Below are positions 1 to 64,000 of a stretch of 64,000 nucleotides of DNA, piece after piece. The translations under genes were made by a program, and so were the position numbers. The DNA is from Candidatus Latescibacterota bacterium (GTDB lineage: Bacteria > Latescibacterota > UBA2968 > GCA-2709665). The notes below the pieces were generated by a model that saw only the letters and a program-made list of their open reading frames with translations, was not told the origin of the DNA and did no database searches. Position 1 is the stretch's first letter, and every line of letters starts with the position of its first letter. The stretch is from positions 1,376,001 to 1,440,000 of the forward strand of contig OZ250150.1 in assembly GCA_965237675.1 (NCBI GenBank), given 5' to 3'.

Positions 1-667
1 GTCGTGAGATACCGCGCAGGATATCGTGGGGCCTGGGGGTAAGGACTTCGCCATTGAGGACGATAAAAAAGTTGTTGCCGGTGCCTTCGGTGATGAATCC
101 ATGTTCGTCGGTGAGGAGGGCGTTGGCCCCGTTTTCCATGCGTTGCGCCTGCAGATTGGCAAGCTGATAGTAGATGCGGCTGCGGTTTTTTGCTTTGGGG
201 TCTATGTAGCGGGCGGGTACGGACTGCTGGGGCGTGACCACAAAATGGGCGCCCTGATCGTAATAGTGCGCCGTGCCCCCGATGTGCCGCACGAGTGGGA
301 TGACATTGATGGTAACGATCGGACGCAGCCCTTCCCGGACGAGCGTGTCGTACAGGGGAAGGGCCCCCCGGGTGACGTTGTGCATGATCTGGTAGTCCAG
401 GCCTTCCAACGCGGGCAGATTCCGTTCTATGATCTCCCCGGTGGCGGCTTCCATCTCTTCAATACTCAGGCCGCAATCGATTTCGGCGTATTTCATGGAC
501 GCGTAAAGCCGGTCCAGGTGGTTGCGCAGGCGGTAGGGTTTTTGCTTGAATGAGCGGGTCATTTCAAATACCATGTCTCCGAACATGAGGGCCGAGTCGA
601 ATATGGAGATGCGGGCGTCGCGTTCGGATACATAGCTGCCGTTGAAGTAGACGAGGCGCTGAGGCAT
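1..667 (-). CDS. Aminotransferase class IV (branched-chain/D-amino acid aminotransferase-like), runs off window start
   Basis: Not in ORF track. Manual minus-strand translation from ATG at 667 (RBS GAGAGG): MPQRLVYFNGSYVSERDARISIFDSALMFGDMVFEMTRSF...RLRNHLDRL, a typical class IV PLP N-terminus. Confidence 0.85.
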   Translation of the reverse strand, partial: MPQRLVYFNGSYVSERDARISIFDSALMFGDMVFEMTRSFKQKPYRLRNHLDRLYASMKYAEIDCGLSIEEMEAATGEIIERNLPALEGLDYQIMHNVTRGALPLYDTLVREGLRPIVTINVIPLVRHIGGTAHYYDQGAHFVVTPQQSVPARYIDPKAKNRSRIYYQLANLQAQRMENGANALLTDEHGFITEGTGNNFFIVLNGEVLTPRPHDILRGISR

Positions 668-907
668 GGGAACACCTCTCAGTAAGGGTTTGGAAAGCGG
701 TAAGAGGCGAGAGGTAAAACGGGAGAGGGGTTGGTGACCCCATAGTCTGAATGAGAGGGGGCTGTCCGCCTAACGTTGCCCGCTAATTGCCGACCGCTGC
801 TTTTTATATATACAATCAAATTTTGTGAAATTCAAGCTTTGTTACCCGGTGGAGCTTTTGGGTTGGCGGGGCAGCCTATCGTGGCGGTTGCGGCAAGGAG
901 TATACCA

Positions 908-2164
908 ATGAAGATCACGGACATTGAGGTGATACCGCTTCGGGTTCCTTACGAGGCGCGAATCCGGAAGGCGTACCATCACTTCGCAATGCTGGAGGAG
1001 GTGACGGTTTACAAATTTCACACGGATACGGGACTTGTGGGGCTGGGTGAAAATGCGGGACCGCCGTTGGTACGGGAGGCGTTGGATGCTTATATCGGGA
1101 CGGATCCGTTCGATCACGTCATGGGTCGGGGGCGTTTCAATCTTGACATGGCGTGTTACGATCTCATGGGCAAGCACCTGGGCGTCCCCGCGTGGAAGCT
1201 GATGGGGCAACAGGCGCGCCAATGGGTGCCCATGGGGTGGTGGATGCCGAGCATGTCGCCGGAGGACACGGCGGCGGAAGTCCAGGTGGCGGCGGGTCGC
1301 GGGTACCGTGGATTGAAGTGCAAGGCGCGCGCGTTTTACGACGTGGTGGAATGCGCCCAGGCGATTCAGGAGGTGGCGCCGCCCGATTTCCGTGTGGAAT
1401 TCGATTTCAACGGCGCGCTGATCTGCGTGGAAAAAGCGTTGCCCGTGCTGAGGGCGCTGGAGAAAATTTCAGTGGTAAAGGGCGTCGAGGAGCCGATCTT
1501 CGCATACGATATTGAAGGATGGCGCAGGCTGCACCGGGAGATCCGCATACCGTTTTATCTGCACGGCGTGCGCGTGCTGTCCGAGGCGGCCTCCCGGCAG
1601 CCGTCCGGGCCGTGGACAGGGCTTCGGGCCGGCGACTTTGAAGGCGCGTTATGCAGCCACGAGTGCGTCCAGGATGCGCTGGCGGCAGGGTGGACGTTCG
1701 CCGCGGCGAATACCCCGATCCTGCTGCAATACGTGGGAACGGGTATTACGACGGCGTTTGCGCTTCAACTGGGCGCGGTGATGCCCACGGCGACATTGCC
1801 GGGGGTGACGGTAAGCCATTCCAATGAAGACGATCTGATCGAGAACACGCATCCGATCCAGCGCGGTTTCATGAAGGTCCCGGAGGCGCCCGGCCTGGGC
1901 GTGACCCTGGATGAAGAGGCCGTGGCGAGGTACCGGGAGACGCCCGCGCCGGAATGGCGCCGGCATCTATCGGTGGTGACGTTTCCAGGCGGCGTAAAGC
2001 ACTATTATCGAAATCTGCAACAGGCCGAGCGGCTGATGAAGCAGGGTGTGGACGAGTCCTTCGCGCCCGGTGTGCGGCTGGATGAGTGGGAGGACGACGG
2101 CAGCGAGGGGTTCGACGGCCTGTGGAGGCGGCTGCAGGCTCAGGATTGGCCGGTATGGGACTAA
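908..2164 (+). CDS. Mandelate racemase/muconate lactonizing enzyme (enolase superfamily)
   Basis: MKITDIEVIPL start after AAGGAG; TDTGLVGLGE, DMACYDLMGK, KCK, DFN, EEP and PGLGV motifs. Confidence 0.85.
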   Translation: MKITDIEVIPLRVPYEARIRKAYHHFAMLEEVTVYKFHTDTGLVGLGENAGPPLVREALDAYIGTDPFDHVMGRGRFNLDMACYDLMGKHLGVPAWKLMGQQARQWVPMGWWMPSMSPEDTAAEVQVAAGRGYRGLKCKARAFYDVVECAQAIQEVAPPDFRVEFDFNGALICVEKALPVLRALEKISVVKGVEEPIFAYDIEGWRRLHREIRIPFYLHGVRVLSEAASRQPSGPWTGLRAGDFEGALCSHECVQDALAAGWTFAAANTPILLQYVGTGITTAFALQLGAVMPTATLPGVTVSHSNEDDLIENTHPIQRGFMKVPEAPGLGVTLDEEAVARYRETPAPEWRRHLSVVTFPGGVKHYYRNLQQAERLMKQGVDESFAPGVRLDEWEDDGSEGFDGLWRRLQAQDWPVWD

Positions 2165-2273
2165 ATGTAGAAGAGATGGAGAAGCAGCCACAATCGGTCT
2201 GGAAGGAAGATCGCCTTCCCAGGCGTCGGGAAGGCTTCCGATTGGGGTCTCATTCGGAGAGAGGCGTGGATAG

Positions 2274-3236
2274 ATGAGAGCGGCTAGATTGGTGGCGCCC
2301 CGGCGGTGGGAACTGGCCGAGGTGGAAGCACCCCGGGGGACAGAGGAGATGATGCTGGTGCGCCTGGAGCGGGTGGGGATTTGCGGGACGGACAGACCGG
2401 CGTTCTATGGTGTAGGCGCTTCGTATCCGATGGCGTTGGGGGAGACGGGCCATGAAGGTCTCGGCATTGTCGAGGCGTGTTCTTCAGGCGCCTTCAATGC
2501 CGGCGATCGCGTGCTGCTTTGGGGGTTCGACCGGGGTCTGTTCCAGGAATACGTGCTGGCCGATCCCGCAGAATGCGTGAAACTGCCGATAGACCTGGCG
2601 CCGGAGGTGGCGCTGATGAGCCAGTTGTTGGGAACGGTGATTCACTGTTTCTACAAGCTGGGAAATGTGATTAACAGGAAGGTGCTGGTGATGGGGCAGG
2701 GGCCGGTGGGACAACTGTTCAACGCGACGTTACGAAACCTGGGCGCAAGGGATATTATCGGGGTGGATCCGCTTCCCCACCGGCTGGAGGTGTCGCCGAA
2801 GATGGGGGCGACCCATACCATCAACCCGGAGACGTGCGATCTGGCGGAGGCGGTGTCGGAGATTACCGGCGGGGAGATGGTGGACCTGGCGGTGGAGGCA
2901 GTGGGCAGGGAGGCGACGTTCAACCTGTGCGGCGATCTGTTGAGCCGGGACGGCACGCTGGTTTACTTCGGTGTGCCGAACAAGGAGAATGCGGAGGGGC
3001 GGATGACGCTGGCGTTCCTGGAAATGTTCAGAAAGGAACTGCAAATCGTGACGTCCGTGGGACCGAATCCGGGCACGGACTATACGATCGCGCTGGACTG
3101 GATCAGGCAAGGCCGATTGGATGTGCGTCCGATTCTGACACACCTGTTGCCGTTTGAGAAAATTCAGGACGCGTTCGATCTGGCATTCGAACATCCCGAA
3201 ACGGAAGGTGCGGTTAAGGTGGTTCTGGCATTTTGA
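2274..3236 (+). CDS. Zinc-dependent alcohol dehydrogenase (MDR family)
   Basis: GICGTD, GHEGLG, GQGPVG Rossmann motif, KVVL end. Confidence 0.9.
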   Translation: MRAARLVAPRRWELAEVEAPRGTEEMMLVRLERVGICGTDRPAFYGVGASYPMALGETGHEGLGIVEACSSGAFNAGDRVLLWGFDRGLFQEYVLADPAECVKLPIDLAPEVALMSQLLGTVIHCFYKLGNVINRKVLVMGQGPVGQLFNATLRNLGARDIIGVDPLPHRLEVSPKMGATHTINPETCDLAEAVSEITGGEMVDLAVEAVGREATFNLCGDLLSRDGTLVYFGVPNKENAEGRMTLAFLEMFRKELQIVTSVGPNPGTDYTIALDWIRQGRLDVRPILTHLLPFEKIQDAFDLAFEHPETEGAVKVVLAF

Positions 3237-3352
3237 CGGCGCCAGTCGTCACCCGGCGGGACGAAGGGTTGCGATCCGGCGAGGGGCAGATGGGAAGCAC
3301 GTTCGTCAATGAATCGCGCTGCCGAAAGACAAAACCGGAGTGTTGGCTGGCG

Positions 3353-4897
3353 ATGCGCTGGATACTTACCGGTTTGTTGCTCTGGTCGCCGCCAGGGCAT
3401 GCCGAGGAGACACACGTAATGCGAATGACAACAACGGTTGATTTCGGGAAGGACGTCGGGCAGAACTGGGGCTCTCTGTTTGAGGCCCGCGACAAAGAAG
3501 GCCGTGTGGTTCTGGGGGCGGGCTTTGTGGGGGACTACAACACCGCGTTCAGGATGGATCGGTTTACGTTGCAGTTCTTCCTGCGCGACGACGAGGCAGA
3601 GGAGGGGTTCGAGACCCTGCCGCCGTCCACGGAGGATGGAGGGAGTTATCTGTTCGATCTGGATGGCCGGGTGTACTCGTGCAGCTATCACCAGGACCGG
3701 ACTGCACGATGGTGGGACGACGAGGCGCGGGCGTGGCAGGTGGACGAGAGCTTCGGCGTGGGTGAAACCGTGGCCGGCGACGGAAAGATGCGGGTTGCCG
3801 GGAAGATATTCCAGTTCAAGGGGGGCGAAGCCTGGTACGACGGCGAGCGGATCCTGGAAGAGCCCGCGTCGGGGTATTTTCACCATTTCTATTACGCCCT
3901 GGGTTACCTGACGTTTTTCCACAAAGACGACGAGTCGGATTCACCGTATACCAGGCTGTACGCGGCGCCCTGGACGCCGGGAAGTGCATCTGTCGACCTG
4001 GAAAATGCGGTGACGCTGGATCTGAAGTATCCCCAGGAGACGCCGTTCTCCATTGGGCAACTCGGAGATGAGATCGTGAACTCGTCCAATATGGGGGGTG
4101 TATACGTATTTGACGGGTCCAGGTGGAAGGTGGTGCGCGCATCGCTGGCGGGAGTGAGTTTTCAGCTCTATTCGATGTTGAACTGGTACGACGAGTTGCT
4201 GATCGCACAGTACCCGACGGGAAATCTGTTCAGTTACGACGGCAAGGAGCTTCGCCACCTGAAAGACTCGCCGCCCGTAATGCCGGGCGTGTCCGGCAGT
4301 GCGCGCGAGGCGCAGACAACGGCGATTTATGGAGGGAACCTCTATGTGGGGGTATGGCCCTGGTCCGAGTTGTGGCGGTACGATGCCCACGGAAACGCGT
4401 GGCATTTTGTGAAGCGGATGTTCCGGACACCGGCGATTACGGATGAGATGACGCATCCCTGGGAGGATCGGCTGGTCGCGTACAACGAGGAACATGGTAC
4501 CGACCTGGTGATCAACGATTGGGGACAGCGCGTGACCGGCCTGACGCCGATGGGAGATGCGCTTTATCTCTCAGTAAGCGCCAAGGGTTGCCCGGTGCGG
4601 GACATGCGGCACTCGTTCCTGCACGATGACGAGGTGTGGAACCAGTACCGCAGGGTCTACCGGGTGCGAAAACCCGGCAGCGTTTCCGTGCCCGTCGCAT
4701 GGACGGGAGAACCTACGACGCTGGTGTTTACCATAGGCACGGAAGCGATCAGCATCGCACAGGACGGACGGATTCTGGGTTCGGCGCCGATCCGCCCCGG
4801 ACGGGCGGAGGCGGCGGCAAAGCACGCGGGTATTCAATGGGGTCAGGGCATGTTCGGACCCCTTCGGGCGGAAATGCGGTCAAATGCGGTGGAGTGA
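3353..4897 (+). CDS. Secreted hypothetical protein, probable beta-propeller
   Basis: Long ORF; signal-peptide-like MRWILTGLLLWSPPGHA; repeated GxLY/V-x-Y/F-DG motifs; start uncertain. Confidence 0.6.
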   Translation: MRWILTGLLLWSPPGHAEETHVMRMTTTVDFGKDVGQNWGSLFEARDKEGRVVLGAGFVGDYNTAFRMDRFTLQFFLRDDEAEEGFETLPPSTEDGGSYLFDLDGRVYSCSYHQDRTARWWDDEARAWQVDESFGVGETVAGDGKMRVAGKIFQFKGGEAWYDGERILEEPASGYFHHFYYALGYLTFFHKDDESDSPYTRLYAAPWTPGSASVDLENAVTLDLKYPQETPFSIGQLGDEIVNSSNMGGVYVFDGSRWKVVRASLAGVSFQLYSMLNWYDELLIAQYPTGNLFSYDGKELRHLKDSPPVMPGVSGSAREAQTTAIYGGNLYVGVWPWSELWRYDAHGNAWHFVKRMFRTPAITDEMTHPWEDRLVAYNEEHGTDLVINDWGQRVTGLTPMGDALYLSVSAKGCPVRDMRHSFLHDDEVWNQYRRVYRVRKPGSVSVPVAWTGEPTTLVFTIGTEAISIAQDGRILGSAPIRPGRAEAAAKHAGIQWGQGMFGPLRAEMRSNAVE

Positions 4898-4922
4898 CAC
4901 CCACCATCACGAGGATCGGAAA

Positions 4923-5978
4923 ATGGCAGATCGATATCGGACGGCGTTGATCGGTTGCGGGCGGATGGGGGCGACGATCGACGACGAGGTGCGGGACCAT
5001 CAAAACTCTCATCTCTGGATTCCGTACTCTCATGCCGCGGCGGCCGTGGCGTGTGAGCGGACGGAACTCGTGGCGGTTTCGGACGTGGTGGCTGAGAAGG
5101 CGGAGTCGATTCGGGACCGGTACGGAGTTCCGGTCTGCTACACCGACTATCGGGAGATGATCGATAAAGAGAAACCGGACATCGTGTGTATCGCCACACG
5201 CCCCGCGACCCACGCGGAGATGACGGTATTTGCGGCCGAACATGGCGTAAAGGGGATTTATTGCGAAAAGCCGCTCTGCTGTTCAATGCAAGAGGCGGAC
5301 GCGATGGTGTCAGCGGTTGAGAAGAATTGTGTGAAGTTCAACTACGGCACCCAGCGGCGATATATCCCGGTTTACCGAAAAATGAGGGAGCTTGCCGATG
5401 CGGGCGATCTGGGTGCGGTACAGGCCGTTATCGTGCAGCAGGGCGTGACGGCCGCGTTGTGGGGACTGACTCACGGTGCGGACATGATGCTGTTCCTGGC
5501 GGGAGACTGCAAGATCGATTTCGTGCAGGGCACCATTGTGTGTGAGGATAGGGATTGGGACGACAACCGTTTGAACGTGGATCCGGGTGTGGCCAGCGGT
5601 TACGTTCGGTTTCAAAACGGCGTTCACGGATATACGACCGCGGGCAGCGGCGCGGAGTTCGAGCTTTGTGGTTCGTCGGGAAAGTTGAGGACGTTCGACA
5701 ACGGAATGACCTGTCAGTTCCGGAAGGCCTGCGGGGTGGGGCATATGCTGGAAGAACGGCCGTTTCCCACGGTCCCGATGCAGAGCGGCACGGTGAACGG
5801 GCTGAGGGATATCGCCGAGGCCCTGGATACGGGTCGGGAGACAGCGGGGCCGGTTCAACTGGCGCGACGCAGCCAGGAAATGGTGATGGGGTTTATCGAG
5901 TCCCATAGGCTGGGCGGCGTGCGGGTGCGTTTGCCAATGAAGAATCGAGGCCTTTACGTGGGGCGGCAGGGTTGGTAG
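4923..5978 (+). CDS. Gfo/Idh/MocA family oxidoreductase
   Basis: ALIGCGRMG, PDIVCIAT, CEKPL motifs. Confidence 0.9.
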   Translation: MADRYRTALIGCGRMGATIDDEVRDHQNSHLWIPYSHAAAAVACERTELVAVSDVVAEKAESIRDRYGVPVCYTDYREMIDKEKPDIVCIATRPATHAEMTVFAAEHGVKGIYCEKPLCCSMQEADAMVSAVEKNCVKFNYGTQRRYIPVYRKMRELADAGDLGAVQAVIVQQGVTAALWGLTHGADMMLFLAGDCKIDFVQGTIVCEDRDWDDNRLNVDPGVASGYVRFQNGVHGYTTAGSGAEFELCGSSGKLRTFDNGMTCQFRKACGVGHMLEERPFPTVPMQSGTVNGLRDIAEALDTGRETAGPVQLARRSQEMVMGFIESHRLGGVRVRLPMKNRGLYVGRQGW

Positions 5979-5981
5979 AAA

Positions 5982-6016
5982 ATCAGCCTTTAGCTATCAG
6001 CTGTCAGCCGTCAGCC
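5982..6016 (+). repeat. Heptamer (NNTCAGC)n tandem repeat; further copies at ~14272-14294, 26108-26165/26298-26323 and 42310-42334
   Basis: aatcagc ctttagc tatcagc tgtcagc cgtcagc directly after the stop codon. Confidence 0.7.
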
Positions 6017-6109
6017 AAGACCGATTCGCGTAACGGCATCGCGACGTCAATCCGCGATATCCGCGCCTGAACGTCAAGCGTTTCATTGTCTTGGACCTCG
6101 CGCAAATCT

Positions 6110-6370
6110 ATCACGCGGACGGTTGCGGTGTTGGGGGTTTTTCCGTGCTATTCCGTCCAGCAACGTAGCTTGGGATGGCCTGCCCCGGTAAAAGGGCAAC
6201 CAATTCCCATTTACGGCACTGAGGTGGTTCACGGAAAAACCGGCCCCGCGCCGAGCGGCGCCCTTCTTTTTCGCCCTTTTTCTTGGGCGAAGCAAGAAAA
6301 AGGGCAAGGGAATAGGGGACGTTAGGGAGTGGGGAAGATTATGAAGCACGTGTAGCAAAACACAGGTATT
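6110..6370. repeat. Structured non-coding dispersed element, copy A (copy B at ~21125-21390)
   Basis: Colinear homology with copy B; stems 6137-6147/6230-6240 and 6273-6285/6293-6305. Confidence 0.75.
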
Positions 6371-6518
6371 TCGACGCACTAATCACACAAGACAGATGTT
6401 TCAACAAGCGCCCCTCACAAAACGTCCCGCGCCAAGTATTCTTCGTGGCGAGGCTTTTTTCTTTGCGGAGGGAAGTTCGAAACGTATTAGCCGCGGTTTT
6501 AAACTGTGAAATCAGGAG

Positions 6519-7505
6519 ATGTTCATGCCGGAATATGAATGGATTTGCGTTAACGAACAGGCGGCGTTTGCAGGGCGGGACGGCGCGGGCGCGCTGGTGT
6601 TTCAGGACAAAATGTGGCTGCTGGGCGGATGGAATCCAGGTGACAAGGTCAATTTTCCGCGTATCTGCAACAGCGAAGTGTGGTGTTCCGCGGACGGGGA
6701 ACTCTGGATCGAGGTGAACGAGGAGGCGCCCTGGGAGGGGCGGCATACAGCGGGCTACGCCGTTCATGATGGCCGGATGTGGATCGTGGGAGGAGATTGC
6801 AACCAGGGTCACTATCAGAACGACGTGTGGCGCAGCGGGGACGGGACGGATTGGGAATTGGTGTGCGACCCGGTCCCCTGGGGACCGAGAGTACTGCATT
6901 ATACTGCGGTTCACGACGGCAGAATCTGGGTGATGGGCGGCCAGACCATCCCCCAATTCGCGGATGAAGAGGAGGTCTTTTTCAACGACGTATGGAATTC
7001 GGCCGATGGCCGGACCTGGATCCGGGTCGTCGAAGACGCGCCCTGGGAGGCGAGGGGTATGATTGGCGGCAGCGCCGTTTTTCAGGACCGGATATGGATT
7101 CTGGGCGGCGGGACGTACGATACCCCCCGGATCGATCGCCGATTGATGTATAACGATGTCTGGAGTACCGGCGACGGCGCAAACTGGGACTTGCATACTC
7201 CGGCGGCGCCCTGGAAACCGCGCCAGTACCACGACGTTGCGGTGTGGGACAACAATCTGTGGGTGATGGAAGGCTGCTATCACGAGGCGGCCCATCGTTC
7301 GATGGAGGAGGCAACCGGCAGCTGGAACCGGAACGACGTTTGGTACAGCCCGGACGGGGTGAACTGGTCCGAACTTCCGGATACGCCGTGGGCTCCGCGC
7401 CACGCCGCCAGTGTATTCGTCTATGCCGACGCGCTCTGGATGGTGGCGGGCAACAACATGTTTCCGGATGTCTGGAAGCTGGTTCGCAAGGATGACGCGC
7501 AATAG
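6519..7505 (+). CDS. Kelch-repeat beta-propeller protein
   Basis: Six repeats of W(L/I/V)xGG...NDVWxSxDGxxW...APW. Confidence 0.85.
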   Translation: MFMPEYEWICVNEQAAFAGRDGAGALVFQDKMWLLGGWNPGDKVNFPRICNSEVWCSADGELWIEVNEEAPWEGRHTAGYAVHDGRMWIVGGDCNQGHYQNDVWRSGDGTDWELVCDPVPWGPRVLHYTAVHDGRIWVMGGQTIPQFADEEEVFFNDVWNSADGRTWIRVVEDAPWEARGMIGGSAVFQDRIWILGGGTYDTPRIDRRLMYNDVWSTGDGANWDLHTPAAPWKPRQYHDVAVWDNNLWVMEGCYHEAAHRSMEEATGSWNRNDVWYSPDGVNWSELPDTPWAPRHAASVFVYADALWMVAGNNMFPDVWKLVRKDDAQ

Positions 7506-7607
7506 TGGAGAATGCATCCACTTCAAAGAGTGTTACCCATGTACCCGAACACCTGTTACCCGTACTACCGGCCTATACAGTACGCAGAGAAGAAAGGACG
7601 GTGTGGA

Positions 7608-10325
7608 ATGGATGGGATCGGCCTTTTGGTGTTGGTGGTCTTCTGCTTGATTGTCCTGGGCTGGGCGAGATCGGTCCTGGCGGAGACGACGCACCCGGTC
7701 TATCCGGTTGATGCGTCGGCGAAACGAGTGGCCGCGTTGAAGCGCGTGGTTTCCAGGGTGATGGCGATGTCCGAAGACGAGATGGTGGCTCTGGTTCCGG
7801 ACAGGACGGGCTTTCGTTTCATGGGATGCCCGAACTGCGACGAGGGGACGCAGGAGGGGCAGTTGCGATGGTCGATATCCGATCCGCATCGGGTGAAATG
7901 TCGATTCTGCGACATGGTCTTTCCGAATGATCGGTATCCCGAGGATCGGGTGATGAATGTAGTGAATCCGGTGGGCGTGGAGGTGGAGTATCCCTACTGG
8001 GAGGACGCGACCGGGTACAGGTACCTGTTTTCGGCCAGGGGATGGCGTGAGGCGCGATCGTATTTTTCGAGTACCGCGCAGCGGTTCGGCGATCTGTACC
8101 AGATGACGGGCGAGCGGGCGTATGCGCGGCGTGCCGCGTTGATTCTGGACGCATTCGCACGGTACTACCCCGGATTCCTCGTGAGCCGCGATTGGCCCCA
8201 CAGACCCAAGGGATTCGCAACCGAGCCGCCGTATCCCAATGGCGGCGGAAAATGGGGGCGGTGGCGCCACGACGAAATGCCGACAAACCTGGTGTACGCG
8301 TACGATTCGATCTACGGTAGCGGCGAGCTGGAGCGGCTCTCGGCAGAGGTGGGGGCGGACGTGAAGGCGCGTATCGAGAACGATTTCTTCCGCGGCGCCA
8401 TTCGACAGGACCGGTTTCACGAGACCGATTACGGCAATGCGGGGCCGCGAATATACGAAGGATACATTGTGATCGGATGGGTCCTGGCAGATCCCGGGCT
8501 GGTGCACGAAGGCGTAAGGCGAAGCCGGGAACTGTTCAGGCGGATGTTCTACGAAGACGGGTTCTGGATGGAGGGCAGTGTAGGTTATCATCAGATGACA
8601 ATGGGTGGAATGAACAGAGTTTTCCGTGCAGTTCGGGGCTATAGCGACCCGCCGGGCTATGTCCATCCGGTCGACGGGACCCGCCTGGACAACCTGGACC
8701 TTTCACGGGATATCCCTGTGATCGCCAGGGCGGAGCGAATCCTGGAAACCTGCCGGTATCCCGACGGGCGGCAGATAACGATGCACGACAACTGGGCGCA
8801 CTTCAGAAACCTGAAGGTACCCGATCGCTCGGTCTCGACATTGCTGGCGGGTGTCGGGCACGGGTGGCTGGGGCGTGGCATGGGCGACGAACAGGTGCAG
8901 CTTCACCTTCACTTTTCGGGTGGCTACGGGCACCAACACGCGGACAATCTGAACATGGGTCTGTTCGCCAAAGGCCGCGAACTGTTTCCGGACGTCGGGT
9001 ACACCCACACGCGACACCGTGTCTGGAGCACGAGCACGCTGTGTCACAATACGGTGGTGATCGATGAGCAGCGGCAGTATTCAGGTGGCAGACAAGGGCC
9101 TTCGGACGGGCGGCTGCTGGCCTTCGAACCGGGATTCGACGCGGTGAAGTGGGTCGAGGCGAGCGGGGAACGGGCGTATCCGGGGCTGGCACAGGTCTAC
9201 CGGCGGGCGCTGCTGCTGGTGAATGCCGGGGAATCGGATATTTATGTGGTGGACCTTTTTCGCGTGGTTGGCGGATCGCAGCACGACTGGGCGCTGCACG
9301 GAAGTGCGGATTCGGACGGAGAGGCGCGGGTGAGCGTTCCCCTCGCGCCATTTGGCGAGCACATGCTGCCCGGCGTGGACGTGCGGTTTCCCGCCGGAGA
9401 GTCGGACCGCGGCGACGCCCGGGGCAGGAATATCTCGTATGCGTATTTCCAGAATGTCTCTCGCGGCGAGGCGGAAGACAGTCTGGGGATCACGTTCAGC
9501 GTTGACGATTCGCCGGTGGCGGTGCGGACGCATCTTCCCGTGCAGGCGGGCGCCGAGGTTTTCGTCGGTGATGCCATATCGTTTCGGCGGGCGGAGGAGA
9601 ACGATGCGCTGCAGGATCGGTTTCGGATGCCGATCTTTTTGCTGCGCCGTAAGGGGCCGGCGCCTCTCTCGAGCCACTTCGCCGCGGTGCACGAGCCGTT
9701 CGACCGAGCGCCGTTTGTAGACGACGTGCGCGTGGAAGCGCTGGATGGAGACGCGGTGGGGATCAGTGTACGCCACCACGGTGTGGTCGACCATTTCGTG
9801 TACAGGGAAGGATCGGGGCACGAAGACGTCGCGATGGGTGATCTGTCGCTAACGGGCGAGGTCGGGTTCGTGAGGGAGCGTGACGGCCAGCCGGAAATGA
9901 TGGGGCTATGGGGCGGCACGCTGCTGAAATGGAAGCAGGCGGCGCTGGAAGGCAGCGGCGCGTATGAGGGGGAGGTGACCGGAACCCTGAGGCGGGATGC
10001 CGGCGCGGCTTCCGATGCGCTGGTCGTTACCGGCGAGTTGCCCGTGGGCGAGGAATTGAAGGGCGCGACCGCGATCGTGACGTTCGGCGACGGGTCAACG
10101 AGGGGTTGCAGGGTGAAAGCGGTGGCGCGCGAAGGAAGGGAGACGCGCCTGTTGCTGGACGCCGACCCGGGATTTGCGGTGGAAGGCGAGGGCATGCGGC
10201 ATCTGTTCTTTCCCCATCGTGAGATTCCCGGAAAGGTGCGCTTCCGTCTGCGTACGTCGGCTTTCGTCCGAATCGCGGATGGTTCACTCACGTCTATCGG
10301 CAAGGCGGAGTTTTCGGGATTTTAG
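7608..10325 (+). CDS. Heparinase II/III-like polysaccharide lyase with N-terminal CxxC...CxxC motif
   Basis: Signal-like N-terminus; EGSVGYH, GHQHADNL, DVGY and HNTVVID motifs. Confidence 0.8.
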   Translation: MDGIGLLVLVVFCLIVLGWARSVLAETTHPVYPVDASAKRVAALKRVVSRVMAMSEDEMVALVPDRTGFRFMGCPNCDEGTQEGQLRWSISDPHRVKCRFCDMVFPNDRYPEDRVMNVVNPVGVEVEYPYWEDATGYRYLFSARGWREARSYFSSTAQRFGDLYQMTGERAYARRAALILDAFARYYPGFLVSRDWPHRPKGFATEPPYPNGGGKWGRWRHDEMPTNLVYAYDSIYGSGELERLSAEVGADVKARIENDFFRGAIRQDRFHETDYGNAGPRIYEGYIVIGWVLADPGLVHEGVRRSRELFRRMFYEDGFWMEGSVGYHQMTMGGMNRVFRAVRGYSDPPGYVHPVDGTRLDNLDLSRDIPVIARAERILETCRYPDGRQITMHDNWAHFRNLKVPDRSVSTLLAGVGHGWLGRGMGDEQVQLHLHFSGGYGHQHADNLNMGLFAKGRELFPDVGYTHTRHRVWSTSTLCHNTVVIDEQRQYSGGRQGPSDGRLLAFEPGFDAVKWVEASGERAYPGLAQVYRRALLLVNAGESDIYVVDLFRVVGGSQHDWALHGSADSDGEARVSVPLAPFGEHMLPGVDVRFPAGESDRGDARGRNISYAYFQNVSRGEAEDSLGITFSVDDSPVAVRTHLPVQAGAEVFVGDAISFRRAEENDALQDRFRMPIFLLRRKGPAPLSSHFAAVHEPFDRAPFVDDVRVEALDGDAVGISVRHHGVVDHFVYREGSGHEDVAMGDLSLTGEVGFVRERDGQPEMMGLWGGTLLKWKQAALEGSGAYEGEVTGTLRRDAGAASDALVVTGELPVGEELKGATAIVTFGDGSTRGCRVKAVAREGRETRLLLDADPGFAVEGEGMRHLFFPHREIPGKVRFRLRTSAFVRIADGSLTSIGKAEFSGF

Positions 10326-10472
10326 CGTGAGGCCGTTCGCGTGGCCCTGCATTGCATAGAAATCTGCGAGGACTGATCATTCACCATCGAGCCTGTTGAG
10401 GAGATATGCCCTACGGCGCCGTTACAACGAACTGACGCGTAATTTCCAGGAGATAAACGTTTGTAGGATTTT

Positions 10473-10490
10473 CCTGTCCTATAGAACAGG
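10473..10490. promoter_or_regulatory. Candidate NarL/LuxR-type operator (7-4-7 inverted repeat)
   Basis: CCTGTCC-TATA-GAACAGG, ~115 bp upstream of the SDR that starts an operon ending in a NarL-type regulator. Confidence 0.4.
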
Positions 10491-10605
10491 TTCCAAACAC
10501 GCCTTCCGTTCGATGCGGGGGGCTATTTTTATAGCTAAATTTCAACCACGACAGGAGAATGGCGAATCATCACGGTTGGGGTCTCAAATTTAAAGGAGGT
10601 CGATT

Positions 10606-11307
10606 ATGTCAACGCGAACAGCGCTTATTACGGGCGCATCTCGGGGTTTGGGTCTCACACTCGCGCGTGAACTCGCGCGGCGAGGATGGCGATTGGTCAT
10701 CAACGCAAGAGGCGCGGAGGCACTGGATGCCGCACGGGAAGAATTGGCAACATGGACGGATGTCATCGCCATTCCGGGAGATGTGACAGTGGCTGAGCAT
10801 CGGGGGGAACTGGCTCGCGCCGCGAACAAGCTCGGTCATCTGGATGCCGTCGTCAACAATGCAGGTATGTTGGGGCCGAGTCCCCAGCCGGAGCTGCTTG
10901 ATTATCCACTCGATATCCTGGAGGAAGTGTATCGCGCCAATGTGATTGCACCCCTGGGCGTGCTGCAGGCGGTTCAACATGCCTTGAAACCCGGTGCACG
11001 CATAATCAATGTGACCAGCGACGCGGCTCGCGAGGCGTACGGTGGCTGGGGTGGATACGGTTCTTCGAAGGCGGCGTTCGAGCAGCTTTCAAACGTGCTT
11101 GCGGCGGAACGTCCGGATTGGCGCGTCTACTGGGTGGATCCCGGCGACATGCGCACTCAAATGCATCAGGATGCGTTTCCCGGCGAGGATATCAGCGACC
11201 GACCTCTGCCAGAGACGAGCGTATCGGGATTTATTGAACTCCTGGAAGGCTCGCACGAAAGTGGTCGCTACGCGGCGCGTGAGTTATTCAACACGAACGA
11301 TAGTTGA
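10606..11307 (+). CDS. Short-chain dehydrogenase/reductase
   Basis: TGASRGLG, NNAG and YGSSK motifs. Confidence 0.92.
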   Translation: MSTRTALITGASRGLGLTLARELARRGWRLVINARGAEALDAAREELATWTDVIAIPGDVTVAEHRGELARAANKLGHLDAVVNNAGMLGPSPQPELLDYPLDILEEVYRANVIAPLGVLQAVQHALKPGARIINVTSDAAREAYGGWGGYGSSKAAFEQLSNVLAAERPDWRVYWVDPGDMRTQMHQDAFPGEDISDRPLPETSVSGFIELLEGSHESGRYAARELFNTNDS

Positions 11308-11326
11308 TTGTTGAAGGGGGTACGTT

Positions 11327-12433
11327 ATGTCCAATTCGATGCCAACGACGGTATCGCCCATTACCATGGTGAATTCAAAGCTGGACTCTCTGGCCTTTGA
11401 TCTGCCGTCGAAACTGGAGGCGGGCGAGCCACCCGAGGCGCGCGGCCTCAGTCGAGACGAAGTTCGGTTGATGGTGTCGCGGATAGGCAATGATACGATT
11501 GAACACATTGCATTTCGCGATCTGCCCGAGGCGCTGCGCGCGGGCGACGTGCTCGTGATCAACACAAGCGGCACCCGCAAAGCGTCGTTGCCTGTTGTTC
11601 GGTCCGACGGACTGGAACTGAGGCTGCATTTGTCAACGGAATTGCCGGCTGAAATGTGGGCGGTTGAAGTGCGCTCAGCCGATGCGTCGCGGCCCTTCCC
11701 GCACGCCCGGGCGGGCGAGGTGTTGACGTTGCCCGGTGGCGGATCCGCGCAGTTGCACGTACCCTGTCGGCCCGACTTGCGGGAAGATCCCGCCGCTGCC
11801 GTTCGTTTGTGGATTGCAACGATGAATTTGCCCTATGACGTGGAAACGTACCTGGACGTCTACGGGATGCCCATTCGGTACGGATATGTACGGGACAATT
11901 GGTCCATCGGATATTATCAGACCGTATATGCAACGGAAGCAGGCAGCGCCGAGATGCCATCGGCCGGCCGCGCGTTCACTCCCGAGGTCATCACGGAATT
12001 GGTTGCGAAGGGGATTCAGATTGCGCCGCTGATTCTGCATACAGGCGTGGCAAGCCTGGAAGCCGATGAGCCGCCCTATGAGGAGTATTACCGGGTACCG
12101 GTCGAATCGACCCGGGTTATCAACAATGCAAGTGAAAATGGCGGGCGGATTATCGCCGTTGGCACCACAGTGGTTCGGGCGCTCGAAACCGTTGCCGATA
12201 GGGCCGGACGGGTTTCTCCGGGTGAAGGGTGGACGACACTGGTGATTTCACCTGAACGACCCATGCGAGTCGTACGCGGTTTGCTGACCGGGCTGCACGA
12301 ACCGAGCGCCACGCATCTGTCCATGCTACAGGCATTGGCGGGGTTGGAACACCTGAAGTTGACCTATAGCGCCGCGCTCGCCAAACGTTATCTGTGGCAT
12401 GAATTTGGCGATCTGCATTTGATTTTGCCCTGA
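11327..12433 (+). CDS. QueA-like protein (divergent SAM:tRNA ribosyltransferase-isomerase family)
   Basis: YQTVYA and AVGTT conserved; GSAEMPSAGRAF, TGLH and YLWHEFGD replace the canonical QueA motifs. Confidence 0.8.
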   Translation: MSNSMPTTVSPITMVNSKLDSLAFDLPSKLEAGEPPEARGLSRDEVRLMVSRIGNDTIEHIAFRDLPEALRAGDVLVINTSGTRKASLPVVRSDGLELRLHLSTELPAEMWAVEVRSADASRPFPHARAGEVLTLPGGGSAQLHVPCRPDLREDPAAAVRLWIATMNLPYDVETYLDVYGMPIRYGYVRDNWSIGYYQTVYATEAGSAEMPSAGRAFTPEVITELVAKGIQIAPLILHTGVASLEADEPPYEEYYRVPVESTRVINNASENGGRIIAVGTTVVRALETVADRAGRVSPGEGWTTLVISPERPMRVVRGLLTGLHEPSATHLSMLQALAGLEHLKLTYSAALAKRYLWHEFGDLHLILP

Positions 12434-12493
12434 ACGGGAAGTATATTGGTAAAAGTAGCGCACTAAACACCTTAAAGGCAGACGAAGAGATCC

Positions 12494-13654
12494 ATGCCAA
12501 CGCAAACCGACCAACTCAAGCAACGCAATCGCGAACTCTCCATTCTAAACGCGATCGCCCACGCGCTCAACCAGTCCGTGGACCTCGATCAAGCCCTCGA
12601 AGCTGTACTTGAAGAAGTGGCCGCGTTGCTCGATCTGAGCACCAGTTGGATATGGCTCTTCAACGAAGAGACCAATGAACCCTATCTGGCTGCCGCACAA
12701 AACCTGCCTCCCGCGTTACACGACAATCCGGCCAAAATGGAGGGTTGGTGCTATTGCCTGGATACTTATCGGAGAGGCGATTTGACGGGGGCTGCGAATG
12801 TGAATGTCGTCACGTGCAGCCGGCTCAAGGGGCTTGTAGAAGGAACGGACGGATTGCGGTATCACGCGAGTATTCCACTGTACGCGCACAGCAAGAAGGT
12901 GGGCGTGTTGAACGTGGGCAGTGTCGAGTGGCGCGAACTCTCAATGGAAGATTTACGCTTGTTGAATACGGTAGGCGATCTCACGAGTATTGCAATCGAG
13001 CGTGCGCGATTATACGAAAAGAGCGTCGAAACCGGCGCAGCGGATGAGCGTCTCCGACTCGCGCGAGAAATACACGACACCCTGGGTCAGAATCTGGCGG
13101 CAATTCTGATGCGGTTGGAAACACTGGATGCTCTACTCGAAAGCGATACGGACCGCGAAAAGCTGTCCGAAACCGTGCGCGATGCGATGGCGATGGCTCG
13201 CGGTAATCTGGAAGATGCGCGACGGGCCGTGTTGGATTTGCGCGCCGCACCGCTGGAGAATCGCTCGCTGCCCGGGGCGTTGGAAGCTTTAGCGAATGAG
13301 ATTGGATCCGAGGCAGGCCTGGTCATCCGGATAAATTGCGTTGGCGGACATCCCCTGTCCGCGAGGGTCGAAGCCGGGTTGTATCGCATGGCGGAGGAGG
13401 CGCTGAACAATGTCGCGGCGCATGCAGATGCGACGAAGGCCCTGGTTGAATTGACGTCAACTCCTGACTACGTGGCGCTTATTGTTGAAGACGACGGGCG
13501 CGGATTTGACGCGGAAGACACGTCAGAAGCACGATATGGGCTGGTTGGTATGCGTGAGCGGGCACATTTGCTGGGGGGTTCATTTTCCATTGAGAGCGCC
13601 CCCCGGCACGGCACGCGTCTGGAGATTCGGATTCCTCTGGAGCGTCGCGTATGA
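12494..13654 (+). CDS. Soluble GAF-domain sensor histidine kinase (HisKA_3), AirS/YhcY-like
   Basis: GAF with WCYC...CSRL cysteines; ERLRLAREIHD H-box; DDGRGF and GLVGMRERA. Confidence 0.88.
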   Translation: MPTQTDQLKQRNRELSILNAIAHALNQSVDLDQALEAVLEEVAALLDLSTSWIWLFNEETNEPYLAAAQNLPPALHDNPAKMEGWCYCLDTYRRGDLTGAANVNVVTCSRLKGLVEGTDGLRYHASIPLYAHSKKVGVLNVGSVEWRELSMEDLRLLNTVGDLTSIAIERARLYEKSVETGAADERLRLAREIHDTLGQNLAAILMRLETLDALLESDTDREKLSETVRDAMAMARGNLEDARRAVLDLRAAPLENRSLPGALEALANEIGSEAGLVIRINCVGGHPLSARVEAGLYRMAEEALNNVAAHADATKALVELTSTPDYVALIVEDDGRGFDAEDTSEARYGLVGMRERAHLLGGSFSIESAPRHGTRLEIRIPLERRV

Positions 13655-14271
13655 GCGAGCCGATCCGCATCCTCGTTGTCGACGATCATCCGGTTGTTCG
13701 CGACGGCCTGACCGCGATGTTGAATACGCAGTCCGATTTCGAGGTGGTGGGAGAAGCCAGTGACGGGGAGGAGGCGTTGCAGAGGGTTGCGGAGTGGGAC
13801 CCCGACGTGCTGTTGCTCGATCTGGAGATGCCGGGCGTGGATGGGATCGAGACCCTTCAGCGGTTGAGACAAAGTAAGGCCAGGGCGCGGGCGATTGTAT
13901 TTACGGTTTTTGATACCGACGAGCGCATTGTCTCGGCGATGAAGGCTGGCGCAAAGGGCTATTTGCTCAAGGGCGCGCCCAGAGACGACGTGTTCCGCGC
14001 CGTGCGGGTGGTCAACGAAGGCGGGTCGTTGCTCGAGCCGCTGATCGCTTCAAGGTTCCTGGACAGCATCAATAATCCCGATGCGTTGACAGCGCGCCAA
14101 AAGGAAGTGCTGAAACTGATCGCAACGGGTCTTCTGAACAAAGAAATCGCCGACCGACTCTACATTTCTGAACGAACGGTCAAGTTCCACGTCAGCGAGA
14201 TCCTGGCCAAGCTCGGCGCGGGAAATCGTACGGAGGCAGTCGCAATTGCGACACAGCGAGGGTTGATATAA
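13651..14271 (+). CDS. NarL/LuxR family response regulator
   Basis: VDDH, DLEMP, GYLLK, LuxR HTH; ATGA overlap with the kinase. Confidence 0.93.
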   Translation: MSEPIRILVVDDHPVVRDGLTAMLNTQSDFEVVGEASDGEEALQRVAEWDPDVLLLDLEMPGVDGIETLQRLRQSKARARAIVFTVFDTDERIVSAMKAGAKGYLLKGAPRDDVFRAVRVVNEGGSLLEPLIASRFLDSINNPDALTARQKEVLKLIATGLLNKEIADRLYISERTVKFHVSEILAKLGAGNRTEAVAIATQRGLI

Positions 14272-14420
14272 GCAATCAGCTTTCAGCTATCAGCCCGGTC
14301 CCATCCACCCACTAAAGTTGCCTTTTCAGGGCCGCTGGCATGTGCGCGCATTTAATTCAAGCGGCATCGCGTCCTGCTCGTTTTCGTCATTCAATCCACT
14401 GAGGAGAAGGACATACTGAG

Positions 14421-16986
14421 ATGAAAGAGATATATAGTTGGGTGCCGTGGTTTCGAGAGTTGGCTCGAAGAATCGCCGATGAAGGCGAAGCTTATCTGAT
14501 TAAAAATGCCAAACAGGTGGTGTGGGGTGAAAACCCCCCTCTGCTTAAATATGGAGATGAGGCAATCGATCCGTTTTCGTTCTTTTATTTTTTGGCTTCA
14601 AAAAACACGACTAACCAACTGAAACCAGTGTACGACAGCGTCAGTAGCGTATTTGAAATAAAACCCCTGGATACGGATATAGATGAGGAACTTTACTATC
14701 CCACTCCCAAATTCAACAGGCTTTTTTATGACGAAAGAAAACCCAATTCGCATCTTCTCTGGCGTCTTTTCGGCCAGGCAGCAGCGGACGATCCAGAAAT
14801 AGATCCGAATGACTTTAAGGATGTTCTGAACATAAAAAACGTTGCAGCTGCAAAATTGACACAATCCCTATTTTTGATTAATCCCGGATACTTTCTGCCG
14901 GTGGATAATTCATCAGCGGATCTGTCTGAAGCTCTGGATTTGCCGGCGCCGTCAGCAATAGACAGCGGTGGCTATGAAGCGTATCGATCTTTTCTTCAAA
15001 AGTTAAAGAGAGCGTTTCCAGGATGTGAGCCGTATGAAATCAATATGCTCTTATATCTACAAAACTCCCGAAAGATAGTGGTGAGCGATAGATTCTATCA
15101 AATCAGCACTTACGTATTTGATCCAGCGGGCGGTGATTATTGGGAAAACCGTGACGGTAGCTTCAAGGAGAATAACTGGGTGTTTACTGGAGGACCGGGT
15201 TCCGGAAAATCGTGGGAGGAAGAAGGAGGCTATCCCCTGACCGAACCTGCGCCGGGAGATGTTGTTCTGGTCAGAACGGGAAGACAAAAGGGAAGAGCAA
15301 TCGGCATCGTTCACAAAAACGATTATGTCAAATCAGGGATGAATGAGAACAGTAGGATTCATGTTCTGTGGATAAACAAAACGGAAGAACGTCTGTCAAG
15401 GTTCACGCCTATCGTCGGCTTTAGCAAGGCCGGCGACTCGACGCATCAGGCTTTTGAAAAGACGGATGGCTATAAGCCTACGTTTGATTTGATCAAAGGA
15501 CTTGCCCCGAAATCAAATGGGTACAAACCACAATTACATCCGGATGCACTGCAACCGGGTAAACAAACTATGAAAAATCCACATCCTTTGAATCAGATCC
15601 TGTATGGACCTCCGGGTACGAGCAAGACATGGCACACGGTCAATCATGCGCTGGCGATTGTTGACAACAAACCCGTGGATGAGCTTAAAGAGGAGAAAAA
15701 GGAAGTCCGAAAGAAAAAAACGCGGCGATTCAATGAATCGAAAGAGAACGGCCAGATCGAAATGGTGACTTTTCATCAGAACTACAATTATGAGGATTTT
15801 ATCGAGGGCATCCGGCCAGTTCCTCGCTGGCGACGGTGAGGGAAGTATAGAATATGAACTTTCCAATGGCGTTTTTAGGGAAATCGCAAAACGGGCTGAG
15901 GACAATAAGGAACGATCTGAGCAAACAGGTGACAAATCATGGGATACAGATGAGCTACTTCAGGATTTCGCCGAGTCTATTGAGGAGAGGTTGGAATCAG
16001 AAGAAAAAATCAAGCTTTTTCCTCCTGATCAAAGGAGTGGTGTAACCATTGCAAAGATCCATTGGTCACGTGGTGCCTTTTTGTCTGTACAGCTTGGTGG
16101 TTCCGTAAAGGATCATAGACTTACAAGAAAAGTGATAATTAGGGACTACGGTGCCTTTTACAGGGGCGAGATTAAATCGCCGCAAGACATTAAACCCACG
16201 CATAAATCAACTGCGAGTCAACACGGCAATGCAAGGCGCTACTTTCAATTATACGAAAGGATAAAGCAATTTCATGACAAAGAGTGGAAGCCGGAAAGAC
16301 TGGAGGTAGTACATAATCAGAACTATGTCCTGATCATTGATGAGATCAATCGTGGAAATATCGCTAAAATCTTCGGCGAGTTGATTACGCTGATTGAAGA
16401 ATCCAAGCGGATCGGAAGTGATGACGAAGCAACCGTTACTCTCCCCTATTCAAAGGAAGAGTTCGGCGTGCCGGATAACCTCTACATCATTGGTACGATG
16501 AACACCGCGGATCGTTCCATCGCGCTGCTGGATACCGCACTCCGGCGGCGGTTCGAGTTTGTCGAGATGATGCCGGATCCAAAGCTTGTTGGTGGCAAAC
16601 TCGATAAAGTGGATTGTCAGAAATTACTTGAAGCCATGAATAAACGCATCCGTTTCCTGTTCGATCGCGAGCATCAGATTGGGCACACGTATTTCCTGGG
16701 AATTGATGACTTGAAATCGCTCGAGGCAACGTTCAAAAACAAAATCATCCCGCTCTTGCAGGAGTATTTTTACGACAACTGGGAGAAAATCGACCTGGTC
16801 TTGAATCGCAACGGGTTTATTCGAAAAATCCACATTGAGAACGGCCTGTTTAAGGATTCAGACTTGATTGACGATCAGAGTGAAAGTTATGAGTTGCTGC
16901 CAGTCGACGATGGCAAATGGCAAGATCCGGAACAGTACCGGAAAATTTACGAGAATGACAAACAAGGCGATGCCGGTGAAAGTTAA
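14421..16986 (+). pseudogene. mcrB: McrB-family GTPase, split by a +1 frameshift near 15820
   Basis: ORF 14421-15839 has ILYGPPGTSKT and [18 protein letters not shown]; ORF 15790-16986 continues with [18 protein letters not shown] and RRRF; one extra base in CCAGTTCCTCGCT. Confidence 0.85.
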
Positions 16987-17000
16987 GAGGACGCCTGAAT

Positions 17001-18254
17001 ATGCCCGACACGAAGGTAGTCAGAGAACATGAAGAACTGAAGGGTCTCCGTGAGGATGAGCTTCGTGACCTGAAGGAGTTTGCCCTCGAACACCAAAGAG
17101 ATGATCTGGGAAACTACAGGCCGGTACTGACAGTCAGGAACGGCAAACTGAAGGCCGGAAACTACGTCGGAATTATCGAAACGCGCAGGCAAACCGTGCT
17201 AGAGATTCTGCCAAAGGTGGATATCGCGAAGGGTGGCAAGATTGAAGAAACCAAACGGGTTCTTTTCAACATGTTGCGCTCCTGGCGTGGATTCAAATCG
17301 AAGGCTGTGTTCAACGAAAGTAATATCAACGCTGTGCGGCGTTTCAATATGTTGGAGGTGTTCGTCCATTTGTTTTTGAACAACCTCGTCATGCTCACAC
17401 AGCGCGGTCTTGCCCGCCACTATCAGCCGGTTGAGGATAACCTGCCCTGCCTCCGCGGGCGCATTTTGTTTCCCCAACACATCCGGGAGAATTCGTCCAA
17501 TCGCGCGCGGTTCTACGTCGGCTATGACGAGTTCAGCGCCAACCGTCCGGCCAATCGCCTGATTCACAGCACGATTAACAAATTGACTGGTACCGTTCGG
17601 CAGCCGAGAAACCAGCAGTTGCTGCATCAGTTGCGAATCGGCTTTTCCGATATTCCGTTGTCAACGCACCCGCAAAGCGACTGGGACCGGCATGGTGTGG
17701 ATCGTACGATTCAACATTACGATGCGGTGATGCAGTGGGTCGGGCTGTTTCTGTTCAATCATGGCCTGACCACGTTTGCCGGTAAACACGTCAACCAGGC
17801 GCTGTTGTTCCCGATGTGGGAGATATTCGAAGACTATGTGGCAGACTGTTTTCGGCGGTACGGGCCGGAATTCTCGGTGCGCCAACAGGGTCCGATGAAG
17901 CCGTTAGCCCGCCGGGGTAACGACAAAGTCTTTTATATGAAACCGGATATCAGTCTGATGTCTGGCGACAGGACTGTATTCATCCTGGATACGAAATGGA
18001 AACGCTTAAACGCGGAGGACGGAGATCTAAAACGTGGTGTCAATCAGGCCGATATGTACCAGATGTTCGTTTACGGTAAGAAATACCAAAAATTCGGATG
18101 CCGGAAAGTCGCACTTGTCTATCCGAAGACGGATCAATTTGATAAACCGTTGCGTTATGAATTCGACAAACAATTGTCATTGGCGTGTCTTCCATTCGAC
18201 GTGACCCATCCAGAGCGTAGCGTGAGAGAGATAATCCAACATCTGAACAACTGA
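17001..18254 (+). CDS. mcrC: McrC-family restriction nuclease subunit
   Basis: NYVG, EILPK, LLFPMWEIFEDYV, KPDI...LDTKWK, DMYQMFVYG; adjacent to mcrB. Confidence 0.9.
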   Translation: MPDTKVVREHEELKGLREDELRDLKEFALEHQRDDLGNYRPVLTVRNGKLKAGNYVGIIETRRQTVLEILPKVDIAKGGKIEETKRVLFNMLRSWRGFKSKAVFNESNINAVRRFNMLEVFVHLFLNNLVMLTQRGLARHYQPVEDNLPCLRGRILFPQHIRENSSNRARFYVGYDEFSANRPANRLIHSTINKLTGTVRQPRNQQLLHQLRIGFSDIPLSTHPQSDWDRHGVDRTIQHYDAVMQWVGLFLFNHGLTTFAGKHVNQALLFPMWEIFEDYVADCFRRYGPEFSVRQQGPMKPLARRGNDKVFYMKPDISLMSGDRTVFILDTKWKRLNAEDGDLKRGVNQADMYQMFVYGKKYQKFGCRKVALVYPKTDQFDKPLRYEFDKQLSLACLPFDVTHPERSVREIIQHLNN

Positions 18255-18338
18255 ATTTGCTCGATTCAATCTTTGCCAGGATGAACGACCAACGATTCTC
18301 CGAATCTTCCGCGGCGTTCGTAGAGATGTTAAATCAAT

Positions 18339-18371
18339 AAAGCCCGCTGCCAGAAATGGTGCGGGCTTTTT
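18339..18371 (+). terminator. Probable intrinsic terminator after mcrC
   Basis: AAAGCCCGC...GCGGGCTTTTT hairpin. Confidence 0.6.
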
Positions 18372-18503
18372 GTATGGATCAGGACGGCAGCCTTGATAAT
18401 CGGTGTGAGCGCCAAATTGCCAGGGCTATGGAAAAATCACCGCCAGTACGGAAGGCCCGAAGAATAGGGATCATGGTCCCATCTGTAGCCATGACCCTTC
18501 GCC

Positions 18504-18665
18504 GACCCTTCGACAAGCTCAGGGATCGGCTCATGTTGCGGGCGCAATGATGGTTCATTGAACTTGTCGAAATGCCCGCGTTTCGCTTCTCGTCGATACC
18601 CTTCGACACCCTTCGACAGGCTCAGGGCACGAGCTCAGGGCACGCTGAGGGGCCACAGGCTCAGG
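18504..18665. repeat. Cluster of REP-like CCCTTCGACA(A/G)GCTCAGG units; reverse-complement copies at ~27722-27742 and ~37320-37334
   Basis: Several full and partial units in the gap between convergent genes. Confidence 0.65.
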
Positions 18666-18783
18666 ATGCTGGCTCCATCGGCAAGTTGGTGCGTCGGAAG
18701 ACAGCGGCTGCCAGAATATTCCCCAACTTCTGGGTTTTTATCCTGTCTATCCATGTATATTCCCGTTCAGTGAATCAAAAAGC

Positions 18784-19851
18784 CTAAAACGCCTGGCTTA
18801 TATTTCTGCGATGCAGGATGAACCAGATCACGACCGGTGCACCAATCAGGGACGTGACCGCATTCAGGGGAAGAACGTATTGACTGCCCGGCAAATGGGC
18901 AAACAGATCGGATAGCAGCGCCAGGGTCGCCCCGAGGCAGATGACGGCGGGCATAAGCACGCGGTGATCCGACGTGTGCAGGAGACTGCGGCAAAGATGG
19001 GGCACGGCCAGGCCCAGGAACGCGATCGGGCCGCAGAAGGCAGTGGTGGCGCCGGCAAGAATGGACGCACTGACCAGAATCCACAAGCGGGCGCGCTTCA
19101 CGTTGAGACCCATACTCCGGGCGTAATTCTCCCCGAGCAAGAGTGCATTGAGAGGTTTGATGCACAGTAACGCCAATAGAAGGCCGAGGAACGTGGCACA
19201 GACGAGCACGGGCATCTGACGCCACGTCACGCTGCCAAAACTGCCGAAAGTCCACAGAATGTAGGACTGTATCTGCTGGGGAACGCTGAAATAGATCAAT
19301 ATGCTGACGAACGCTCCGGTCGCATACCCGAACATCAGACCCAGTATGAGCAGCGTCATCACACTCTGCACGCTACGGGAAACCAGCAGCACGCACCCCA
19401 AAACCGTGGCGGCGCCCAGGATGGCCGCAATCGCAAGACTTAAATCGCCCATGACGCCCAAACCAGCGATGAGCGCTCCGCCGACCGTTCCCGCCGCCAG
19501 CACCACAATGGCGACGCCGAGACTGGCGCCGGCGCTGATACCCAGCACGAACGGATCGGCGAGTGGATTACGAAACAACGTCTGCATCTGCAAGCCGCTC
19601 ACGGAAAGCGCCGCGCCGGCCAGCACGCCGGTTACCGCCCTGGGCAGACGAATGGTGTAGATAATGACCTCCCAGGCGGGAGAGGGTACATCCCTGCCCA
19701 AAAGAACGCCGAACAGCCCCGCCAATGGAATTCGGACCGACCCTAGCGACAGGCTCAACCCGAACGCGATCAGAAGCAGCAACAATAATCCCGGCACGAT
19801 AACCGCGCGCCGTGGTCCCTCCTCCGTTTCATCTCTCTGTTGCGCCTTCAT
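18784..19851 (-). CDS. btuC: Cobalamin/iron-siderophore ABC permease (BtuC/FecCD family)
   Basis: IRLPR, QTLFRNPLADP, GENYARSMG, GPIAFLGL; in riboswitch-led operon. Confidence 0.85.
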   Translation of the reverse strand: MKAQQRDETEEGPRRAVIVPGLLLLLLIAFGLSLSLGSVRIPLAGLFGVLLGRDVPSPAWEVIIYTIRLPRAVTGVLAGAALSVSGLQMQTLFRNPLADPFVLGISAGASLGVAIVVLAAGTVGGALIAGLGVMGDLSLAIAAILGAATVLGCVLLVSRSVQSVMTLLILGLMFGYATGAFVSILIYFSVPQQIQSYILWTFGSFGSVTWRQMPVLVCATFLGLLLALLCIKPLNALLLGENYARSMGLNVKRARLWILVSASILAGATTAFCGPIAFLGLAVPHLCRSLLHTSDHRVLMPAVICLGATLALLSDLFAHLPGSQYVLPLNAVTSLIGAPVVIWFILHRRNISQAF

Positions 19852-19856
19852 CCCGT

Positions 19857-20894
19857 TTATTCCGATTCTGGCAGGGCTTCTATTCCATATTCGCCTTTTA
19901 GCGCCGTGATCAAGTCGTAAATGGAATGATATCTCCGGGTCACTCCGTTGTGCTCGACACACCATGCGCCGTTTTCGCCATCGTGAACCGTGATGCGCCG
20001 CCCGGATTCCGCACCGCTAACGTGAAACCCCGCCCTCGCCAGTGCGCGCTTTGTCCAATAGGCGCGCCGCCCCTGCCCGGAAACAACGACCGAGGCGCGG
20101 CCGCGCTGAGAGGTGGTCCTGAATGCACCCGTATCGGCGTCAAAACGCACGCCATCACTCTGAAACGTGCTTTCAAATGCGCCATTCAGAACCAGATCTT
20201 CGGGCGCACCGGACTGCAATGCGCCCTCGGACGGCATAAGATAAATACGGTCTGCACAACGCAGCGCCAGGTCGAGGTCGTGCGTCGAGAGGAGAATCGC
20301 CTTCCGAGTCGTATGTGCGAGATTCTGCAATAAAGCCATGATTTCCACGCGGCGGGGCAGATCCAGAAAGGCCGTGGGTTCGTCAAGAATCATGAGGTCG
20401 GGCTGTTGTGCCAACGCGCGCGCGATCAATACCTTCTGACGCTCGCCATCGCTGAGTTCGGCCACATTGCGGTGTTCCAGATCCCCGGCGCGCGCCACCC
20501 GAATCGCCCAGGAAACGGCCTGCTCGTCTTCGGGGGCGAAGCGTCCAATCCAATCGGTGTGGGGATATCGCCCCAGGCCCACCAGATCACGCACCGTCAT
20601 GGCACCCACGCTGATGCGATCCGTGAGCACCACGCTTAGCACCTGGGCAACTTCGGTCGCGGACATATCCGCGATGTTCGCACCTGCGAGAAAAACGTGC
20701 CCATTGAGCGATGGCTGCATCCCGGCAAGCGTGCGCATAAGCGTGGATTTCCCCGCGCCGTTGGGCCCCAGGAGACAAACAAAATCACCGGGATCGAGCG
20801 ATACGTCGATATTGCGAGCCACAACGCGAGTCGGCCGACGACCGCTTTTGTAACCGATGGAGAGATCCAGCGCCGTTAGAATCGCCTCAGTCAA
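19857..20894 (-). CDS. btuD: Cobalamin ABC transporter ATPase
   Basis: GPNGAGKS, LSDGERQ, LDEPT, STHD. Confidence 0.85.
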   Translation of the reverse strand: MTEAILTALDLSIGYKSGRRPTRVVARNIDVSLDPGDFVCLLGPNGAGKSTLMRTLAGMQPSLNGHVFLAGANIADMSATEVAQVLSVVLTDRISVGAMTVRDLVGLGRYPHTDWIGRFAPEDEQAVSWAIRVARAGDLEHRNVAELSDGERQKVLIARALAQQPDLMILDEPTAFLDLPRRVEIMALLQNLAHTTRKAILLSTHDLDLALRCADRIYLMPSEGALQSGAPEDLVLNGAFESTFQSDGVRFDADTGAFRTTSQRGRASVVVSGQGRRAYWTKRALARAGFHVSGAESGRRITVHDGENGAWCVEHNGVTRRYHSIYDLITALKGEYGIEALPESE

Positions 20895-21124
20895 CGCGCC
20901 TCCGGAATTGTATGACCCCTCCCCCAGCCCCTCCCCGGGACGGGAAGGGGAGCGAGGAAGGTAGGTCCAGATAAATTTAAAATAGCGATTAAGGTGCTCA
21001 AGGCTATTCTTCCATCCGCGTGAACGAAAAGACGGGTCGCGCTTTAACGTCCAGAAACATCATTGTACGGAAAAACCCGCAATGCTTATCGTTGAGAGGT
21101 TCGACTGCTGCTAAGCTTTATCCT

Positions 21125-21390
21125 TCGCGCGACCGGTGGCGGAGATGGGGGTTTTTCCGCGTTAATCCATTCAGCAACGTCGTTTTGGACAGCCTGCGGT
21201 GCCGGCAGGGCAACATCGTTCGTATTCTCCATTGCGGCAGTTCGCGGAAAAGCAGCCCCGCGGCGTTTGATCGGCGCCCTTCTTTTTCGCCCTTTTTCTT
21301 GGGCGATGCAAGAAAAAGGTCAAGGGAATAGGGGACGTCAGGGGGTGGGGAAGATTCTAACTTACGTGTAGCGAAACATGAGCTTTTCGG
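21125..21390. repeat. Structured non-coding dispersed element, copy B
   Basis: Homologous to 6110-6370; stem 21151-21161/21243-21253. Confidence 0.75.
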
Positions 21391-21405
21391 CAAGTCCAAT
21401 AGTGC

Positions 21406-22650
21406 TCATCTACCTCCGAATTCCGAAGCGAAGATCAGAAAATCGGGAAAATCGACCTCTCCATTGCCATTCAAATCGAATCTGGCATCAAACTCGCCGT
21501 CGCCGGCTGTCCTGCCAAAGCCGGAAACAAATGCCACGAAATCGCTGAAATCCACTTCGCAATCATCATTGAAATCCGCCGCGCTGCCGACAAACGCAAT
21601 ACTCGACGGCGGCAAGCCTGTACTGATCGGACCGGCCAGAAGTTCATCCGTATTCACGTCGTAGACCTTCACGCCGACGGAAGCCGGATCGCCGAAACTC
21701 CCCTGATCCAGAATATATAACCGCGTGCCGAATAGGCCCAGGCCGGGCACAAATCCGCCGGAAAGACCGTCCAGGCCCTGGGACACGGACTGCGTCGCCA
21801 GATCCAGCCGCTTGACGGTATTGACGAAATTTTCGTCGGTAACCACGGCATACCCCTCATTATCGGATGCCATCACCAGAGAACTCAGGTTGCCGCCCAC
21901 GGTCGCCTCATCAAGCACGATACCTTCGCTCCGCAAGTTCACCAGATCGATCACCTCAATGCCGCCGTCTGTCAAATCGGTGTACGAATTGACCGCACTC
22001 AAGAACCACTTGCTCCCTCGTTGGGCGGCGGCCCCGGGATTCTTGCCCGCCATTACAATCCCCTGTACGCCCTCGGTATCCGCATCCGCGTCCACCAATA
22101 GATCGGTCGTCACGTCAACAACAGCAATGGTCGAAAATTCAGCCGGCGCCCATCCATTATCCCTATCCAACCGTTGACACGCGGCGAATAAATGACTCCC
22201 GTATAAGGCCAGTTGAGAGACTTCCGGCAGGCCGTCCGCATCCGCGAATGTGGATAGATCGACCGCGCCCAACGAGTCACCGGTAACCGGATTTACGATG
22301 AGCATATGCGTTCGTTCATACAGTGAGATATACGCTTTCTCTACGCTGAAAAAGGCGATATCCTTCGGATTCGAACCATTGCCCGTCGAATACTGTATCA
22401 ACGGCGTCATTAGATCGCTACGATCCAACACGATCACATTATCCTGCGGCAGGCGATTGAGAATATACACCTTGTCGCGATACGTGCGCACAACCGCATC
22501 CGAATGAATCGTCAGATGATCGAGTGTTGCCGTATGTGTGGCAAGGTCCAGGCTCGAAAGACCGCCGCTGCTGTAATCCGTCGTGGTAATAACCGCCTGA
22601 TTTGCCAGTGCATCGGTTGCAAGAAACAGAACGAGCAGGAACCACCGCAT
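21406..22650 (-). CDS. Secreted beta-propeller (BtuG/YncE-like) with C-terminal double EF-hand/dockerin-like domain
   Basis: Signal peptide MRWFLLVLFLATDALA; NPKDIAF and KAYISLY; tail DFNDDCEVDFSDF...DLNGNGEVDFPDF. Confidence 0.65.
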   Translation of the reverse strand: MRWFLLVLFLATDALANQAVITTTDYSSGGLSSLDLATHTATLDHLTIHSDAVVRTYRDKVYILNRLPQDNVIVLDRSDLMTPLIQYSTGNGSNPKDIAFFSVEKAYISLYERTHMLIVNPVTGDSLGAVDLSTFADADGLPEVSQLALYGSHLFAACQRLDRDNGWAPAEFSTIAVVDVTTDLLVDADADTEGVQGIVMAGKNPGAAAQRGSKWFLSAVNSYTDLTDGGIEVIDLVNLRSEGIVLDEATVGGNLSSLVMASDNEGYAVVTDENFVNTVKRLDLATQSVSQGLDGLSGGFVPGLGLFGTRLYILDQGSFGDPASVGVKVYDVNTDELLAGPISTGLPPSSIAFVGSAADFNDDCEVDFSDFVAFVSGFGRTAGDGEFDARFDLNGNGEVDFPDFLIFASEFGGR

Positions 22651-22766
22651 TGCATTCTCCCCTCGGGTCAAGAATGAAACACAACTCCTATCTGAATCAC
22701 GATTTGCCTGACGATACGGCGCGAAGCCGGGGAGTGTACACCCTGCGGCCCTTGTTTTCTTTGCAT

Positions 22767-24962
22767 TCAATCCGTGTTCACGCTTACAAAAAACGCACGC
22801 CCGGGAAGTGGATAACCCCAGGTATCGGCGATTTGCGCCCCGAACATATTCTTGGCCTCCAATCCGATTTGAAACCGCTGCCCGGTATCCACTTTCACGC
22901 CCGCACTGTGAATGTGGCGCGCCGATAGCGGGCGTCGATTCGCCTGGTCGAGAAAGCTGCCGTCCTCCAGGCTGTAGTCGTAAGCCACGGTACAGCGTCC
23001 CAGTCGCGCTGTCACACGGGCAAACAGCGCGTGGGGCGGGCGATTGGGCAGAACGTTGCCGTTCAAATACGGAATTTCCGATCGGTCTCTGGCATCTTGA
23101 AATGTGTAATTTCCGGAAACGTCGAAGTGACGGCCAAAGCGTCTTTGCGCGGTCATTTCGAGCCCGTACACCCGCGCTCTGCCAATGTTGACGGGGCGCG
23201 ACGTGGCCTGCGACGTGTGGACAAACTGAATCAGATCTTCATAGCGATGATCAAAAAACGCCACTTCCAACGTGGTTGTCCCATCCGAATAACGCAGGCC
23301 CCCATCCCACGCGAATCCGTATTCGGGCCGGAGATTGACGTTGCCCACCACACCGCCGCGGTCGCCGAAAAGCTCGAAGAAGGATGGCACCCGGAACACA
23401 CGCCCCGCATTGGCCTTGAACGCCAGGTGCGATGCCAGGTCCAGACGCACGCCCGAGCGCACACTGGTGAGATTGCGCGTATTTGAGGAATCGGGCGCGA
23501 GCGGCGAAAAAGCGAAGGGATTGGCGCCCGTAAACGAACTGTGTATCCGGCGTTGTTCGGCGGTCAACGACCACACGCCGATTTGTCCCGGCAAGGAAAC
23601 ATCAACGCCCGCGCGCGCGGAAAGGATCCATCTCCGGCTATCGAATAGATTGGAGATGGTTCGGATGCGCGTTGTGGGGAAATAAGCCTCGCGGTGCAAG
23701 CCGACCACTGCCGAGATATCGCTGTGCGAAGACAAAACGGTTTGCAAACGGCCCCGCCATCCATAGGTGCGCGTGCGATAATCGTTGTCCTGCCTGCCAA
23801 TCCCAACTTCGCCATCGAGATCTCGGAACCGCTCCCTGGTCCGGGTGACATAGAGCGATTGGCGCGTACTCATTCCTGGGGAAAGCGCTCGGTCTTCATA
23901 CGTGATTTCGGTCATCGTCCGGAAGGCATCCAATTGTGCATTCCGTGACTGATTGTTGCTGATTCCGGGCATGCCCTGGTATTTCCAGTACGCCGTTTCG
24001 TGGATGGATAGATTGCTATTGTCCCCGAGAGCGCGACGCCATTTGCCCAGTAGATTGAGGGATCGGTGGTCGTTGTTCCGGCGCTTGCTCCAGGCGTCGT
24101 CATCGGCATTGTATTCGGTTCCGTTGTCGTCCAGAAACCCGAAGTCGTTATCGCTTTGCGCGTAGTCGGCCACAACGAGAAACTCCGACTGCCCGAGCCC
24201 GCCCGCGAGCACACCACTTAGCAACCGCGTATCAAAAGCCCCCCACGAACCTCGAATGCCATGTCGCCATCGTCTTTGCGTCGGACGGGTGCGCACGTGC
24301 ACCGTGCCGCCCAGTCCATTGCCGCCTGCGCCCGCGCCGCGATACACCTCGATCTGCCCGACGTGCGCCAGCGGCAAACTGCCGAGGTCCACGCCTCCGC
24401 CAAAAGCGGCGTTCAACAGAATGCCGTCGAGATAGACCTCAACCTGATCGGCGGATGAACCCCGCAGAGAAAGCGTGCTGAACGCGCCCAACCCGCCCAG
24501 GCGCTTGACGTGTACACCCGTGGCTTCGGCCAATACATCGGGCAGCGTGGTTTCTCTACCCTCGAAACTCTCTCGCGTAATCACGGTGGCATAAGCCGGA
24601 TTCCTGTGAACGTCGCCGGCCCCCATGGGATCGGCGATCACCGAGAATTCACCGAGAGGAAACGTCCTGGGAGACAGCCGGACAGAAACGTCGGTCTTTC
24701 CTTTCACGCGGACCGTGCGTTGCCCGGACAGGTAGGCGATATGCGTTATGGCGAGCGTATAGGTACCGGCCTTCAGATCGTAAAAAGCGAAATGACCGCG
24801 GTCATCCGTCATTGTCGCAAGATCGTCGTTGAGAACGCGAACACGCGCATTGGCGATGGGCATTCGCGTCTCCGTATCGGTGACGCGGCCGGCAATCTCC
24901 GCCGCCTGAAGCGGCGTGTTTGCGAAGAGAATCAGGAAGATCACGAGTCGTATTATTAGCAT
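22767..24962 (-). CDS. btuB: TonB-dependent receptor, probable BtuB
   Basis: CarboxypepD-like N-terminus; plug LSLRGSS...VYLDG; C-terminal GYPLPGR; downstream of B12 riboswitch. Confidence 0.8.
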   Translation of the reverse strand: MLIIRLVIFLILFANTPLQAAEIAGRVTDTETRMPIANARVRVLNDDLATMTDDRGHFAFYDLKAGTYTLAITHIAYLSGQRTVRVKGKTDVSVRLSPRTFPLGEFSVIADPMGAGDVHRNPAYATVITRESFEGRETTLPDVLAEATGVHVKRLGGLGAFSTLSLRGSSADQVEVYLDGILLNAAFGGGVDLGSLPLAHVGQIEVYRGAGAGGNGLGGTVHVRTRPTQRRWRHGIRGSWGAFDTRLLSGVLAGGLGQSEFLVVADYAQSDNDFGFLDDNGTEYNADDDAWSKRRNNDHRSLNLLGKWRRALGDNSNLSIHETAYWKYQGMPGISNNQSRNAQLDAFRTMTEITYEDRALSPGMSTRQSLYVTRTRERFRDLDGEVGIGRQDNDYRTRTYGWRGRLQTVLSSHSDISAVVGLHREAYFPTTRIRTISNLFDSRRWILSARAGVDVSLPGQIGVWSLTAEQRRIHSSFTGANPFAFSPLAPDSSNTRNLTSVRSGVRLDLASHLAFKANAGRVFRVPSFFELFGDRGGVVGNVNLRPEYGFAWDGGLRYSDGTTTLEVAFFDHRYEDLIQFVHTSQATSRPVNIGRARVYGLEMTAQRRFGRHFDVSGNYTFQDARDRSEIPYLNGNVLPNRPPHALFARVTARLGRCTVAYDYSLEDGSFLDQANRRPLSARHIHSAGVKVDTGQRFQIGLEAKNMFGAQIADTWGYPLPGRAFFVSVNTD

Positions 24963-24965
24963 GGG

Positions 24966-26108
24966 CTATGGATCCAGCTTCCGATAGTATTTGAGTTGGT
25001 GATCCGACAGCAGGTTCGGGTGCAGGATTTCGATGAGATCAGCCAGCAGAACGTCCGGTTCGATCAGGCCCGTTTCCCAATAGTCGTTTCCGCCGTTTGC
25101 ATTGAGCCTCGCATTGGCATTGAAGACTTTCCCCGTTTTGACCGCCCCGAATTTCCCGTAACGCTCGTCCTCGGCCACGACGTCGTTACGACAACGCCAC
25201 TCATTTCTCATCGTGATCCAGAATTCGGCATCGTGGGCTTTTTCGTAGACCGCTTCGAAATCGAGCGACAGACTCCGTTGCGATTCATTGTCTGACCACA
25301 AATAATCCGCTCCCGCGTCCTCGAGCAATTGCGCGGCATATGTTTTTCCGCCCGACATGAACCAGGTCCCGCGCCAGAGGGACCCTACAAAGACGGTGGG
25401 TTTTTTGTCCGCCGGCAGATTCCGCGTCAACGCCTTGCGCGCATTGTACCTGACCACAATACTGTCGAACCGTGCGGCGGCCAATGCCTCCTTATTGAAA
25501 AAAGCACCCATGAATTTGAGCCACTCCACGCGTCCCAGCAGCGTCGGTTCGGCATAGGCGGCATTCACCACGGCGGTCACCCCCGCCTGCCGGAGCGAGG
25601 GAAACGCGTTGTCCTGCGTTGGCGCGTCGATGATGACGATATCGGGTTGGAGCATGAGAACTTGCTCCGTATCGATGGACCTGCCCCTTCCGACTTCCGA
25701 TATCCTGCCTTCTGCAAAACGTTGTCTGACGGCTTCCGAATTGACGAATTTGACGTTGTCGACCGCAACGAGGCTTTGAACCTCATCCAGCTTTTCGATA
25801 TGCGGCAGGTGCGTCGTGGATGTGGTTATCAGAGCCCGCACGGGAATCCGTATCCTCGGAACGCCTCCATAGCCATCGGGCGATTTCCGGCCGCGCTGTA
25901 CCAGGACGTACCGAAGCGTATCCCGAGTTCCGGATCCCGGCTCCAGGACGGTCACGACCTTGTACCCATCGAAGTAGTCAACGCGAAATCCCTCCGCATA
26001 TTGCAGAGGCATTTGCGCGCAGATAGGCATCGCCGCACCCCAGATCCCGACGCAACAGACCAAGCGTGTCCAAAACCTGATATTCAACACGACGAAAACC
26101 TCCGGCAA
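24966..26108 (-). CDS. btuF: Periplasmic cobalamin-binding protein (BtuF-like)
   Basis: YAEGFRVDY, EWLKF, GGNDYWETG...PDVLLADL. Confidence 0.8.
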   Translation of the reverse strand: MPEVFVVLNIRFWTRLVCCVGIWGAAMPICAQMPLQYAEGFRVDYFDGYKVVTVLEPGSGTRDTLRYVLVQRGRKSPDGYGGVPRIRIPVRALITTSTTHLPHIEKLDEVQSLVAVDNVKFVNSEAVRQRFAEGRISEVGRGRSIDTEQVLMLQPDIVIIDAPTQDNAFPSLRQAGVTAVVNAAYAEPTLLGRVEWLKFMGAFFNKEALAAARFDSIVVRYNARKALTRNLPADKKPTVFVGSLWRGTWFMSGGKTYAAQLLEDAGADYLWSDNESQRSLSLDFEAVYEKAHDAEFWITMRNEWRCRNDVVAEDERYGKFGAVKTGKVFNANARLNANGGNDYWETGLIEPDVLLADLIEILHPNLLSDHQLKYYRKLDP

Positions 26109-26323
26109 TCAGCGGTCAGCTTTCAGCAGTCAGCTCTCAGCAAAACAGCCAACAGCGATCAGCTAAATCCGGTTTACGAAACGGCCTGGCGAAGTCGATC
26201 AACGATTTCCGCGCCGCGATGTGGGCAACCACAAGGGTTGCCCCTACAGATGCAATCACGGCGCATACATTGCCCTTGACGTTTCGTTTCAAGCTGTTTG
26301 CTGACCGCTTATAGCTGATTGCT

Positions 26324-26362
26324 AAAGAAAATCCCCGACTTCCTTGCGGAAATCAGGGTGAT
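26324..26362 (-). terminator. Riboswitch expression-platform terminator
   Basis: Minus strand ATCACCCTGATTTCC-GCAA-GGAAGTCGGGGAT followed by a T-rich tract. Confidence 0.6.
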
Positions 26363-26434
26363 TGCCAACCACGTGGCGGAAACACACGTTTATGTCACCT
26401 TTTCCCAAATCCGCGAGGAAACTTAATCAGGTCT

Positions 26435-26590
26435 GGGATTCAGGCAGGTCTTCTGGCTCCTGGATCAACTGTTTCCCGCGCCTTCCCGGTTTCTGACCAG
26501 TGGCGTCTTTGCGGGAAACATCCCCAGTTACAGCGGCGGGACCGCAACGGATTTTCACCGTTTTCCCTGTTTTGTAACCTGAATCCGGAA
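26435..26590 (-). ncRNA. Cobalamin (AdoCbl) riboswitch
   Basis: Minus strand AGGGAAAACGGTGAAAATCCGTTGCGGTCCCGCCGCTGTAA...GCCACTG...GGGAAGGC...AGCCAGAAGACCTGCC (B12 box). Confidence 0.95.
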
Positions 26591-26745
26591 TTACTATGTG
26601 AATGCTGCTTTATTTAAATCTGAAAAGTCCTCCACTGAATGACCATTGTGGCGAATCGTGAGCCGACCCAACGTTGGCGACCCGTAGTCTGTGGATACGA
26701 AATATAAGCCGCTGATTCTGAAACATCAAGAACTTTGTTTTTCAG

Positions 26746-27363
26746 TCAACCGCCCCAGGCTTCGATGAACCCGAGATACTCAGGAACAGGCATCATATCC
26801 AGATCTTTGCCCCTGAAGCCCTCGGCCTCCCTCTCGTGATAGAAGTTGGCCATAAACTCATTGAATTGTTCCCATATCACTGTACCGCTCGGAACCCCAT
26901 TGATGCCGACCTCAACAAACCAGTTACGTACTTGACGGATCAGTTCTTCAGGCTCATCACGGTGGCGTTTAATGTCGGAGTTCGAGAGATCAGACAGTGC
27001 CTTTTGGTACTCGTACTGTTCAGTCTCCAAAATCAAACATCGCTTTTGACTCATTAAGCCACGAGAGAAGACCCGGCAACCGATGTCGAGACCCAGTTCG
27101 AAGGGCATATTCATCCTGTGGATTTCGCCCTCGAATGACGCTCGCATCCTTGACAGATCATGCACACTGTATTTGGATTCACGTACCAAATCACATATTC
27201 GATGGATCCTCGCAACTCCGGAGTCAAAAATCTCCGATGCAATTCTCACCGTCAGGCCTGCACGAACAGCACTGAACAGGAGAGGTCTCAGTAGGGGAGT
27301 GTAATCGTCATCAAAAGGACAGTTGATGAAGACGTTGGAATGGAAATCCCCCCGGCTGTTCAC
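26746..27363 (-). CDS. Hypothetical protein, TIR/nucleoside-deoxyribosyltransferase-like fold suspected
   Basis: VFINCPFD...SVHDLS...NMPFELG pattern. Confidence 0.55.
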   Translation of the reverse strand: MNSRGDFHSNVFINCPFDDDYTPLLRPLLFSAVRAGLTVRIASEIFDSGVARIHRICDLVRESKYSVHDLSRMRASFEGEIHRMNMPFELGLDIGCRVFSRGLMSQKRCLILETEQYEYQKALSDLSNSDIKRHRDEPEELIRQVRNWFVEVGINGVPSGTVIWEQFNEFMANFYHEREAEGFRGKDLDMMPVPEYLGFIEAWGG

Positions 27364-27575
27364 TTAGCCCTTATCCATTTTTGTACCGATCCATCTCGTC
27401 TATGGATGACAACATCACTGCCTTTCGATATTTCGCTAGCACCTTTTTCGGCAGCAGATTTGGTGCCGAAAATTCTTGACGCTCTGGAATTTCCTTCCTT
27501 CTTGACTGCCCAACGATCTTTTCTTGAGATGACATGAACTCTCGAACCTTTAGTCGCCTGTGACTTTCTTGACAT
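27360..27575 (-). CDS. DUF2188 family protein
   Basis: HVI...WAVKKEG..RAS..F.TK..A...VVIHRRDG; RBS GGAGGT; overlaps next gene. Confidence 0.75.
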   Translation of the reverse strand: MSRKSQATKGSRVHVISRKDRWAVKKEGNSRASRIFGTKSAAEKGASEISKGSDVVIHRRDGSVQKWIRAK

Positions 27576-27832
27576 GGCACCTCCTTTCTCACCGAGCTAG
27601 TAGAACCGTTGGCACATGGAATTATACCTACAAAGGAAGGCGACGGCAAGAGCGTTGGCGACTTCAGGGCCGAAAATGTGTCCAGATCCACAAACTCAAA
27701 TGATGTCGGCCGTAGAGCCGCTCCCTGAGCCTGTCGATGGGTCGAATAGCGTCAAAGGGTAGGCGACGGGCTTTAAAACGCAGCCGGAACGGTTTGTCAG
27801 ATGAAATTTTCGCAAGTTCAGGCTTGCTATGT

Positions 27833-28357
27833 TCAGACAGAATTGTACGTCAACTCCCAATGCTTCTCTCCCGGCCACTCCCGGTACTGGATGTCCGTTC
27901 CGAAGCCACTCAACGTGGCAACGAGTTCCTGTTCTGTCGGGAAATTCTTCACGATGTCGTATTCCCGCCCATCCGAGAGAACCCGCCGCTCGATGGTATC
28001 GCCGTTGGAATCTTGGTGCCGTTGTGTGGCCATTCCGTCAACTCTGGGAACGTCATATTCGAGCTGGTCCGAAAACAGCACCAGCGCTCCGGGGATCAAC
28101 CTGCGGTGAAGCGATTGCAGAAACTCCCGCACGCGGGACCTGGGAATGTGCGACCACCACCAGACGGCGAATGCTGCCGGGAATGCGCCGGCCTCGGGGC
28201 CGAGGGAATACGCGTCTGCAAGACGGAATCTCACATGGGGGAGACGTTCACACCTCGATTGAGCCCGGGAGATCATCTCCGGGTTCACGTCGATTCCGAC
28301 AACCGACTTTGCAGTTTCCGCAAGGACCTCCGTCCAGTATCCGGTTCCACAGGCAAT
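27833..28357 (-). pseudogene. 3' part of class I SAM methyltransferase (duplicate of 37389-38084)
   Basis: High nucleotide similarity to 37390-37915; homology begins at the IACGTG motif; 5' part replaced by IS remnant. Confidence 0.8.
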
Positions 28358-28657
28358 CTGAAAGACACGCTGTTTGACCAGGTCCACCGTCGCATGATCG
28401 ACATAACTTGGATGCCGACGGTCGGTTAACGCCGCTACGATGCCACACAAAATGCCGATTTTGGACTCCACCTCACGAAGCAACAACGCCCCACTGTCGC
28501 TGGTCAGGATGCCCCATCGAAGGCGGCTTCCAGCCTTTTGCCAAAAAGACTTGCGAAATGGATTCTTTGATGATTGTCTTGAGCTCCCACGGTAATTTCC
28601 TCCAAGTTCATTGTTATCGATTATTTGTGTAACCAGTATACAATGACTTGGGTTAGG
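28358..28657 (-). mobile_element. IS1380-family remnant (left end and frameshifted transposase N-terminus)
   Basis: LEAAFDG/GILTSDSGALLLRE...DRRHPSYVDH...QRVFQIACG, typical of DDE_Tnp_1_4 N-termini. Confidence 0.75.
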
Positions 28658-28660
28658 AAA

Positions 28661-29566
28661 TTACCTCTTTTGTGAATTAACCAGGCTTGAGGTGTCCAGT
28701 CTGTTGAGTTGTCTGCCAAGTCGCTTTGCCAGCGCAGGGAACTCGCTGCCGAATAGGATATAGCCTTTCCGAGTTACTGACTGCCCCGGTGCAATATCAC
28801 CAAAAAGAGGTCTGCTATGCAGACAATGATGCCCGTCAGCGTTCTGAAAAGCCGAAGTTGCACACTCATATCCGAGCGCTATTGCCTTAGACCTATCATG
28901 AGAAACGGCACCCAGGATGGCCGGACGATCTATGGCCGTGTTGCTTCTTCCCCAGAACCATGCTGACCTGTTGACCCATTCTTTTTCGTATTCCATAAGA
29001 TCTGCCTGATACATGGTCCGAATATCCATAGTTCTGTGAAGATCGCCCATGCTCTCCGGCTTACCTTTCACCAGGATGTAGGATCGTTTGACTTCATTTT
29101 GATCCAGGAAATCAGATGACTTTGCCTGGAGACATCCACCATCAGAAACGACGTCATAAAATCCTGCGGATGACTGATTCGTGAGGGTCAACGTCAATTC
29201 TACTCTGTCCTCGAGTCCGGACAACGCTGCTTGGAGAATAAGACCTGTTATGAAGTTGTGTCGAATGACCTTCCCTGAGGGATCCTTTTGACGGTACGCC
29301 AACTGCTCTTTGATGTACTCAGGAGTTGTTTGCCATTCGTATGCCCACGCATTGTCTCCTGTCTTGGTCCATTGAGGGCAGATCTTCTGCCACATCATCG
29401 TCACGCCATTCATCGACGTGATGACTTCTGGAAACTGGAGGGACCACTTCAGATCCCAGTCCAGGTGATGAATATCAACGAATCGCGTTTTGGTAGGCCG
29501 TACTCGTATCACTTTTCTCTTCCCTTCTGCATGAACCACGACAAAATGTCGTAGATCTCCGCTCAT
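28661..29566 (-). CDS. Hypothetical protein (cassette-like, lower GC)
   Basis: Long ORF downstream of attC-like site 1; start uncertain. Confidence 0.55.
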   Translation of the reverse strand: MSGDLRHFVVVHAEGKRKVIRVRPTKTRFVDIHHLDWDLKWSLQFPEVITSMNGVTMMWQKICPQWTKTGDNAWAYEWQTTPEYIKEQLAYRQKDPSGKVIRHNFITGLILQAALSGLEDRVELTLTLTNQSSAGFYDVVSDGGCLQAKSSDFLDQNEVKRSYILVKGKPESMGDLHRTMDIRTMYQADLMEYEKEWVNRSAWFWGRSNTAIDRPAILGAVSHDRSKAIALGYECATSAFQNADGHHCLHSRPLFGDIAPGQSVTRKGYILFGSEFPALAKRLGRQLNRLDTSSLVNSQKR

Positions 29567-29617
29567 TCTGGAGTACACCAACTCTACGACTCGCTCATCA
29601 TCCCTGGGCTGCCGTGC

Positions 29618-29703
29618 TGCAAACGTTCCCGCGGTGCGCGAACTACCAAAGGCAGTTGCGCGAAGGGCCGAATGGTCTGAGCCGAACACGGTCGTGTTAC
29701 ACG
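29618..29703 (-). mobile_element. attC-like site 1 (degenerate)
   Basis: Homologous to sites 3 and 5; GTTACACG at 29696 is the reverse complement of CGTGTAAC at 30339. Confidence 0.7.
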
Positions 29704-29739
29704 TTGCCGTGGCCGGGTGGACGCGACACGACCTCGATA

Positions 29740-30282
29740 GCCAGAAGGTCGTCAATCTGGTCGGCATTCAGACGTTCGTTAAGTTCCCAGAGTGCGATTC
29801 GGTTGCTTTCCCATGTGTGAGTAGCCTTATGGCTTCCCCAAAAGACAACCAGCTCACTTTGTCATGTTCATGGGACAAATCAAGTTCCTGACCGCGTACA
29901 TCAACCGCAAACGAGTATTCCGGCACGACAAAGATGTCCCTGGGCCAGTGTTCTGTTGGTGAGAACGCCGTCCTGGGGACGGATGCACGAGAATCCAGCC
30001 GGAAGAAACGTGCCCCCTGTGGAATGCCTCCCTCCTCGTCAGGACGTTCCCTAGTGAGACGAGCTGCGTTCCAAGCTCAAAGAAGCGCCCGACCGACCAG
30101 GGATCCGGTACCATGACCATGTGGATGTCCAAGTCAGGCCATACCATCGTGTTCATTTCGTAGCTACCCCGGTACCAGACATCTCCGAAAGAGCTTAGGA
30201 CTCTACCAAGTCCGTAATCGGAGATTAGGACATTCGCCTCTGCTTTTAAGTTTTCCGCTACCTTGAGCGGCTCATCTGCCAT
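29740..30282 (-). pseudogene. Cassette remnant: nucleotidyltransferase-like N-terminus fused to NUDIX hydrolase C-terminus
   Basis: GSYEMNTMVWPDLDI, then in other frames EEGGI...LSHEHDKVSWLSFGEA...SNRIALWELNERL. Confidence 0.6.
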
Positions 30283-30338
30283 TGACCGTGTCCTTGAGTG
30301 TCTACCAAGGGTCAGGTGGTGATGTCGGGTTCTGCTGG

Positions 30339-30431
30339 CGTGTAACGTGCTCACTATTTACGACCCCGCGTATGCGGGGTGCCGGATGGCCAAGGGGCGT
30401 ATGCCCCGCAGCGTAAATGGGGTGTTATCGG
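30339..30431 (-). mobile_element. attC-like site 2
   Basis: TAAC...ATTTACG/CGTAAAT stem with two internal hairpins...GTTATCGG. Confidence 0.85.
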
Positions 30432-30588
30432 TAGTAGATTATAGACTTGGTGCTTACCGTTTTCTTGAGTGGATGAATAACGCCGTCGGTAATCCTTTTG
30501 CCAGGGCGTCAGCGGGGGCGACTGGGTGGGCAGCCCGACGCTTTTGAATTTCCTATACTTTTCTCGCGATATAGATCGCCAAAGGTCA

Positions 30589-32121
30589 TCAGGGGCTCGG
30601 TTGCGCCGCCTCGCGCTCCGGCCGCCGTATATTGGGTCCCGCTTTGGTGTTGACGAAGCGCCGCTCGCGAATGGGGTTGCGCCAGCTGCGCACGCCGTGC
30701 GTCGTCGTGCCCGTGTACATGATCACCGTCCCGGCAACCCCGTGCATATGCTTGACCTGCGGCAGGTCGCAGCTGGTTTGCTTCGGGCGCGGCAGCGGTA
30801 GCCGCGCTTTGTGGCTTCCGGGGACTAACATCAGTCCGCCGTCGCCCGTCGCCGTCTCGACGTCTTGGAGCAGCCAGCCGATGTTCACCTGCTCCGTACG
30901 AGGCTGTCCGTCCCGGAAATGATAGGTAGGGCCGGCGCCGTAAAACCAGCCGCCATGCAGGGGCTGGCCGGCCGCCCCGTCGCGGCTGACGATGGTGTAG
31001 CACGTCGTCATGACGAAGCCCGGGTCGATCATCCACTTCAGCCGCGCGTTCACGAGCGGATTGTCGATCATGCGTCGAAAGCCGTCGCTGAAGGGTGGGG
31101 GATGGGTCCAGGTCTGCGAGATGCGCTCTTCGGTGCAGCGCGTGCCCGGGGCCGGGGCAATAGTCTGCGAACAGCCCTCGTAGTCCGGGTACTCGCCCAC
31201 GACACTGCTCGAAAAGCCCACCGGCCGACGGTTGGCTTCGGCGAAGTGCGAGTCGAGCGCTGCATTGCACTGCGCTAACCACTCGCGGTCCATCACGCCA
31301 GGCAGCACCAGGTAGCCTCTTAGGTCCCAGAACCAGACCTCCTCGTGGTTCGGAGCGTCAGGCCGCGTGTTGACGCCCAGCAGCGACGGCGCCAGCTGCT
31401 GCTCGTTGCTGAGGGGCTGGCCGTCGTGGCCGAGGCCGCGTGGTGGGCCGGCCACAAGCGCTCGGCGCGCCGGCGTGAGCTCATCCAGCCAGCTGTCCAC
31501 ACCCGTCGCGCCGTGGCCGAAGGCCCCCCCAGGGTAGCGGGAGTCGTCGCAAAAGATGCACTCCTGCAGCGAGGAGCCTGGGGCGGCGCCGACCAGCGTG
31601 GTGGCAACCGCGAGCAGACAGTCGCCAGCGCGGAGCTGCACGCACTCCGTCGCCCCGAGCTCCTCGGCGCGCGCCATGCTCGGGGGCGGCTGGACGTTGG
31701 CTTTGTGCGACGCGGGGCACACCACCACGCAGCTGTCGCCCACGGCCCACAGCGCGCGCAGCCCCCAGACGCACACCCGGTCGGGCCGGCTGGTCGTGTC
31801 GTAGCCCAGCCGGCGCTGCTCATCCACCGTCAGATCATTGGCCCACTGCCCCTCTTTGGTCAGGCGGCGCGACGGCCGGTCCAGCTCAAACTTGATCGTG
31901 TGGAACTCCTGTTCCTTCCCTTCAGTACCGTCGTACGCAGCGCGGTGCCACAGTGGTAACTCCCCGCCAGCTAGCTGATCAATCGCAGCCAGCAAGTCCG
32001 GATGCTCAGCCAGAGCGGCGGGTGTGGCGTGCGCCGCTGCCGGCGCGCCGAGCAGGCTCGGGAGGAGGATATAGCCGTCGAGCTCGAAGGCCCACCTCTG
32101 CTCCTCGGTCATCAGCGCCAT
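30589..32121 (-). CDS. Tandem PhyH-like (Fe/2OG dioxygenase) protein carried as a cassette
   Basis: Two FxLxGYxxL starts; C-terminal domain has LHGG, VPGSHK and THG; very GC-rich. Confidence 0.75.
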   Translation of the reverse strand: MALMTEEQRWAFELDGYILLPSLLGAPAAAHATPAALAEHPDLLAAIDQLAGGELPLWHRAAYDGTEGKEQEFHTIKFELDRPSRRLTKEGQWANDLTVDEQRRLGYDTTSRPDRVCVWGLRALWAVGDSCVVVCPASHKANVQPPPSMARAEELGATECVQLRAGDCLLAVATTLVGAAPGSSLQECIFCDDSRYPGGAFGHGATGVDSWLDELTPARRALVAGPPRGLGHDGQPLSNEQQLAPSLLGVNTRPDAPNHEEVWFWDLRGYLVLPGVMDREWLAQCNAALDSHFAEANRRPVGFSSSVVGEYPDYEGCSQTIAPAPGTRCTEERISQTWTHPPPFSDGFRRMIDNPLVNARLKWMIDPGFVMTTCYTIVSRDGAAGQPLHGGWFYGAGPTYHFRDGQPRTEQVNIGWLLQDVETATGDGGLMLVPGSHKARLPLPRPKQTSCDLPQVKHMHGVAGTVIMYTGTTTHGVRSWRNPIRERRFVNTKAGPNIRRPEREAAQPSP

Positions 32122-32323
32122 GGACCCGCTCCGTGGACATCGAAGAGGTATTTTTCCGTTTCGGTCATGAGGCAACCCTTTCTCTCACAGATCGTCGCAT
32201 TTGCGATTTGAGTTTGTTAGTGGGATGTGACAATCATCGGAACGAAATGGTTCGGTAAGCCCGCTGTGGCGTTCTCTGTTTGCTTCGTGATATTGATTCA
32301 CACCGATGCTCTCTTTTCTATTG

Positions 32324-32411
32324 CCGATAACGTTTTCCGTGCCCCCGAACCGCGAAGCGGTTGCGCGGAGGGCCGAATGGCCCGAAGCCGGGGGCACGGT
32401 CGTGTTATGTG
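32324..32411 (-). mobile_element. attC-like site 3
   Basis: CCGATAAC, 11-bp stem CCGTGCCCCCG/CGGGGGCACGG, two GAA-loop hairpins, GTTATGTG. Confidence 0.88.
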
Positions 32412-32529
32412 TTGTGCCAGCCGGGGGGCGAGGGCGGCCTTGCCACGGATGGCAAGGCCGCTTTGTCGCTGAAACAGAATTCCCGCTAAATGAATTATTC
32501 AGCGGAAATCTTGAAAGAAGAACGAGGGA

Positions 32530-32700
32530 TTATGTCTCCTGTTTCACCGATTCTTCTCTACTTTTCCGCACCAGCTTTTCAGGATGCTCTTTCTGGCGTC
32601 TTATGTAATACGCCACCAATTTCTTTGGGTCGTGATCACATTGCTCCGAAATCCTATGACGCACTTCACGAATCCTACGAATGGTCGGATCATCTTTCAT
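32530..32700 (-). CDS. Small putative antitoxin partner of the PIN toxin (56 aa)
   Basis: Manual translation MKDDPTIRRIREVRHRISEQCDHDPKKLVAYY...; overlaps the PIN stop. Confidence 0.65.
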   Translation of the reverse strand: MKDDPTIRRIREVRHRISEQCDHDPKKLVAYYIRRQKEHPEKLVRKSREESVKQET

Positions 32701-33175
32701 CTTCAATACCCCCCAGGAGTTCCAGCGGAGTCACCAACGTGGGCACATATAAGCCAAGAATAGTGTTGACTCGCTTGATGTGGGCAAACTTATTCGCGTT
32801 AGCCAGATGATTGCAATTCCATGTGAGCAAAAATTCACACTTATGATAAGAGGCTGTAGCAAGATGGAGTGCATCGCCCAGGGGATCATTAGGCATCATC
32901 TGGTGTTGGATATATGCTTCTACAATCTCAGCGATTTCTGGTTCAATTGGCAGCAGTGGCAAAGGAGCAACCAGGGCCAATACTCGGTCCTTGTTAGGAT
33001 ACTCTCCTACACTGAGTTCATCGATAACCGCTTCACTGGTGAAAATCTCATAACCCTCACGCCGTTCGTCCCACCATTGGCGTGTCCAAGTCCGCTTTGC
33101 AGCCATCTCGGGTTCTGTACGTGTTTCGTAATAGAAACTGGGAATAGATGTCTCGATGTAGACCTTAGGGATCAT
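32690..33175 (-). CDS. PIN-domain (VapC-like) toxin
   Basis: VYIETSI, SEAVIDEL, DALHLA, LLTWNCNHLAN. Confidence 0.85.
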   Translation of the reverse strand: MIPKVYIETSIPSFYYETRTEPEMAAKRTWTRQWWDERREGYEIFTSEAVIDELSVGEYPNKDRVLALVAPLPLLPIEPEIAEIVEAYIQHQMMPNDPLGDALHLATASYHKCEFLLTWNCNHLANANKFAHIKRVNTILGLYVPTLVTPLELLGGIEDER

Positions 33176-33364
33176 TATATATCATATTGTTTTTAATATG
33201 GTAAAGACGGTTCAATCCTGCTGCGATTGGTCACCTATTGACCTGCTATAAATCTACATATCTTAATCAAGTTCTTCAAGCGAAATTTCCGCTACTGAAG
33301 AACGTAGTGAGATTCTCTTGGGCGGCCAGGACGGCCGCCTGCTTTTGGAGGAAGGCTGGCATTG

Positions 33365-33454
33365 CACATAACGTTCTTGGGCCTTGCGAACCCGCGTCAG
33401 CGGGTTGTGTCGAAGCCCGACAGGGCTGAGCCGCAAGCGGACCTGTTAGCAGCC
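33365..33454 (-). mobile_element. attC-like site 4
   Basis: CACATAAC...TTGCG/CGCAA with internal hairpins...GTTAGCAGCC. Confidence 0.85.
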
Positions 33455-33583
33455 GGTGCTTCGGAGAAGGCATTCGACTGCCCCTCTACTCCAGGAATTG
33501 ACCTCTGTGCCTTTGTGGTGCGCCTTACGTTCCGCTTCCGGGAAGGACGTTGGCATAACAGCCTGGCCAGGTCGATCATTGAA

Positions 33584-35857
33584 TCAGAACTCGGCGGCAA
33601 TCATCGCGTACTGTCCGATGTTCGTTAATGTGGTTTCCAAGTGGTTTCCGTCGAACGTGACCTCCAGGTCATCTCCCGTGCAAACGTCCCATACGCGACG
33701 AGGAGTGCCCCGCTCCGTGAGCCACCAGCGCAGGTTCACTTCGGGTATCGTGGTCACATAGTCAAACTGTGGGCTGAAGCGCGGCCAGATCTCCGGCAGA
33801 TGCTCGACGCGCTCGCCGGTGTGATTGATCAGAAACAACACTTGGCTTCCTGGTTTTTCATTCGGAATCATCACGAGTTGGTTCGGGCCATCGGTCATCA
33901 GAGGCCGGCCCTCCGGGTAGAGCCAATCCACCACGGCGCCTAGAAGATCGCGGACCACCAGCAGGCGATATTCAAAATGAAGCTCCTCCACCGGCGCGGC
34001 CAGATAGACGACGCGCCCCTTGCCGACCGACCGGCAGGTGACGGCGGGACACAGAGCGTCGTCCGCGCGCCCACCGAAGACGATGTTCGCCACCACGTCG
34101 GTTCCCGGCCGCGCTTGGACGAACTCGAACCGATTGAGCGGCCACAGCTCATGCGAGCACCCCTCGGCCAGCCATTGACCCGGAACGCAGCGACCGTACG
34201 TGTCGAACGTCCCCGCGGCCCAGAGGTGTTGTTCGTAATCAGCGAATTGGTCGGGGTTCGGGTCCACGCGGTCCACGCCCAGAAGGTCCGCCAAGGCGAA
34301 GTTATCGCGCATCTCCTCAGGCTCGGCACCGTACAGGCTCGTCCGGTACGTTGCCAGGAGCCGCCCGCCCACCTTCACATATTCCGTGATGCCCTCGACT
34401 TCCTCCCGCGTGAGATGGCCGACGTTGGGCAGAAACAGAACAGGATACTTTGCCAACGCCGCTGGATCGGAGAGAACCCGCTCCTCGATCACCGATGTCG
34501 GCAAATGGTTGGCCAGCATGGTCGAGAAAGCCCCGCGACGGCAGGATTGCTGCGGGGGCGTGCGCACGAGATAGCCCGCCTCGGAGAGCGGGGCCTCGAG
34601 TTCCCCCGGACGGTCGGCGAGGTCCTGCTTGAACTGGCCGATGACATCGCGCGGACGATCGCGCATCACCAGGGGCTCGGCGCGGAACCGCACCCGCTCG
34701 AGCATCTCATACACCCGCACCGGCAAAACAAATGGAATAGCAACAAACGGTGACGGGTGGAGATCTTCGAAGAGTGATTCATTCGTCTCCAGGATCTCAA
34801 GGAGCTCCGCCAGCTCACGATTGGCTTTGTGGGGAGGCGACAGCCAAAGGTTCACGCCGCACGCCACCAGGACGCCCCCTCCGGAAGCAAAGCTGGCTGC
34901 CGCTTCCTCGACGAGTTCCATGCCGAAGCACTGCGTCCGAGACCAGCCCGTCAAGGCGCCGACGTATTGCCACATAGCCCAACCCGACGACTCGGCCAGA
35001 CTGGCCGCCTCGAGCCGATGAAGGAAGTCGCCCCCGGCCTCGTAGAGAAATCCATTGTGCACCTCCACGATCCTGCGTTCGGGCCAGTTGCCCACACCCA
35101 GGCCGTGCGTCAGCACCGGGATGTCCTTCTTCTTTCGCGTCGCGGCGGCGAATTCGAGAAAGACATCGCCGACGATCCTGCCGTACTGCAGGCTCCACTC
35201 TTCCAGCATCTCCTGGTCTTCCCGAGGCAGGCTGTGCGGATCGGGTGCATACGGCATTGGGCAGCCGAATTGCCTCTCGAACTTCTCGAGGCAATAGTCG
35301 CAGTAGCACAAGGGCGACTGCGGGGTGTGGTGCGAATGGTAAGGACAGGCAGAATCGGTGTAGATCGCGTCGACGTCGTGGTCCACCACTTGTGCGATGA
35401 AAGCGCAGATGGCCTCTCGGTACGGTGTGTTGAAGCAGACGTGCCGGTGAAATCCGCCGCCGTGGTGCCTCAGGACAGGAGCGTCGCCTTCGGGGCTGGG
35501 GCGGTACATCCACTCCGGATGATGGATCAGCATGTTGTCTTCGGGAATAATGTGCCCCACGGGAATGTACCCGATGACGCGCACGTCCCGCGCATGGGCC
35601 TCGGCGATGGTCTCGGCGAGCAGGTCGCGCTCACTTAATTGAGGGTGCGGGGGAAAGAACTCATTGGGGAAGACCGCCCATTTGCCCGCGCTGCCGAACC
35701 AAATGGCGTTGGCGTGGTATTTCCGCACGACATCGACGAGCTGCTTCGCGTCAAAGTCGATGTCGGGCCAGAAGGGCGGGTGGTATTGCTCTATCTGAAA
35801 GGTGCGCGCCCGCCGTACCCACTCGTGACTTGGCTTGATCATAGCGATGACCTCCAA
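33584..35857 (-). CDS. Glycoside-hydrolase-like protein (GHL6/GH42-type TIM barrel plus trimerisation domain) carried as a cassette
   Basis: DLLAETIAEAH, HPEW, CFNTPY, CYCDYC, LPNVGHL, GGRLLATY, GKGRVVY. Confidence 0.75.
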   Translation of the reverse strand: MEVIAMIKPSHEWVRRARTFQIEQYHPPFWPDIDFDAKQLVDVVRKYHANAIWFGSAGKWAVFPNEFFPPHPQLSERDLLAETIAEAHARDVRVIGYIPVGHIIPEDNMLIHHPEWMYRPSPEGDAPVLRHHGGGFHRHVCFNTPYREAICAFIAQVVDHDVDAIYTDSACPYHSHHTPQSPLCYCDYCLEKFERQFGCPMPYAPDPHSLPREDQEMLEEWSLQYGRIVGDVFLEFAAATRKKKDIPVLTHGLGVGNWPERRIVEVHNGFLYEAGGDFLHRLEAASLAESSGWAMWQYVGALTGWSRTQCFGMELVEEAAASFASGGGVLVACGVNLWLSPPHKANRELAELLEILETNESLFEDLHPSPFVAIPFVLPVRVYEMLERVRFRAEPLVMRDRPRDVIGQFKQDLADRPGELEAPLSEAGYLVRTPPQQSCRRGAFSTMLANHLPTSVIEERVLSDPAALAKYPVLFLPNVGHLTREEVEGITEYVKVGGRLLATYRTSLYGAEPEEMRDNFALADLLGVDRVDPNPDQFADYEQHLWAAGTFDTYGRCVPGQWLAEGCSHELWPLNRFEFVQARPGTDVVANIVFGGRADDALCPAVTCRSVGKGRVVYLAAPVEELHFEYRLLVVRDLLGAVVDWLYPEGRPLMTDGPNQLVMIPNEKPGSQVLFLINHTGERVEHLPEIWPRFSPQFDYVTTIPEVNLRWWLTERGTPRRVWDVCTGDDLEVTFDGNHLETTLTNIGQYAMIAAEF

Positions 35858-36205
35858 AATCTGTACCGTCTTTTTTTACCCGCAGAGCCCGCGGAGAACG
35901 CAGAGAACGGCCTTCCATGATTCACGGCCGCTCATCATGATCGAGAAGCCGAGAAATATCAGGCTGAACCCCAGCCAGCAGCCCAAGCTCGGCTGTCGGC
36001 ACCAACTCAGGACCCGAGCTAACAGGAGCAACGTCGAGAATGGACGAAGAACGCTTTGGTTGCCGGCGGAAGGTCCGCTCCCACGTTTAACCCGAGGACC
36101 TCAACGACCCTCCCCGCTGTCATGAGAATGGGAAGCAGGAGTGCAGGTAACGCCGCAACCAGAGCAGCACGGAGGTCATTCGCAGTCATTGGTTTCGACT
36201 GGCAT

Positions 36206-36293
36206 GGCTGCTAACGTTTTCCGTGCCCCCGAACCGCGAAGCGGTTGCGCGGAGGGCCGAATGGCCCGAAGCCGGGGGCACGGTGTTAGAGGC
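36206..36293 (-). mobile_element. attC-like site 5
   Basis: Interior identical to site 3 except a 3-nt deletion; GGCTGCTAAC...GTTAGAGGC. Confidence 0.88.
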
Positions 36294-36323
36294 TGTGTGG
36301 CAGGGGTGGGGTTGAGTGGTTGC

Positions 36324-36614
36324 TCAAGCGCTTAACGACCGAGCCACGGTTTCTGGGTTTTCCGAAGCAATCTTGAGTAGGGCCCGAGCAGGACCCTCGG
36401 GACGGCGCCGTCCCTGTTCCCAATTTTGCAAAGTAGAGACGCTGACGCCAATCATCAGGGCGAATTCAGATTGCGACTTATCCAGTTTCTTTCGGATCAT
36501 CCTGATATCGGCGGGATCCATCTGGGTCGTGCGCCCTGGCTTCAACTTGCCGCGCTTGATCGCGCCAGCTTGCTTGACGCTGGCTACAAGTTGGTCAAAG
36601 TCACGCTCATTCAT
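36324..36614 (-). CDS. HTH-XRE antitoxin (HigA/NadS-like)
   Basis: IRKKLDKSQSEFALMIGVSVSTLQNWEQGRRRP. Confidence 0.88.
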   Translation of the reverse strand: MNERDFDQLVASVKQAGAIKRGKLKPGRTTQMDPADIRMIRKKLDKSQSEFALMIGVSVSTLQNWEQGRRRPEGPARALLKIASENPETVARSLSA

Positions 36615-36928
36615 GCCAGATACTCCCTTACGAGTTTGCTAAGCAGATTGCACTGTCGAGAGGTGAGATCTTCCTGCCGGCTCTTCCGATACACCCAGAG
36701 CATATAGACAACCTCGGCCGGCTTGTCCCAATAGTAGATCACACGAAGACCGCCCCGTTTGCCAGCGTGCGGCAATTTCCATCTCAGTTTTCGCAATCCA
36801 CCTGTATGCGGAATCAGCTCTCCTGATTCTGGCCGGAATAGGAGCGCCAGCTGTATTGCCCGGTAGTCCTCATCCGATAGTAGGGTCAAGATCTCCTTTG
36901 TGAAGATTGGCGTCTCGACGAAGATCAT
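36611..36928 (-). CDS. RelE/HigB-family toxin
   Basis: MIFVETPIF...TGGLRKLRW...GKRGGLRVIYY. Confidence 0.88.
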   Translation of the reverse strand: MIFVETPIFTKEILTLLSDEDYRAIQLALLFRPESGELIPHTGGLRKLRWKLPHAGKRGGLRVIYYWDKPAEVVYMLWVYRKSRQEDLTSRQCNLLSKLVREYLA

Positions 36929-36984
36929 ACGCACAATATACGCCAATGACGTATAGCACGCAAGGTCTTTACTTTGGCCACATG

Positions 36985-37020
36985 GCCTCTAACTACGGTA
37001 TTACCGAACAGTTACGGTAA
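36985..37020 (-). mobile_element. attI-like site A heading the five-cassette array
   Basis: R box matches the end of the HigBA cassette; followed by TACGGTATTACCGAACAGTTACGGTAA with no closing attC arm. Confidence 0.6.
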
Positions 37021-37388
37021 CGCGTACCTAATGCGAAGATCTGCGAACATTCGGGAACATGTTGCTTCGAAGCGTGTAGTCCGAACATGCTCAGGAATGC
37101 ATCCTATAGTCTTCACGATTGTACCAGAGTCTGATCTCGCGCTTAATTTCCCTGCAGCATATATATGAGGGTTTGTTGCCCTCGTTGGAAGAATTAAGTC
37201 GCGGTCGCGAGATATGTAGAAACGTGGGCGTATGAATTATACCTGCAAAGGAAGGCGACGGCAAGAGCGTGGGCGACTTCAGATCCACAAACTCATATGA
37301 TGTCGGCCGCAGAGCCGCTCCCTGAGCCGTCGAGCAGCAGCAGGCACGCCGTGCAGGTTGAAGTCATCGCAAATTCAGGCTCGTGGCG

Positions 37389-38084
37389 TTAGGCGAGACT
37401 TGTACGTCGGTTCCCAGTGTTTCTCGCCCGGCCACTCCCGGTACTGGATGTCCGTTCCGAAGGCACTCAACGCGGCAAACAGCTCCTGTTCTGTCGGGAA
37501 ATTCTTCACGATGTCGTACTCCTGTCCATCCGAGAGAACCGCCGCTCGATGGTATCGCCGTTGGAATCCTCGTGACGTTGCGCGGCCATTCCGTCAACTC
37601 TGGGAACGTCATATTCGAGCTGGTCCGAAAACAGCACCAGCGCTCCGGGAATCAACCTGCGGTGAAGCGATTGCAGAAACTGCCGCACGCGGGACCTGGG
37701 AATGTGCGACCACCACCAGACAGCGAACGCTGCCGTGAAGGCGCCCGCCTCGGGGCCGAGGGAATACGCGTCTGCAAGGCGGAATTTCACATGCGGGAAA
37801 TGTTCACACCTCGATTGAGCCCGGGAGATCATTTCAGGATTGACGTCAATTCCGACAACCGACTTTGCAGTTTCCGCAAGGACCTCCGTCCAGTATCCGG
37901 TTCCACACGCAATTTCGAGGACGTCGTGGCCGAGAAAGAGCTGCTGATATCTTCTCTTTTTCGCAACGCGGAGAGTTTCTGCGTCGTGAGTCAGATACCC
38001 CGCGCTAACGTCGTATTCCGGAGCGCGCGCGGCATAGTATCGGGCCGTTTCTTCGGATGTCCCATCGCTGGAATGAGGCGTCAT
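37389..38084 (-). pseudogene. Class I SAM methyltransferase with a 1-bp deletion near 37540
   Basis: YYAARAPEYD, VLEIACGTG; GAGAACCGCC here versus GAGAACCCGCC in the 27.9 kb copy. Confidence 0.8.
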
Positions 38085-38091
38085 CTCGACC

Positions 38092-38517
38092 CTATTCGCA
38101 GTTCTGTCTCTCGAAATTCCGAACAACCATTCCCACGCACTCCGAGAAACCCTGCTTGACGTAGAATTCAGCCACATCCCGGTCGCACACCAGGTCTACC
38201 ATATAAAGATGCCCGACCTGATCGAGCATTCGCCTGACAAGTTCGGCGCCAATGCCCATACCCTGGTATTCCGGGAGTACGCTGAGGTGAGGAATATATG
38301 CACAGGACACACCGTCCGAGATGGCGGAAATCCAACCGACGACCTGTCCTTCCGGCGAAATAGCCAGAACATGGAAATCGCTGCCCTGTAAAATTCGGAG
38401 ATGCGCCTCCGGGGAGGGAGGATCAGGCCAGTTTTCGAAGTGACCCTCAAGATTGTCGGGCCGGATTCCCTCAAGGGTACTCTGGTATCTGATTGACATC
38501 GGGTCGTGTGCGTTCAT
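38092..38517 (-). CDS. GNAT family N-acetyltransferase
   Basis: VLPEYQGMGIG motif A; FYVKQGF. Confidence 0.88.
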   Translation of the reverse strand: MNAHDPMSIRYQSTLEGIRPDNLEGHFENWPDPPSPEAHLRILQGSDFHVLAISPEGQVVGWISAISDGVSCAYIPHLSVLPEYQGMGIGAELVRRMLDQVGHLYMVDLVCDRDVAEFYVKQGFSECVGMVVRNFERQNCE

Positions 38518-38692
38518 GTGGATTTTTCACTGGCCATGTGGTCTGGCGTCTTGCCGCGCCTCAGCCGCGAATGCAGATGGGCGAAGGGGGTCTGCCCGAA
38601 GGCACATCCCGTCGGGTCGCTCGCCTGTGTTGGTCTCCGCAACTGAAAACGCGCTGCGCAGTCAACGGGACGTGGCTCGTTCCGCCGTATGA

Positions 38693-39457
38693 TCAGGCAG
38701 CTGTCAGTGCGGGTCTTCTGGCGACCGCCACAAGACGATTGGATTCCCTGCCGTATTCCTCCCCCTCGAAACTCCCGTAGAGTTTCACATCGCCAAATCC
38801 AACGGCAAGCAGTCTGTCCTTCAGTTCCTGGCCGGAATATACGGTGTGGTGAAACTCGAAGGTGCGGACCTCCGGACCCTTGATGATGATCCATTCATTT
38901 CTGATGCGAGACCATTCGTCGAAGATCTCGTGGCGCTGCACCATCAGCGTACCGTCTTCAAGCTTCTCGGACGTCGTCGGCTGGAAAATCCTCGCCAGCT
39001 TCTCCTTGCCGATGATATCCATCACAAGACGTCCACCGGGCTTCAGACTGCCAAAAATCCTCCTCAACACCCTGACGTCCTCGTCCTTGTCATCAAAGTA
39101 GCCAAAGGAGGTGTTGAGGTTGAGAACAAGATCGAAGGATGCGGGGCGCTCAAACCCCCGCATGTCTTTCTCGACCCATTCGATGTCCGGATTCCATTGC
39201 GCCGCCCTTTCCGCCCCCTTGCCCAGCAGAAACGGGCTCCTGTCCACCGCTGTGACCTGAAACCCGCGCTGCGCCAAGGGGATCGCAAAGCGGCCGGGGC
39301 CGCAACACAGGTCGAGGACCGACCCTGAGTCCACACCGACCAGATTGAGGATGTCGTCAAGGTGCTTCTCGGCAGCCTCAAACCTTGCCTTAGAAAAAAG
39401 AAACGGATAAATCGCGGTCCAGAAGGACTCGTCTTCAAACCATTCCAAATGCCTCAC
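38693..39457 (-). CDS. Class I SAM-dependent methyltransferase
   Basis: VLDLCCGPGR, TSFGYF, LKPGG. Confidence 0.9.
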   Translation of the reverse strand: MRHLEWFEDESFWTAIYPFLFSKARFEAAEKHLDDILNLVGVDSGSVLDLCCGPGRFAIPLAQRGFQVTAVDRSPFLLGKGAERAAQWNPDIEWVEKDMRGFERPASFDLVLNLNTSFGYFDDKDEDVRVLRRIFGSLKPGGRLVMDIIGKEKLARIFQPTTSEKLEDGTLMVQRHEIFDEWSRIRNEWIIIKGPEVRTFEFHHTVYSGQELKDRLLAVGFGDVKLYGSFEGEEYGRESNRLVAVARRPALTAA

Positions 39458-39538
39458 CTCCTGGACTTACCAACTCAATACAATTCGACTTCCCGTTTAG
39501 CGGGCGTGTCCTCACAGTTCTCAGGAAACGAATACTTT

Positions 39539-39590
39539 GCGTAACTTTGGTTTTGCCAAACAGGGACGGAAATACGGACCGGACCGGAAA
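39539..39590 (-). mobile_element. attI-like site B (diverged)
   Basis: GTAAC-TTTGGTTTTGCCAAACAGGGACGGAAATACGGACCGGA aligns with the 46967 copy. Confidence 0.5.
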
Positions 39591-39630
39591 ACGCCCGAAC
39601 GCTCGCGACAGGTCACTCCTGGCCCGATCA

Positions 39631-39867
39631 TCAAGCTCGTAGATGCGCTTTCCATCCGACCACAACAATTTCACGTTCCGCCTCGGCAGGCACAGCGCGA
39701 AGTCCATCCGCTCGCCGATCCTCAAGGATGAGCGATATCGCATCCCGTAGACTCATAAGGGCTTCATCCTTAGACTTTCCCTGGCCATTGGCACCCGGAA
39801 TCTCAGGGCAATAGGCAATGATCCATTCGTTGTCATGTTCGATCACTGCGGTGAATTCGTTTCTCAT
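39631..39867 (-). CDS. hicB: HicB-family antitoxin (short)
   Basis: FTAVIEHD..W.IAYCPEIPGANGQG.S.DEA. Confidence 0.85.
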   Translation of the reverse strand: MRNEFTAVIEHDNEWIIAYCPEIPGANGQGKSKDEALMSLRDAISLILEDRRADGLRAVPAEAEREIVVVGWKAHLRA

Positions 39868-39972
39868 ATTCGACCCTCCTGGAATCCTGATTCAAGGCTC
39901 ACTGCTCAAATCAATATATCCTCTTCCATTGGGAAAATACAGAAAAGATATCTGTTTCATCCCAGCCGATGT

Positions 39973-40033
39973 CATTTAACGTTCTCCGGTTTGCGAACCC
40001 AGAGCTCGGCCGCGGAGCCTACGCGCTGAGCCG
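39973..40033 (-). mobile_element. Truncated attC-like site (site-4 type) at the ankyrin gene 3' end
   Basis: TTAACGTTCT...TTGCGAACCC...GCTGAGCCG matches site 4; GTT arm missing. Confidence 0.55.
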
Positions 40034-41782
40034 TTCCTGATTTTGCGATCTGGCACCTGCTTGCCGAAGCATCTCGGCGATTTCCATATGCCCACGTTTT
40101 TCAGCCCAGGCTAAAGGCGTTGCCCATTTCGGTGTGTTGGAAATATTCGCGGAAGCCCCACGTTCAAGCAAAAAAGCAACCACATCTTTGTGGCCCGCGC
40201 GGACATGCCAGCCCAGTGGCGTCGAACACAGTTCGTCATCTTGAACATTCAAATCAGCCATATAATCGAGCAACAATTCTGCCATCTCAATCATCACGGC
40301 TTCACTATTGTTCCATACTTCCTCACGTTCATGATAGCTTCCCCCGATCCAATGCAATAAGGTTGAGTTTTCCGGCCCCCGGATGTTAACATCAACACCA
40401 TAATCCAAAATCATCCGTACGGTTTCTCCGGCGCCGCTTTGCAGCCCCCAGCGTAAACACTCAAACCAATAATCCGCATCAAAATCGGGTTCACAGCGCA
40501 AGCACATTCTTACGACATTGACATCTTCAAAGCTCAATCCCGAACGCATGGTTTGTCGAACCACGCCTTCACTACGATCCTGTGGCAAATAGCCGGCTTC
40601 CCGAACAGCCGTGGCACGATCCAGTAACTCACCTATCACGCAATATTGTCTTGCCTTCACGTATGTCCACATCATCGGGTGCCCACCATTTACATAGATG
40701 CGATCCGCCAAACCCTGGTTGCCAGACAGCAACGCCTCGTCAGCTACGCCCAATTCCGAATCATTCGCGGGTGCATCCGTGCGCGCACCGCGATCCATTA
40801 ACCGTTCGGCCACATCAAAGTGTTTGCGTTCCAGTGCATAAATCAATGCACCGCAAATATGGACCACCTTACCACTGCGTTCACATTTTGTATCCACGTC
40901 GGCTCCAAAATCCAAGAGCAAATCTACGACCTCCAAATGCCCCTCGCGCGCCGCCATCGCCAGGGGATAGGTCGATGCATTTTTGTTATTCGCACGCCCG
41001 CACTGATAATTCACCAGACTGGCGTCCGCTTCCAGCATCTTCTTGACACCTTCCAGATCACCAAGAGCACTGGCTACCCAGATGTCGTAATTTGCCCCAT
41101 GTTCAAGCAACAATTCAGCCATCTTTCGATACGCCGGCTTATCACGGTTGGGGTCGTTGCCTTTAAATAGAGCGCGGTGGATGGGTAATTCATTTTCGGC
41201 GTTCTTGATATTCACATCAGCGCCAGCGGTGAGCAAGTCGGTCACAAGTTTAAACTGCATATGCCACACCGCATAATGAAGGGCTGTATTGCCGGCTGTA
41301 TCGCATTCGTTTATGATTGCCGGTTCCTTTTCCAATATGAAGCGCACTTTCTCAAGCTCCTGCATCCGGGCCGCATCACAGAATTCCACCCCACGAGATG
41401 TTGTCCCATGTTGTGTGTTCAACCACGCGTCAATTAAAGCGACGACCTCCGTATGCCCTCGGTCCCGTGCCAATGTCAACGGTTGCGACGCCTCCCGGTT
41501 AGGCCAAATCCCAACGGTCGGACCGGCGCCCGCTTCGAGCAGTATCTTCACTACCTCTGCATGACCTTCCCGAGCGGCATAGTGAATGGGGCGTCGTCTG
41601 TGTTGCTGATGGTTTTTGGCAGTTGCCAAATCCGGATTCTTCTTCAACAGCATCTTTACCCTTTCCACGTCTCCCGCTTGCGCAGCGTGGCATATTCTGA
41701 TAGCATCTGCAAACACATCGTCTCTTGAAGGGGCTTCATTTCTAAAAGTCTTCTTTGCCATTATTGGAAACCGTTCATTCAA
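40019..41782 (-). CDS. Ankyrin-repeat protein
   Basis: Many P(I/L)HxAAxxGHxEVVxxLLxxGA repeats. Confidence 0.9.
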   Translation of the reverse strand: MNERFPIMAKKTFRNEAPSRDDVFADAIRICHAAQAGDVERVKMLLKKNPDLATAKNHQQHRRRPIHYAAREGHAEVVKILLEAGAGPTVGIWPNREASQPLTLARDRGHTEVVALIDAWLNTQHGTTSRGVEFCDAARMQELEKVRFILEKEPAIINECDTAGNTALHYAVWHMQFKLVTDLLTAGADVNIKNAENELPIHRALFKGNDPNRDKPAYRKMAELLLEHGANYDIWVASALGDLEGVKKMLEADASLVNYQCGRANNKNASTYPLAMAAREGHLEVVDLLLDFGADVDTKCERSGKVVHICGALIYALERKHFDVAERLMDRGARTDAPANDSELGVADEALLSGNQGLADRIYVNGGHPMMWTYVKARQYCVIGELLDRATAVREAGYLPQDRSEGVVRQTMRSGLSFEDVNVVRMCLRCEPDFDADYWFECLRWGLQSGAGETVRMILDYGVDVNIRGPENSTLLHWIGGSYHEREEVWNNSEAVMIEMAELLLDYMADLNVQDDELCSTPLGWHVRAGHKDVVAFLLERGASANISNTPKWATPLAWAEKRGHMEIAEMLRQAGARSQNQERLSA

Positions 41783-42001
41783 ATGTCGGCGTGCTGAACG
41801 ACGCAGGCCGTATTGGCAAACCCAATCCGAAATCTCAACCTCGCAAACCTCTTACTACCAAAATTACGCCGATCGTCTCACATTGAAATAGGCAAGACAA
41901 AAGAGCCATGCAGATACTTTTCGAAAGGTCAATTGGAAGAGAAGAGGAGGGTGGGAAAAGGGATTTGGTTTGGGAGTTTCTTTAGGGGATGGCGGAAATT
42001 G

Positions 42002-42036
42002 CGTGTAACTACGGTATTACCGACAGGTTACGGTAA
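42002..42036 (-). mobile_element. attI-like site C upstream of the ankyrin gene
   Basis: CGTGTAAC-TACGGTATTACCGACAGGTTACGGTAA, near-identical to site A. Confidence 0.6.
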
Positions 42037-42065
42037 AACGCATCAGGTCCGAACATCTCCCAACG

Positions 42066-42175
42066 TTTGGAATGGTCAGAATGCGCACCCCTTCTGTCAT
42101 AATAATGTGCTTACCCTGGCGTGCAATGTGAAAACCGGCTTTCTCCAATGCACGTACGGAATCCAAACCTGCCAT
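42066..42175 (-). pseudogene. hicA: HicA toxin remnant
   Basis: Manual translation VRALEKAGFHIARQGKHIIMTEG / VRILTIP, frameshifted and truncated. Confidence 0.65.
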
Positions 42176-42254
42176 ATCGGACACCTCGTCTAGTTTTTCG
42201 GAGAGCGTCGCGCTAACAAATAACCACGGCAGTTCTCGGAAAACCGCTCGCCAG

Positions 42255-42440
42255 TGTTCTGTCCCGGAAATTGGTTGCCAAAATTCGGCCGATCAGAAGC
42301 AGCAATAACAGCTATCAGCTCTCAGCCGTCAGCTTGAACCAAAAACCCAATCAGTTGACATCAGCGCCGTGAAGAGACGAGACCAGAACGGGCGCCGCGA
42401 GACGGGATGAATCGGCGGCCGAATGGTGAGATATTTTCGG
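42255..42440. mobile_element. Partial MITE of the same family as 60307-60467, with nested heptamer repeats
   Basis: Shares TGTTCTGTCCCGGAAAT..GTTGCCAAAATTCGGCCG and GCCGCGAGACGGGATGAATCGGCGG; right TIR truncated. Confidence 0.7.
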
Positions 42441-43286
42441 CTAATTGGCCACGAAGTGCCGGTAGAGCGGTTTCACTTCCTCCGGAAGCCCCTCGTACAC
42501 GTCGCGGCGCAGGGGCTCCATCTCGTAGTTCTTCCCGCCGGTCTCCACCACCATCATTTCGTGCTCCGGCGTGCCTACGTGCGTCGGATTCAGGTTCAGC
42601 CACCAGGGAGCGTAGCGCACGATCAGGGCCACCCGGGGGCTGCCGCTCCGGTTGGGGGCAACCGCGTGCCACTGCCGGCTGTCGTAGAGCAGCACCGAAC
42701 CCGCCCTGCCCTCGGTGTTGATCTCGGCCGGCTGGGGTGCCTCGTTGTCGAAGCCGGGGAGGTCTCCCGTCGCCGGATTGTGGTCCTTCCGGTGCGTGCC
42801 CGGCAACAGCAGCGTCCCTCCGTTGGAGGCGGAGAAATCGGTCAGCATCCACAGCGACGACGCGTGCATCATCACGTCCGGGTAGGGGGCGGCGACATTG
42901 GAGGCGTTCGTCTGGTTGAACGGCCAGTCCGCGTGCCAGTAGCCGCGCTCGTTCCCCGGGTGGTTCACCACGGCGTCGGTGCAGGAGATCCGCAGCCAGG
43001 GACCGAAGAAGATCTCGAGGGCCCCGACGATCCGCCGGTCGGCCAGGTACGGCGCGAACGACTGGTCGTGGTTGACCGCCTGCTTGAGCACGCGGACGCC
43101 GCGGGCTCCGACGCGGTGGCCCCTGGCTCGAGTCGCCCTTTCCCTGGCCTGGTTGGCGGCGTCGTTGGCGGCGTGCGCCCGCACGACGCGCTCGCGGATC
43201 CTGCCCACTTCCCCTGAGGGGATGACGTCCTCGACGATGCAGTAGCCGTTTTCCCTGATATGGTGCGCTATTTCAGCTGGTTCCAT
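42441..43286 (-). CDS. Phytanoyl-CoA dioxygenase (PhyH) family protein
   Basis: ENGYCIV, WHADW, NGGTLLLPGTH, WHAVAPN. Confidence 0.9.
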   Translation of the reverse strand: MEPAEIAHHIRENGYCIVEDVIPSGEVGRIRERVVRAHAANDAANQARERATRARGHRVGARGVRVLKQAVNHDQSFAPYLADRRIVGALEIFFGPWLRISCTDAVVNHPGNERGYWHADWPFNQTNASNVAAPYPDVMMHASSLWMLTDFSASNGGTLLLPGTHRKDHNPATGDLPGFDNEAPQPAEINTEGRAGSVLLYDSRQWHAVAPNRSGSPRVALIVRYAPWWLNLNPTHVGTPEHEMMVVETGGKNYEMEPLRRDVYEGLPEEVKPLYRHFVAN

Positions 43287-43433
43287 GTCGTTGTCCTTTG
43301 CCCAGGTGCCGGTTCGGTTGTCCGGACCGGAAGGAATGGCAGGGAGCATTTCCCTGGCAAGGTGGATGGTCCAGGGTGACCGTCATCGGTACTTCCCGGA
43401 TCGCCTTGGTCCACCTGCATATGTACTAATGTA

Positions 43434-44504
43434 CTAACCGTAGACCGCCTGTATCATGGCATTGATGTAGCCGAAGCAGTACGCGTAGGACTGATAGGAG
43501 CGCATCGGATCGTCGTCAGTCCACGGAACGTGGTCCGGATCGATGCCGTAACAGTAGCCCGTGTCCTTCAGGGCCCTTAATACCCGGTGGAAGTCCATAT
43601 CTCCTTCATCGGGCAGCGCCTCGCGGAAGCTGTAGCGCCCCCCAAGGAGGTTACGATAGTGAACCAGGAAGATCGTGTTACGGCTGCCAAAGTATTCGAT
43701 GGTGGGGTAGATTTCAGTGGCCGGATCTTCCAGCCCTTCAGCGATGGAGCCGACGCAGAAGTTCCAACCGTGATACGGACTGCGCTGAATCTCGATGAAA
43801 CGCTTCATGCCCTCAAAGTCGTTGAGGACTTTGTCAACGCCCATATAACCGGGGGGTGTGGCAGGGTCTTCCTGGGAATTGCCCATCCGAACCTTGAATT
43901 CTTCTGCCACCGGAATCATGCGTTCGAGCAGATAATCAATTCGTTCCCAGTGCATGTCGGCCGTGACGCGTCCGGCATCAGTCAGCCTGGCCTGTTCTTC
44001 TGCCGGGATCTTGTCCAGGCGGAACGCGGTGTGGTAGAAGCCGCCGCGACCTTCCTCCGGTTCCGTACGGTCGATGGGAAGGACGCAAGTGTTATAGCGC
44101 AGAGAATCGATGCCGGCGCGCGCAGCGGTCCGGATCATTTCGCATACGAGGTCGATTTCCCGGTCGCGCTCCGGGCTTTTGCCGAAATAGATGATGTTGG
44201 GAAATCTCTCGTATATGGGCAGCGAGCTCATATCCAGTGTTATCCCGAAGGCCTCGTGGCGCTCTCGTACCTGGACCAGTTCCTCATGGTCCCAGCCCCT
44301 TCCGGGGTGGAACGGAAAGACAACGGCCTTGTGACGCACGCCGCAGCGCTGCAGAAAACGCAACTCCGCATCGGTTGACCCGAAACTCTGTGTGCGCACG
44401 TACATACGCCCGCCGTTCGACGATGACTGTGATGCGCCTCCGGTGGCGGAAGCGGCCGCCTCACCGGCTGCGAGGCCTTTTTCAAATGGATCGGATTTCG
44501 TCAT
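43434..44504 (-). CDS. uxuA: Mannonate dehydratase (UxuA-like)
   Basis: IPVAEEFKVRM..EDP, NFCVG, FREALPDEGDMD, PDHVP. Confidence 0.75.
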   Translation of the reverse strand: MTKSDPFEKGLAAGEAAASATGGASQSSSNGGRMYVRTQSFGSTDAELRFLQRCGVRHKAVVFPFHPGRGWDHEELVQVRERHEAFGITLDMSSLPIYERFPNIIYFGKSPERDREIDLVCEMIRTAARAGIDSLRYNTCVLPIDRTEPEEGRGGFYHTAFRLDKIPAEEQARLTDAGRVTADMHWERIDYLLERMIPVAEEFKVRMGNSQEDPATPPGYMGVDKVLNDFEGMKRFIEIQRSPYHGWNFCVGSIAEGLEDPATEIYPTIEYFGSRNTIFLVHYRNLLGGRYSFREALPDEGDMDFHRVLRALKDTGYCYGIDPDHVPWTDDDPMRSYQSYAYCFGYINAMIQAVYG

Positions 44505-44544
44505 TTGGTTCCTTTCGTTGGTACGGCGCCGATGAAGGAATACA

Positions 44545-44607
44545 GAAAAAAAAGCCCGGAAGCTGGATGAGCCGCCTCCGAAACCCTTTCGTTACACTGG
44601 ACGTCAT
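44545..44607 (-). pseudogene. N-terminal remnant of a ParE/RelE-like toxin
   Basis: MTSSVTKGFRRRLIQLP starts overlapping the antitoxin stop (ATGA), then similarity is lost. Confidence 0.45.
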
Positions 44608-44843
44608 TGCCGAGATGGATCAGCTGGAAAAACATCATCAAATGCAATCGTTTCGCTCTCAGCAGTCTCTCTTCTTGCTGCTTCGGCCAGACGGTCCCAC
44701 TGCTCATCGGCTGTGGCATTAAAACGTGCTGTCCAAATATGCTCATCTTTCAGGTCGGCCAGAATACGTGTGGCAATGGCATCCTGCTTGTCTGGCGGCA
44801 GCTTCTGAATTTCTGAAAATGCCTGCTGAAGCAAGTCGGTCAT
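44604..44843 (-). CDS. Small putative antitoxin
   Basis: MTDLLQQAFSEIQKLP..KQDAIA..IL..L.DE..W pattern of small TA partners. Confidence 0.6.
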   Translation of the reverse strand: MTDLLQQAFSEIQKLPPDKQDAIATRILADLKDEHIWTARFNATADEQWDRLAEAARRETAESETIAFDDVFPADPSRQ

Positions 44844-44994
44844 TTCTGCAGCTCCTTGTGTGAGTGCGCAGTTTTCTGAAAATATAACTCCAAATGGCGA
44901 TATTGGTTGGATTGACTTCTGCTCATTCGCTCTTTCGATTGCTCACTTATTTACGGGGGACCGCTGTCTCATTAATATAGGCACAGAGGGTCCC

Positions 44995-45339
44995 TCATTT
45001 CAGTGCATCCGTCTCCAAGACATCGGCGAGTGTTTCAGTCGCCCACTGATTGATACTCTTTCCGCTGACTTCAGCCGCCATGGCAATGGCTGCGTGGACC
45101 TCTGGTGGGATGCGCAACATCAGATTGCCGGAATAGGGCTTTTGAGGGGACCTGTTGAGCTTTTCACAGGTTTCAAGATAGTCGTCAACCGATTCTCCAA
45201 AAGCATCACGCAGTTCTTCGACCGATTCGCCGTGAAAGCCTACCACATCATTGATCCCTGCAATATGACCAATGAAGCAGCCGTCTTCATGGCTATAGTC
45301 AATTCGAGCCGCGTATCCTCTATGGGTCATTGTGTTCAT
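44995..45339 (-). CDS. hicB: HicB-family antitoxin with RHH domain (orphan)
   Basis: MNTMTHRGY.A.I.YS..D..F.G...FHGESV.EL...KPYSG.LMLRIPPEVH; only a HicA-like tail (QAGVAP*) upstream. Confidence 0.85.
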   Translation of the reverse strand: MNTMTHRGYAARIDYSHEDGCFIGHIAGINDVVGFHGESVEELRDAFGESVDDYLETCEKLNRSPQKPYSGNLMLRIPPEVHAAIAMAAEVSGKSINQWATETLADVLETDALK

Positions 45340-45564
45340 GGGGCTACTCCTGCCTGTTGTCTGCAGATCGCTCTCGCTGTCTTGCCCATTGTGTCTCTGC
45401 GTCTTTGTGTGAGCCGGCTTTTTCGTGACGACGCGAGGCCCGGGGGTCTCCCCTGCGAAATCCAGGCATCCGCGAATTGATATCGCAAGGCCATATCGAT
45501 GTCCGGCGGGGTGCGGCGTGGTCCTCTTCCCTCTCCCGTTTACCTTCTCACTGCTTCTTGTGCT

Positions 45565-45795
45565 ACCCCTACGCGCCTTTTTCGTGTCGGCCGAGAAGGT
45601 GCTGGGCGATGAATCGCTGGCTGTAGACGACGGGACCCACGTATCGGACCTGGACGGAGTTGTTCCGCGACCCGCAATGCCAGATCTGGTTGTGGAACAT
45701 GTAGACGTCGCCCGGTTTCGCGACCAGGGATACCGGCTGCCGGCCTTCAAAGGTCGGAATCTTGCGGTCGTTCGGGTTTCTGCCGGCGTAGTGGC
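45565..45795 (-). pseudogene. Diverged duplicate of the 3' end of the PhyH gene at 47095-47919
   Basis: Aligns to ~47097-47396 with an internal deletion between GAGGCGCTG direct repeats. Confidence 0.85.
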
Positions 45796-45822
45796 AACTG
45801 AGTGTTATGGTAAGCTGGACTA

Positions 45823-45996
45823 TCAGCCCGTGCTCGTGTCTATTGATGGTTCCTTATGATCATCCGGTTTTTGTCCCGATCTTTCTTCAATATACTCAAT
45901 TTGTTGTTGAGGAGTCATCCCTTGCATCTCTTCGCTCATTTGATCACGAAGAGTCCGCATGAGTTGAACCGCATTAGTCTGCTGTTTCGTCTTCAT
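45823..45996 (-). CDS. Small antitoxin-like protein (57 aa) after an internally deleted PIN remnant (~45975-46140)
   Basis: MKTKQQTNAVQLMRTLRDQMSEEMQGMTPQQQIEYI; upstream fragments LSDVTLAELRQAP and LEIRSPQEV; R''-like CCATAAC follows. Confidence 0.6.
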   Translation of the reverse strand: MKTKQQTNAVQLMRTLRDQMSEEMQGMTPQQQIEYIEERSGQKPDDHKEPSIDTSTG

Positions 45997-46142
45997 AATA
46001 CACCTCCTGAGGAGAGCGAATCTCCAAGGGGTGGGTGTCTTAAAAGGGCTTGCACGGCATCCGGGGCCTGGCGCAGTTCAGCAAGGGTAACGTCCGATAG
46101 TACGGCTGTCAATCGACCCGCTTGAAAGTCGGCAAAAAGACG

Positions 46143-46218
46143 TCCAGAATGTGGTCGCAGCCCCGAAAGGCGCGAAGCGCCTGGAGCACAAACATGCTGT
46201 TAAGCGAAGTCACAGTCT
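46143..46218 (-). mobile_element. attC-like site 6 (degenerate left arm)
   Basis: AGGCGCGAAGCGCCT hairpin; GTTAAGCGAAGTCACAGTCT matches the reverse complement of 46954-46973. Confidence 0.7.
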
Positions 46219-46334
46219 TGGGCGGTTGAGCTGCTTTTCATATTCGACTTGAACTATTCGGCAAATTACTGTAGTTTTTTTCAATCAATGAATAATTCTG
46301 ACAGTGGCTGGTGTTTGCCATAGGAGATTTATGG

Positions 46335-46619
46335 ATGCTTAAAATCTCGTCTGCAAAAGCATTACCTGATTATAAGATTTGGATTCAATACTCAGATGGC
46401 GTTGAGGGTGAAGTAGATTTATCCCATCTTGTTGGCAATGGTGTATTCTCCGCTTGGAAAGATGCAAATGTGTTTCAGGCTTTCCGGGTTGAAAACGGCA
46501 GATCTATTACTTGGACAGACGAAATCGATCTGTGTGCAGATTCGCTCTATTTGGAGATGACAGGAAAAGCTCCCGAGGATATTTTCCCTGCGTTGAGGAT
46601 GGAAGATGTGAATGCCTGA
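46335..46619 (+). CDS. DUF2442 family protein (putative TA partner)
   Basis: YSDGVEGEVDL...ITW..EIDLCADSLY. Confidence 0.8.
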   Translation: MLKISSAKALPDYKIWIQYSDGVEGEVDLSHLVGNGVFSAWKDANVFQAFRVENGRSITWTDEIDLCADSLYLEMTGKAPEDIFPALRMEDVNA

Positions 46620-46872
46620 GATATGTCGGTTTTATGGAATTATTATCAAGATGTACGTGAATGATCATCCACCCCCGCATTTCCATGCGGAATACGCAGA
46701 ATATGCGGCTGTGATCAATATTGGGACATTGGCCGTCATCGCAGGAAATCTCCCTTCACGGGCGCTGGGTTTGACAGTCGAATGGGCATCGTTACACCAA
46801 GACGAAATGAGAAATCTATGGGAGCGAGCACGAAATCATGAATCCTTGGGCAAATTAGATCCTCTGCAATAG
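46612..46872 (+). CDS. DUF4160 family protein (putative TA partner)
   Basis: MPEICRFYGIIIKMY..DHPPPHFHA. Confidence 0.85.
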   Translation: MPEICRFYGIIIKMYVNDHPPPHFHAEYAEYAAVINIGTLAVIAGNLPSRALGLTVEWASLHQDEMRNLWERARNHESLGKLDPLQ

Positions 46873-46966
46873 AGATCCGATCATAACCCGGTACTTCTAC
46901 CGCAATGACCAAAGCTAAAGCTTCCGGTTGTTGCGGTTTTTGTCTGGGGGGGTAGACTGTGATTTT

Positions 46967-47010
46967 GCTTAACTACGGTATTAACGAACAGGTACGGCAA
47001 TACGGACCGG
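46967..47010 (-). mobile_element. attI-like site D
   Basis: GCTTAAC-TACGGTATTAACGAACAGGTACGGCAATACGG. Confidence 0.6.
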
Positions 47011-47094
47011 AACGGAAATTCCCGATCAGTCGGCATGTTGAATTACGCCGACCAGTGAAAGCGTTGGCAGGAGCCCGGGCGACTCAAAGTGCGC

Positions 47095-47919
47095 TTAACC
47101 GTACGCGCCCTTTTCGTGTCGGCCCAGGAGGCGCTGAAGGCGGGGTCTGGCGTCTTCCCAGACGTGGTCGGGCATGCGGTAGTCGATGAACGGATAGAGG
47201 CGCTGGGCGATCATCCGCTGGCTGTAGACAATGGAACCCACGTACCGGACCTGGTCGGAGTTGTTTCGGGACCCGCGGTGCCAGACCTGGTTGTGGAACA
47301 TGTAGACATCGCCCGGTTTCGCGACAAGGGACACCGGCTCTCGGCCTTCGAAGGTCGGATTTTCGCGGTCGTTCGGGTTTCTGCCGGCGAAGTGGCTGCC
47401 CGGAATGACCTGGGTGACGCCGTATTCGATGGAATCGGCCCTGCTGAGCGGGATCATCACGTTGATCACGAAACAGGGGATGGGGATATCCGGATTGTGG
47501 CGCGGGACGCCATCGGGAAGCGGGAACTGGATCTTATCGTCCAGGTGCCACCCGCCGCCCTGGCCGGGTTCGTAACGCAGGGCGTTCTGAGACATCATGT
47601 GGCAATCTTCGCCCAGGATGGCCTCCGCCAGGCTGACGATGGGCTCGCGTTCGATAAGGTCCCGGTAGTTGCGGTCATACTCGTACATGCGCATCATGCT
47701 GATTCCGCGGATGTGATCGCCCGCTTCGTCCGCCTGAATCCGGGGGTCGTTCCACTTGCGTTCCATGCCGTCCCTGAGCGCGTCCACTTCCTCGGGGGTG
47801 AGCACGTTTTCCAGGAAACAATAGCCGTCCCGGTTGAACTGTTCCACGATCTTCCGGGTGGTTTCTTCGTCGAGGGCCTGCGCGTTTTTTTCGATAACGC
47901 TGCTGTCTCGGGTATGCAT
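47095..47919 (-). CDS. PhyH family dioxygenase
   Basis: FNRDGYCFL, WHLDD, IPGSH, WHRG. Confidence 0.9.
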   Translation of the reverse strand: MHTRDSSVIEKNAQALDEETTRKIVEQFNRDGYCFLENVLTPEEVDALRDGMERKWNDPRIQADEAGDHIRGISMMRMYEYDRNYRDLIEREPIVSLAEAILGEDCHMMSQNALRYEPGQGGGWHLDDKIQFPLPDGVPRHNPDIPIPCFVINVMIPLSRADSIEYGVTQVIPGSHFAGRNPNDRENPTFEGREPVSLVAKPGDVYMFHNQVWHRGSRNNSDQVRYVGSIVYSQRMIAQRLYPFIDYRMPDHVWEDARPRLQRLLGRHEKGAYG

Positions 47920-48141
47920 CGGGATCTCCTCAATTGTGTGGTCTGGCAAAAAATATAGGGATCTGCCGGTGAGGAGACAATTGATTTGAAGGGAGGCGCA
48001 CAACGCCATTTTTCTTTGACTTCCGGGGGAAACTGTGCCATCATGCCATCGTTGCCGCCCGTCGCGGGGTCGGAGTGCTGAATGAACGGCATTCGCCGTA
48101 GATCCGCGACGCTTGCGTCCACATTCTATATGGAGGAATCC

Positions 48142-49191
48142 ATGGCTGTAACTATCCAGGATTTACAGGCCGCTATCGAACGGTTTCCACGTACGGCCCT
48201 GGCGGAACTCCCCACGCCGCTCCACGATTGTCCGCGTTTCTCGGAAGCGTTGGGAGGTCAGGTGCGGGTGATGGTGAAGCGAGATGATTTGACAGGTCTG
48301 GCATTCGGAGGGAACAAGACCCGAAAGTTCGATCTCGCCCTGGGAGACGCGCTGGCGCAGGGGGCTACGGCCGTGGTGACGGGCGCGGCCTCCCAGTCGA
48401 ACCACGCGCGGCAGGCGGCTGCTGGGGCCGCGAAGCTGGGGATGAAGTGCGTGCTGGTGAACCGGCACGATCATCGAAGCCTGATGGGCATCCAGGGAAA
48501 CCAACTCCTTGACAATATTCTTGGCGCGGACGTCAGGCTGGTCGCCGATGGCGTAAACCAGGAAGAGGTGAAGAACAGGGTATTGGAAGAATTGCGGGCG
48601 CAGGGGGAGAAGCCCTATCTCATCGGGCGGCGGGCGGTGGTGCTGGGTACGGTGGCGTACGTCGGCTGCGTGCTGGAGATTGCCGCGCAACTCGAGGCCA
48701 TGGACGCACGGACGGATTTCATCTGTACGGCGTCCGGGCATGGAACGCACGCGGGGCTGGCATTGGGCGTGAAGGCGCTGGGACTGCCGGTTCGAGCGCA
48801 GGGATTTTCGCCGAGCAGGGGAGATGACGCGCGGCGGAAGGAGCAACTTGCGGAAGTCGCCAACGAAGCGGCGGCGCTCATGGAACTGGATGTTCGAATG
48901 ACGGCTGGTGAAATGGAGAATACGGATGCCTACGTGGGCGAAAACTACGGAATTGTGACCGAAGCCGGCCTCGACGCGTTGCACCTTCTGGCGCGGACGG
49001 AGGGGATTCTGCTGGATCCCGTATATACGGGCAAGGCCATGTCCGGGGTCATCGACCGGATTCGGTCGGGGGAGATTCCGGAGGGATCCACAGCGGTGTA
49101 TGTGCATACCGGAGGAAACCCGGCGCTGTTCGCCTATGCACCCGAACTCATTGCCCACGGCGATTATCGCCAGAACATCGTAAGTCGGTAA
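48142..49191 (+). CDS. D-cysteine desulfhydrase / ACC deaminase family PLP enzyme
   Basis: KRDDLTGLAFGGNKTRK, QSNHAR, LDPVYTGKA, HTGG. Confidence 0.9.
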   Translation: MAVTIQDLQAAIERFPRTALAELPTPLHDCPRFSEALGGQVRVMVKRDDLTGLAFGGNKTRKFDLALGDALAQGATAVVTGAASQSNHARQAAAGAAKLGMKCVLVNRHDHRSLMGIQGNQLLDNILGADVRLVADGVNQEEVKNRVLEELRAQGEKPYLIGRRAVVLGTVAYVGCVLEIAAQLEAMDARTDFICTASGHGTHAGLALGVKALGLPVRAQGFSPSRGDDARRKEQLAEVANEAAALMELDVRMTAGEMENTDAYVGENYGIVTEAGLDALHLLARTEGILLDPVYTGKAMSGVIDRIRSGEIPEGSTAVYVHTGGNPALFAYAPELIAHGDYRQNIVSR

Positions 49192-49241
49192 GACGCCTGT
49201 CAGATGGCAGGCGGCGGCCTCTCGCCTTAAGGAGGATTGAG

Positions 49242-50027
49242 ATGACGGATGACGAGAAGTATCTTTTCGATTTGACCGGGTACCTGGTGCTGAGGGATGT
49301 CCTGAAGCCGGAGGAAGTCGAGCGCTGCAATGCGGCCATCGACAGACACATCGATCAGCTCAAGGAGAGGGAGGGGTCGCTCACGGTGGGCGCGCCGGCG
49401 CTTGGGGGTACGTCGAACAGGAAGGATCTGGGCGGAATGCTGGCATGGGAGCGACCGTGGTGTGAACCCTTCAGGGCGATGCTCGTGCATCCCCGTGTGA
49501 TGCCTTGTCTGCACGTGATTCTGGGCAAAGGATATCGGCTGGATCACGGGCCCGGTCTGATTGCCATGGACAAGGGCTGCGAAGGGGGCACGTTGCACGG
49601 GGGCGGTGTGGAACGTCCGGATCTTTCAGAGGCGTATTTCTTCAAGAACGGACGTATCTATTGCGGATTGACCGTCGTGGAATATCTATTGGCGGACGAG
49701 GGGCCGGGAGACGGGGGCGTGGCCGTGGTTCCTGGCAGTCATAAGGCGAATCTGGCGTGTCCGCGCGAGATGAACCGGGGCGAGAAGTACGGCGAGCATG
49801 TGGTGGAGGTGAACGGACGGGCCGGAGACGCGGTGATCTTTACCGAGACTCTGACACACGGGACGTTGCCGTGGGAGGCCGAACACCAGCGGCGGGCGCT
49901 GTTGTACAAGTTCAGTCCCTCATTCCAGGCCTACGGGGTGGGCGCGCATACGGTGACGTATCCGGACTACATCATGGACATGACGGATGCGGAGCGGGCG
50001 GTGATGGCGCAGGCGCACATGCGGTAA
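49242..50027 (+). CDS. PhyH family dioxygenase
   Basis: YLFDLTGYLVL, LHGG, VPGSHK, LTHG. Confidence 0.88.
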   Translation: MTDDEKYLFDLTGYLVLRDVLKPEEVERCNAAIDRHIDQLKEREGSLTVGAPALGGTSNRKDLGGMLAWERPWCEPFRAMLVHPRVMPCLHVILGKGYRLDHGPGLIAMDKGCEGGTLHGGGVERPDLSEAYFFKNGRIYCGLTVVEYLLADEGPGDGGVAVVPGSHKANLACPREMNRGEKYGEHVVEVNGRAGDAVIFTETLTHGTLPWEAEHQRRALLYKFSPSFQAYGVGAHTVTYPDYIMDMTDAERAVMAQAHMR

Positions 50028-50149
50028 AACTGTTGTGTGCAAGCGAAACATCGAAACAAAGGCTTGAAAGGGTGGAGCGGACATTCTTGTCTGCTCATAG
50101 ACATCAATTCGGAACCTCGGAATCCTGTGTCCGGGAACGCGGGTGGACC

Positions 50150-51004
50150 ATGATTGAAGCCGAGGGTTTGACCTACGCCTATCCGGGCGCGGAAGATCCG
50201 GCGGTGCGGTCGGTTGACTTCAAGGTTGGGAAGGGGGAGATCTTTGGTTTTCTCGGGCCCAACGGCGCGGGAAAGAGTACAGCCCAGAAAGTGCTCATCG
50301 GATTGCTGCGGGAATATACCGGCCGGGTTCTGGTTTTCGAGCGGGATCTCAGGACATGGGACAACAGCTATTACGAGAGGATTGGGGTTTCCTTTGAGTC
50401 TCCCAACCACTATTTGAAGTTAACGGCGCTTGAGAATCTCCGGTATTTCCGAACGCTCTATGACGGAGAGACGGAAGCGCCACGGCGTCTGCTGGAACTG
50501 GTGGGGCTTCATAAGGACGGTGACAAATACGTCGGTGAGTTCTCCAGGGGTATGCGCGCAAGGTTGAATTTCGCGCGGGCGCTTTTGAACAAACCGGAAC
50601 TGCTTTTTCTGGATGAGCCCACGGCGGGTCTGGACCCTGTGAGCAGCCGCCGGATCCGGGATCTGATCCGGGAGCGGCGCGAGACCGGTGCCACGGTCTT
50701 CCTGACAACCCACAATATGGCCGTGGCCGATGAACTCTGCGATCGCGTGGCTTTTATCGTGGATGGCGGCATTCGGCTTGTGGATGCGCCGCGGGCGTTG
50801 AAGTTGCGTTACGGCCGGCGAACGCTGCGCGTCGAGTTCGTTGCGGATGGCAGCCTCAACCAGAAGGATTTTCCTCTGGACGGCCTGGCGGATCGCACGG
50901 AGTTCCTGGAAATCCTGCGCGCCGCGTCGATTCAGACGATGCAGACCCAGGAGACCACGCTGGAAGACATCTTTGTCCAGGTGACGGGGAGGGTGTTGAC
51001 ATGA
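50150..51004 (+). CDS. ABC-2 exporter ATPase
   Basis: GPNGAGKS, FSRGM, LDEPT, TTH. Confidence 0.9.
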   Translation: MIEAEGLTYAYPGAEDPAVRSVDFKVGKGEIFGFLGPNGAGKSTAQKVLIGLLREYTGRVLVFERDLRTWDNSYYERIGVSFESPNHYLKLTALENLRYFRTLYDGETEAPRRLLELVGLHKDGDKYVGEFSRGMRARLNFARALLNKPELLFLDEPTAGLDPVSSRRIRDLIRERRETGATVFLTTHNMAVADELCDRVAFIVDGGIRLVDAPRALKLRYGRRTLRVEFVADGSLNQKDFPLDGLADRTEFLEILRAASIQTMQTQETTLEDIFVQVTGRVLT

Positions 51005-51711
51005 AACGCCTGTTGTCGGTTCTCCGTTGGGACGTGACGCTGCAGTACAGGTACAAATTCCTCTCGGTAGGCGTTGGCATGGTGTTGTTCTGGGGAGCGC
51101 TGTTCAGCCTGATACCCGGTATCGGGCGCGTGGACGCCGGCGTCGTGGTGCCGGCTTTTTTCGTCATCAATCTGTACGTGACCACGTTCTATTTCATCAG
51201 CGGCCTTGTGTTGCTCGAGAAAAGCGAAGGGATCCTCACGAGGTTGGCGACGACGCCGCTCCGAGACGTGGAATACCTGCTCTCGAAGGTGGTGTCACTG
51301 ACACTGCTCGCCCTGGTCGAGAGCCTGTTGATCGTCCTCGCGGTTCTCGGAGCAGGAGGGGAGTGGGTGCCGCTGCTGTCGGGCGCGTTCCTGTTGGGAG
51401 CGCTCTTCGCGCTGGCTGGATTTATCGTGGTTGTTCGGTACGACTCGATCAATTCATTCCTGATTCCGTCCGTCCTCTATGTGACGGCGCTGCTGCTTCC
51501 TTTGCTGCCTCACTTCGGGCTCGCAGACAGAACGATTTTCTACCTTCATCCTGCGGAGCCGGCCCTGGCGTTGATGCGCGCGGCATATATGCCGAAGGGT
51601 GTCTGGGAAATGGTTTACGCGGTGGCGGCCGCTCTCGGATGGGTCGGTATCGGTTTTATTGTAGCACGGCGGCGGTTCTACAGATTCGTTGTCCGCGAAG
51701 CGGGCACATAG
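51001..51711 (+). CDS. ABC-2 exporter permease
   Basis: Multiple TM segments; LEKSEG...TPL motif. Confidence 0.8.
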   Translation: MKRLLSVLRWDVTLQYRYKFLSVGVGMVLFWGALFSLIPGIGRVDAGVVVPAFFVINLYVTTFYFISGLVLLEKSEGILTRLATTPLRDVEYLLSKVVSLTLLALVESLLIVLAVLGAGGEWVPLLSGAFLLGALFALAGFIVVVRYDSINSFLIPSVLYVTALLLPLLPHFGLADRTIFYLHPAEPALALMRAAYMPKGVWEMVYAVAAALGWVGIGFIVARRRFYRFVVREAGT

Positions 51712-51726
51712 CCGGAGCCTCGATTC

Positions 51727-52461
51727 TTGCAGATCTTGGCAGTCTATCGATCCCTCGGGTGGGTGGATTTCAAGAACGTGAAGCGCGACAGGTTATTGGC
51801 CTGGATGGTGGCCATGCCGCTGATGATCGCGGCCCTGTATCGTTTCGGCCTGCCGCCGCTGGCCGATTGGCTGCTCGATGGCTACGGGTTTGATCTGAGG
51901 CGTTATTATCCACTGCTGATGAGCTTTTACGTGATGACGGCGCCGGGCATGATCGGCACGGTGATCGGTTTTCTGCTTCTGGACGAACGGGATGATCGGA
52001 TGTTGACGGCGCTGCTGGTAACGCCGTTGTCGTCGGCGAGATACCTTGGCTATCGGATAACGATACCCATGGTGTTCGGGTTCATCCTTACGATTCTCGG
52101 TTACCGGCTCACCGGCCTGACGCACGTTCCCTTGCCGGACCTGATGGCGGTGGCGCTCCTGGCTTCCTTCAACGGGCCGATCACGGCCCTCGCGTTGGCG
52201 GGATTCACGGCGAACAAGGTAACCGGGTTTGCCTTCGTAAAGCTCCTGAACGTGATCAACATGATTCCGGTGGTCGCTTTTTTCGTTTCGTCAGACTGGC
52301 AGGTCGTCGCCGGGTTGGTGCCCACGTTCTGGCCGATGAAGATGCTCTGGCTGGTTGCATCCAACGAAGGGTACGTATTGTACGGACTCGGGGGACTGGC
52401 GGTAAACGCCCTGGCGGTGCTGCTGCTGCTGAAGCGGTTTCATGCGGTCATGCACCGGTGA
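51727..52461 (+). CDS. ABC-2 exporter permease
   Basis: Multiple TM segments; LDERDD...VTPL motif. Confidence 0.8.
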   Translation: MQILAVYRSLGWVDFKNVKRDRLLAWMVAMPLMIAALYRFGLPPLADWLLDGYGFDLRRYYPLLMSFYVMTAPGMIGTVIGFLLLDERDDRMLTALLVTPLSSARYLGYRITIPMVFGFILTILGYRLTGLTHVPLPDLMAVALLASFNGPITALALAGFTANKVTGFAFVKLLNVINMIPVVAFFVSSDWQVVAGLVPTFWPMKMLWLVASNEGYVLYGLGGLAVNALAVLLLLKRFHAVMHR

Positions 52462-52522
52462 GGGACGGCCGGTTCCGGAAGGGATACTGGAAAACGGGCA
52501 TGTTGCGAAGGGGATACCAAGA

Positions 52523-53746
52523 ATGACCTATGACCTGGTGCTGAAGGGGGGCACCGTGATCGACGGCGCGCAGGGATTGAACGGGATATATGACGTCGCG
52601 GTTCACGGAGAGACGATTGCCGCCGTGGAGAAGGAGATTGTCGAGCCTGCGAACGAGACGGTGGACCTTTCCGGCAGATTTCTCACGCCTGGCTGGGTCG
52701 ATATTCACACACACATCTATGCCGGGGCTACCACGTGGGGGATTCAGGCGGATGCGCTCTGCCTCGCAACGGGGGTGACTACCGTTGTGGACGCGGGCAG
52801 TCCGGGATGGGCGAACTTCATGGGGTTCCGGGACTACGTGGCGGCGCCGGCGCGGACGCAGGTGTTGACGTTTGTGCATATCAGCGGCATCGGGTTGACC
52901 TATGGGCCCGTGGGCGAGATGCATGATTTGCGTTATGCGGATCCGGAGCGGACCGCGTTCGTGATTGGCCGGTGGCCTGAACTCTGTGTGGGCGTGAAAG
53001 TGCGCGAGGGCAGACACCAGGTCGGCGACAACGGGGTGGCGCCCCTGAAATTGGCCGTGAGGGCCGCCGAGCTTTCGAATTCGAGGGTGATGGTACACGC
53101 AGGTGCCGGCGTTCCTCTGCCGGACGTACTGGGGGAAGTTCGACCGGGCGATATCGTCACACACTGTTATCACGGCGGCGGCGATACGATCCTTGGTGGC
53201 GAGGACATAGTTATTCCGGAGGTCTGGGCGGCACGGGAGCGGGGTGTCTTGTTCGACCTGGGCCACGGAGGGGGCAGTTTCTTGTTTGAAATTGCCAGAA
53301 AAGCCCTGGCTCAGGGGTTCCCCTCGGATGTGATCAGCACCGATCTGCATGTTCACTCTTTAAACGACCCGGTCTACAGTTTGCCCGAGACGGCCTCCAA
53401 GCTACTGAACCTGGGGATGGAGTTGCCGGAAGTCGTCTACCAGACGACAGCTGCACCCGCCGCGGCGATTGGACGGGACGATGAACTGGGAACGTTAAAG
53501 GTCGGGACAGTGGCGGACCTGGCGGCATTCGAAGTACAGGAGGGTGCGTTCGAGTTCCGGGACGTGGGTGACAACCTGGAGGTGGGCTCGCGGTTGATAG
53601 AGCCCGTACTGACCGTTCGCAAGGGGAAGGTGTACAGGCCGGCGGACCTGAAAGAGGAAGTCGCGGAGACATTCCTCAGGGCGCGCGAGATGAATGCGCT
53701 GGTGAGGGGCAATCTCCACAAGCTAAGCCCAGGTCCGAAGAGGTAG
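52523..53746 (+). CDS. Amidohydrolase/deacetylase family metallohydrolase (dihydroorotase-like)
   Basis: PGWVDIHTH, GVTTVVDAGS, DLGHGGGSF, ISTD. Confidence 0.88.
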   Translation: MTYDLVLKGGTVIDGAQGLNGIYDVAVHGETIAAVEKEIVEPANETVDLSGRFLTPGWVDIHTHIYAGATTWGIQADALCLATGVTTVVDAGSPGWANFMGFRDYVAAPARTQVLTFVHISGIGLTYGPVGEMHDLRYADPERTAFVIGRWPELCVGVKVREGRHQVGDNGVAPLKLAVRAAELSNSRVMVHAGAGVPLPDVLGEVRPGDIVTHCYHGGGDTILGGEDIVIPEVWAARERGVLFDLGHGGGSFLFEIARKALAQGFPSDVISTDLHVHSLNDPVYSLPETASKLLNLGMELPEVVYQTTAAPAAAIGRDDELGTLKVGTVADLAAFEVQEGAFEFRDVGDNLEVGSRLIEPVLTVRKGKVYRPADLKEEVAETFLRAREMNALVRGNLHKLSPGPKR

Positions 53747-53795
53747 ATCAATACGGATGGGCGCCGATGTTGGAGATTCAGGAAGGACGCGTTTC

Positions 53796-55385
53796 ATGTC
53801 AATGACCGGTGCGGAGGTGCTCGTTGACGGGCTGATATCGGCCGGGGTGAAGCATCTGTTTTCGCTGTCGGGCAATCAGATCCTCTCGGTCTACGATGCG
53901 ACGATCGGGCGGGAAATCGGGTTGATCCACACCCGCCACGAAGCGGCGGCCGTCCATATGGCGGACGGGTGGGGGCGGTTGACGGAGGAACCCGGCGTAG
54001 CGCTGCTGACAGCCGGGCCCGGTCATTGTAATGGGCTGGGGGCGCTTTACGTGGCGTTGATGGCGGAGTCTCCGCTGTTGATGCTGAGCGGCCATTGCCC
54101 GGAGGCGCAGATCGGGAAAGGCGCGTTTCAGGAAATGGATCAGGTGGCCGCGGCCCGACCAGTGGCCAAGGCATCCTGGCGGGTGGCGAGATGCGAAGAT
54201 CTGGAAAATGACCTGTCCAGGGCGCTGGAACTGGCGGTATCCGGGCGGCCCGGGCCGGTGCACTTGAGTCTGCCGGCCGATGTGCTGGAGGCATCCGCAC
54301 CGTGCTTGCGTGGTGTTCGTTCCAAACCTAAGGGCGACGTGGTGGACGGTGATCCGGACGCAGTGCTGACTTTGTTGAGTGAGGCGGAGCGGCCGCTGAT
54401 CCTGGCGGGACCCGCGATGGGGCGGGCCGGGCGGTGGATAGCCGTGGAGAAGCTGGTGGAGGCAACCGGGATTCCGGCACTGCCGATGGAAAGCCCGCGC
54501 GGCGTGAACGATCCGTGGCTTCGGGGGGCCACGGCATGTCTGGCCAGGGCCGACGTGGTGCTGCTTCTGGGGAAGAAACTGGATTTTTCGCTGCGATTTG
54601 GTCAGCCGCCGTTTTTCTCTGAGGAGCGACGGTTTATCCAGATCGACGCGGACCAGGGTGAGTTGCGGGCCGACGCCAGCGTGGCGCTGCGGCTGTGTGC
54701 GGATCCGTTGAAAGCGGCGCGGCGGCTTGCGGACAAAGCCCGGTCACGGTCCTGGCATTACGGGACGTGGCGGTCGGAGGTGGCAAGGTTGCGGGGCGCC
54801 ACGCCTCCGGACTGGGACGCGATGCGGCGCGGAACCGGTGCCCCCGTGCATCCTCTGGGGGTGTGCGAGGCGGTGCAGCCATTTCTGGACGCGGGTGGGA
54901 TTTTTGTGAGCGATGGAGGGGAGTTCGGGCAGTGGGCGCAGGCGGGATTGACGGCGGATACCAGGTTGATCAACGGGCCATCGGGCGCAATCGGGAGCGC
55001 GCTGCCGATGGGTCTGGCGGCAAAGCTGGCGCATCCGGGAAGGGCGGTATTCGTGTTGCTGGGGGATGGGACGTTTGGTTATCATGCCCTGGAATTGGAT
55101 ACGGCGCTGCGCTATGGGCTGCCTGTCGTCGCAATCGTCGGCAACGATGCCAGGTGGAATGCGGAGCATCAACTCCAGGTCACAACCTACGGGCCGGATC
55201 GGATCGTCGGGTGCGATCTGCAGGAGACAAGATACGATCGGGTGGCTGAGGCTCTGGGCGGGTACGGCGCATTTGTGGACCGGTCGGAGGATCTTCCCGC
55301 CGCGCTGAACGATGCGGTGGCGTCCGGCCTTCCCGCGTGCGTAAACGTGGCGATTGAAGCGGCGGCGGCGCCCATGTTTCGATGA
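53796..55385 (+). CDS. Thiamine-diphosphate-binding enzyme (acetolactate synthase-like)
   Basis: RHEAAAVHMADG, GRPGPVHL, GDGTFG...GNDARW. Confidence 0.9.
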   Translation: MSMTGAEVLVDGLISAGVKHLFSLSGNQILSVYDATIGREIGLIHTRHEAAAVHMADGWGRLTEEPGVALLTAGPGHCNGLGALYVALMAESPLLMLSGHCPEAQIGKGAFQEMDQVAAARPVAKASWRVARCEDLENDLSRALELAVSGRPGPVHLSLPADVLEASAPCLRGVRSKPKGDVVDGDPDAVLTLLSEAERPLILAGPAMGRAGRWIAVEKLVEATGIPALPMESPRGVNDPWLRGATACLARADVVLLLGKKLDFSLRFGQPPFFSEERRFIQIDADQGELRADASVALRLCADPLKAARRLADKARSRSWHYGTWRSEVARLRGATPPDWDAMRRGTGAPVHPLGVCEAVQPFLDAGGIFVSDGGEFGQWAQAGLTADTRLINGPSGAIGSALPMGLAAKLAHPGRAVFVLLGDGTFGYHALELDTALRYGLPVVAIVGNDARWNAEHQLQVTTYGPDRIVGCDLQETRYDRVAEALGGYGAFVDRSEDLPAALNDAVASGLPACVNVAIEAAAAPMFR

Positions 55386-55439
55386 TAAAACATCCTGTGA
55401 CCTGAGTTCGACGAAGGGTAACGGAATAGGGGACGTTAG

Positions 55440-55530
55440 CAGTCCGTTGATAAAGTCGCTCTGCAGGCGAGGCCGAGTCATTCGGCCACAAGGGCCGGAC
55501 GTAGCCCGGATGGACTTTTTCAACGGGCTG
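55440..55530. mobile_element. 91-bp MITE with TTAG target duplication
   Basis: TIRs CAGTCCGTTGATAAAGTC / GACTTTTTCAACGGGCTG (16/18 match); TTAG at 55436 and 55531. Confidence 0.8.
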
Positions 55531-55583
55531 TTAGGGCGGAGGTGGAATTTCAACCTCGAAAGGACAGTTGAGTTGGGGGAATT

Positions 55584-56807
55584 GTGCGCGCAGAGATCGT
55601 CATGATTGGTACCGAGCTTCTGCTTGGAGAGATCGTGGATACCAATGCGAATCTGCTGGCCGTGGCGTTGCGGAATATTGGCCTGGATCTCTACTACAAG
55701 ACCACCGTGGGGGACAACGAGGAACGAATTACACAGGTGCTTAACCTTGCGTTGGATCGGTCTGACGTAGTGATTACGTCTGGGGGCATCGGGCCGACGG
55801 TGGATGACGTGACCCGGCAGGCGATTGCCCGGGCAACGGGGCGGAAGCTGGTATACAGCAAGGAACTGGAAGGGCAGATTGCGGCGCGCTTCCGCGGCTT
55901 CGGACGGAAAATGGCCGCGAATAACAAGCGGCAGGCGTATCTTCCTGAGGGAGCGCTGCCGCTGGAGAATCCCGTCGGAACGGCGCCGTGTTTTCTGAGC
56001 GAAGACACGAAGGGGCGGGGGTTCATTGTCTGCCTGCCCGGTGTTCCCCGGGAGTTGGCGCATATGATGGAGCATACCGTCCTCCCGATACTCGCGGAAA
56101 GGATGGGCGGGGTGAAGGTCATCCGGGTGCGGGTACTTCGTACCTGCGCGGTAGGGGAGAGCAATATCGACCGGGGGATCGGGGACCTGATGGCGTCGTC
56201 GAACCCGACGGTAGGTCTGGCAGCGCATGCGGGGCAGACGGACGTTCGCGTGACAGCCAGAGCCGAATCGGAGGCGGAAGCGGATGCGCTGATTGCCGGT
56301 ATGGAACTCGAACTCCGGAATCGGTTGGGTGTGGCGGTCTATGGTGAGGAGAAAGAAACGGTGGCCGAGGTTGTGGGCAGGCTGCTGGCGCAACGGGATC
56401 TGAAGCTTGGGGTGGTGGATACACTTACCGGGGGACAAATCTGCCGGGAGTTGAATGAAGCTGGATTCGGAAGCGTGGTTTTGGCGGACCTTAATGGGCG
56501 CGACGCCGAGCAGGCGCTGGCGGCCGCGCGCACCGACTTGTCACAAGGGATCGACGACCCGACGCTGGCGGGACTGCTGGCGGCGAGAGTCGCGCCTGAA
56601 GGCGGCGTTGGGCTGGCGATGATCGGACCTTGTAACGGGAAATCTACGGTAATTGCGATCCACGGGCCTGGAGATCTGCGGACGAACGAGGCGGGGCGGC
56701 GCTTTGAGGATACAGACCTTATGCGGCGGTGGCTGGTGATTCAGGGCTTGGACCGTGTGCGGCGGGCGCTGCTGGGTGAGATGCATTCGCCGGTGGATTG
56801 GAATTAG
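55584..56807 (+). CDS. cinA: CinA-like competence/damage-inducible protein
   Basis: IGTELLLGEIVDTN, GGIGPTVDDVT, NPVGTAP, LPGVPRE; C-terminal PncC-like part divergent. Confidence 0.88.
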   Translation: MRAEIVMIGTELLLGEIVDTNANLLAVALRNIGLDLYYKTTVGDNEERITQVLNLALDRSDVVITSGGIGPTVDDVTRQAIARATGRKLVYSKELEGQIAARFRGFGRKMAANNKRQAYLPEGALPLENPVGTAPCFLSEDTKGRGFIVCLPGVPRELAHMMEHTVLPILAERMGGVKVIRVRVLRTCAVGESNIDRGIGDLMASSNPTVGLAAHAGQTDVRVTARAESEAEADALIAGMELELRNRLGVAVYGEEKETVAEVVGRLLAQRDLKLGVVDTLTGGQICRELNEAGFGSVVLADLNGRDAEQALAAARTDLSQGIDDPTLAGLLAARVAPEGGVGLAMIGPCNGKSTVIAIHGPGDLRTNEAGRRFEDTDLMRRWLVIQGLDRVRRALLGEMHSPVDWN

Positions 56808-57030
56808 CCGGCAAGTCGGCGGGACGCCGCAATACATGGTCGTCTTGCGAGATCGACACTCACGGTAGTGATTTGGGCGACCGGATGTGAGTTTGGGAAG
56901 GACCCCGTCTGTGTGATAGATGGCCGGATGTCCGTGGCCGCCGCGGGGGACTTGACCGCCGATCCGCCACAAGTTAAGGCATCGGCGTGTATCATAATGA
57001 GCCATCAGCGGCGTATCAGGAGGATGATCC

Positions 57031-58413
57031 ATGGCTGGCACCAGAGACATACGCTCCAGGCTTGAGCTATTCGTCGACGACTGGCTGATCGACACGATGA
57101 CGGACACAAGCCTCAAGCTCCATCCTCCGGTGCCGGCTGAGGTCGTCCTCGATTTCGACCAACCCTGGGAAGGGGAGACGTCGTGGGTCGCCAACGTCAT
57201 CCTCGACGACGGGCGCTACCGCCTCTGGTACCGCGCCACCGGCCCTGAGGGAACGAACCGGACGACCTGTTACGCCGAAAGCCCCGACGGCATCCACTTC
57301 GAGCGTCCAACCCTCGGGCTGCACGAGTTCGAGGGCTCGAAGGAGAACAACATCGTCATGGGGGCCGCGCACTGGAACGCCTGCGTCTTCAAGGATCCCA
57401 ATCCGGCCGCGCCAGACTCACAGCGGTACAAGGGCTTCCTGAGGGGCGAAAAGCTGGACAAGCGCGCCACGATTTACGGCTATGGTTCGCCCGACGGCAT
57501 CCATTGGGAGCTGATCCAGGACGGGCCGATCCTACATGCGCCACCCGACGACCACCCCAGCTTCGACTCACCCAACGTGGCCTTCTGGGACGTCAATATT
57601 CGCAAGTACGTCAGCTACTTGAGGGGTTTCACGCCCGATTGCGATCGTAGCGGAGCCCCCGCTCAGGGTGGCGTATACCGGTCGATTCGGAGGGCCGAGT
57701 CGGACGACTTCCTGGACTGGACCGTGCCGGAGCTGATCGACATGGGCGGAAGGCAGAAGGAGCACCTGTACACCAACGCAGCGACCCTATACTTCCGCGC
57801 TCCCCACGTCTACCTGATGTTCCCCAAGCGGCTTAGGCTTGGCCGGAAGTTCCACAAGGACTGGGTGTCCGACGGCCTGTCCGAGGGGGTCTTGATGACC
57901 AGCCGGGACGGCGTCCGGTGGGACCGCCGGTTTATGGGTCCGTTCATCCGTCCAGGCCTTGACTCAAGGAACTGGAATGAGCGGAATATGGCCGCCGGCG
58001 TCGGCGTTGTGCCCACCGGGGCCGAGGAGATCTCGATCTACTACGTAGAGAACTACCGGAACCCGACGTGCCGGCTCCGTCGAGGCGTCCTTCGGACCGA
58101 CGGTTTCGTCTCCGTCAACGCACCCTTCGGCGGCGGCGAGTTCGTAACCAAGCCCTTCACCTTCGCTGGCAGTGAGCTGGTCATCAACTACTCGACCTCG
58201 GTGGCCGGCGAAATCCGGTTCGAGATGCAGGACGAGCAGGGCAGCCCCATCGAGGGCCACACGCTCTCCGAAAGCGCCGAGATCTTTGGAGACGAGATTG
58301 CGCGGGCGGTCAGCTGGGACAGCGGCTCCGACGTGTCTGCGCTGGCCGGAAGGCCGGTGCGTCTTCGCGTGGCGATGAAGGAGGCCGACCTCTACGCCAT
58401 ACGCTTCCGGTAG
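57031..58413 (+). CDS. Hypothetical glycosidase-like beta-propeller protein
   Basis: ELFVDDWLI, YAESPDGIHF, SRDGVRW, RTDGFVS. Confidence 0.65.
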   Translation: MAGTRDIRSRLELFVDDWLIDTMTDTSLKLHPPVPAEVVLDFDQPWEGETSWVANVILDDGRYRLWYRATGPEGTNRTTCYAESPDGIHFERPTLGLHEFEGSKENNIVMGAAHWNACVFKDPNPAAPDSQRYKGFLRGEKLDKRATIYGYGSPDGIHWELIQDGPILHAPPDDHPSFDSPNVAFWDVNIRKYVSYLRGFTPDCDRSGAPAQGGVYRSIRRAESDDFLDWTVPELIDMGGRQKEHLYTNAATLYFRAPHVYLMFPKRLRLGRKFHKDWVSDGLSEGVLMTSRDGVRWDRRFMGPFIRPGLDSRNWNERNMAAGVGVVPTGAEEISIYYVENYRNPTCRLRRGVLRTDGFVSVNAPFGGGEFVTKPFTFAGSELVINYSTSVAGEIRFEMQDEQGSPIEGHTLSESAEIFGDEIARAVSWDSGSDVSALAGRPVRLRVAMKEADLYAIRFR

Positions 58414-58435
58414 CGGATGGTACTTGCGCCCCTAG

Positions 58436-60302
58436 TCTCTAATTAAGCGGGTTTTTTGAGATTTTTATGTACAAAAGTACCGGAAAGACTTATCTTTGTT
58501 GAAGATAGCAGTATCCGACGAGAAATTGCTACTCCAACGAAGGAGGCCTTTCCGGTGAAAAGAATATCGGTAAAAGAAAGCCGCAGGAACAGTGTTAATT
58601 GTGGGCGCAAGGTACGTGCTCGGCATCAGCTTGGCGGTCGTTTTTGTGCGCAAGGCAAGCCAATGTTTGGCAGCACCTATGTGCATTACGAGGTCAGCGC
58701 CCAGCCGGAAGGGATGAGTTACGGTGGCATAGCGGCCGTGCATCGTCTGGTGACGAAGTTGGGCTTGGTCGAAGGCATCGACGCGACGTTGAAGTTGCTG
58801 AAGGTGCATCTGCCGTATCATGAGTCGGATCACGTGTTGAACCTTGCCTACAACGTGATGTGCGGCGGCACGCGTCTGGAAGACATCGAGCGTTTGCGGC
58901 ATGACGGGGCCTACATGAATGCCTTGAGCGCGAAGCTGATCCCGGACCCGACGACTGCGGGCGACTTTACGCGTCGCTTCACGGAAGCGGACGTGATCGG
59001 GCTGATGGACTGCATTAACGCGGTACGGTCTAAGTTGTGGCGCACGCGGGCTGCCAGTTTGCTTTCTCCGGTGGCGTACATCGACGTGGATGGCACAAGC
59101 GCCCCAACGTATGGGGAGAAGAAGGGCGGCATGGACATCTCCTACAAGGGCGTGTGGGGGTATGCGCCCCTGATCGTATCGTTGGCCAATACCAAAGAGG
59201 TGCTGTATATCGTCAACCGTCCGGGCAACGCGTCTTCTCACCAGGGGGCCGCCCCCTGGATCGATGCGTCCATCCGGGTGGTGAAGCCCCACGCGGGGCG
59301 CGTGTGCCTACGCGGCGACACGGACTTTTCGCTTACGGCTCACCTCGATCGCTGGGCGAAGGACGTCGATTTCATCTTCGGGATGGACTGCAATGACGCC
59401 TTACGAACACGCGCCGAGGCCCTTGACGAAGCCAACTGGCAGCGCCTGCACCGACCTGTAGCACCCCAGAAAAGGCGGCGGCGCGACAATGAGAAGCAGC
59501 GTATCGTCAAGGCGCGGGGCTACCTCAAGCTGGCGCTGAACTTCGAAGACGTGGCTGAGTTTGACTATCAGCCCGGCAAGTGCGAACGGTCCTACCGCGT
59601 TGTGGCGCTGCGAAAAAACATCAGTAAGGCCAAAGGTGAGCAGACCCTCTTCGACGAAATCCGCTATTTCTTCTACATCACCACGCGCGACGACCTGACC
59701 CCCGCCGAGGTCGTCTTTGCTGCCAACAAACGATGCGACCAGGAAAACGTCATCGAACAGCTCAAGAACGGCGTCAATGCCCTGCGCGTGCCCTTGTATG
59801 ACTTGATCAGCAACTGGGCCTACATGGTCATCGCCGCGCTGGCCTGGAACATCAAGTCGTGGTTTGCCTTGATGATGCATCGAAAAAACCATCGCCGACA
59901 CTATATCCGTATGGACTTTCGGACCTTCCTCTCACACATCATCCTTTTTCCCTGTCGTGTCGTGAGACACGCACGAAGCACCACCGTGCGCATCATCGGC
60001 TATCAGCCGTCACTGAATAGACTCTTGAGCGCCTGGGCCACCATCGAACGCACCGGCTTCACCTGACACCGGTACGGACCGTGACCATAGACCACCAGAC
60101 CCACGACGCCTACCGCGACGCAACGGACAAATACGCCCACCCCACAAATAATGGGTCGCTTTACGACTCATACATACACGCAACAAACCGCAGAACGACC
60201 TCCCGTCGACCCCATTAGGCGGCACCGATACTTCTATCAACCAAACCGCAACACAAATTGGCCTTTCTGTTCAGCAAACAACAATACTCGCTTATTTAAG
60301 GC
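58436..60302 (+). mobile_element. IS1380-family insertion sequence
   Basis: Imperfect TIRs (14/20 match); CTAG at 58432-58435 and 60303-60306. Confidence 0.8.
58456..60066 (+). CDS. IS1380-family DDE transposase
   Basis: HLPYHESDH, IPDPTTAGDF, IDVDGT, LRGDTDF, RCDQENVIEQLK. Confidence 0.9.
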   Translation: MRFLCTKVPERLIFVEDSSIRREIATPTKEAFPVKRISVKESRRNSVNCGRKVRARHQLGGRFCAQGKPMFGSTYVHYEVSAQPEGMSYGGIAAVHRLVTKLGLVEGIDATLKLLKVHLPYHESDHVLNLAYNVMCGGTRLEDIERLRHDGAYMNALSAKLIPDPTTAGDFTRRFTEADVIGLMDCINAVRSKLWRTRAASLLSPVAYIDVDGTSAPTYGEKKGGMDISYKGVWGYAPLIVSLANTKEVLYIVNRPGNASSHQGAAPWIDASIRVVKPHAGRVCLRGDTDFSLTAHLDRWAKDVDFIFGMDCNDALRTRAEALDEANWQRLHRPVAPQKRRRRDNEKQRIVKARGYLKLALNFEDVAEFDYQPGKCERSYRVVALRKNISKAKGEQTLFDEIRYFFYITTRDDLTPAEVVFAANKRCDQENVIEQLKNGVNALRVPLYDLISNWAYMVIAALAWNIKSWFALMMHRKNHRRHYIRMDFRTFLSHIILFPCRVVRHARSTTVRIIGYQPSLNRLLSAWATIERTGFT

Positions 60303-60306
60303 CTAG

Positions 60307-60467
60307 TGTTCTGTCCCGGAAATAAGTTGCCAAAATTCGGCCGTCGAGTCGCCCGTCTCGCAAGACGCCTGAACGCAGGCGACCTGCGTAAGTTCGGCGA
60401 GCGAAGGCAACGCCGCGAGACGGGATGAATCGGCGGGAGAATGGTGAGGTATTTTTGGGACAGGACA
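60307..60467. mobile_element. 161-bp MITE flanked by CTAG
   Basis: TIRs TGTTCTGTCCCGGAAATA / TATTTTTGGGACAGGACA; CTAG at 60303 and 60468. Confidence 0.82.
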
Positions 60468-60474
60468 CTAGATT

Positions 60475-60773
60475 CCCTTCATGGCCGAGATGCCGCCCAT
60501 GATGTCACGAATGTGAGCGACGACCCGACGCTGGCGGGACTGCTGGCGGCGAGGGTCGCGCCTGAAGGCGGCGTTGGGCTCGCGATGATCGGTCCTTGCA
60601 ACGGGAAATCCACAGTTATTGCGGTGCGTGGGCCCGGAGATCGGAGTACGGATGAGCAGGGGCGACGTTTCGATGATTCCGACCTGGTTCGACGCTGGAA
60701 CGTGATTCAGGGTCTGGATCGGGTGAGGAGGGCGGTGTTGGGTGTGATGAAGTCACCGGTAGATTGGAATTAG
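60475..60773 (+). pseudogene. Diverged duplicate of the cinA 3' end
   Basis: DDPTLAGLLAARVAPEGG...SPVDWN, homologous to 56490-56807. Confidence 0.88.
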
Positions 60774-60832
60774 TCGGCGGGCCGGTCTGAACGTCGGGCT
60801 CCGGCATCGCTTTTTGCTGGGAGAAAAACAGC

Positions 60833-62101
60833 ATGGCCGAATCGGGTAAGCCGGTATTTCGGAAGCCGATTCCAGATGGCGTTATGGAGCACGTCGGGGT
60901 GGGCGCCGGAAGCGCAACGGCCGTTGTAGAGGTGCAAAACGGGCTGTTGATGATTGCGGGACGCCGTTGTTACCTGTCCGGAGACTCAGGGCTGACCTGG
61001 GAAAAAGTGGATGCGCCGGACTGGGAAATGCTTGGAGAAACCTCCTGCCTGTCTTGCCTCCGGTTGCAGTCGGGCCGGCTTGCCCTCGCGCACCTCGGGG
61101 GCAGGAATAGGCATCATGGTTCGGAGATGTTCAACTGGAATCCGTTTTATCTGTCGGTGTCGGACGACGAGGGCCGGTCCTGGTCAGGAGAATGGCCGAT
61201 GAATCTGCTCGGGGGGCCGTATTACGATACGATGATTCAGATGCCGAACGGGCGGATGGTGATGCCGAGCCGGATCTGTCACAGCAACAACCATCACTCC
61301 GGGTTGGAATACGAACGGGTGAGCAGTTATGGGGTTTGGAAAGGCCGGCGCATCCAGGTGAGTGGACACTACCATTACCCGGAGGTGGATATTGCCTCGG
61401 TGAGTTATTCGGACGACGAAGGCCGCACATGGAAGATGTGCCGGGGCCAGTTGATGGGGTGGTTCGACGCCGAGGGTATTCCGAACGGTCGTGGAGGCAT
61501 TACCGCGGTGGATGAGCCGGGCGTGGCCGTGTGTCCCGACGGACGGTTGATGATGATGGCGAGGTCCACGGTGGGGCGACTGGTGCAGAGTTACAGCGAG
61601 GACGGTGGTGAGACCTGGACGCCCGTGATGCCAAACGATCTTGCCGCTTCGTATTCGCCGCCCAGGCTCAGGCGGATTCCGGGTACTGGGGATTTGTTGT
61701 GCGTCTGGAACCAGACATCCCGTGAGGAGATCTTGAGAGGGTATCGGCGGGGAAGATTGTCGGCGGCGGTTTCGAGCGATAGTGGGGCCAGTTGGTCTCA
61801 CTTCAGGACGATCGAACTCAGCGGCGGGATGGAAGACGTGGCACGGGTTTCGCCTCAGTATCCGGTCAGCCCCGTCGTTGCGCTCCCGGAGCTGGGGACG
61901 CTGCCCGAGGATTTTGCGACCTTCGATTACGCAAACGTGTGGTTTCACGGCGACAGGGTGCTGCTGATGTATCATCGGAGTTGGGTGGAGGCGGACGAGG
62001 ACACAGGTGAGGCCGTGACGCTGGGGGAACGGGAGCGTACGGCCAGAAAGCCCGGAGAATTGGTGCTGCGCGTTTATCCACTTGCGTGGTTTTACGATTG
62101 A
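60833..62101 (+). CDS. Sialidase-like BNR/Asp-box protein
   Basis: Five SxDxGxTW Asp-boxes; DEPGV. Confidence 0.82.
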   Translation: MAESGKPVFRKPIPDGVMEHVGVGAGSATAVVEVQNGLLMIAGRRCYLSGDSGLTWEKVDAPDWEMLGETSCLSCLRLQSGRLALAHLGGRNRHHGSEMFNWNPFYLSVSDDEGRSWSGEWPMNLLGGPYYDTMIQMPNGRMVMPSRICHSNNHHSGLEYERVSSYGVWKGRRIQVSGHYHYPEVDIASVSYSDDEGRTWKMCRGQLMGWFDAEGIPNGRGGITAVDEPGVAVCPDGRLMMMARSTVGRLVQSYSEDGGETWTPVMPNDLAASYSPPRLRRIPGTGDLLCVWNQTSREEILRGYRRGRLSAAVSSDSGASWSHFRTIELSGGMEDVARVSPQYPVSPVVALPELGTLPEDFATFDYANVWFHGDRVLLMYHRSWVEADEDTGEAVTLGERERTARKPGELVLRVYPLAWFYD

Positions 62102-62117
62102 GTAGACGGATAGGCCG

Positions 62118-63218
62118 ATGGCGCGACGTGGATTCATTGAACAGGTGGGCGACTATGTGATCCGCGAACAGGGGTTCGGGGAGATCCAGAGGGATCCCGA
62201 GGTGCAGTTCACACTGTGCGGGGTCGATCCGTACGGCTATTTTGAAAACATCCGGCGGTTTGTGGCGGAACTGGATGGAAAGATCGTCGGCGAGGGTTGG
62301 ACGCTGACGTCCCGTCACGGGCCGTGGGGGAGGTTGGGGCACTATGGGATGTTTGAGGAGGAGCACAAGCGGAAAGGGTTGGGCGGGCGGTTGCTGAAGC
62401 TGTGCATCGACGCGGTGAAAGAGACGGGTGTGGAGGCGATGTTCATCGATACCGGGCCGAGCATCGCGCACCGTGTATACGAAAAGTACGGGTTTCGTGA
62501 CGTAGTGCAGGACCATCCGGAGTGGCTGGGATTGGATTATGGCGGCAGGACGATCCACGAGTACCTTGAAGTTTTTTACCGGGTTCGCGACGGCGACTCA
62601 TTGAAGGTGCGACCCCTGGATTTCAGCCATTTAAACGAGATTCAGGTACTGTTGAACTCGGCTTTGGAACCGGACGTTCTGGTGAAGAACTATCTGCTGA
62701 CGCTGTTTGCGGACGATCAACTTCACGAGGGTCAGATTCTTGTGGAAATCCCGAAGGTGTCGGAGGGGCGGTCCGAAGTGCGGCAGGTCCGGATGCTGGG
62801 GCTGTTTGCGGGATCGAAGCTTATTGGATTTTCAACGCTGGCGCCATGGCGCACAACAAGGTGGGACAACCGGCACGAGGCCCATATCGGACTGATGGAT
62901 ATGTACCTGCGCCGGGGGATGTGGCGCCTCGACAGGTGCCGCGTTTTGTTCGATGGAATCCGGGATTCGGCCCTGGACATGGGATTCTGCCGTTTGCGTA
63001 CGATGGAAACGCCTCGGGAAACGGTGAAGACCGGAATTTTGCAGGCTCTGGGGTTCCGGGCGGGTTACGAGATGCCGGCGGCGCTGGTGATGGGGGTCGG
63101 CGCGCCGGAGAGGGGCGCCTATCCGGGGGTGCGAACGGAGAACCTGGCCGCTTACGAAATCGCGCTGGACGAACCGGGAGAGTTTACGCATCCGTATCGG
63201 ATTCCGTGGGACTATTGA
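62118..63218 (+). CDS. Tandem GNAT acetyltransferase
   Basis: HKRKGLGGRLL...YEKYGF plus a second GNAT-like half. Confidence 0.75.
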   Translation: MARRGFIEQVGDYVIREQGFGEIQRDPEVQFTLCGVDPYGYFENIRRFVAELDGKIVGEGWTLTSRHGPWGRLGHYGMFEEEHKRKGLGGRLLKLCIDAVKETGVEAMFIDTGPSIAHRVYEKYGFRDVVQDHPEWLGLDYGGRTIHEYLEVFYRVRDGDSLKVRPLDFSHLNEIQVLLNSALEPDVLVKNYLLTLFADDQLHEGQILVEIPKVSEGRSEVRQVRMLGLFAGSKLIGFSTLAPWRTTRWDNRHEAHIGLMDMYLRRGMWRLDRCRVLFDGIRDSALDMGFCRLRTMETPRETVKTGILQALGFRAGYEMPAALVMGVGAPERGAYPGVRTENLAAYEIALDEPGEFTHPYRIPWDY

Positions 63219-63457
63219 ACGGCAATGGGTCGAAGGCGGGCGTTAGGAGTTGGCCGGTCACAAGGCACAGAGGTGCGCGCTGGAATGACAACCTGTAGCG
63301 TCCATGGTTCACGGCGGTAGGCGAATGTACGCCCGCCAGGTCCCGAGCGGGTCGGAAAATTTCTCCAGACAGTGTAACATAAATGCAATCTACGGATATA
63401 TCTTATTTATTTTCAAGGATTACGCACGCCTCTTCTCGACAAACGCAACCAAATGCA

Positions 63458-63486
63458 TTGACTAAACTGATGCTTTGCATTATAAA
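63458..63486 (+). promoter_or_regulatory. Sigma70-type promoter
   Basis: TTGACT-17 bp-TATAAA in an AT-rich intergenic region. Confidence 0.6.
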
Positions 63487-63745
63487 TTAGGGGTTCTTGG
63501 GAGATTCCGACCAAAAGGCGATTTTGTGGGGATCTGCCTCAAGTGCCCGTTTTTGTTTGCAAATCTCGCCTTGGGAGGAATGCGAACCCACGACACTGCC
63601 GCGAATTCCCAGGTATTCATTCGTCATTGGCACCCTGAAAATCATGAGCTAAAAATGACCGGGTCTCGCCACTGGCGTCCGGTTTGGTAATTCTGGGCAG
63701 TACGATAGCCACGATCACTCACCGTGAACCGACGAGGAGGCTTCC

Positions 63746-63979
63746 ATGGATCGCAATGCAGATACCGCAGGACTGTGTCTTAGTGTATTCAGCGCCGGCG
63801 TGTTGGCGGGCATCGCCCTTGGACTGACAGCCGGCGTTTTGCTGGCGCCCCGGAGCGGCGTCGAATCCCGCGAATCCGTTCGCCGCAGTGTCGATAAGGC
63901 CGTCAAAAAGGGCCGATCATACGTTGAACGAACCCGCGTTCAAGACGACGACGGGGCGGAAGAGGCCACAGAAGAATAG
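63746..63979 (+). CDS. YtxH-domain small membrane protein
   Basis: GxxxG-rich helix, LLAPRSG.E.R motif, RBS GAGGAGG. Confidence 0.75.
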   Translation: MDRNADTAGLCLSVFSAGVLAGIALGLTAGVLLAPRSGVESRESVRRSVDKAVKKGRSYVERTRVQDDDGAEEATEE

Positions 63980-64000
63980 ACCCTTTGGGCAGGAGTCGAA

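Follow-up and report, generated by a model that had tools for sequence, protein, structure and literature searches.

Genes followed by truncated copies of their own 3' ends beside an integron-like cassette array in a Latescibacterota genome: possible scars of additive integration

Within a 64,000-nucleotide stretch of the genome of a Candidatus Latescibacterota bacterium (contig OZ250150.1, positions 1,376,001 to 1,440,000; hereafter the window), a member of an uncultured lineage, we identified three direct repeats that share one order: a complete gene comes first, and a 5'-truncated copy of its 3' end lies a few kilobases downstream. The anchors, which are ordinary genes for a SAM methyltransferase (MT), a PhyH-family dioxygenase and CinA, lie within or next to a cassette array of integron-like character. 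In all three pairs the divergence between the copies is non-neutral, having accumulated mostly under purifying selection, and at cinA and PhyH the two copies differ in allelic affinity, that is, in their nearest relatives. We hold it to be an evenly balanced proposition that each pair is a scar of additive integration, the incoming DNA being allelic, derived from related strains and joined by way of one homologous crossover and one illegitimate joint.

Self-comparison of the window by blastn returned eight non-trivial pairs, three of which are the MT, PhyH and cinA repeats claimed in an initial annotation of this DNA; whole-genome comparison found exactly two copies of each in the 5.6 Mb genome. 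The repeats stand where they had been placed, with the strand of MT and PhyH corrected to minus and the MT repeat narrowed to part of the gene and its flank. A genome-wide screen recovered 91 local two-copy repeats, 64 of which were classed. The order of full gene followed by 3' piece accounts for eight of the 64, and three of these eight fall within this 33-kb span, a clustering that supports additive integration; one of the other five resembles the pairs described here. In three further pairs the order is reversed and the 3' piece precedes the full gene, an arrangement that the proposed mechanism could not make, so other processes must also leave 3' pieces. In the 14 genus relatives each of PhyH and MT is single-copy, pieces in G012 and a 51-bp PhyH piece in G005 aside, and a search of 40 relatives with cinA showed the extra 3' piece in no other genome. 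The 14 genus species yielded no donor genome.

The cinA locus comprises the following features.

55584-56807, plus strand: full cinA (TIGR00200, 270.9 bits, above cut-off); repeated part 56552-56812
57031-58413, plus strand: ORF of 460 aa, conserved downstream neighbour of cinA
58437-60301, plus strand: IS1380-family insertion sequence (NF033539, 301 bits; cut-off 180)
60302-60471, no strand assigned: MITE/REP-like repeat
60472-60524, minus strand: remnant (final ~50 bp) of a small gene whose intact form occurs in G012
60518-60811, plus strand: cinA 3' fragment (85 codons and stop, then ~40 bp of flank), within open ORF 60441-60773

The two copies align at 56539-56812 and 60503-60778 (81.2% over 276, E 1e-69), with true homology beginning at CGACGAC (56552 and 60518) and the first ~90 bp nearly identical. 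The 5' 955 bp of cinA are 93.3% identical to G008 and 89.7% to G012. The last ~165 bp of the in-place gene (about 56645-56807) fall to 73.8% and 73.2% against these genomes, versus 88.7% to G001 and 87.5% to G003, and by these affinities form a foreign patch. The last 168 bp of the fragment are 95.2% identical to G008 and 94.6% to G012, marking the fragment as the resident allele. That the fragment matches the 5' part of the gene, with a resident-type fragment and a foreign in-place end, supports additive integration. The fragment meets the remnant of the small gene at a 7-bp microhomology, CGACGAC (60518-60524). Beyond the fragment, cinA-downstream sequence extends for just ~40 bp before the BNR gene, so additive integration needs a further deletion at this locus, which counts against it.

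The initial annotation had taken the material between the cinA copies to be a variable block from another strain, containing a glycosidase-like gene. Neither description held: the ORF at 57031-58413 has no match in Pfam or NCBIfam and adjoins cinA in 13 of 13 genus relatives (90.5-99.1%), and the rest is largely a later IS. The IS1380 element is a later insertion, flanked by the target duplication CCTAGT (58431-58436 and 60302-60307); it has three more genomic copies at 98.6-99.8%, and contigs of public runs X17 and X1 link 58430 to 60302 directly. The first part of the MITE/REP-like repeat (60302-60409) is also found in G008, and 60400-60472 has many dispersed copies. Positions 56344-58436 are 98-100% identical among this genome (G000), G008 and G012, the 165-bp patch alone standing at 71%. 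The inter-copy material is thus no single coherent foreign block, which also speaks against additive integration: the donor would have to be mosaic, or one or more additional short imports must have occurred.

The native character of this region bears on a possible but doubtful alternative, in-place tandem duplication, whereby unequal or illegitimate exchange between sister chromosomes at the same microhomologies would have given two identical copies that were later trimmed and altered by imports or gene conversion. The observed joints are exactly like those of tandem duplications, the cinA unit would include the native neighbour ORF, the surroundings of the patch are 98-100% sister-like, and the MT copies are each other's closest match; local duplications of HicB and of a uxuA-like 5' piece in G008 also speak for it. 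However, it requires three or more events per locus, and the flank of the cinA fragment is of a short-intergenic type, unlike the long intergenic region now behind full cinA. The fragment and the full copy of PhyH likewise differ in flank type, and the low dN/dS ratios would require nearly all divergence to have been imported from working alleles.

These ratios (omega) are 0.18 for cinA (dS 0.61), 0.25 for PhyH (dS 0.33) and 0.17 for MT (dS 0.23), against roughly 0.55-0.6 expected, by our own estimate, for a fragment dead from birth, and indicate that most of the divergence arose while both copies were working alleles. Over 85 codons, the two cinA copies show 28.3 synonymous versus 18.7 non-synonymous differences. 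The earlier proposals that many cinA differences are synonymous and that the copies diverged as functional alleles are thus borne out.

The second pair lies at the edge of the array.

45564-45795, minus strand: PhyH 3' fragment, 5'-truncated at 45795/45796
45796-47094, no strand assigned: material between the copies (small ORF, DUF2442, DUF4160, an attI-like site and the promoter-like element D5c)
45823-45996, minus strand: small ORF
46311-46619, plus strand: DUF2442
46612-46872, plus strand: DUF4160
47095-48009, minus strand: full PhyH-family dioxygenase gene (Pfam PhyH, 1.3e-22); repeated part 47096-47396

All 15 genus genomes, counting G000, have a PhyH match. No conserved gene lies between PhyH and the variable array, and synteny with all relatives ends at 47096-47099. 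The repeat pairs 45597-45795 with 47198-47396 (87.9% over 199, E 6e-67), and a second match of 41 nt (45564-45604 with 47096-47136) is set apart by an in-frame 69-bp deletion in the copy, located between CAGCGCCTC repeats. The fragment also carries a TAC>TAG change two codons ahead of the normal stop. The in-place 3' end is 97.0% identical to G008, and the fragment is at most 88.9% identical to anything and retains a G009/G014-type downstream flank and HicB. From this we read the full gene as sister-like and the fragment as a decayed allele, older or foreign. The joint lies about 25 bp past the stop of the small-ORF cassette, with microhomology of at most 2-5 bp. The block between the copies is missing in G008, where HicB is 206 bp from PhyH, and run X1 has zero depth across 45824-46871.

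The PhyH joint is common to the sister species G012, which has it with a 63-bp piece and likewise carries an MT fragment where this genome has one. Since G012 is an independent assembly of another species, this tells against the least probable reading, an assembly artefact in which alleles of co-occurring strains were put in tandem; a chimera, raised in the initial annotation as a potential refutation, is therefore unlikely for PhyH and MT. The relatives named by our recombinase search are metagenome-assembled, so the genome studied here may be too, and the public runs examined contain several related strains. Run evidence covers PhyH and cinA, from X15 and X16, which may be the source sample. 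Contigs of both runs span the PhyH fragment, block and full gene unbroken with 0 differences, and the cinA fragment is present at single-copy depth alongside the in-place end (14 versus 15-18 in X15, 64.8 versus 50-57 in X16). Joints to unrelated DNA at 7-bp microhomologies are not produced by assemblers; at cinA, the single-copy depth of both copies is the sole observation opposing a chimera.

The third pair is that of MT.

27593-28357, minus strand: repeat copy A (MT_A), MT 3' part and flank, within open chimeric ORF 27833-28486
28347-28700, minus strand: 5' remnant of a transposase gene/IS of the DDE_Tnp_1_4 kind (Pfam DDE_Tnp_1_4, residues 1-48)
37208-37913, minus strand: repeat copy B, the 3' ~525 bp of MT_B and ~180 bp of downstream flank
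37364-38177, minus strand: MT_B, the 'full' class-I SAM methyltransferase gene (Pfam Methyltransf_25, 1.5e-19)

Copies A and B align at 83.3% over 766 columns (E = 0), with a core of 92-94%, and the repeated portion is limited to the 3' ~525 bp of the gene and ~180-245 bp of flank. MT is matched in 15 of 15 genus genomes including G000, as a fragment only in G012, and MT_B is syntenic with the single MT of relatives. Although the repeat is real, MT_B is not the intact gene it had been taken for: a 1-bp deletion near 37540, absent from the other seven aligned sequences (six relatives and MT_A), splits it into ORFs 37506-38177 and 37364-37612. The chimeric ORF is open and encodes 217 aa, an N-terminal transposase fragment followed by MT with a complete SAM-binding Methyltransf_25 domain. 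As the chimera is intact and the 'full' gene frameshifted, the low omega of this pair could mean two working paralogues in one genome. The nearest relative of each copy is the other (92.3% identical over 521 aligned positions, against at most 89.1% to any relative). Differing nearest relatives thus support the original proposal at cinA and PhyH, and the MT copies go half way towards the refutation it named, mutual closeness with neutral divergence: they are mutually closest, with a divergence that is not neutral.

At the MT joint (28347-28360), the transposase remnant is fused in frame to MT at the microhomology CAGATTGCCTGTGG, where an IS-internal site and MT motif I agree in 5 exact bases and are similar at about 10 of 12. 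Besides the self-match and shorter partial ones, the remnant has 23 genomic matches at 73-79% over most of its length; the complete IS that represents this Pfam family in the window is IS1380. Shorter remnants of the joint's IS occupy the same site in G008, G012 and G001, and the differing lengths, longest in G000, suggest successive inward deletions from a once-complete IS. Such a joint, inside an IS remnant that is truncated elsewhere in relatives, fits in-place deletion trimming a once-complete second copy. An improbable reading, applying mainly to MT, is therefore that two complete copies (paralogues or stacked array heads) existed and the second was trimmed by IS-associated or microhomology deletion; the open chimeric ORF with its full domain is in keeping with this, as is the MT fragment of G012, cut at another point. 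It leaves the arrival of the second copy unexplained, however, and none of the 14 genus relatives has two complete copies of MT, PhyH or cinA.

In keeping with the illegitimate junctions initially proposed, all three truncated copies begin abruptly against unrelated DNA with short microhomology, at sites of different kinds: IS-internal for MT, inside a small gene for cinA and at a cassette end for PhyH. Under additive integration, an incoming block would be added beside the gene, the resident region not being replaced by two homologous crossovers. A homologous crossover within the 3' part of the conserved gene would fix one side, and an illegitimate joint with a few bases of microhomology would close the other. 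The incoming DNA may be a linear piece, as in homology-facilitated illegitimate recombination (HFIR), or, more simply, a circular intermediate that one crossover would insert, the route put forward for rhs tips. The product would be a complete gene, then the block, then one 3' end left as a 5'-truncated fragment, with the position of the crossover setting which copy carries the resident allele. Later deletions would have removed 69 bp from the PhyH fragment and sequence past the cinA fragment, and the IS1380 insertion and short homologous imports would be other later events. The order of events, a linear or circular intermediate and a single shared origin for all three pairs are what we infer; linear HFIR, as first suggested, circular single-crossover insertion, and tandem duplication with allelic replacement are indistinguishable here.

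The cassette array occupies 26-47 kb, lacks an integrase and contains the following elements.

27619-27676, minus strand: D5a, promoter-like TTGCCG-17 nt-TATAAT, directed into the cassette downstream (also D5b, 37234-37291, and D5c, 47040-47097)
36204-36284, minus strand: D7, attC-like imperfect palindrome (...CTAAC / stem / GTTAG...; second copy 32320-32400)
36982-37125, minus strand: attI-like site following MT_B and D5b, with GTAGTTAG at its end
39536-39590, 41998-42070 and 46964-47018: shorter attI-like relatives

The D5 hexamers were read directly from the sequence. The longest attI-like site shares 93-94% identity with C1:4731782-4731853 and C1:4757703-4757774 across 72 nt, and 97% with C1:4760146-4760177 across 32 nt; the alignable region of ~140 bp lies directly 3' of tyrosine-recombinase stop codons elsewhere in the genome, the recombinase gene with matching sites being 3.3 Mb from the array. 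The GH cassette begins at G/TTAGCAGCC immediately past D7, a start also found after the attI-like site at C1:4757707, and array cassettes recur in the recombinase-linked array. The multiple attI-like sites had been attributed to stacking of blocks; the sites exist, and stacking could account for half of them at most, since only two of the four immediately follow a duplicated anchor gene. The G008 array has local duplications of its own, with HicB and a uxuA-like 5' piece each present twice.

Sedentary chromosomal integrons and integrase-less attC clusters have cassettes in one orientation, attC-like palindromes and a promoter upstream of attI. The array shares the single orientation, the palindromes, the G/TT cassette start after an attI-like or attC-like site, a promoter-like element upstream of the attI-like site, and cassettes in common with the recombinase-linked array. 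It differs in having four attI-like sites within one array and no integrase in the window; the linked recombinase does not reach the IntI cut-off, and model positions 175-234 are missing from it.

Phage 21 integration in icd leaves an icdC 3' pseudogene. The same outcome is described for e14 (PMC13626634). As far as that account goes, the architecture of icd-e14-icdC is that of our pairs: a full gene with a replaced 3' end, an inserted block and the original 3' fragment, with many synonymous differences between the 3' ends and direct repeats that permit block loss and chimeric gene formation. A site-specific mobile element that brought a replacement 3' end would also suit the nearly identical, att-core-like first ~90 bp of the cinA repeat and the attI-like sites just behind two full genes. 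We consider this highly improbable, as neither Pfam scans of 77 ORFs nor tblastn with the genome's integron-like recombinase detected a recombinase gene in the window or the three inter-copy blocks, there was no sign of an att core, the joints are of different kinds, and the supposed cargo at cinA is native.

Natural transformation of Streptococcus pneumoniae yields merodiploids and partial duplications (Johnston et al. 2013, PMC3784515). The described likeness is that exchange with incoming DNA can yield partial tandem duplications rather than replacements. Those pneumococcal duplications reportedly arise between repeated IS-like sequences and are unstable, unlike the pairs here.

For the T6SS effector-immunity arrays of Vibrio cholerae, HFIR has been put forward (Kirchberger et al. 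2017, PMC5361080). Those arrays, as presented there, share with additive integration a homologous anchor in a conserved upstream gene with one illegitimate end, addition that pushes old material downstream, and alleles within one genome that do not cluster together; the last is true here of cinA and PhyH, whereas the MT copies do cluster. In experiments by de Vries and Wackernagel and by Prudhomme et al., HFIR is said usually to delete recipient DNA without duplicating part of the anchor.

In C-terminal displacement of rhs (and CDI) genes, dissociated 3' 'tips' are arrayed behind the full gene, and homologous recombination with circular intermediates has been proposed (Jackson et al. 2009, PMC2935791). 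In the features reported for rhs, as here, 5'-truncated fragments repeating part of the gene follow the full gene, an incoming alternative displaces the incumbent 3' end, and the fragments decay through frameshifts and stop codons. In contrast to rhs, whose genes are polymorphic toxins with unrelated tips, the genes here are ordinary enzymes whose 3' ends are alleles of one sequence (75-92% identical), with just one fragment per gene and no immunity gene logic. By analogy, then, the architecture described here resembles rhs C-terminal displacement or HFIR, and may reflect additive integration at ordinary genes in and beside a cassette array.

Comparison of the window with itself by blastn listed eight non-trivial repeat pairs, including the three that the initial annotation had described as a complete gene, intervening cargo and a diverged 3' copy. 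In the genome as a whole, which comprises 5.6 Mb in three contigs, each of these repeats occurs twice, as the window pair only, and the three duplications are therefore real, with corrections needed to how they had been described. They involve the following sequences.

Repeat pairs in the window, with identity from self-blastn
27593-28357 and 37208-37913, minus strand: SAM methyltransferase gene (MT), 83.3% over 766
45597-45795 and 47198-47396, minus strand: PhyH, a dioxygenase-family gene, 87.9% over 199
56539-56812 and 60503-60778, plus strand: cinA, 81.2% over 276

At all three loci the complete gene is followed, along the direction of transcription, by a displaced, 5'-truncated copy of its 3' part (the fragment). 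The DNA between the two copies (the block) starts in each case inside a conserved gene, in the 3' portion that is duplicated at 75-97% identity, such that a homologous anchor is present. Caution is needed in annotating the ORFs 27833-28486 and 60441-60773, both of which are chimeras produced by recombination. A fourth pair (6111-6362 and 21125-21378) was considered as the same architecture and rejected, as it belongs to a dispersed family with about 90 genomic matches. The ~250-bp unit of this family, at 6083-6379 and 21020-21378, coincides in part with small ORFs (~100 aa) that lack a Pfam match, and many of its members lie in dense arrays at C1:1.546-1.581 Mb.

In a local self-comparison of the genome, a check that the initial annotation had proposed, 2311 direct pairs passed our filters and 91 were two-copy genome-wide; the 64 pairs with an identity of at least 72% were then classed. 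By our reading the order of full gene then 3' piece is found in eight of the 64, three being those of the window, and the reverse order in three. Among the five pairs outside the window, two have an omega (dN/dS) near 1.1-1.2, one of which has in-frame stops in the fragment, one is a recent duplicate at 98%, and one is probably a stand-alone response-regulator paralogue. Only one of the five resembles the window's cases: at C1:2683537-2683952 and 2711506-2711921 (84%, omega 0.24), a full gene of 259 aa is followed, after 27.5 kb, by a 3' piece within a 147-aa ORF. Three such pairs inside 33 kb of 5.6 Mb are a clear hot spot.

Fourteen further species of the genus could be compared, the nearest being G008 and G012 (cinA protein identity of 93% and 90%, respectively). 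cinA is single-copy in the genus (38 matches in the 41 genomes searched, including the one under study), and the extra 3' piece is found in this genome only. The ORF at 57031-58413 directly adjoins cinA in 13 of 13 genus relatives, and the native order in G008 is cinA, an ORF of this type, a 108-bp repeat and a BNR gene; the ORF between the cinA copies is native, not imported. Behind it lies an IS1380 element (58437-60301) whose transposase scores 301 bits against NF033539 (cut-off 180) and which has a CCTAGT target duplication on either side. Contigs from two of the four sequencing runs examined carry the empty site, with 58430 joined to 60302, and the element is a later insertion. An ISEcp1-like mobilization of the cinA fragment by this element was rejected because the element went in as a simple insertion, flanked by a target duplication of its own, and because a ~215-bp spacer, partly native in G008, lies between it and the fragment. 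A MITE/REP-like short repeat with roughly 60 copies genome-wide (80-96%) occurs at 60305-60343 and 60400-60472, as well as at 42253-42291 and 42393-42440.

The cinA fragment starts at CGACGAC (60518), where a 7-bp microhomology joins it to the final ~50 bp of a small gene on the minus strand, of which G012 has an intact version at that place. The first ~90 bp of the repeat are nearly identical between the two copies, and the last 168 bp compare with the relatives as follows.

Identity of the last 168 bp of each cinA copy to four other species of the genus
Fragment: 95.2% to G008, 94.6% to G012, no value for G001 and G003
In-place end: 73.8% to G008, 73.2% to G012, 88.7% to G001, 87.5% to G003

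For the 5' part of the gene (955 bp), the identities are 93.3% (G008) and 89.7% (G012), and organism D of runs X17-X20 reaches 96.6% in the cinA 5' part. Because it is the fragment that matches G008 and G012, and not the in-place end, the fragment is the resident cinA allele and the end of the working gene a foreign patch. In a sliding comparison, positions 56344-58436 are 98-100% identical among this genome, G008 and G012, falling to 80-93% farther upstream, and a 165-bp patch of the in-place cinA forms a 71% island inside this stretch. The fragment ends with ~40 bp of a short, G001-like type of intergenic sequence and lacks the ~170-bp insertion now found behind the full gene. On these comparisons at least three ancestries meet within 4.3 kb, and a single donor block cannot explain everything. 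Besides the ORF at 57031-58413 (460 aa, of no known family), the 56344-58436 stretch takes in the 3' end of cinA and the intergenic sequence, and its flanks are just 80-93% identical, which suggests either recent spread between species or extreme constraint.

PhyH is likewise single-copy in the 14 relatives, except that G012 has an additional 63-bp piece and G005 a 3' piece of 51 bp. Over 199 bp, its in-place 3' end matches G008 at 97.0%, while the fragment reaches at most 88.9% to any sequence compared, and 87.9% to the full copy. The fragment has an in-frame 69-bp deletion between two CAGCGCCTC repeats and a TAC>TAG change two codons ahead of the normal stop, and retains a downstream flank of the type seen in G009 and G014 together with a HicB gene, the PhyH-flank-HicB arrangement of G008, G009 and G014. 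Behind the full gene lie a promoter-like element (D5c), an attI-like site, a DUF4160/DUF2442 pair and a small ORF, a block that is absent from G008 and from the public run X1. The joint, GTAGTGGC/AACTGAG at 45795/45796, is also present in G012, elsewhere in its array, and is thus either older than both genomes or was moved between them. Its microhomology is weak (2-5 bp at most), as judged solely against a diverged cassette copy in G001. Recombination of the IntI type at secondary sites was also considered for the joints and set aside; GTT is found at the PhyH joint alone, and PhyH itself has none there. In G005 a distance of ~630 bp separates the 51-bp piece (G005:C184:40711-40761, 88%) from its full gene, and this species may thus offer a further example of the displacement seen here.

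To estimate the selection under which the copies diverged, each fragment was compared with its full copy by the method of Nei and Gojobori.

Divergence between fragment and full copy
cinA: 85 codons, dS 0.61, omega 0.18
PhyH: 65 codons, dS 0.33, omega 0.25
MT: 173 codons, dS 0.23, omega 0.17

By our own estimate, fragments dead since an in-place duplication would have an omega near 0.55-0.6; the observed values of 0.17-0.25 therefore indicate that divergence mostly accrued in working genes, which bears out the proposal of the initial annotation, made for cinA, that the copies diverged as functional alleles. For cinA and PhyH this means that most of the divergence arose in other genomes, and for MT the low omega could also be compatible with two working copies in one genome. 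Tandem duplication in place, followed by later allelic replacement, is an account that we regard as possible, if on balance improbable.

The MT pair differs from the initial annotation in extent, for the duplication stands and only the 3' ~525 bp of the gene and its flank are duplicated. A complete, single gene syntenic with the full copy (MT_B, 37364-38177, minus strand) is present in 13 of 14 relatives, and the remaining one, G012, has only a fragment, at the site of the fragment here (MT_A, within ORF 27833-28486) and with a different truncation point. The sole match to D5 or to the attI-like head of the array behind the G012 fragment is 23-37 nt, an uninformative length. MT_A is an open, 217-aa chimera in which residues 1-48 match a DDE_Tnp_1_4 transposase and the remainder is methyltransferase from motif I on. 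MT_B carries a 1-bp deletion in a G-run near ~37540 that is missing from MT_A and all six aligned relatives and splits the frame; this may be a real frameshift, making MT_B a pseudogene, or a consensus error. Copies closest to each other and diverging neutrally were what the initial annotation had set against its own reading, and the first of these holds for MT, where the copies are mutual nearest (92.3%, versus no more than 89.1% for either against any relative), while their divergence is non-neutral (omega 0.17).

At the MT joint, internal sequence of a transposase gene of the DDE_Tnp_1_4 (IS1380-like) kind runs into methyltransferase motif I (IS CAGATGGCCTGTGG; MT GAAATTGCGTGTGG; joint CAGATTGCCTGTGG), with a microhomology of five exact bases and about 10/12 similar. 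The same IS is found at the same site in relatives, where its remnants are shorter, which implies that a once-complete IS was eaten inward to an extent that differs by lineage. These remnants favour an origin of the fragment by trimming of a second complete copy, a distinctly unlikely explanation for the pairs overall that applies mainly to MT, where trimming of a once-longer copy fits at least as well as one-step integration. The MT block is present in G008 with its order unchanged. A different copy of the IS1380 family adjoins the G008 methyltransferase gene (L033/L034, G008:C1:2520501-2552000).

For the three pairs together, we give about an even chance to additive integration, in which one homologous crossover within the anchor and one microhomology joint would add a block beside the resident gene; a circular intermediate would be the simplest account of the partial duplication of the anchor. 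The initial annotation had proposed that blocks from related strains were stacked in tandem by homology-facilitated illegitimate recombination (HFIR). This proposal is partly supported. The homologous anchors and the microhomology joints (7 bp at cinA, 5 at MT, weak at PhyH) agree with it; as to a foreign ancestry of the added DNA the picture is mixed, the PhyH block being absent from G008 and run X1, the MT block present in G008, and the cinA block native and 98-100% sister-like apart from the 165-bp patch.

An assembly artefact is highly improbable, as the independent assembly of G012 has the same PhyH joint and, at the MT_A site, a fragment of MT. Contigs from runs X15 and X16, possibly the source sample (share of words 0.97 and 0.96, respectively), tile 45300-50091 with 0 differences and so span the PhyH fragment, block and full gene. 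At cinA the evidence is depth: the fragment bin and the in-place end are both at single-copy depth, which argues against two alleles at one locus. Among the contig pieces listed the joint at 60518 is uncovered, which is neither support nor refutation, and contigs of X15 break off at 56552 and resume at 56558, which is the behaviour expected at the beginning of a shared sequence.

Two of the three pairs lie in or beside a hypervariable array of small modules (~26.1-47.1 kb). The site of this array, between a periplasmic-binding-protein gene (~25-26 kb) and PhyH, is fixed in all relatives examined, and the species differ in the order of the modules and in which of them are lost or duplicated.

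Integron-like features of the array
36982-37125, limits by eye: attI-like homology, equivalent to the ~140 bp directly 3' of tyrosine-recombinase stop codons
36989-37060 (72 nt): 93-94% to C1:4731782-4731853 and C1:4757703-4757774; 32 of the 72 nt, 97% to C1:4760146-4760177
39536-39590, 41998-42070 and 46964-47018: shorter attI-like sites, ending ...CCGTAGTTA
32320-32400 and 36204-36284: attC-like imperfect palindromes (D7), 96% mutual identity, TAAC...GTTAG hairpins, at cassette boundaries
32306-33453: PIN module, 95% to C1:4725417-4726561
33466-36215: glycoside hydrolase (GH) cassette, 97% to C1:4754960-4757707

The initial annotation's label of attI-like is justified by position and by the 93-94% similarity to the recombinase-flanking ~140 bp. 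Two of the attI-like sites have the promoter-like D5 (TTGCCG-17-TATAAT) upstream of them, and D5 lies downstream of each of MT_A, MT_B and PhyH. G/TTAGCAGCC opens the GH cassette both behind D7 in the window and behind the attI-like site at C1:4757707, and attC-like sites with G/TT cassette junctions were found at the D7 and GH-cassette-start boundaries, the ones examined. At its distal end, this cassette shows no clean agreement between the window and C1 copies. TAAC...GTT structures resembling D7 are visible near 30350-30420 and 33350-33440. A two-ORF module at 26740-27593 (205 aa and ~100 aa, of no family) travels as a unit, forming the far end of the array here and in G008 and lying beside HicB and PhyH in G001, G009 and G010. 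The G008 array has repeats of its own: it contains HicB twice, and a second copy of the 5' part of a uxuA-like gene lies ahead of a block and then the full gene. Upstream of the array, an AAA_5 ATPase gene and a McrBC-family gene (6e-80) form a McrBC-type restriction pair (15790-18254).

Pfam searches of 55 + 22 ORFs found no recombinase or integron integrase in the window, nor was one found in the syntenic regions of six relatives, and tblastn with the genome's integron-like recombinase had no match. A site-specific element that replaces the 3' end of its target, as e14 does with icd, is thus very unlikely, the more so as the fragment-side joints are three unrelated sequences with no common att core at both block ends. 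The best IntI candidate, C1:4757865-4758902, scores 214.8 bits against TIGR02249 (cut-off 265), in which positions 175-234 of the model have no counterpart, and 219.3 against NF040815 (cut-off 220); it is not a canonical IntI and lacks the IntI-specific stretch. As the array has no integrase by this measure, it falls outside the integron family. Relatives of this recombinase at 50-58% identity are from Firmicutes and many MAGs. Its surroundings, C1:4725000-4760600 (L001-L003, L005), hold one complete tyrosine recombinase gene (290-346 aa) and two 3' fragments of it, each followed by a ~140-bp attI-like region and then cassettes. Of seven papers that co-mention Latescibacter* and integron, none has these terms in its title or abstract.

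Displaced 3' ends are a well-known signature at polymorphic toxin loci and prophages. At rhs loci, where a full gene is likewise followed by 5'-truncated fragments repeating part of it, homologous recombination with circular intermediates has been proposed for the displacement of C-termini (PMC2935791); rhs tips are non-homologous and come with cognate downstream genes, whereas the two copies here represent alleles of a single sequence and stay colinear as far as the stop codon. The same displaced-3'-end pattern is seen in T6SS immunity arrays, where HFIR has been proposed (PMC5361080), and the three pairs mimic the icd-e14-icdC arrangement (PMC13626634). Here it is ordinary genes that bear the signature, in an uncultured phylum and at or close to the border of an integron-like array.

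The displaced ends record a route of entry, in which DNA is added beside a homologous anchor and does not replace it, and allow allelic blocks of different species-level lineages to be traced within 4 kb, cinA alone having three ancestries. As the repeats are direct, recombination between them would delete an added block and leave a chimeric gene, making the additions reversible. The pattern also suggests how arrays acquire several attI-like sites. A more novel lead than the displaced ends is the integrase-less cassette system itself, with several attI-like sites and a putative trans-acting, non-canonical recombinase. We tentatively suggest, as a rather doubtful reading, that a genus of Candidatus Latescibacterota keeps an integrase-less cassette array at a fixed chromosomal site whose heads (promoter, attI-like site and first cassettes) would spread between strains by homologous docking on the 3' ends of genes, leaving displaced 3' ends behind, and whose cassettes would be moved in trans by an Xer-like recombinase without the IntI-specific domain, 3.3 Mb away. 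If true, this would be a second, homology-driven route by which integron-like arrays grow and multiply their attI sites.

Follow-up and report, generated by a model that had tools for sequence, protein, structure and literature searches.

The window, i.e., the whole stretch of 64,000 nucleotides from Candidatus Latescibacterota bacterium that was analysed (GCA_965237675.1, OZ250150.1:1376001-1440000), contains gene blocks whose ends form inverted repeats reaching well beyond the core of an attC-like recombination site. This raises the question of what kind of element these blocks represent, whether the two ends of a block pair with each other more than expected by chance, and what such pairing would mean for recombination.

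Cassettes and attI-like sites in the window

The covariance model R1, whose strand was assumed to be the bottom strand, matched attC-like sites on one strand throughout, five within the window and 31 across the whole genome (G000). With these five sites and no recombinase gene, the window has the make-up of a CALIN (at least two attC sites, no nearby integron integrase). The sites are located on the + strand at 29618-29702 (71 bits, E 8.9e-18; cassette 29624-30345), 30340-30430 (75.9 bits, and also folded; PhyH cassette, 30346-32330), 32325-32410 (74 bits; PIN cassette, 32331-33371), 33366-33451 (71.6 bits; 757-aa glycosidase-like cassette, 33372-36214) and 36209-36291 (80.8 bits; HigBA-like cassette, 36215-36992, assigned with Pfam to a RelE/HigB-like protein and an HTH antitoxin). 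The inner part of the HigBA-like site is near-identical to that of the PIN site. A sixth site, at 46088-46205 (+), was recognised by reading the sequence and is an atypical or degenerate attC (R' GGGTAAC, R'' GTTAAGC) of the DUF2442/DUF4160 cassette (46091-46972); it was missed by R1, its predicted fold has no L-box-like stem, and the genes of its cassette lie on the strand opposite to those of the other window cassettes. Pfam upheld the gene labels given previously, with a PhyH domain in the ORF 30589-32175 (-), a PIN domain in the ORF 32690-33175 (-), and GHL6 and Glyco_hydro_42M domains in the 757-aa glycosidase-like cassette.

An earlier note on this DNA had listed four terminal repeats, all of which were reproduced. 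On the + strand, the R'' box and right outer arm of the PhyH cassette (30424-30438) pair with its left outer arm and R' up to the TAA|C crossover (32317-32331; 15 bp, two G·T), and the corresponding arms of the PIN cassette are 32404-32422 and 33354-33372 (19 bp, two G·T and one T·T). In the HigBA-like cassette, 36285-36301 pairs with 36977-36993 (17 bp, two G·T), and the pairing runs on to 26 positions with one G·A mismatch and more G·T, giving arms of 36285-36310 and 36968-36993. The left arms of these three cassettes were read from the sequence and an anchored alignment, that of the DUF2442/DUF4160 cassette from the sequence and a motif scan (46199-46218 with 46954-46973; 20 bp, its two G·T being the T·G wobbles of positions 8 and 11). 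Anchored alignment and pair strings give G·T for eight of the nine + strand mismatches in the four repeats, as the note had counted. Two cassettes had not been listed, namely the glycosidase-like one, with arms at 33445-33460 and 36201-36215 (15 pairs, one bulge), and the cassette 29624-30345, whose ends pair weakly and mostly by G·T. The paired arms fall in untranslated flanks.

On the + strand, each mobile unit starts with the C of a TAA|C and finishes with the AA of the following one; the attC-like hairpin occupies one of its ends, and the outer half of the R' arm occupies the opposite end. Since the crossover would lie within the R stem, the cassette would always take the distal portion of R' along. 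The units are discrete and have their boundaries at the G|TT (AA|C) crossover. In a contig of run X1, position 36210 is joined to 36989 and exactly 778 nt are missing, the length of the HigBA-like cassette, and one and the same cassette end abuts an attC within the window as well as the attI-like site at C1:4757707, both at TAA|C. Between genomes G012 and G000, the module of attI and recombinase is common to both (96.6% identical), the first cassette differs, and the array breakpoints fall at attC sites.

An attI-like site without a recombinase gene lies at 36990-37100 (+; motif scan and by-eye alignment), directly adjoining the left arm of the HigBA-like cassette, and consists of a 22-nt core and, after it, some 90 nt that share homology with the spacer before the recombinase gene at G000:C1:4757704. 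The motif scan gave three more on the + strand, a diverged copy at 39542-39640 and sites at 42006-42100 and 46970-47070, the last of which adjoins the DUF2442/DUF4160 arm. A conserved sequence of about 110 nt adjoins the TAA|C of differing first cassettes in G000, G008, G012, G015 and contigs of other samples, and the stop codon of the recombinase gene is about 110 bp away from this attI-like sequence. A tyrosine recombinase heads the arrays at at least six loci.

Pairing between the ends of a cassette

The pairing was evaluated in 159 unique adjacent attC pairs from seven related Candidatus Latescibacterota genomes, and cassette ends pair above chance. In G000 only, the 22 unique cognate pairs have 8.3 of 12 positions paired past the R box, as opposed to 6.1 of 12 in 462 non-cognate combinations (Mann-Whitney p 2.7e-5). 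In the full sample, positions 13-18 contain on average 3.43 Watson-Crick pairs in cognate and 1.73 in non-cognate ends (n=159, p 8e-34), and none of 2000 partner shuffles matched the observed pairing at these positions. The X-drop stem length has a median of 15 bp (IQR 10-18) in cognate and 5 bp in non-cognate ends, with a mode of 15-18 bp. Where the sites are spaced by less than 1200 bp (n=110), the median stem is 15-16 bp, and only 4-8% of the stems are 6 bp or shorter.

The stem follows a fixed plan, position by position. Positions 1-4, which comprise the AAC/GTT core and its neighbour, are conserved across cassettes, and at positions 2-4 the AAC of R' and the GTT of R'' in RYYYAAC/GTTRRRY are present in 92-96% of the 159 pairs. 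At positions 5-7, R'' is complementary to the R' of its own cassette and not to that of the neighbour, with Watson-Crick frequencies of 0.76-0.82 in cognate as opposed to 0.29-0.33 in non-cognate ends (n=159). Position 8 is C-G in 0.92 of the cognate and non-cognate sets alike. Positions 9 and 10 are again cassette-specific (0.68 and 0.58 versus 0.32-0.33), and their left arm is G or T in 133/159 (84%) and 152/159 (96%), respectively. Position 11 is a T·G wobble in 120/159 pairs and a Watson-Crick pair in only 6/159, with T on the left in 144 and G on the right in 130, and position 12 is a conserved A-T. Positions 13-18 add three to seven cassette-specific pairs, the cognate Watson-Crick frequency declining from 0.68 to 0.43 against about 0.3 (0.26-0.35) in non-cognate ends, and from position 21 on the pairing is at background level. 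The claim of a different stem sequence in every cassette is thus correct for the covarying positions 5-7, 9-10 and 13-18 and incorrect for positions 1-4, 8, 11 and 12, which are conserved. The C-G at position 8, the T·G at position 11 and the restriction of the left arm to G or T at positions 9-10 point to constraint.

This plan also accounts for the G·T mismatches, which the earlier note had described as strand-specific wobbles. Instead of being tolerated wobbles scattered along the stem, they are due to the T·G conserved at position 11 and the G/T left arm at positions 9-10; in the cassette-specific outer part (positions 13-18), G·T and A·C mismatches occur 73 and 82 times. The strand bias therefore vanishes in the sample of 159 pairs, the very outcome which the note had named as speaking against it.

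Proposed role of the long arm

We consider it probable that the window contains integron-type arrays in which a long R-arm stem with a fixed plan is rebuilt in the circle and may raise integration over excision. Circularisation would bring the cassette ends together and restore the complete R-arm duplex. An attC within the array is a hybrid whose outer R' half comes from the neighbouring cassette, and therefore only the conserved positions pair and the fold is weaker. As the earlier note had proposed, the excised circle would have the longer stem, and on the bottom strand it is predicted to fold better than the integrated hybrid site by a mean of 7.1 kcal/mol (-7.1; n=159). The predicted energy changes from -28.5 (integrated) to -43.5 kcal/mol (circle) for the PIN cassette and from -35.9 to -44.5 for the HigBA-like cassette; for one of the six cassettes in the window, 29624-30345, the circle brings no gain (-19.1 vs -19.6). 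The bottom strand is predicted to be more stable than the top strand by 3.8 kcal/mol in the circle and by 1.7 in the inner hairpin only.

Xer-type tyrosine recombinases use arms of about 11 bp, and positions 1-12 may likewise represent the full binding arm for a recombinase monomer cleaving AA|C, while positions 13-18 could act as a clamp against fraying of the hairpin at its open end. The long arm would then be the footprint of the recombinase, would favour integration of the circle over excision, and may be kept because only well-pairing circles integrate. Several findings count against this proposal, as the outer positions 13-18 show no strand-specific signal (G·T:A·C 73:82), the cassette 29624-30345 does not fold better in the circle, compensatory double changes are in no clear excess among 18 homologous cassette pairs, and the best outer stem, the 20 bp of the DUF2442/DUF4160 cassette, belongs to an inner site that R1 does not recognise.

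The gradual decay of pairing at positions 13-18 would be equally expected from neutral erosion of a once-perfect repeat. A cassette may have started out with a hairpin that was long and perfect, or have arisen via a fold-back or single-stranded intermediate; since then, the crossover within the stem would have moved both halves together while positions 13-18, unmaintained, eroded. The equal numbers of G·T and A·C, the smooth fall in pairing down to background at position 21, the weak correlation of stem length with attC score (Spearman 0.21, p 0.007), as would result from joint decay, and the comparison of 18 homologous cassette pairs, which revealed no clear excess of compensatory double changes, all fit such an origin. 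However, it explains neither the greater arm length relative to class 1 cassettes nor the conserved C-G, T·G and G/T-only left arm, and filtering at every integration would give the identical pattern without a special origin. No known process predicts such a remnant stem, because the genesis of cassettes is described as unknown by Cury et al. (2016), and we regard this origin as rather unlikely.

Far less credible is that the pairing is not cassette-specific at all and arises from a self-complementary consensus of the lineage, or from G+T-rich composition, shared by all flanks. Non-cognate flanks do exceed the random expectation (the 6.1/12 in G000), their G·T is more frequent than A·C (0.13 vs 0.037 at positions 9-10), and positions 1-4, 8, 11 and 12 are conserved, but cognate pairing lies well above shuffled pairing at positions 5-7, 9-10 and 13-18, a level that no permutation reached, and the median stems of 15 and 5 bp differ accordingly. 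Little weight can likewise be given to a function in RNA, in which the arms would loop each cistron of a polycistronic transcript for stability or translation control. attC hairpins are transcribed together with their cassettes and the arms are untranslated; however, the sense RNA has the - strand sequence, since the genes are on the - strand, and there the T·G at position 11 turns into an A·C mismatch in 120/159 pairs, the top strand folds worse by the 3.8 kcal/mol given above, and the DUF2442/DUF4160 genes are inverted without any change in the wobble strand. Viewed on the + strand, the gene blocks bracketed by inverted repeats ending in GTTA/TAAC resemble transposon-like units inserting into a palindromic repeat instead of split-site cassettes, but this is very improbable given that Pfam finds no transposase in the units, identical ends join an attC or an attI-like site precisely at TAA|C, the missing 778-nt unit includes the hairpin, and the arrays are headed by a tyrosine recombinase.

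Recombinase and comparison with known systems

The recombinase heading the arrays is IntI-like and lacks the integron-specific insertion. Its best relative of solved structure is IntI4 (VchIntIA, PDB 2a3v; E 2.8e-43). It scores 214 bits against the IntI model TIGR02249, below the cut-off of 265, in two pieces that skip model positions 175-234, and no protein of G000 matches this model above the cut-off. For the XerA family model NF040815, the cut-off of 220 is almost reached (218.6). An alignment with the canonical IntI of a related genome (39% identity) reveals that the recombinase lacks about 41 residues, and this gap falls precisely where the integron-specific domain is located; its identity to a paralogue beside an IS91-family transposase is 51%. 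An integrase with the IntI-specific additional domain adjoining attI, as expected of a complete integron, is thus not seen in G000, and a canonical IntI above the cut-off occurs in 2 of the 41 related genomes searched.

The I2 "additional domain" is thought to let integron integrases read folded attC sites. It is a tentative possibility, less likely than not, that a tyrosine recombinase intermediate between IntI and Xer runs these arrays, in which the I2 domain was either never present or lost, and that recognition and strand choice depend on the duplex-like R arm of about 12 bp with its fixed T·G (position 11), on a spacer confined to one side and on a single bulge, while the clamp at positions 13-18 closes the arm in the circle. 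An enzyme of this kind would mirror in nature the I2-less integrases built in the laboratory and would offer insight into the origin of integrons from Xer-type enzymes, and if a recombinase without the integron-specific domain acts on these sites, the accepted link between this domain and single-stranded recombination would need to be qualified.

As in the integrons of class 1 and Vibrio, most genes of an array share one orientation and look promoterless, an imperfect hairpin between RYYYAAC and GTTRRRY boxes follows each gene, the crossover lies within the R box, and the distal R' half moves with the cassette; as with IntI (TIGR02249), the recombinase adjoins an attI-like site at the array head, although IntI carries the additional domain and the Latescibacterota enzyme does not. 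The site length of 70-152 nt, mostly with a three-way junction, agrees with the 57-141 nt and variable terminal structure of attC sites. The canonical attC, as described by Nivina et al. (2016), has a two-sided spacer of 5-6 nt plus two or three extrahelical bases; this spacer is central and unpaired, and the extrahelical bases stand on the '' arm. Among the predicted minimum-energy folds of 106 sites with constrained R boxes, the commonest form, exact in 41/106 sites and accompanied by close variants, departs from this plan: a 4-nt bulge interrupts the 5' arm alone, 2 bp follow, the 3' arm then has one bulge of 1 nt, and another 9 bp lead to a three-way junction.

Bouvier et al. (2009; PMC2727003) state that self-pairing "for most gene cassettes" reaches 9-11 nt, past the 7-nt R boxes. 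The long end pairing is hence an extension of a known feature of integron recombination sites and not a new type of element, and the view of the earlier note that it is undescribed as a general feature does not hold for pairing beyond 7 nt; new relative to that account is the stem length, with its mode of 15-18 bp about twice the textbook figure. The class 1 cassettes measured here have stems of 6-12 bp, in agreement with those 9-11 nt, in a small reference of 13 cassettes whose attC sites were picked by an in-house fold scan. The Latescibacterota stem further differs from the class 1 and Vibrio integrons in its conserved C-G (position 8) and T·G wobble (position 11).

In Xer/dif-type sites and the single-stranded hairpins that mimic them, such as the attP of phage CTX, a folded strand likewise presents a duplex-like site, in which two arms, each about 11 bp long, flank a short unpaired centre and mismatches mark one strand. 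This likeness implies no dif or Xer function, and the Latescibacterota sites instead form cassette arrays with an attI-like partner. Because a folded attC is read by its shape, both the efficiency of cassette capture and the strand used depend on how far the R arm extends and how it is composed. The hybrid sites, predicted to be about 7 kcal/mol weaker, would offer a simple physical reason for a possible stability of the arrays combined with efficient integration of circles. Compared with the class 1 and Vibrio models, these arrays provide a natural contrast, in which the arm is twice the textbook length, contains an invariant wobble and is split between the two ends of the cassette.

Attachment sites, arrays and unit boundaries

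Since generic hairpin scans were too noisy in a genome of 58% G+C, a covariance model (R1) was used instead, built from 16 hairpins of the source genome (alignment A1), with its structure set by hand because RNAalifold gave only 8 pairs. In the window, R1 recognised five attC-like sites, all on the + strand (29618-29702, 30340-30430, 32325-32410, 33366-33451 and 36209-36291), with E-values of 1e-17 or better, the next match having an E-value of 3.3. The source genome contains 31 such sites in total, the majority in a large array on contig C1 at 4.685-4.753 Mb, and R1 matches were obtained in 29 of 41 related genomes. Rfam contains no attC family, and its sole match in the window is a cobalamin riboswitch just beyond the arrays (26426-26597, - strand, 118 bits). 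The genes between the window sites encode PhyH, PIN, glycosidase-like, RelE-like and HTH domains according to Pfam and are located on the - strand, which is why the + strand was taken as the bottom strand, as in the earlier note. Integron-type cassette arrays make up the region, each cassette unit starting at the C of a TAA|C and ending with the AA of the following one.

In predicted folds, the inside of the sites has a spacer of 4 nt on one side only and just one bulged base, unlike the canonical attC described by Nivina (2016). The inner attC parts of the PIN (32331-32402) and HigBA-like (36215-36284) cassettes are near-identical and their R'' boxes and outer arms differ, which suggests gene conversion among inner hairpins, ending at the R box. 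The inner site of the DUF2442/DUF4160 cassette (46088-46205) was missed by R1 and its fold is unlike that of the other sites; this cassette has the longest clean outer stem (20 bp), and its genes lie on the strand opposite those of the other cassettes. An ORF of 368 aa without a Pfam match (28661-29767, - strand) crosses the attC at 29618-29702 and is probably non-coding towards its 5' end. Two further ORFs on the - strand, 44995-45750 and 47095-48009, share long stretches that are near-identical by eye, e.g. 45570-45790 with 47100-47390, and are probably paralogous cassette genes.

A second conserved sequence follows TAA|C at window positions 36990, 39542, 42006 and 46970, with six further copies elsewhere in the source genome. 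The copy at C1:4757704 adjoins a tyrosine recombinase gene, about 110 bp from its stop codon; the sequence is here named attI-like. Four attI-like sites thus lie within a 10-kb stretch of the window, each abutting a cassette TAA|C and none with a recombinase gene; between them (37100-39540, 40020-42000 and others) there are genes and no site recognised by R1. In the window, the glycosidase-like cassette abuts an attC at its left end, whereas a 97.5%-identical copy abuts the attI-like site at C1:4757707, the break between the two contexts falling within TAAC. This context shows the inverted repeats to be the ends of mobile units.

The sequencing runs were examined as assembled contigs, in which rare excised circles are not visible. 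One contig of another sample (run X1), whose similarity to the window is about 98%, connects 36210 with 36989, and the 778 nt skipped are exactly the HigBA-like cassette. It may come from a paralogous locus, where that cassette also joins an attI-like site, and is therefore not independent of the comparison of the window junction with that at C1:4757707. A contig of run X17 steps back from 33339 to 32334, with 32 other nt at the joint; this may represent the junction of a circle, a tandem copy or a different array having the same attC inner part.

Pairing of cassette ends

The coordinates and mismatches of the four long inverted repeats described in the earlier note were both confirmed in the sequence and by alignment. 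The two window cassettes that it had not listed also pair at their ends, the glycosidase-like one over 15 pairs interrupted by a single bulge and the 29624-30345 one weakly. In the source genome, 8.3 of 12 positions beyond the R box are paired in 22 unique cognate pairs, i.e. the cassette start with the flank beyond its own R'', vs. 6.1 of 12 in 462 non-cognate pairs with the flanks of other cassettes (p 2.7e-5). For a larger sample, dense arrays were fetched from six related genomes (G008, G010, G015, G016, G020 and G038), comprising 194 sites in 27 loci. The profile was made from 191 of these and the five window sites, and neighbouring sites 150-3300 nt apart yielded 165 pairs, 159 of them unique.

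With the crossover C·G numbered 1, positions 2-4 are conserved, with a Watson-Crick fraction of 0.92-0.96 in cognate and 0.90-0.93 in non-cognate pairs, as is the C-G of position 8 (0.92 and 0.90). Positions 5-7 covary per cassette (0.76-0.82 vs. 0.29-0.33), as do positions 9 and 10 (0.68 and 0.58 vs. 0.32 and 0.33). At position 11, 120 of 159 pairs have a T·G wobble and only 6 of 159 are Watson-Crick (non-cognate 0.04), and position 12 is mostly A-T (0.74 vs. 0.47). Covariation continues through positions 13-18, decaying from 0.68 to 0.43 (non-cognate 0.26-0.35), and from position 21 onward both classes are at a background of about 0.25.

Over positions 13-18, cognate combinations average 3.43 Watson-Crick pairs and non-cognate ones 1.73 (p 8e-34), and in 2000 shuffles of the partners the observed pairing was never attained. 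By X-drop, the median stem is 15 bp long (IQR 10-18) in cognate vs. 5 in non-cognate pairs, and stems of at least 15 bp make up 57% vs. 4.5%. Short stems are concentrated in widely spaced site pairs, which probably enclose an undetected site; at a spacing below 1200 bp (n=110), the median stem is 15-16. In 18 homologous cassette pairs, several of which share only partial homology, compensatory double changes were not clearly in excess. Long cassette-end pairing is general in this lineage, as seen in the 159 unique pairs. As a separate observation, two copies of the PIN cassette (left arms at 33354-33371 and G000:C1:4726460-4726477) are 98% identical, with a cluster of substitutions at left-arm positions 5-10 (ACATAA vs. 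TTATAA, T vs. G) and identity over the next 20 nt outward.

Wobble pairs, folding and a possible role of the arms

A strand-specific excess of G·T wobbles had been proposed from eight of nine mismatches, all of which fall within positions 8-11. At position 11, the conserved T·G has a left T in 144 and a right G in 130 of 159 pairs. At positions 9-10, the ratio of G·T to A·C is 39:9; the left arm is G or T in 133 of 159 pairs at position 9 and in 152 of 159 at position 10, so that non-cognate partners give the same G·T share (0.78). The ratio is 73:82 at positions 13-18, and the general bias is gone in the large sample. These counts thus describe one fixed wobble and a G/T-only stretch, not a general bias towards tolerated wobbles. 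Both have a real but modest effect on folding: the predicted contribution of the outer stem is 11.8 kcal/mol for the bottom strand and 9.7 for the top strand. Non-cognate pairing at positions 9-10 is 0.44-0.48 in hybrid array sites, where a G/T-only arm, able to pair with either of two partner bases, would allow more pairing.

On the bottom strand, the reconstructed circle is predicted to fold 7.1 kcal/mol better than the integrated hybrid (n=159). The predicted energies for the integrated form and the circle are -26.9 and -30.8 kcal/mol for PhyH, -28.5 and -43.5 for PIN, -24.1 and -31.5 for the glycosidase-like and -35.9 and -44.5 for the HigBA-like cassette, with no gain in the 29624-30345 cassette (-19.6 and -19.1). 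The earlier interpretation is supported in part: the better predicted fold of the circle is retained, the strand bias is lost, and pairing beyond the R box was already known.

Since the crossover lies inside the R stem, the two arms travel with the cassette whenever it is excised or integrated, and only in the circle do they come together. Positions 1-12 could then serve as the arm for the recombinase, with positions 13-18 clamping the end, and each integration would act as a filter that captures only circles with good arms, followed by neutral decay within the array. Such a filter would explain the covariation, the lack of an outer strand bias and the weak correlation of stem length with attC score. 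A less probable alternative is that the outer pairing only preserves a record of how the cassettes arose.

The array-head recombinase and comparison with known integrons

Outside the window, the main array is headed by the gene of an IntI-like, 333-aa tyrosine recombinase (G000:C1:4757838-4758836, - strand; L001:1171-2172), which adjoins the attI-like site. In the source genome, no integron integrase was found above the TIGR02249 cut-off. The best solved relative of the enzyme is Vibrio IntI4 (2a3v), to which it aligns in two pieces, and, in contrast to canonical IntI (that of the related genome G017), it is without about 41 residues at the position of the integron-specific domain. In the phylum, six or more further loci have the layout of a recombinase followed by an array; the order recombinase, attI-like sequence where present, and opposite-strand array is found in G012 and at L056, L057, L061, L062 and L070. 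The recombinase-attI module of G012 is 96.6% identical to that of the source genome (its recombinase 96%), and the first cassettes differ. Canonical IntI above the cut-off is present in 2 of 41 genomes searched, and the IntI loci of G017 have just one R1 match within 20 kb.

A simple reading of the recombinase as the array enzyme is opposed by the scarcity of intact close homologues, which are present in few of the 29 site-bearing genomes. Equally against this reading is a 283-aa paralogue in G020, 51% identical to the array-head enzyme and directly followed by an IS91-family transposase (L019:20-2068, i.e. G020:C1:3850020-3852068); it has six copies, all near arrays and several within or beside the fetched attC arrays. 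Recombinases without intI_Cterm near attC sites are reported in Cury et al. (2016; Supplementary Figure S1) and may include relatives of this enzyme. The association of the arrays with a recombinase that lacks the integron-specific domain is what most merits follow-up.

A cyanobacterial plasmid carrying an integron integrase had no obvious cassette array. The class 1 reference consisted of 13 cassettes from four plasmids (L042, L043, L052 and L054), two of the cassettes having a common 5' end and being probable hybrids; here, the stems are 6-12 bp long (median 8) and stop sharply at 8 or 12. Cassette-end pairing of 9-11 nt is given for most cassettes in a single sentence of Bouvier et al. (2009), the source of this figure here, which cites Rowe-Magnus (2003) and Sundström (1991). 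A full-text literature search, with most subscription journals outside its scope, gave no description of stems of at least 15 bp or of a conserved attC wobble. The general feature for which the earlier note knew of no description is therefore already known as pairing beyond the R box, while its length and fixed plan are apparently new. The principle is thus known from other integrons, and the stem length and fixed plan appear to be a variant of this lineage.

Follow-up and report, generated by a model that had tools for sequence, protein, structure and literature searches.

Probable attI-type docking sites without an integrase lie in series in one cassette array of a Candidatus Latescibacterota genome

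The window, as we call the whole 64,000-nucleotide stretch of the Candidatus Latescibacterota genome analysed here (OZ250150.1:1376001-1440000), contains an array of gene cassettes on its minus strand that is rich in toxin-antitoxin-type and small genes, and four copies of a short motif. The copy at 36990, the only one in the window to head a clear attC array, is followed toward lower coordinates by five cassettes. Cassette 1 contains an HTH/MqsA-like antitoxin gene (36327-36614) and a 111-aa ORF (36614-36946), assigned with Pfam, and is closed by an attC hairpin at 36205..36292 (94 bits with the attC covariance model R1; fold z −4.3). Cassette 2, with a 56-aa ORF (36019-36189) and a glycosyl-hydrolase-like ORF (33587-35857), ends with the attC at 33362..33452 (42.3 bits; chain match CTGC/GCAG), and cassette 3, with a PIN-domain ORF (32693-33175), with the attC at 32321..32411 (99.6 bits; CACA/TGTG). 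The attC sites at 30336..30431 (30 bits, E 5.7e-6; fold z −2.6; CCGA/TCGG) and at 29614..29703 (73.3 bits; CGTG/CACG) close cassette 4 (PhyH-domain ORF, 30592-32175) and cassette 5 (166-aa ORF, 29857-30354), respectively. All five attC sites lie on the minus strand.

Complementarity between R' and R'' was found in all five consecutive cassettes, with boundaries at G|TT; in cassette 1, the start TTAGAGG is complementary to the attC R'' CCTCTAAC. In the structure of this attC family 89.4% of the cells were paired, compared with 26-46% when the partners were slid, the single-strand DNA fold z was as low as −4.7, and 31 of the 32 matches of model R1 at E <= 1 share a strand. The body of cassette 2 (33466-36215) has a second copy at C1 4754960-4757707 (96.7% identity), next to an integrase-linked attI. 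The homology stops exactly at TAA|C in both places, the neighbour being an attC in the window and an attI-type site at the distant locus. The PIN gene is likewise duplicated together with its own attC at C1 4725417-4726561 (95% identity), whereas the attC sites upstream of the two copies agree at only about 75%. The sequences thus indicate that the cassettes are exchanged integron-style at G|TT.

A preliminary description of this DNA had placed the motif at 36990, 42006 and 46970, with a diverged copy at 39542. Indeed, the exact 13-nt core was found at 36994, 42010 and 46974, corresponding to TAAC starts at the first three positions, and the copy at 39542 could be aligned to the others. With up to two mismatches allowed, the core gave 8 matches against 1.18 expected, a number reached in none of 100 shuffles. 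A conserved unit of ~70 nt, longer than had been seen before, ends at its 3' side with the motif. TACGGTA occurs twice, 19 nt apart, as direct repeats had been described, and two or three CCGTA-type repeats per core, putative accessory direct repeats, are kept across the copies. Conservation is confined to the integrase side of the crossover and has a sharp edge at TAAC (GTTA on the minus strand) in all copies, the flanks beyond being unrelated. No hairpin was found in the cores of the four window copies (single-strand DNA fold z −0.48 to +0.79, compared with −4.3, −4.7, −2.6 and −1.1 for four attC sites). That the motif is half of an attC was ruled out by the cassette boundaries, the R'/R'' complementarity and the cassette common to site and attC contexts, which show exchange at G|TT. 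By its sequence, it behaves as an attI-type simple, non-hairpin site, in agreement with the original proposal. A scan for sigma-70-like promoters, which does not cover the promoters of this phylum, gave no match inside 36990-37110 (site and spacer); the nearest match on the array strand is at 37264-37236.

The genome contains 11-12 copies of the site, four in the window and seven or eight 3.3 Mb away. A whole-genome profile search returned 11 copies at E <= 8.5e-9 and two weaker matches at E 0.005 and 0.04; these 13 are all on the plus strand, and 12 further matches at E > 0.3 were counted as noise. A sequence-only covariance model of the site gave 12 matches. Nine of 12 copies could be aligned to a reference integrase-attI unit, and their 3' ends fall at reference positions 1497-1509 (GTTA) in eight cases and at 1492 in the remaining one. 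Their 5' extents are nested, starting at reference positions 1079, 1106, 1223, 1377, 1358/1437, 1433, 1427, 1428 and 1450.

In the window, the copy at 36990..37110 (minus strand) consists of an exact motif together with about 118 nt of integrase-attI spacer without the integrase; about 120 nt of the unit are kept. It is 87% identical over 130 nt to the integrase-linked unit and ends 11 nt beyond the point that corresponds to the integrase stop. The crossover would fall at TAA|C, between 36992 and 36993. The box match noted earlier for the HigBA cassette is present: CCTCTAAC at 36986-36993 matches GTTAGAGG, the right end of the attC 36205-36292. The other three copies, also on the minus strand, are orphans. 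The diverged one at 39542..39612 (profile E 1.4e-15; no hairpin) belongs to a subtype common to it and the copy at 46970, and lies between a methyltransferase/GNAT block and an ankyrin gene. The copy at 42006..42075, with a core of 65-70 nt (profile E 1.7e-17; reference positions 1433-1497), lies between the ankyrin gene and a PhyH gene, within a 636-nt stretch absent from the contigs of two other runs. The copy at 46970..47040, about 48-70 nt long (profile E 1.2e-16; reference positions 1450-1497), forms the upstream end of the series. The cassette adjoining it, with DUF4160 and DUF2442 genes on the plus strand (46311-46869, Pfam), begins with a 20-nt repeat at 46954-46973 that is 90% complementary to 46199-46218, which bears out the second box match. 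This inverted repeat, together with an R''-like GCTTAAC, suggests on sequence reading a probable degenerate attC that closes this cassette, on the minus strand at 46140..46218; it has no clear closing GTT and was missed by model R1 at E <= 1.

The preliminary description had each of the four copies heading a mini-array of its own. Instead, they lie in series within one co-oriented array, and those at 36990, 39542 and 42006 stand in the place expected for an attC of the gene block before them. The block at 37111..39541 (minus strand) encodes a methyltransferase (37509-38177), a GNAT protein (38095-38517), a 126-aa ORF and a second methyltransferase (38696-39457; Pfam), with no attC of the family inside and no R''-type box matching the block start. 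The block at 39613..42005 (minus strand) encodes an ankyrin-repeat protein (40022-41782, Pfam) and has no attC inside either; model R1 found no attC of the family anywhere between 36990 and 47000. Three window copies lie inside stretches missing from the contigs of other runs. Since the ends of these stretches are not at G|TT, the copies were gained or lost by something other than clean site-specific exchange. The contigs of public runs showed no clean excision junction, and a new cassette at an orphan copy was seen in no variant. As had been stated, no integrase adjoins the window copies: there is no tyrosine recombinase of the site-linked type within the 64 kb, with the closest Xer-like gene some 91 kb past the window end.

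The genome does encode such an enzyme. One of the distant site copies is preceded, in the same direction of transcription, by an intact gene for a 333-aa tyrosine recombinase, whose stop codon lies 131 nt away. The C1 copies at 4757704, 4731783 and 4760147 adjoin the 3' end of this recombinase (one intact gene, two fragments), so that the site stands beside an integrase in three of the 11-12 copies of this genome, in none of the four in the window, and most copies are integrase-free. In other genomes, the site was found beside the integrase at 8 of 11 Latescibacterota-labelled loci and on one Gemmatimonadota-labelled contig. Between species with 96.6% identical recombinases, the cassette adjoining the site is a different one.

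The catalytic residues of the recombinase are present (by eye). It scored 214 bits with TIGR02249, below the cut-off of 265 bits, with the match broken into two stretches and model positions 175-234 left out, and its best NCBIfam match was the XerA model (218.6 bits, cut-off 220 bits). The best match among solved structures, VchIntIA (151.8 bits), was also split in two, with 27 residues where IntI4 has 69, and a 41-column insertion of four canonical IntI is missing from its alignment. In the tree it falls outside the canonical IntI clade (clade support 100/100). The missing additional domain (I2 helix), the failure at the IntI model cut-off and the tree position rule out a canonical IntI; the sequence is that of an IntI-like recombinase without this domain. 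Of the integrase proposed earlier for the motif, a recombinase beside the site thus exists elsewhere in the genome, but it is not a canonical IntI. Messier and Roy, in 2001, reportedly considered the additional domain necessary for attC recombination. The I2 helix is held to enable IntI to use folded attC sites (PMC7790495), and the attC reactions proposed here may be beyond a recombinase that lacks it.

Taken together, we consider it probable that the motif is the attI-type double-stranded docking site of an integron-like cassette system and that the four window copies are integrase-less versions of it, placed serially in one array. The full platform is found 3.3 Mb away, with recombinase gene, 131-nt spacer, a site of about 70 nt ending in ...CCGTAG|TTA and cassettes following each other in one direction; the cassettes carry hairpin attC sites and are exchanged at G|TT, and we infer that this recombinase is the enzyme acting on them. 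Copy 36990 has retained the spacer and heads five attC cassettes, and copies 39542, 42006 and 36990 also close a gene block downstream, like the delta-attI sites of class 1/2 integrons. Integrase-attI modules may have been duplicated or inserted into arrays, by attI x attI, attI x attC or homologous recombination, after which the integrase side would have eroded. The window copies can be read as nested 5'-truncated remnants of an integrase-attI unit, and decay or duplication of a platform would explain the nested truncations at least as well as the purpose-built, free-standing docking sites suggested in the preliminary description.

That the orphans are nevertheless working docking sites under selection, served in trans by the one intact recombinase 3.3 Mb away (a distributed integron), seems to us rather unlikely, even though the ~70-nt core is complete in them, with 19 columns invariant despite unrelated flanks. 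The starts of five of eight orphans lie within about 10 nt (reference positions 1427-1437), as if a functional unit were preserved; the genome has one intact recombinase with the same site, the R' of the first cassette at 36990 pairs with the R'' of its own attC, and all 14 other genomes of the genus have the site in multiple copies. However, in 13 of the 15 species genomes of the genus the recombinase is absent or fragmentary and the sites persist (full-length gene only in G000, near-full in G012, fragments in five, nothing in eight). This persistence weakens the model of a standing trans-acting integrase. Since the recombinase is mostly absent in the genus, most site copies have no resident enzyme and may be inert. 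The diverged copies at 39542 and 4682677 moreover show changes to the repeats and to GTTA, the gene blocks headed by three of the window copies have no attC, and neither the indel ends nor the search for new cassettes described above agrees with working sites.

It is still less probable that the attC arrays are the work of a canonical IntI, since lost or visiting horizontally, and that recombinase and motif are an unrelated integrative module that landed at array heads. Canonical IntI does occur in 17 of 168 genomes of the phylum and in G017 of the same family, and attC recombination is held to need the additional domain (PMC7790495), but no canonical IntI was found in this genome or in the 14 other genomes of the genus. 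A cassette boundary coincides exactly with the G|TT of the motif, one cassette is common to motif and attC contexts, and at the motif the R' of the first cassette is complementary to the R'' in the attC of that cassette. In a Desulfitobacterium chromosome and a Bacteroidetes genome the recombinase-site-attC layout is found again, with the predicted junction matching the first attC, and none of five tested genomes with this layout has a canonical IntI. At 177 homologous loci, the density of attC-like sites is 4.8 times higher downstream of the recombinase than upstream of it, and 20 of 34 site pairs downstream were chained, compared with 1 of 5 upstream. The motif could also be the terminal sequence of a transposable element carrying the recombinase, for example an IS91-type rolling-circle element, with the orphans as one-ended or truncated copies; nested truncations with one common end would fit, many recombinase homologues lie at contig ends, and in the related genomes G017 and G020 recombinases 46-51% identical to this one are followed by IS91-type Y2 transposases. 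This we regard as very improbable: the site model has no match in G017 or G020, tblastn found no Y2 transposase in this genome with a working positive control (a PF04986 search also gave no match, as did the controls of that family), and the common end is an attC-type crossover with R'/R'' pairing, which a transposon end does not predict.

Coming back to the integron-like reading, we tentatively suggest, as a possibility nearly balanced against its opposite, that such loci represent a widespread unrecognised integron class. Judging from the sequences, its IntI-like integrase would lack the I2/additional domain (never acquired or lost) and be transcribed toward the cassettes, and both hairpin attC and double-strand attI-type sites would serve as cassette boundaries. 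The Desulfitobacterium and Bacteroidetes loci, the downstream enrichment of attC-like sites at the 177 loci and the lack of a canonical IntI in the five genomes speak for it, and literature searches found no published account of such a class. If it exists, some of the 'integrase-less' attC clusters (CALIN) would be explained by it, as would cassette arrays in Bacillota and Bacteroidota, two phyla in which integrons are, to our knowledge, nearly absent. Either the I2 helix would then be dispensable for attC exchange, or these attC sites would be recombined in another way.

The locus resembles a classical integron in several ways: a simple non-hairpin site adjoins a recombinase gene, cassettes are exchanged at G|TT, the attC hairpins have R and L boxes, cassette starts pair with the R'' of their own attC, and the array is rich in small genes and genes of toxin-antitoxin type. 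It differs in the recombinase described above, in a recombinase gene oriented as the cassettes, and in 11-12 copies of the site instead of one. In inverted ('reverse') integrons, found in Treponema and others, the integrase gene likewise points at the cassettes, and attI follows its 3' end; these were reported with canonical IntI, and we know of no description of multiple attI copies in them. The recombinase shares with XerA its best NCBIfam match and the lack of the additional domain, whereas the site, at about 70 nt with direct repeats, is unlike the 28-nt dif and bounds cassettes with attC hairpins, and the genome has separate Xer-like genes that are only 33-34% identical to the recombinase. 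Unlike IS91-family elements with an accessory integrase, no Y2 (HUH) transposase gene lies beside the integrase here. With five attC at 29614-36292 and no integrase in 64 kb, the window corresponds to a CALIN as defined in PMC4889954, according to which most CALIN have no intI pseudogene nearby; the array here, however, keeps a docking site and part of the integrase-attI spacer, and its candidate cognate recombinase would not be counted by an IntI-specific profile. A parallel to the blocks at 37111-39541 and 39613-42005, which have attI-type copies on either side, with nested 5' extents, and end in such a copy instead of an attC, is found in delta-attI-type cassettes of class 1/2 integrons, where attI fragments of variable length from the crossover replace attC and a full attI also occurs on both sides of a gene (PMC12901181). 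The fragments reported there are mostly 14-18 nt long (one of 244 nt, one full 65-bp site) and come from clinical mobile integrons with IntI1/IntI2, whereas those here, of 48-430 nt and with remnants of the integrase gene among them, come from a chromosomal array in an uncultured phylum and go with another type of recombinase.

The 13-nt core of the motif was found exactly at window positions 36994, 42010 and 46974 by sequence search of the window; when up to two mismatches were allowed, the window gave 8 matches against 1.18 expected, a number reached by none of 100 shuffles. The host genome comprises 5.6 Mb in three contigs, with the window at 1376001-1440000 of contig C1, and its closest public relatives carry the label Candidatus Latescibacterota. 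A profile search of the whole genome returned 11 copies at E ≤ 8.5e-9 and two weak ones, every one on the plus strand, with four copies in the window and the remainder at 4.61-4.76 Mb; a sequence-only covariance model of the site gave 12 matches. The shuffle counts and the genome-wide profile search rule out a chance repeat. The preliminary description had placed the motif at 36990, 42006 and 46970, with a diverged copy at 39542. This was confirmed, the copy at 39542 being diverged yet alignable to the others, but the true repeat is longer: about 70 nt are common to all copies, with 19 invariant columns (alignment A5), and the copy at 36990 has about 120 nt in common with copies elsewhere in the genome.

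To compare the extent of the copies, 12 of them were aligned by blastn with the intact recombinase-site unit as reference. Nine matched; those without a match were the diverged copy at 39542 and the two weak copies. Eight of the nine stop at reference positions 1497-1509, which correspond to GTTA, and the ninth at 1492. Their starts are nested, at 1079 and 1106 (both with integrase fragments), 1223, 1377 (window 36990), 1358/1437, 1433 (window 42006), 1427, 1428 and 1450 (window 46970), and past GTTA the flanks of the copies are unrelated. One fixed end of this kind is the look of a recombination site whose functional sequence would all lie on the integrase side of the crossover. The alternative that the motif is half of a longer attC would demand a fold and a partner box. 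Since the site cores do not fold (z from −0.48 to +0.79 versus −4.3, −4.7, −2.6 and −1.1 for attC sites), and no R''-type box pairs with the first bases of the gene blocks 37111-39541 and 39613-42005, which start at 39541 and 42005, this alternative was ruled out. The fixed end at GTTA, the linkage to a recombinase, the crossover shared with attC and the absent fold all support the attI-like reading of the preliminary description.

The copies at C1 4731783, 4757704 and 4760147 each directly follow the 3' end of a minus-strand tyrosine recombinase gene. By tblastn, the genome has one intact recombinase gene (C1 4757835-4758836, 333 aa); two further matches are 3' fragments, which cover 85-92 residues and are 83-87% identical. 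The remaining tblastn matches in the genome were only two Xer-like genes at 33-34% identity. The motif starts 131 nt after the recombinase stop codon, and the order on the minus strand is recombinase gene, spacer, site ending in ...CCGTAG TTA, and then variable DNA. In other genomes, this order recurs in 8 of 11 Latescibacterota-labelled loci and on one Gemmatimonadota-labelled contig, and the motif therefore does occur beside a gene of the integrase type. The Gemmatimonadota-labelled contig (L031, 4001-8141) carries a 47-residue recombinase 3' fragment (79%), an attI-type site (E 5e-21) and three attC-model matches, which reflects either transfer between phyla or a binning error.

At the distant locus, a region about 3.3 Mb from the window, the intact recombinase gene is flanked by two site copies (4760147 and 4757704), and the recombinase-plus-site module therefore behaves like a cassette. 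Comparison with two close relatives showed the tandem reduced to a single unit in one genome and, at another locus, an internal deletion within the recombinase gene. In a species with a 96.6% identical recombinase, a different cassette follows the site, and in two other species the recombinase comes after Ldh_2 and UVR-motif genes. Here, no site lies near these genes (2.86 Mb), and the position of the platform is therefore not conserved. A promoter scan gave no match within the site or the spacer.

To our knowledge, integron biology is founded on a single enzyme type. This enzyme, IntI, is defined by an additional domain (the I2 helix), which docks the flipped-out bases of the folded attC. The recombinase scored 214 bits with the NCBIfam integron-integrase model (cut-off 265), in two pieces omitting model positions 175-234, and 218.6 bits with the NCBIfam XerA model (cut-off 220). 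Its best relative of solved structure is VchIntIA (151.8 bits, the match again in two pieces), and it has 27 residues in place of the 69 of IntI4. In an alignment with four canonical IntI proteins of the same phylum, a 41-column insertion with the motif KYPN...W.WQ..FP was absent from the recombinase and from three array-linked relatives. In a tree of 39 sequences, canonical IntI proteins formed one clade (100/100), and the site-linked Latescibacterota proteins a separate one (100/99) nested among recombinases without the additional domain; the Xer-like proteins of this genome fell outside both. Whereas canonical IntI has the additional domain, the recombinase here lacks it, and we conclude that it is not a canonical IntI. 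In the accepted view, as given in a passage of PMC7790495, IntI acquired the I2 helix for the use of folded attC and the block on second-strand exchange; according to PMC4792948, IntI retains attI x attI exchange on double strands.

The covariance model placed attC-like sites on the minus strand at window 36205, 33362, 32321, 30336 and 29614, all to the left of copy 36990. A relaxed generic scan for AAC...GTT hairpins had recovered only the two strongest attC sites amid much noise and was replaced by profile and covariance-model searches. RNAalifold on a MAFFT alignment missed the L-box stem owing to a 2-nt register shift between two attC subtypes; the structure was therefore written by hand and checked by pair counts. 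It consists of an R box, an unpaired spacer, an L stem and a three-way tip, and is 89.4% paired versus 26-46% with the partners slid. In the folded attC sites, the L stems seem to be uninterrupted. In the window and 180 kb around the distant locus, the model gave 32 matches at E ≤ 1, of which 31 share a strand.

The four variable bases that precede TAAC at one site are reverse-complementary to the four that follow GTTA at the next, and this holds for five of five consecutive cassettes. This R'/R'' pairing test is symmetric, and polarity was therefore settled by the fixed motif end and two duplicated cassettes. One, at window 33466-36215, is 96.7% identical to C1 4754960-4757707; the homology ends exactly at TAA|C in both, where the window copy adjoins an attC and the distant copy the integrase-linked site. 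The other, a PIN cassette, is duplicated along with the attC downstream of it (95% identity), whereas the attC upstream shows only about 75% likeness. The cassettes are accordingly on the minus strand, lead away from the site and share their direction with the recombinase gene. We conclude from these junctions that the crossover at the motif is of the integron type. The first cassette at 36990 carries an HTH/MqsA-like antitoxin ORF and a 111-aa ORF without a Pfam match; the box match proposed for it was recovered, its start being TTAGAGG and the R'' of its closing attC CCTCTAA.

The four window copies had been described as each heading its own mini-array. They stand in series on one strand, and the attC model at E ≤ 1 has no match between window 36990 and 47000, so this description did not hold. 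The methyltransferase/GNAT block (37111-39541) and the ankyrin gene block (39613-42005) each have attI-type copies at both ends. Copy 46970 is followed by one cassette, DUF4160/DUF2442, whose genes lie on the opposite strand; the start of this cassette and 46199-46218 make up a 20-nt inverted repeat, in line with the box match noticed in the preliminary description, and then comes an apparently decayed attC. The window copies thus appear to be orphan or delta-attI-type junctions inside one array. They share the architecture of the delta-attI-type cassettes of class 1 and 2 integrons, for which PMC12901181 describes attI fragments of variable length that extend from the crossover and take the place of attC, as well as attI-gene-attI units that recombine. 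Recombinase-site modules may have been duplicated or inserted, with later erosion that began at the integrase side. The proposed distributed integron, with four heads and an integrase acting in trans, is thus only partly supported: the attI-like sites stand, but the copies read as junctions in one array, and most relatives keep sites without a resident enzyme.

Contigs from public runs skip 39465-39983, 41801-42436 and 45398-47098, the stretches with copies 39542, 42006 and 46970. The ends of these skips lie off the crossover, and ordinary indels and homologous recombination therefore also shape the region; no clean excision junction was found in the covered parts. Run X1 joins 36210 to 36989, the arrangement of the distant locus with cassette 2 beside the site, and probably represents the paralogous distant locus in another organism. 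An 85-88% direct repeat of the 3' end of a PhyH gene (45564-45795 and 47096-47396) flanks copy 46970 and the DUF4160/DUF2442 unit. One X1 contig links 45397 directly to 47099, and the ORF 44998-45750 joins a PhyH 3'-end fragment to a HicB domain. Window 42253-42437, directly upstream of orphan copy 42006 and within a stretch absent from other runs, is a miniature-element-like dispersed repeat of about 184 nt with 176 blastn matches genome-wide on both strands; in four public runs, depth in the bin 41814-42447 is about 10 times that of the adjoining bins, with many loose ends at 42291-42437.

Of 168 genomes of the phylum, 17 have a canonical IntI over the cut-off; this genome and the 14 others of its genus have none. 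The site is present in all 14, mostly in several copies, and the attC family in 13. Among 15 genus species genomes, the recombinase is full-length in one, present as residues 59-333 in another, as fragments only in five and absent from eight. The canonical IntI loci of G017, another genome of the comparison, were rejected as the same system, as both the motif and the attC family are absent there. The canonical intI gene of G017 has an IS91-type element next to it: right beside it, a 283-aa recombinase without the additional domain is paired with an IS91-type Y2 transposase (L041, 6892-8961). Genome G020 has such pairs too (L055 9432-11480, L056 2021-4069), which head dense, co-directional attC arrays; several recombinase copies in G020 score alike. 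In genome G016 (L044 4460-5425, with L057, C1 1718959-1750355), a 55% identical, 322-aa recombinase without the additional domain lies inside an array in the opposite direction; about 30 attC-model matches are all on one strand there, and the genus attI motif was not detected.

Homologues of the recombinase at 40-66% identity are very widespread. As some pair with IS91-type transposases (5-7 of 87 loci, and also G017 and G020) and at least one adjoins a type I restriction-modification system, the family overall is not integron-specific. Two homologues, one on a Desulfitobacterium chromosome (L156) and one in a Bacteroidetes genome (L192), are however followed co-directionally by classic attC hairpin arrays with chained R'/R'' boxes. 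With the IntI model they reach 216 and 220 bits, over model positions 2-180 only. The predicted junction is present in both: GTTA comes 141 nt or about 300 nt after the stop codon, and the 9-10 nt next to it are the reverse complement of the R'' of the first attC. Across 177 loci, a crude detector, which differs from the standard attC model and gives a lower bound, counted 0.132 attC-like sites per kb downstream of the gene versus 0.028 upstream, with 20 of 34 neighbour pairs chained downstream and 1 of 5 upstream; chained pairs occurred downstream in 9 of 81 loci and upstream in 1 of 136, counting loci with at least 3 kb on that side. None of five genomes checked with such a layout had a match over the IntI cut-off. 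Across phyla, the attI sites resemble one another only in a short stretch beside GTAGTTA, which is not enough for a claim of homology. In many metagenome-assembled genomes, the contig stops 0.03-2 kb downstream of the homologous gene, which would fit a repeated or strain-variable region.

Surveys using the domain-based definition find integrons nearly absent from Bacillota and Bacteroidota, and many attC clusters without an integrase (CALIN). Under this definition, the present genome holds only CALIN; the evidence says that its arrays have a docking site and a candidate enzyme outside the definition. Recombinase, docking site and attC cassettes form a complete-looking platform, apparently built on a recombinase without the additional domain. 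Copies of the docking site are numerous and spread across the arrays, and distant phyla show the layout again; the enzyme type and this recurrence are the more surprising result. A passage of PMC9024848 calls integrons very rare in Firmicutes and Bacteroidetes, and one of PMC4889954 reports no nearby intI pseudogene at most CALIN. Our search of the openly accessible literature returned no description of integron arrays headed by a recombinase without the additional domain, which does not prove absence. Should the enzyme be active on these sites, integrons would have to be defined and counted more broadly, a natural intermediate or revertant would make it possible to test how IntI arose from Xer-like recombinases, and attI x attI or attI x attC exchange would gain a part in the building of chromosomal arrays. 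Even with an inactive enzyme, the locus would clearly be the counterpart, on a chromosome, of the delta-attI cassettes of clinical integrons.

Further features of the arrays were observed. A segment of about 350 nt at window 28347-28693 has 77-78% identical copies at four or five places of the distant array, on both strands (C1 4698339, 4729282, 4737670, 4753148 and 4632662); a methyltransferase ORF overlaps this segment, and the first 48 residues of the ORF match a DDE transposase model. Genes for PhyH (phytanoyl-CoA dioxygenase) recur as cassettes or array neighbours at window 30592-32175, 42444-43349, 47098-48009 and 49242-50024, and also in the array of a relative (L055, 7904-9034). The G+C content of window 14000-19000 is 45-53%, versus about 58-60% in the rest of the window.
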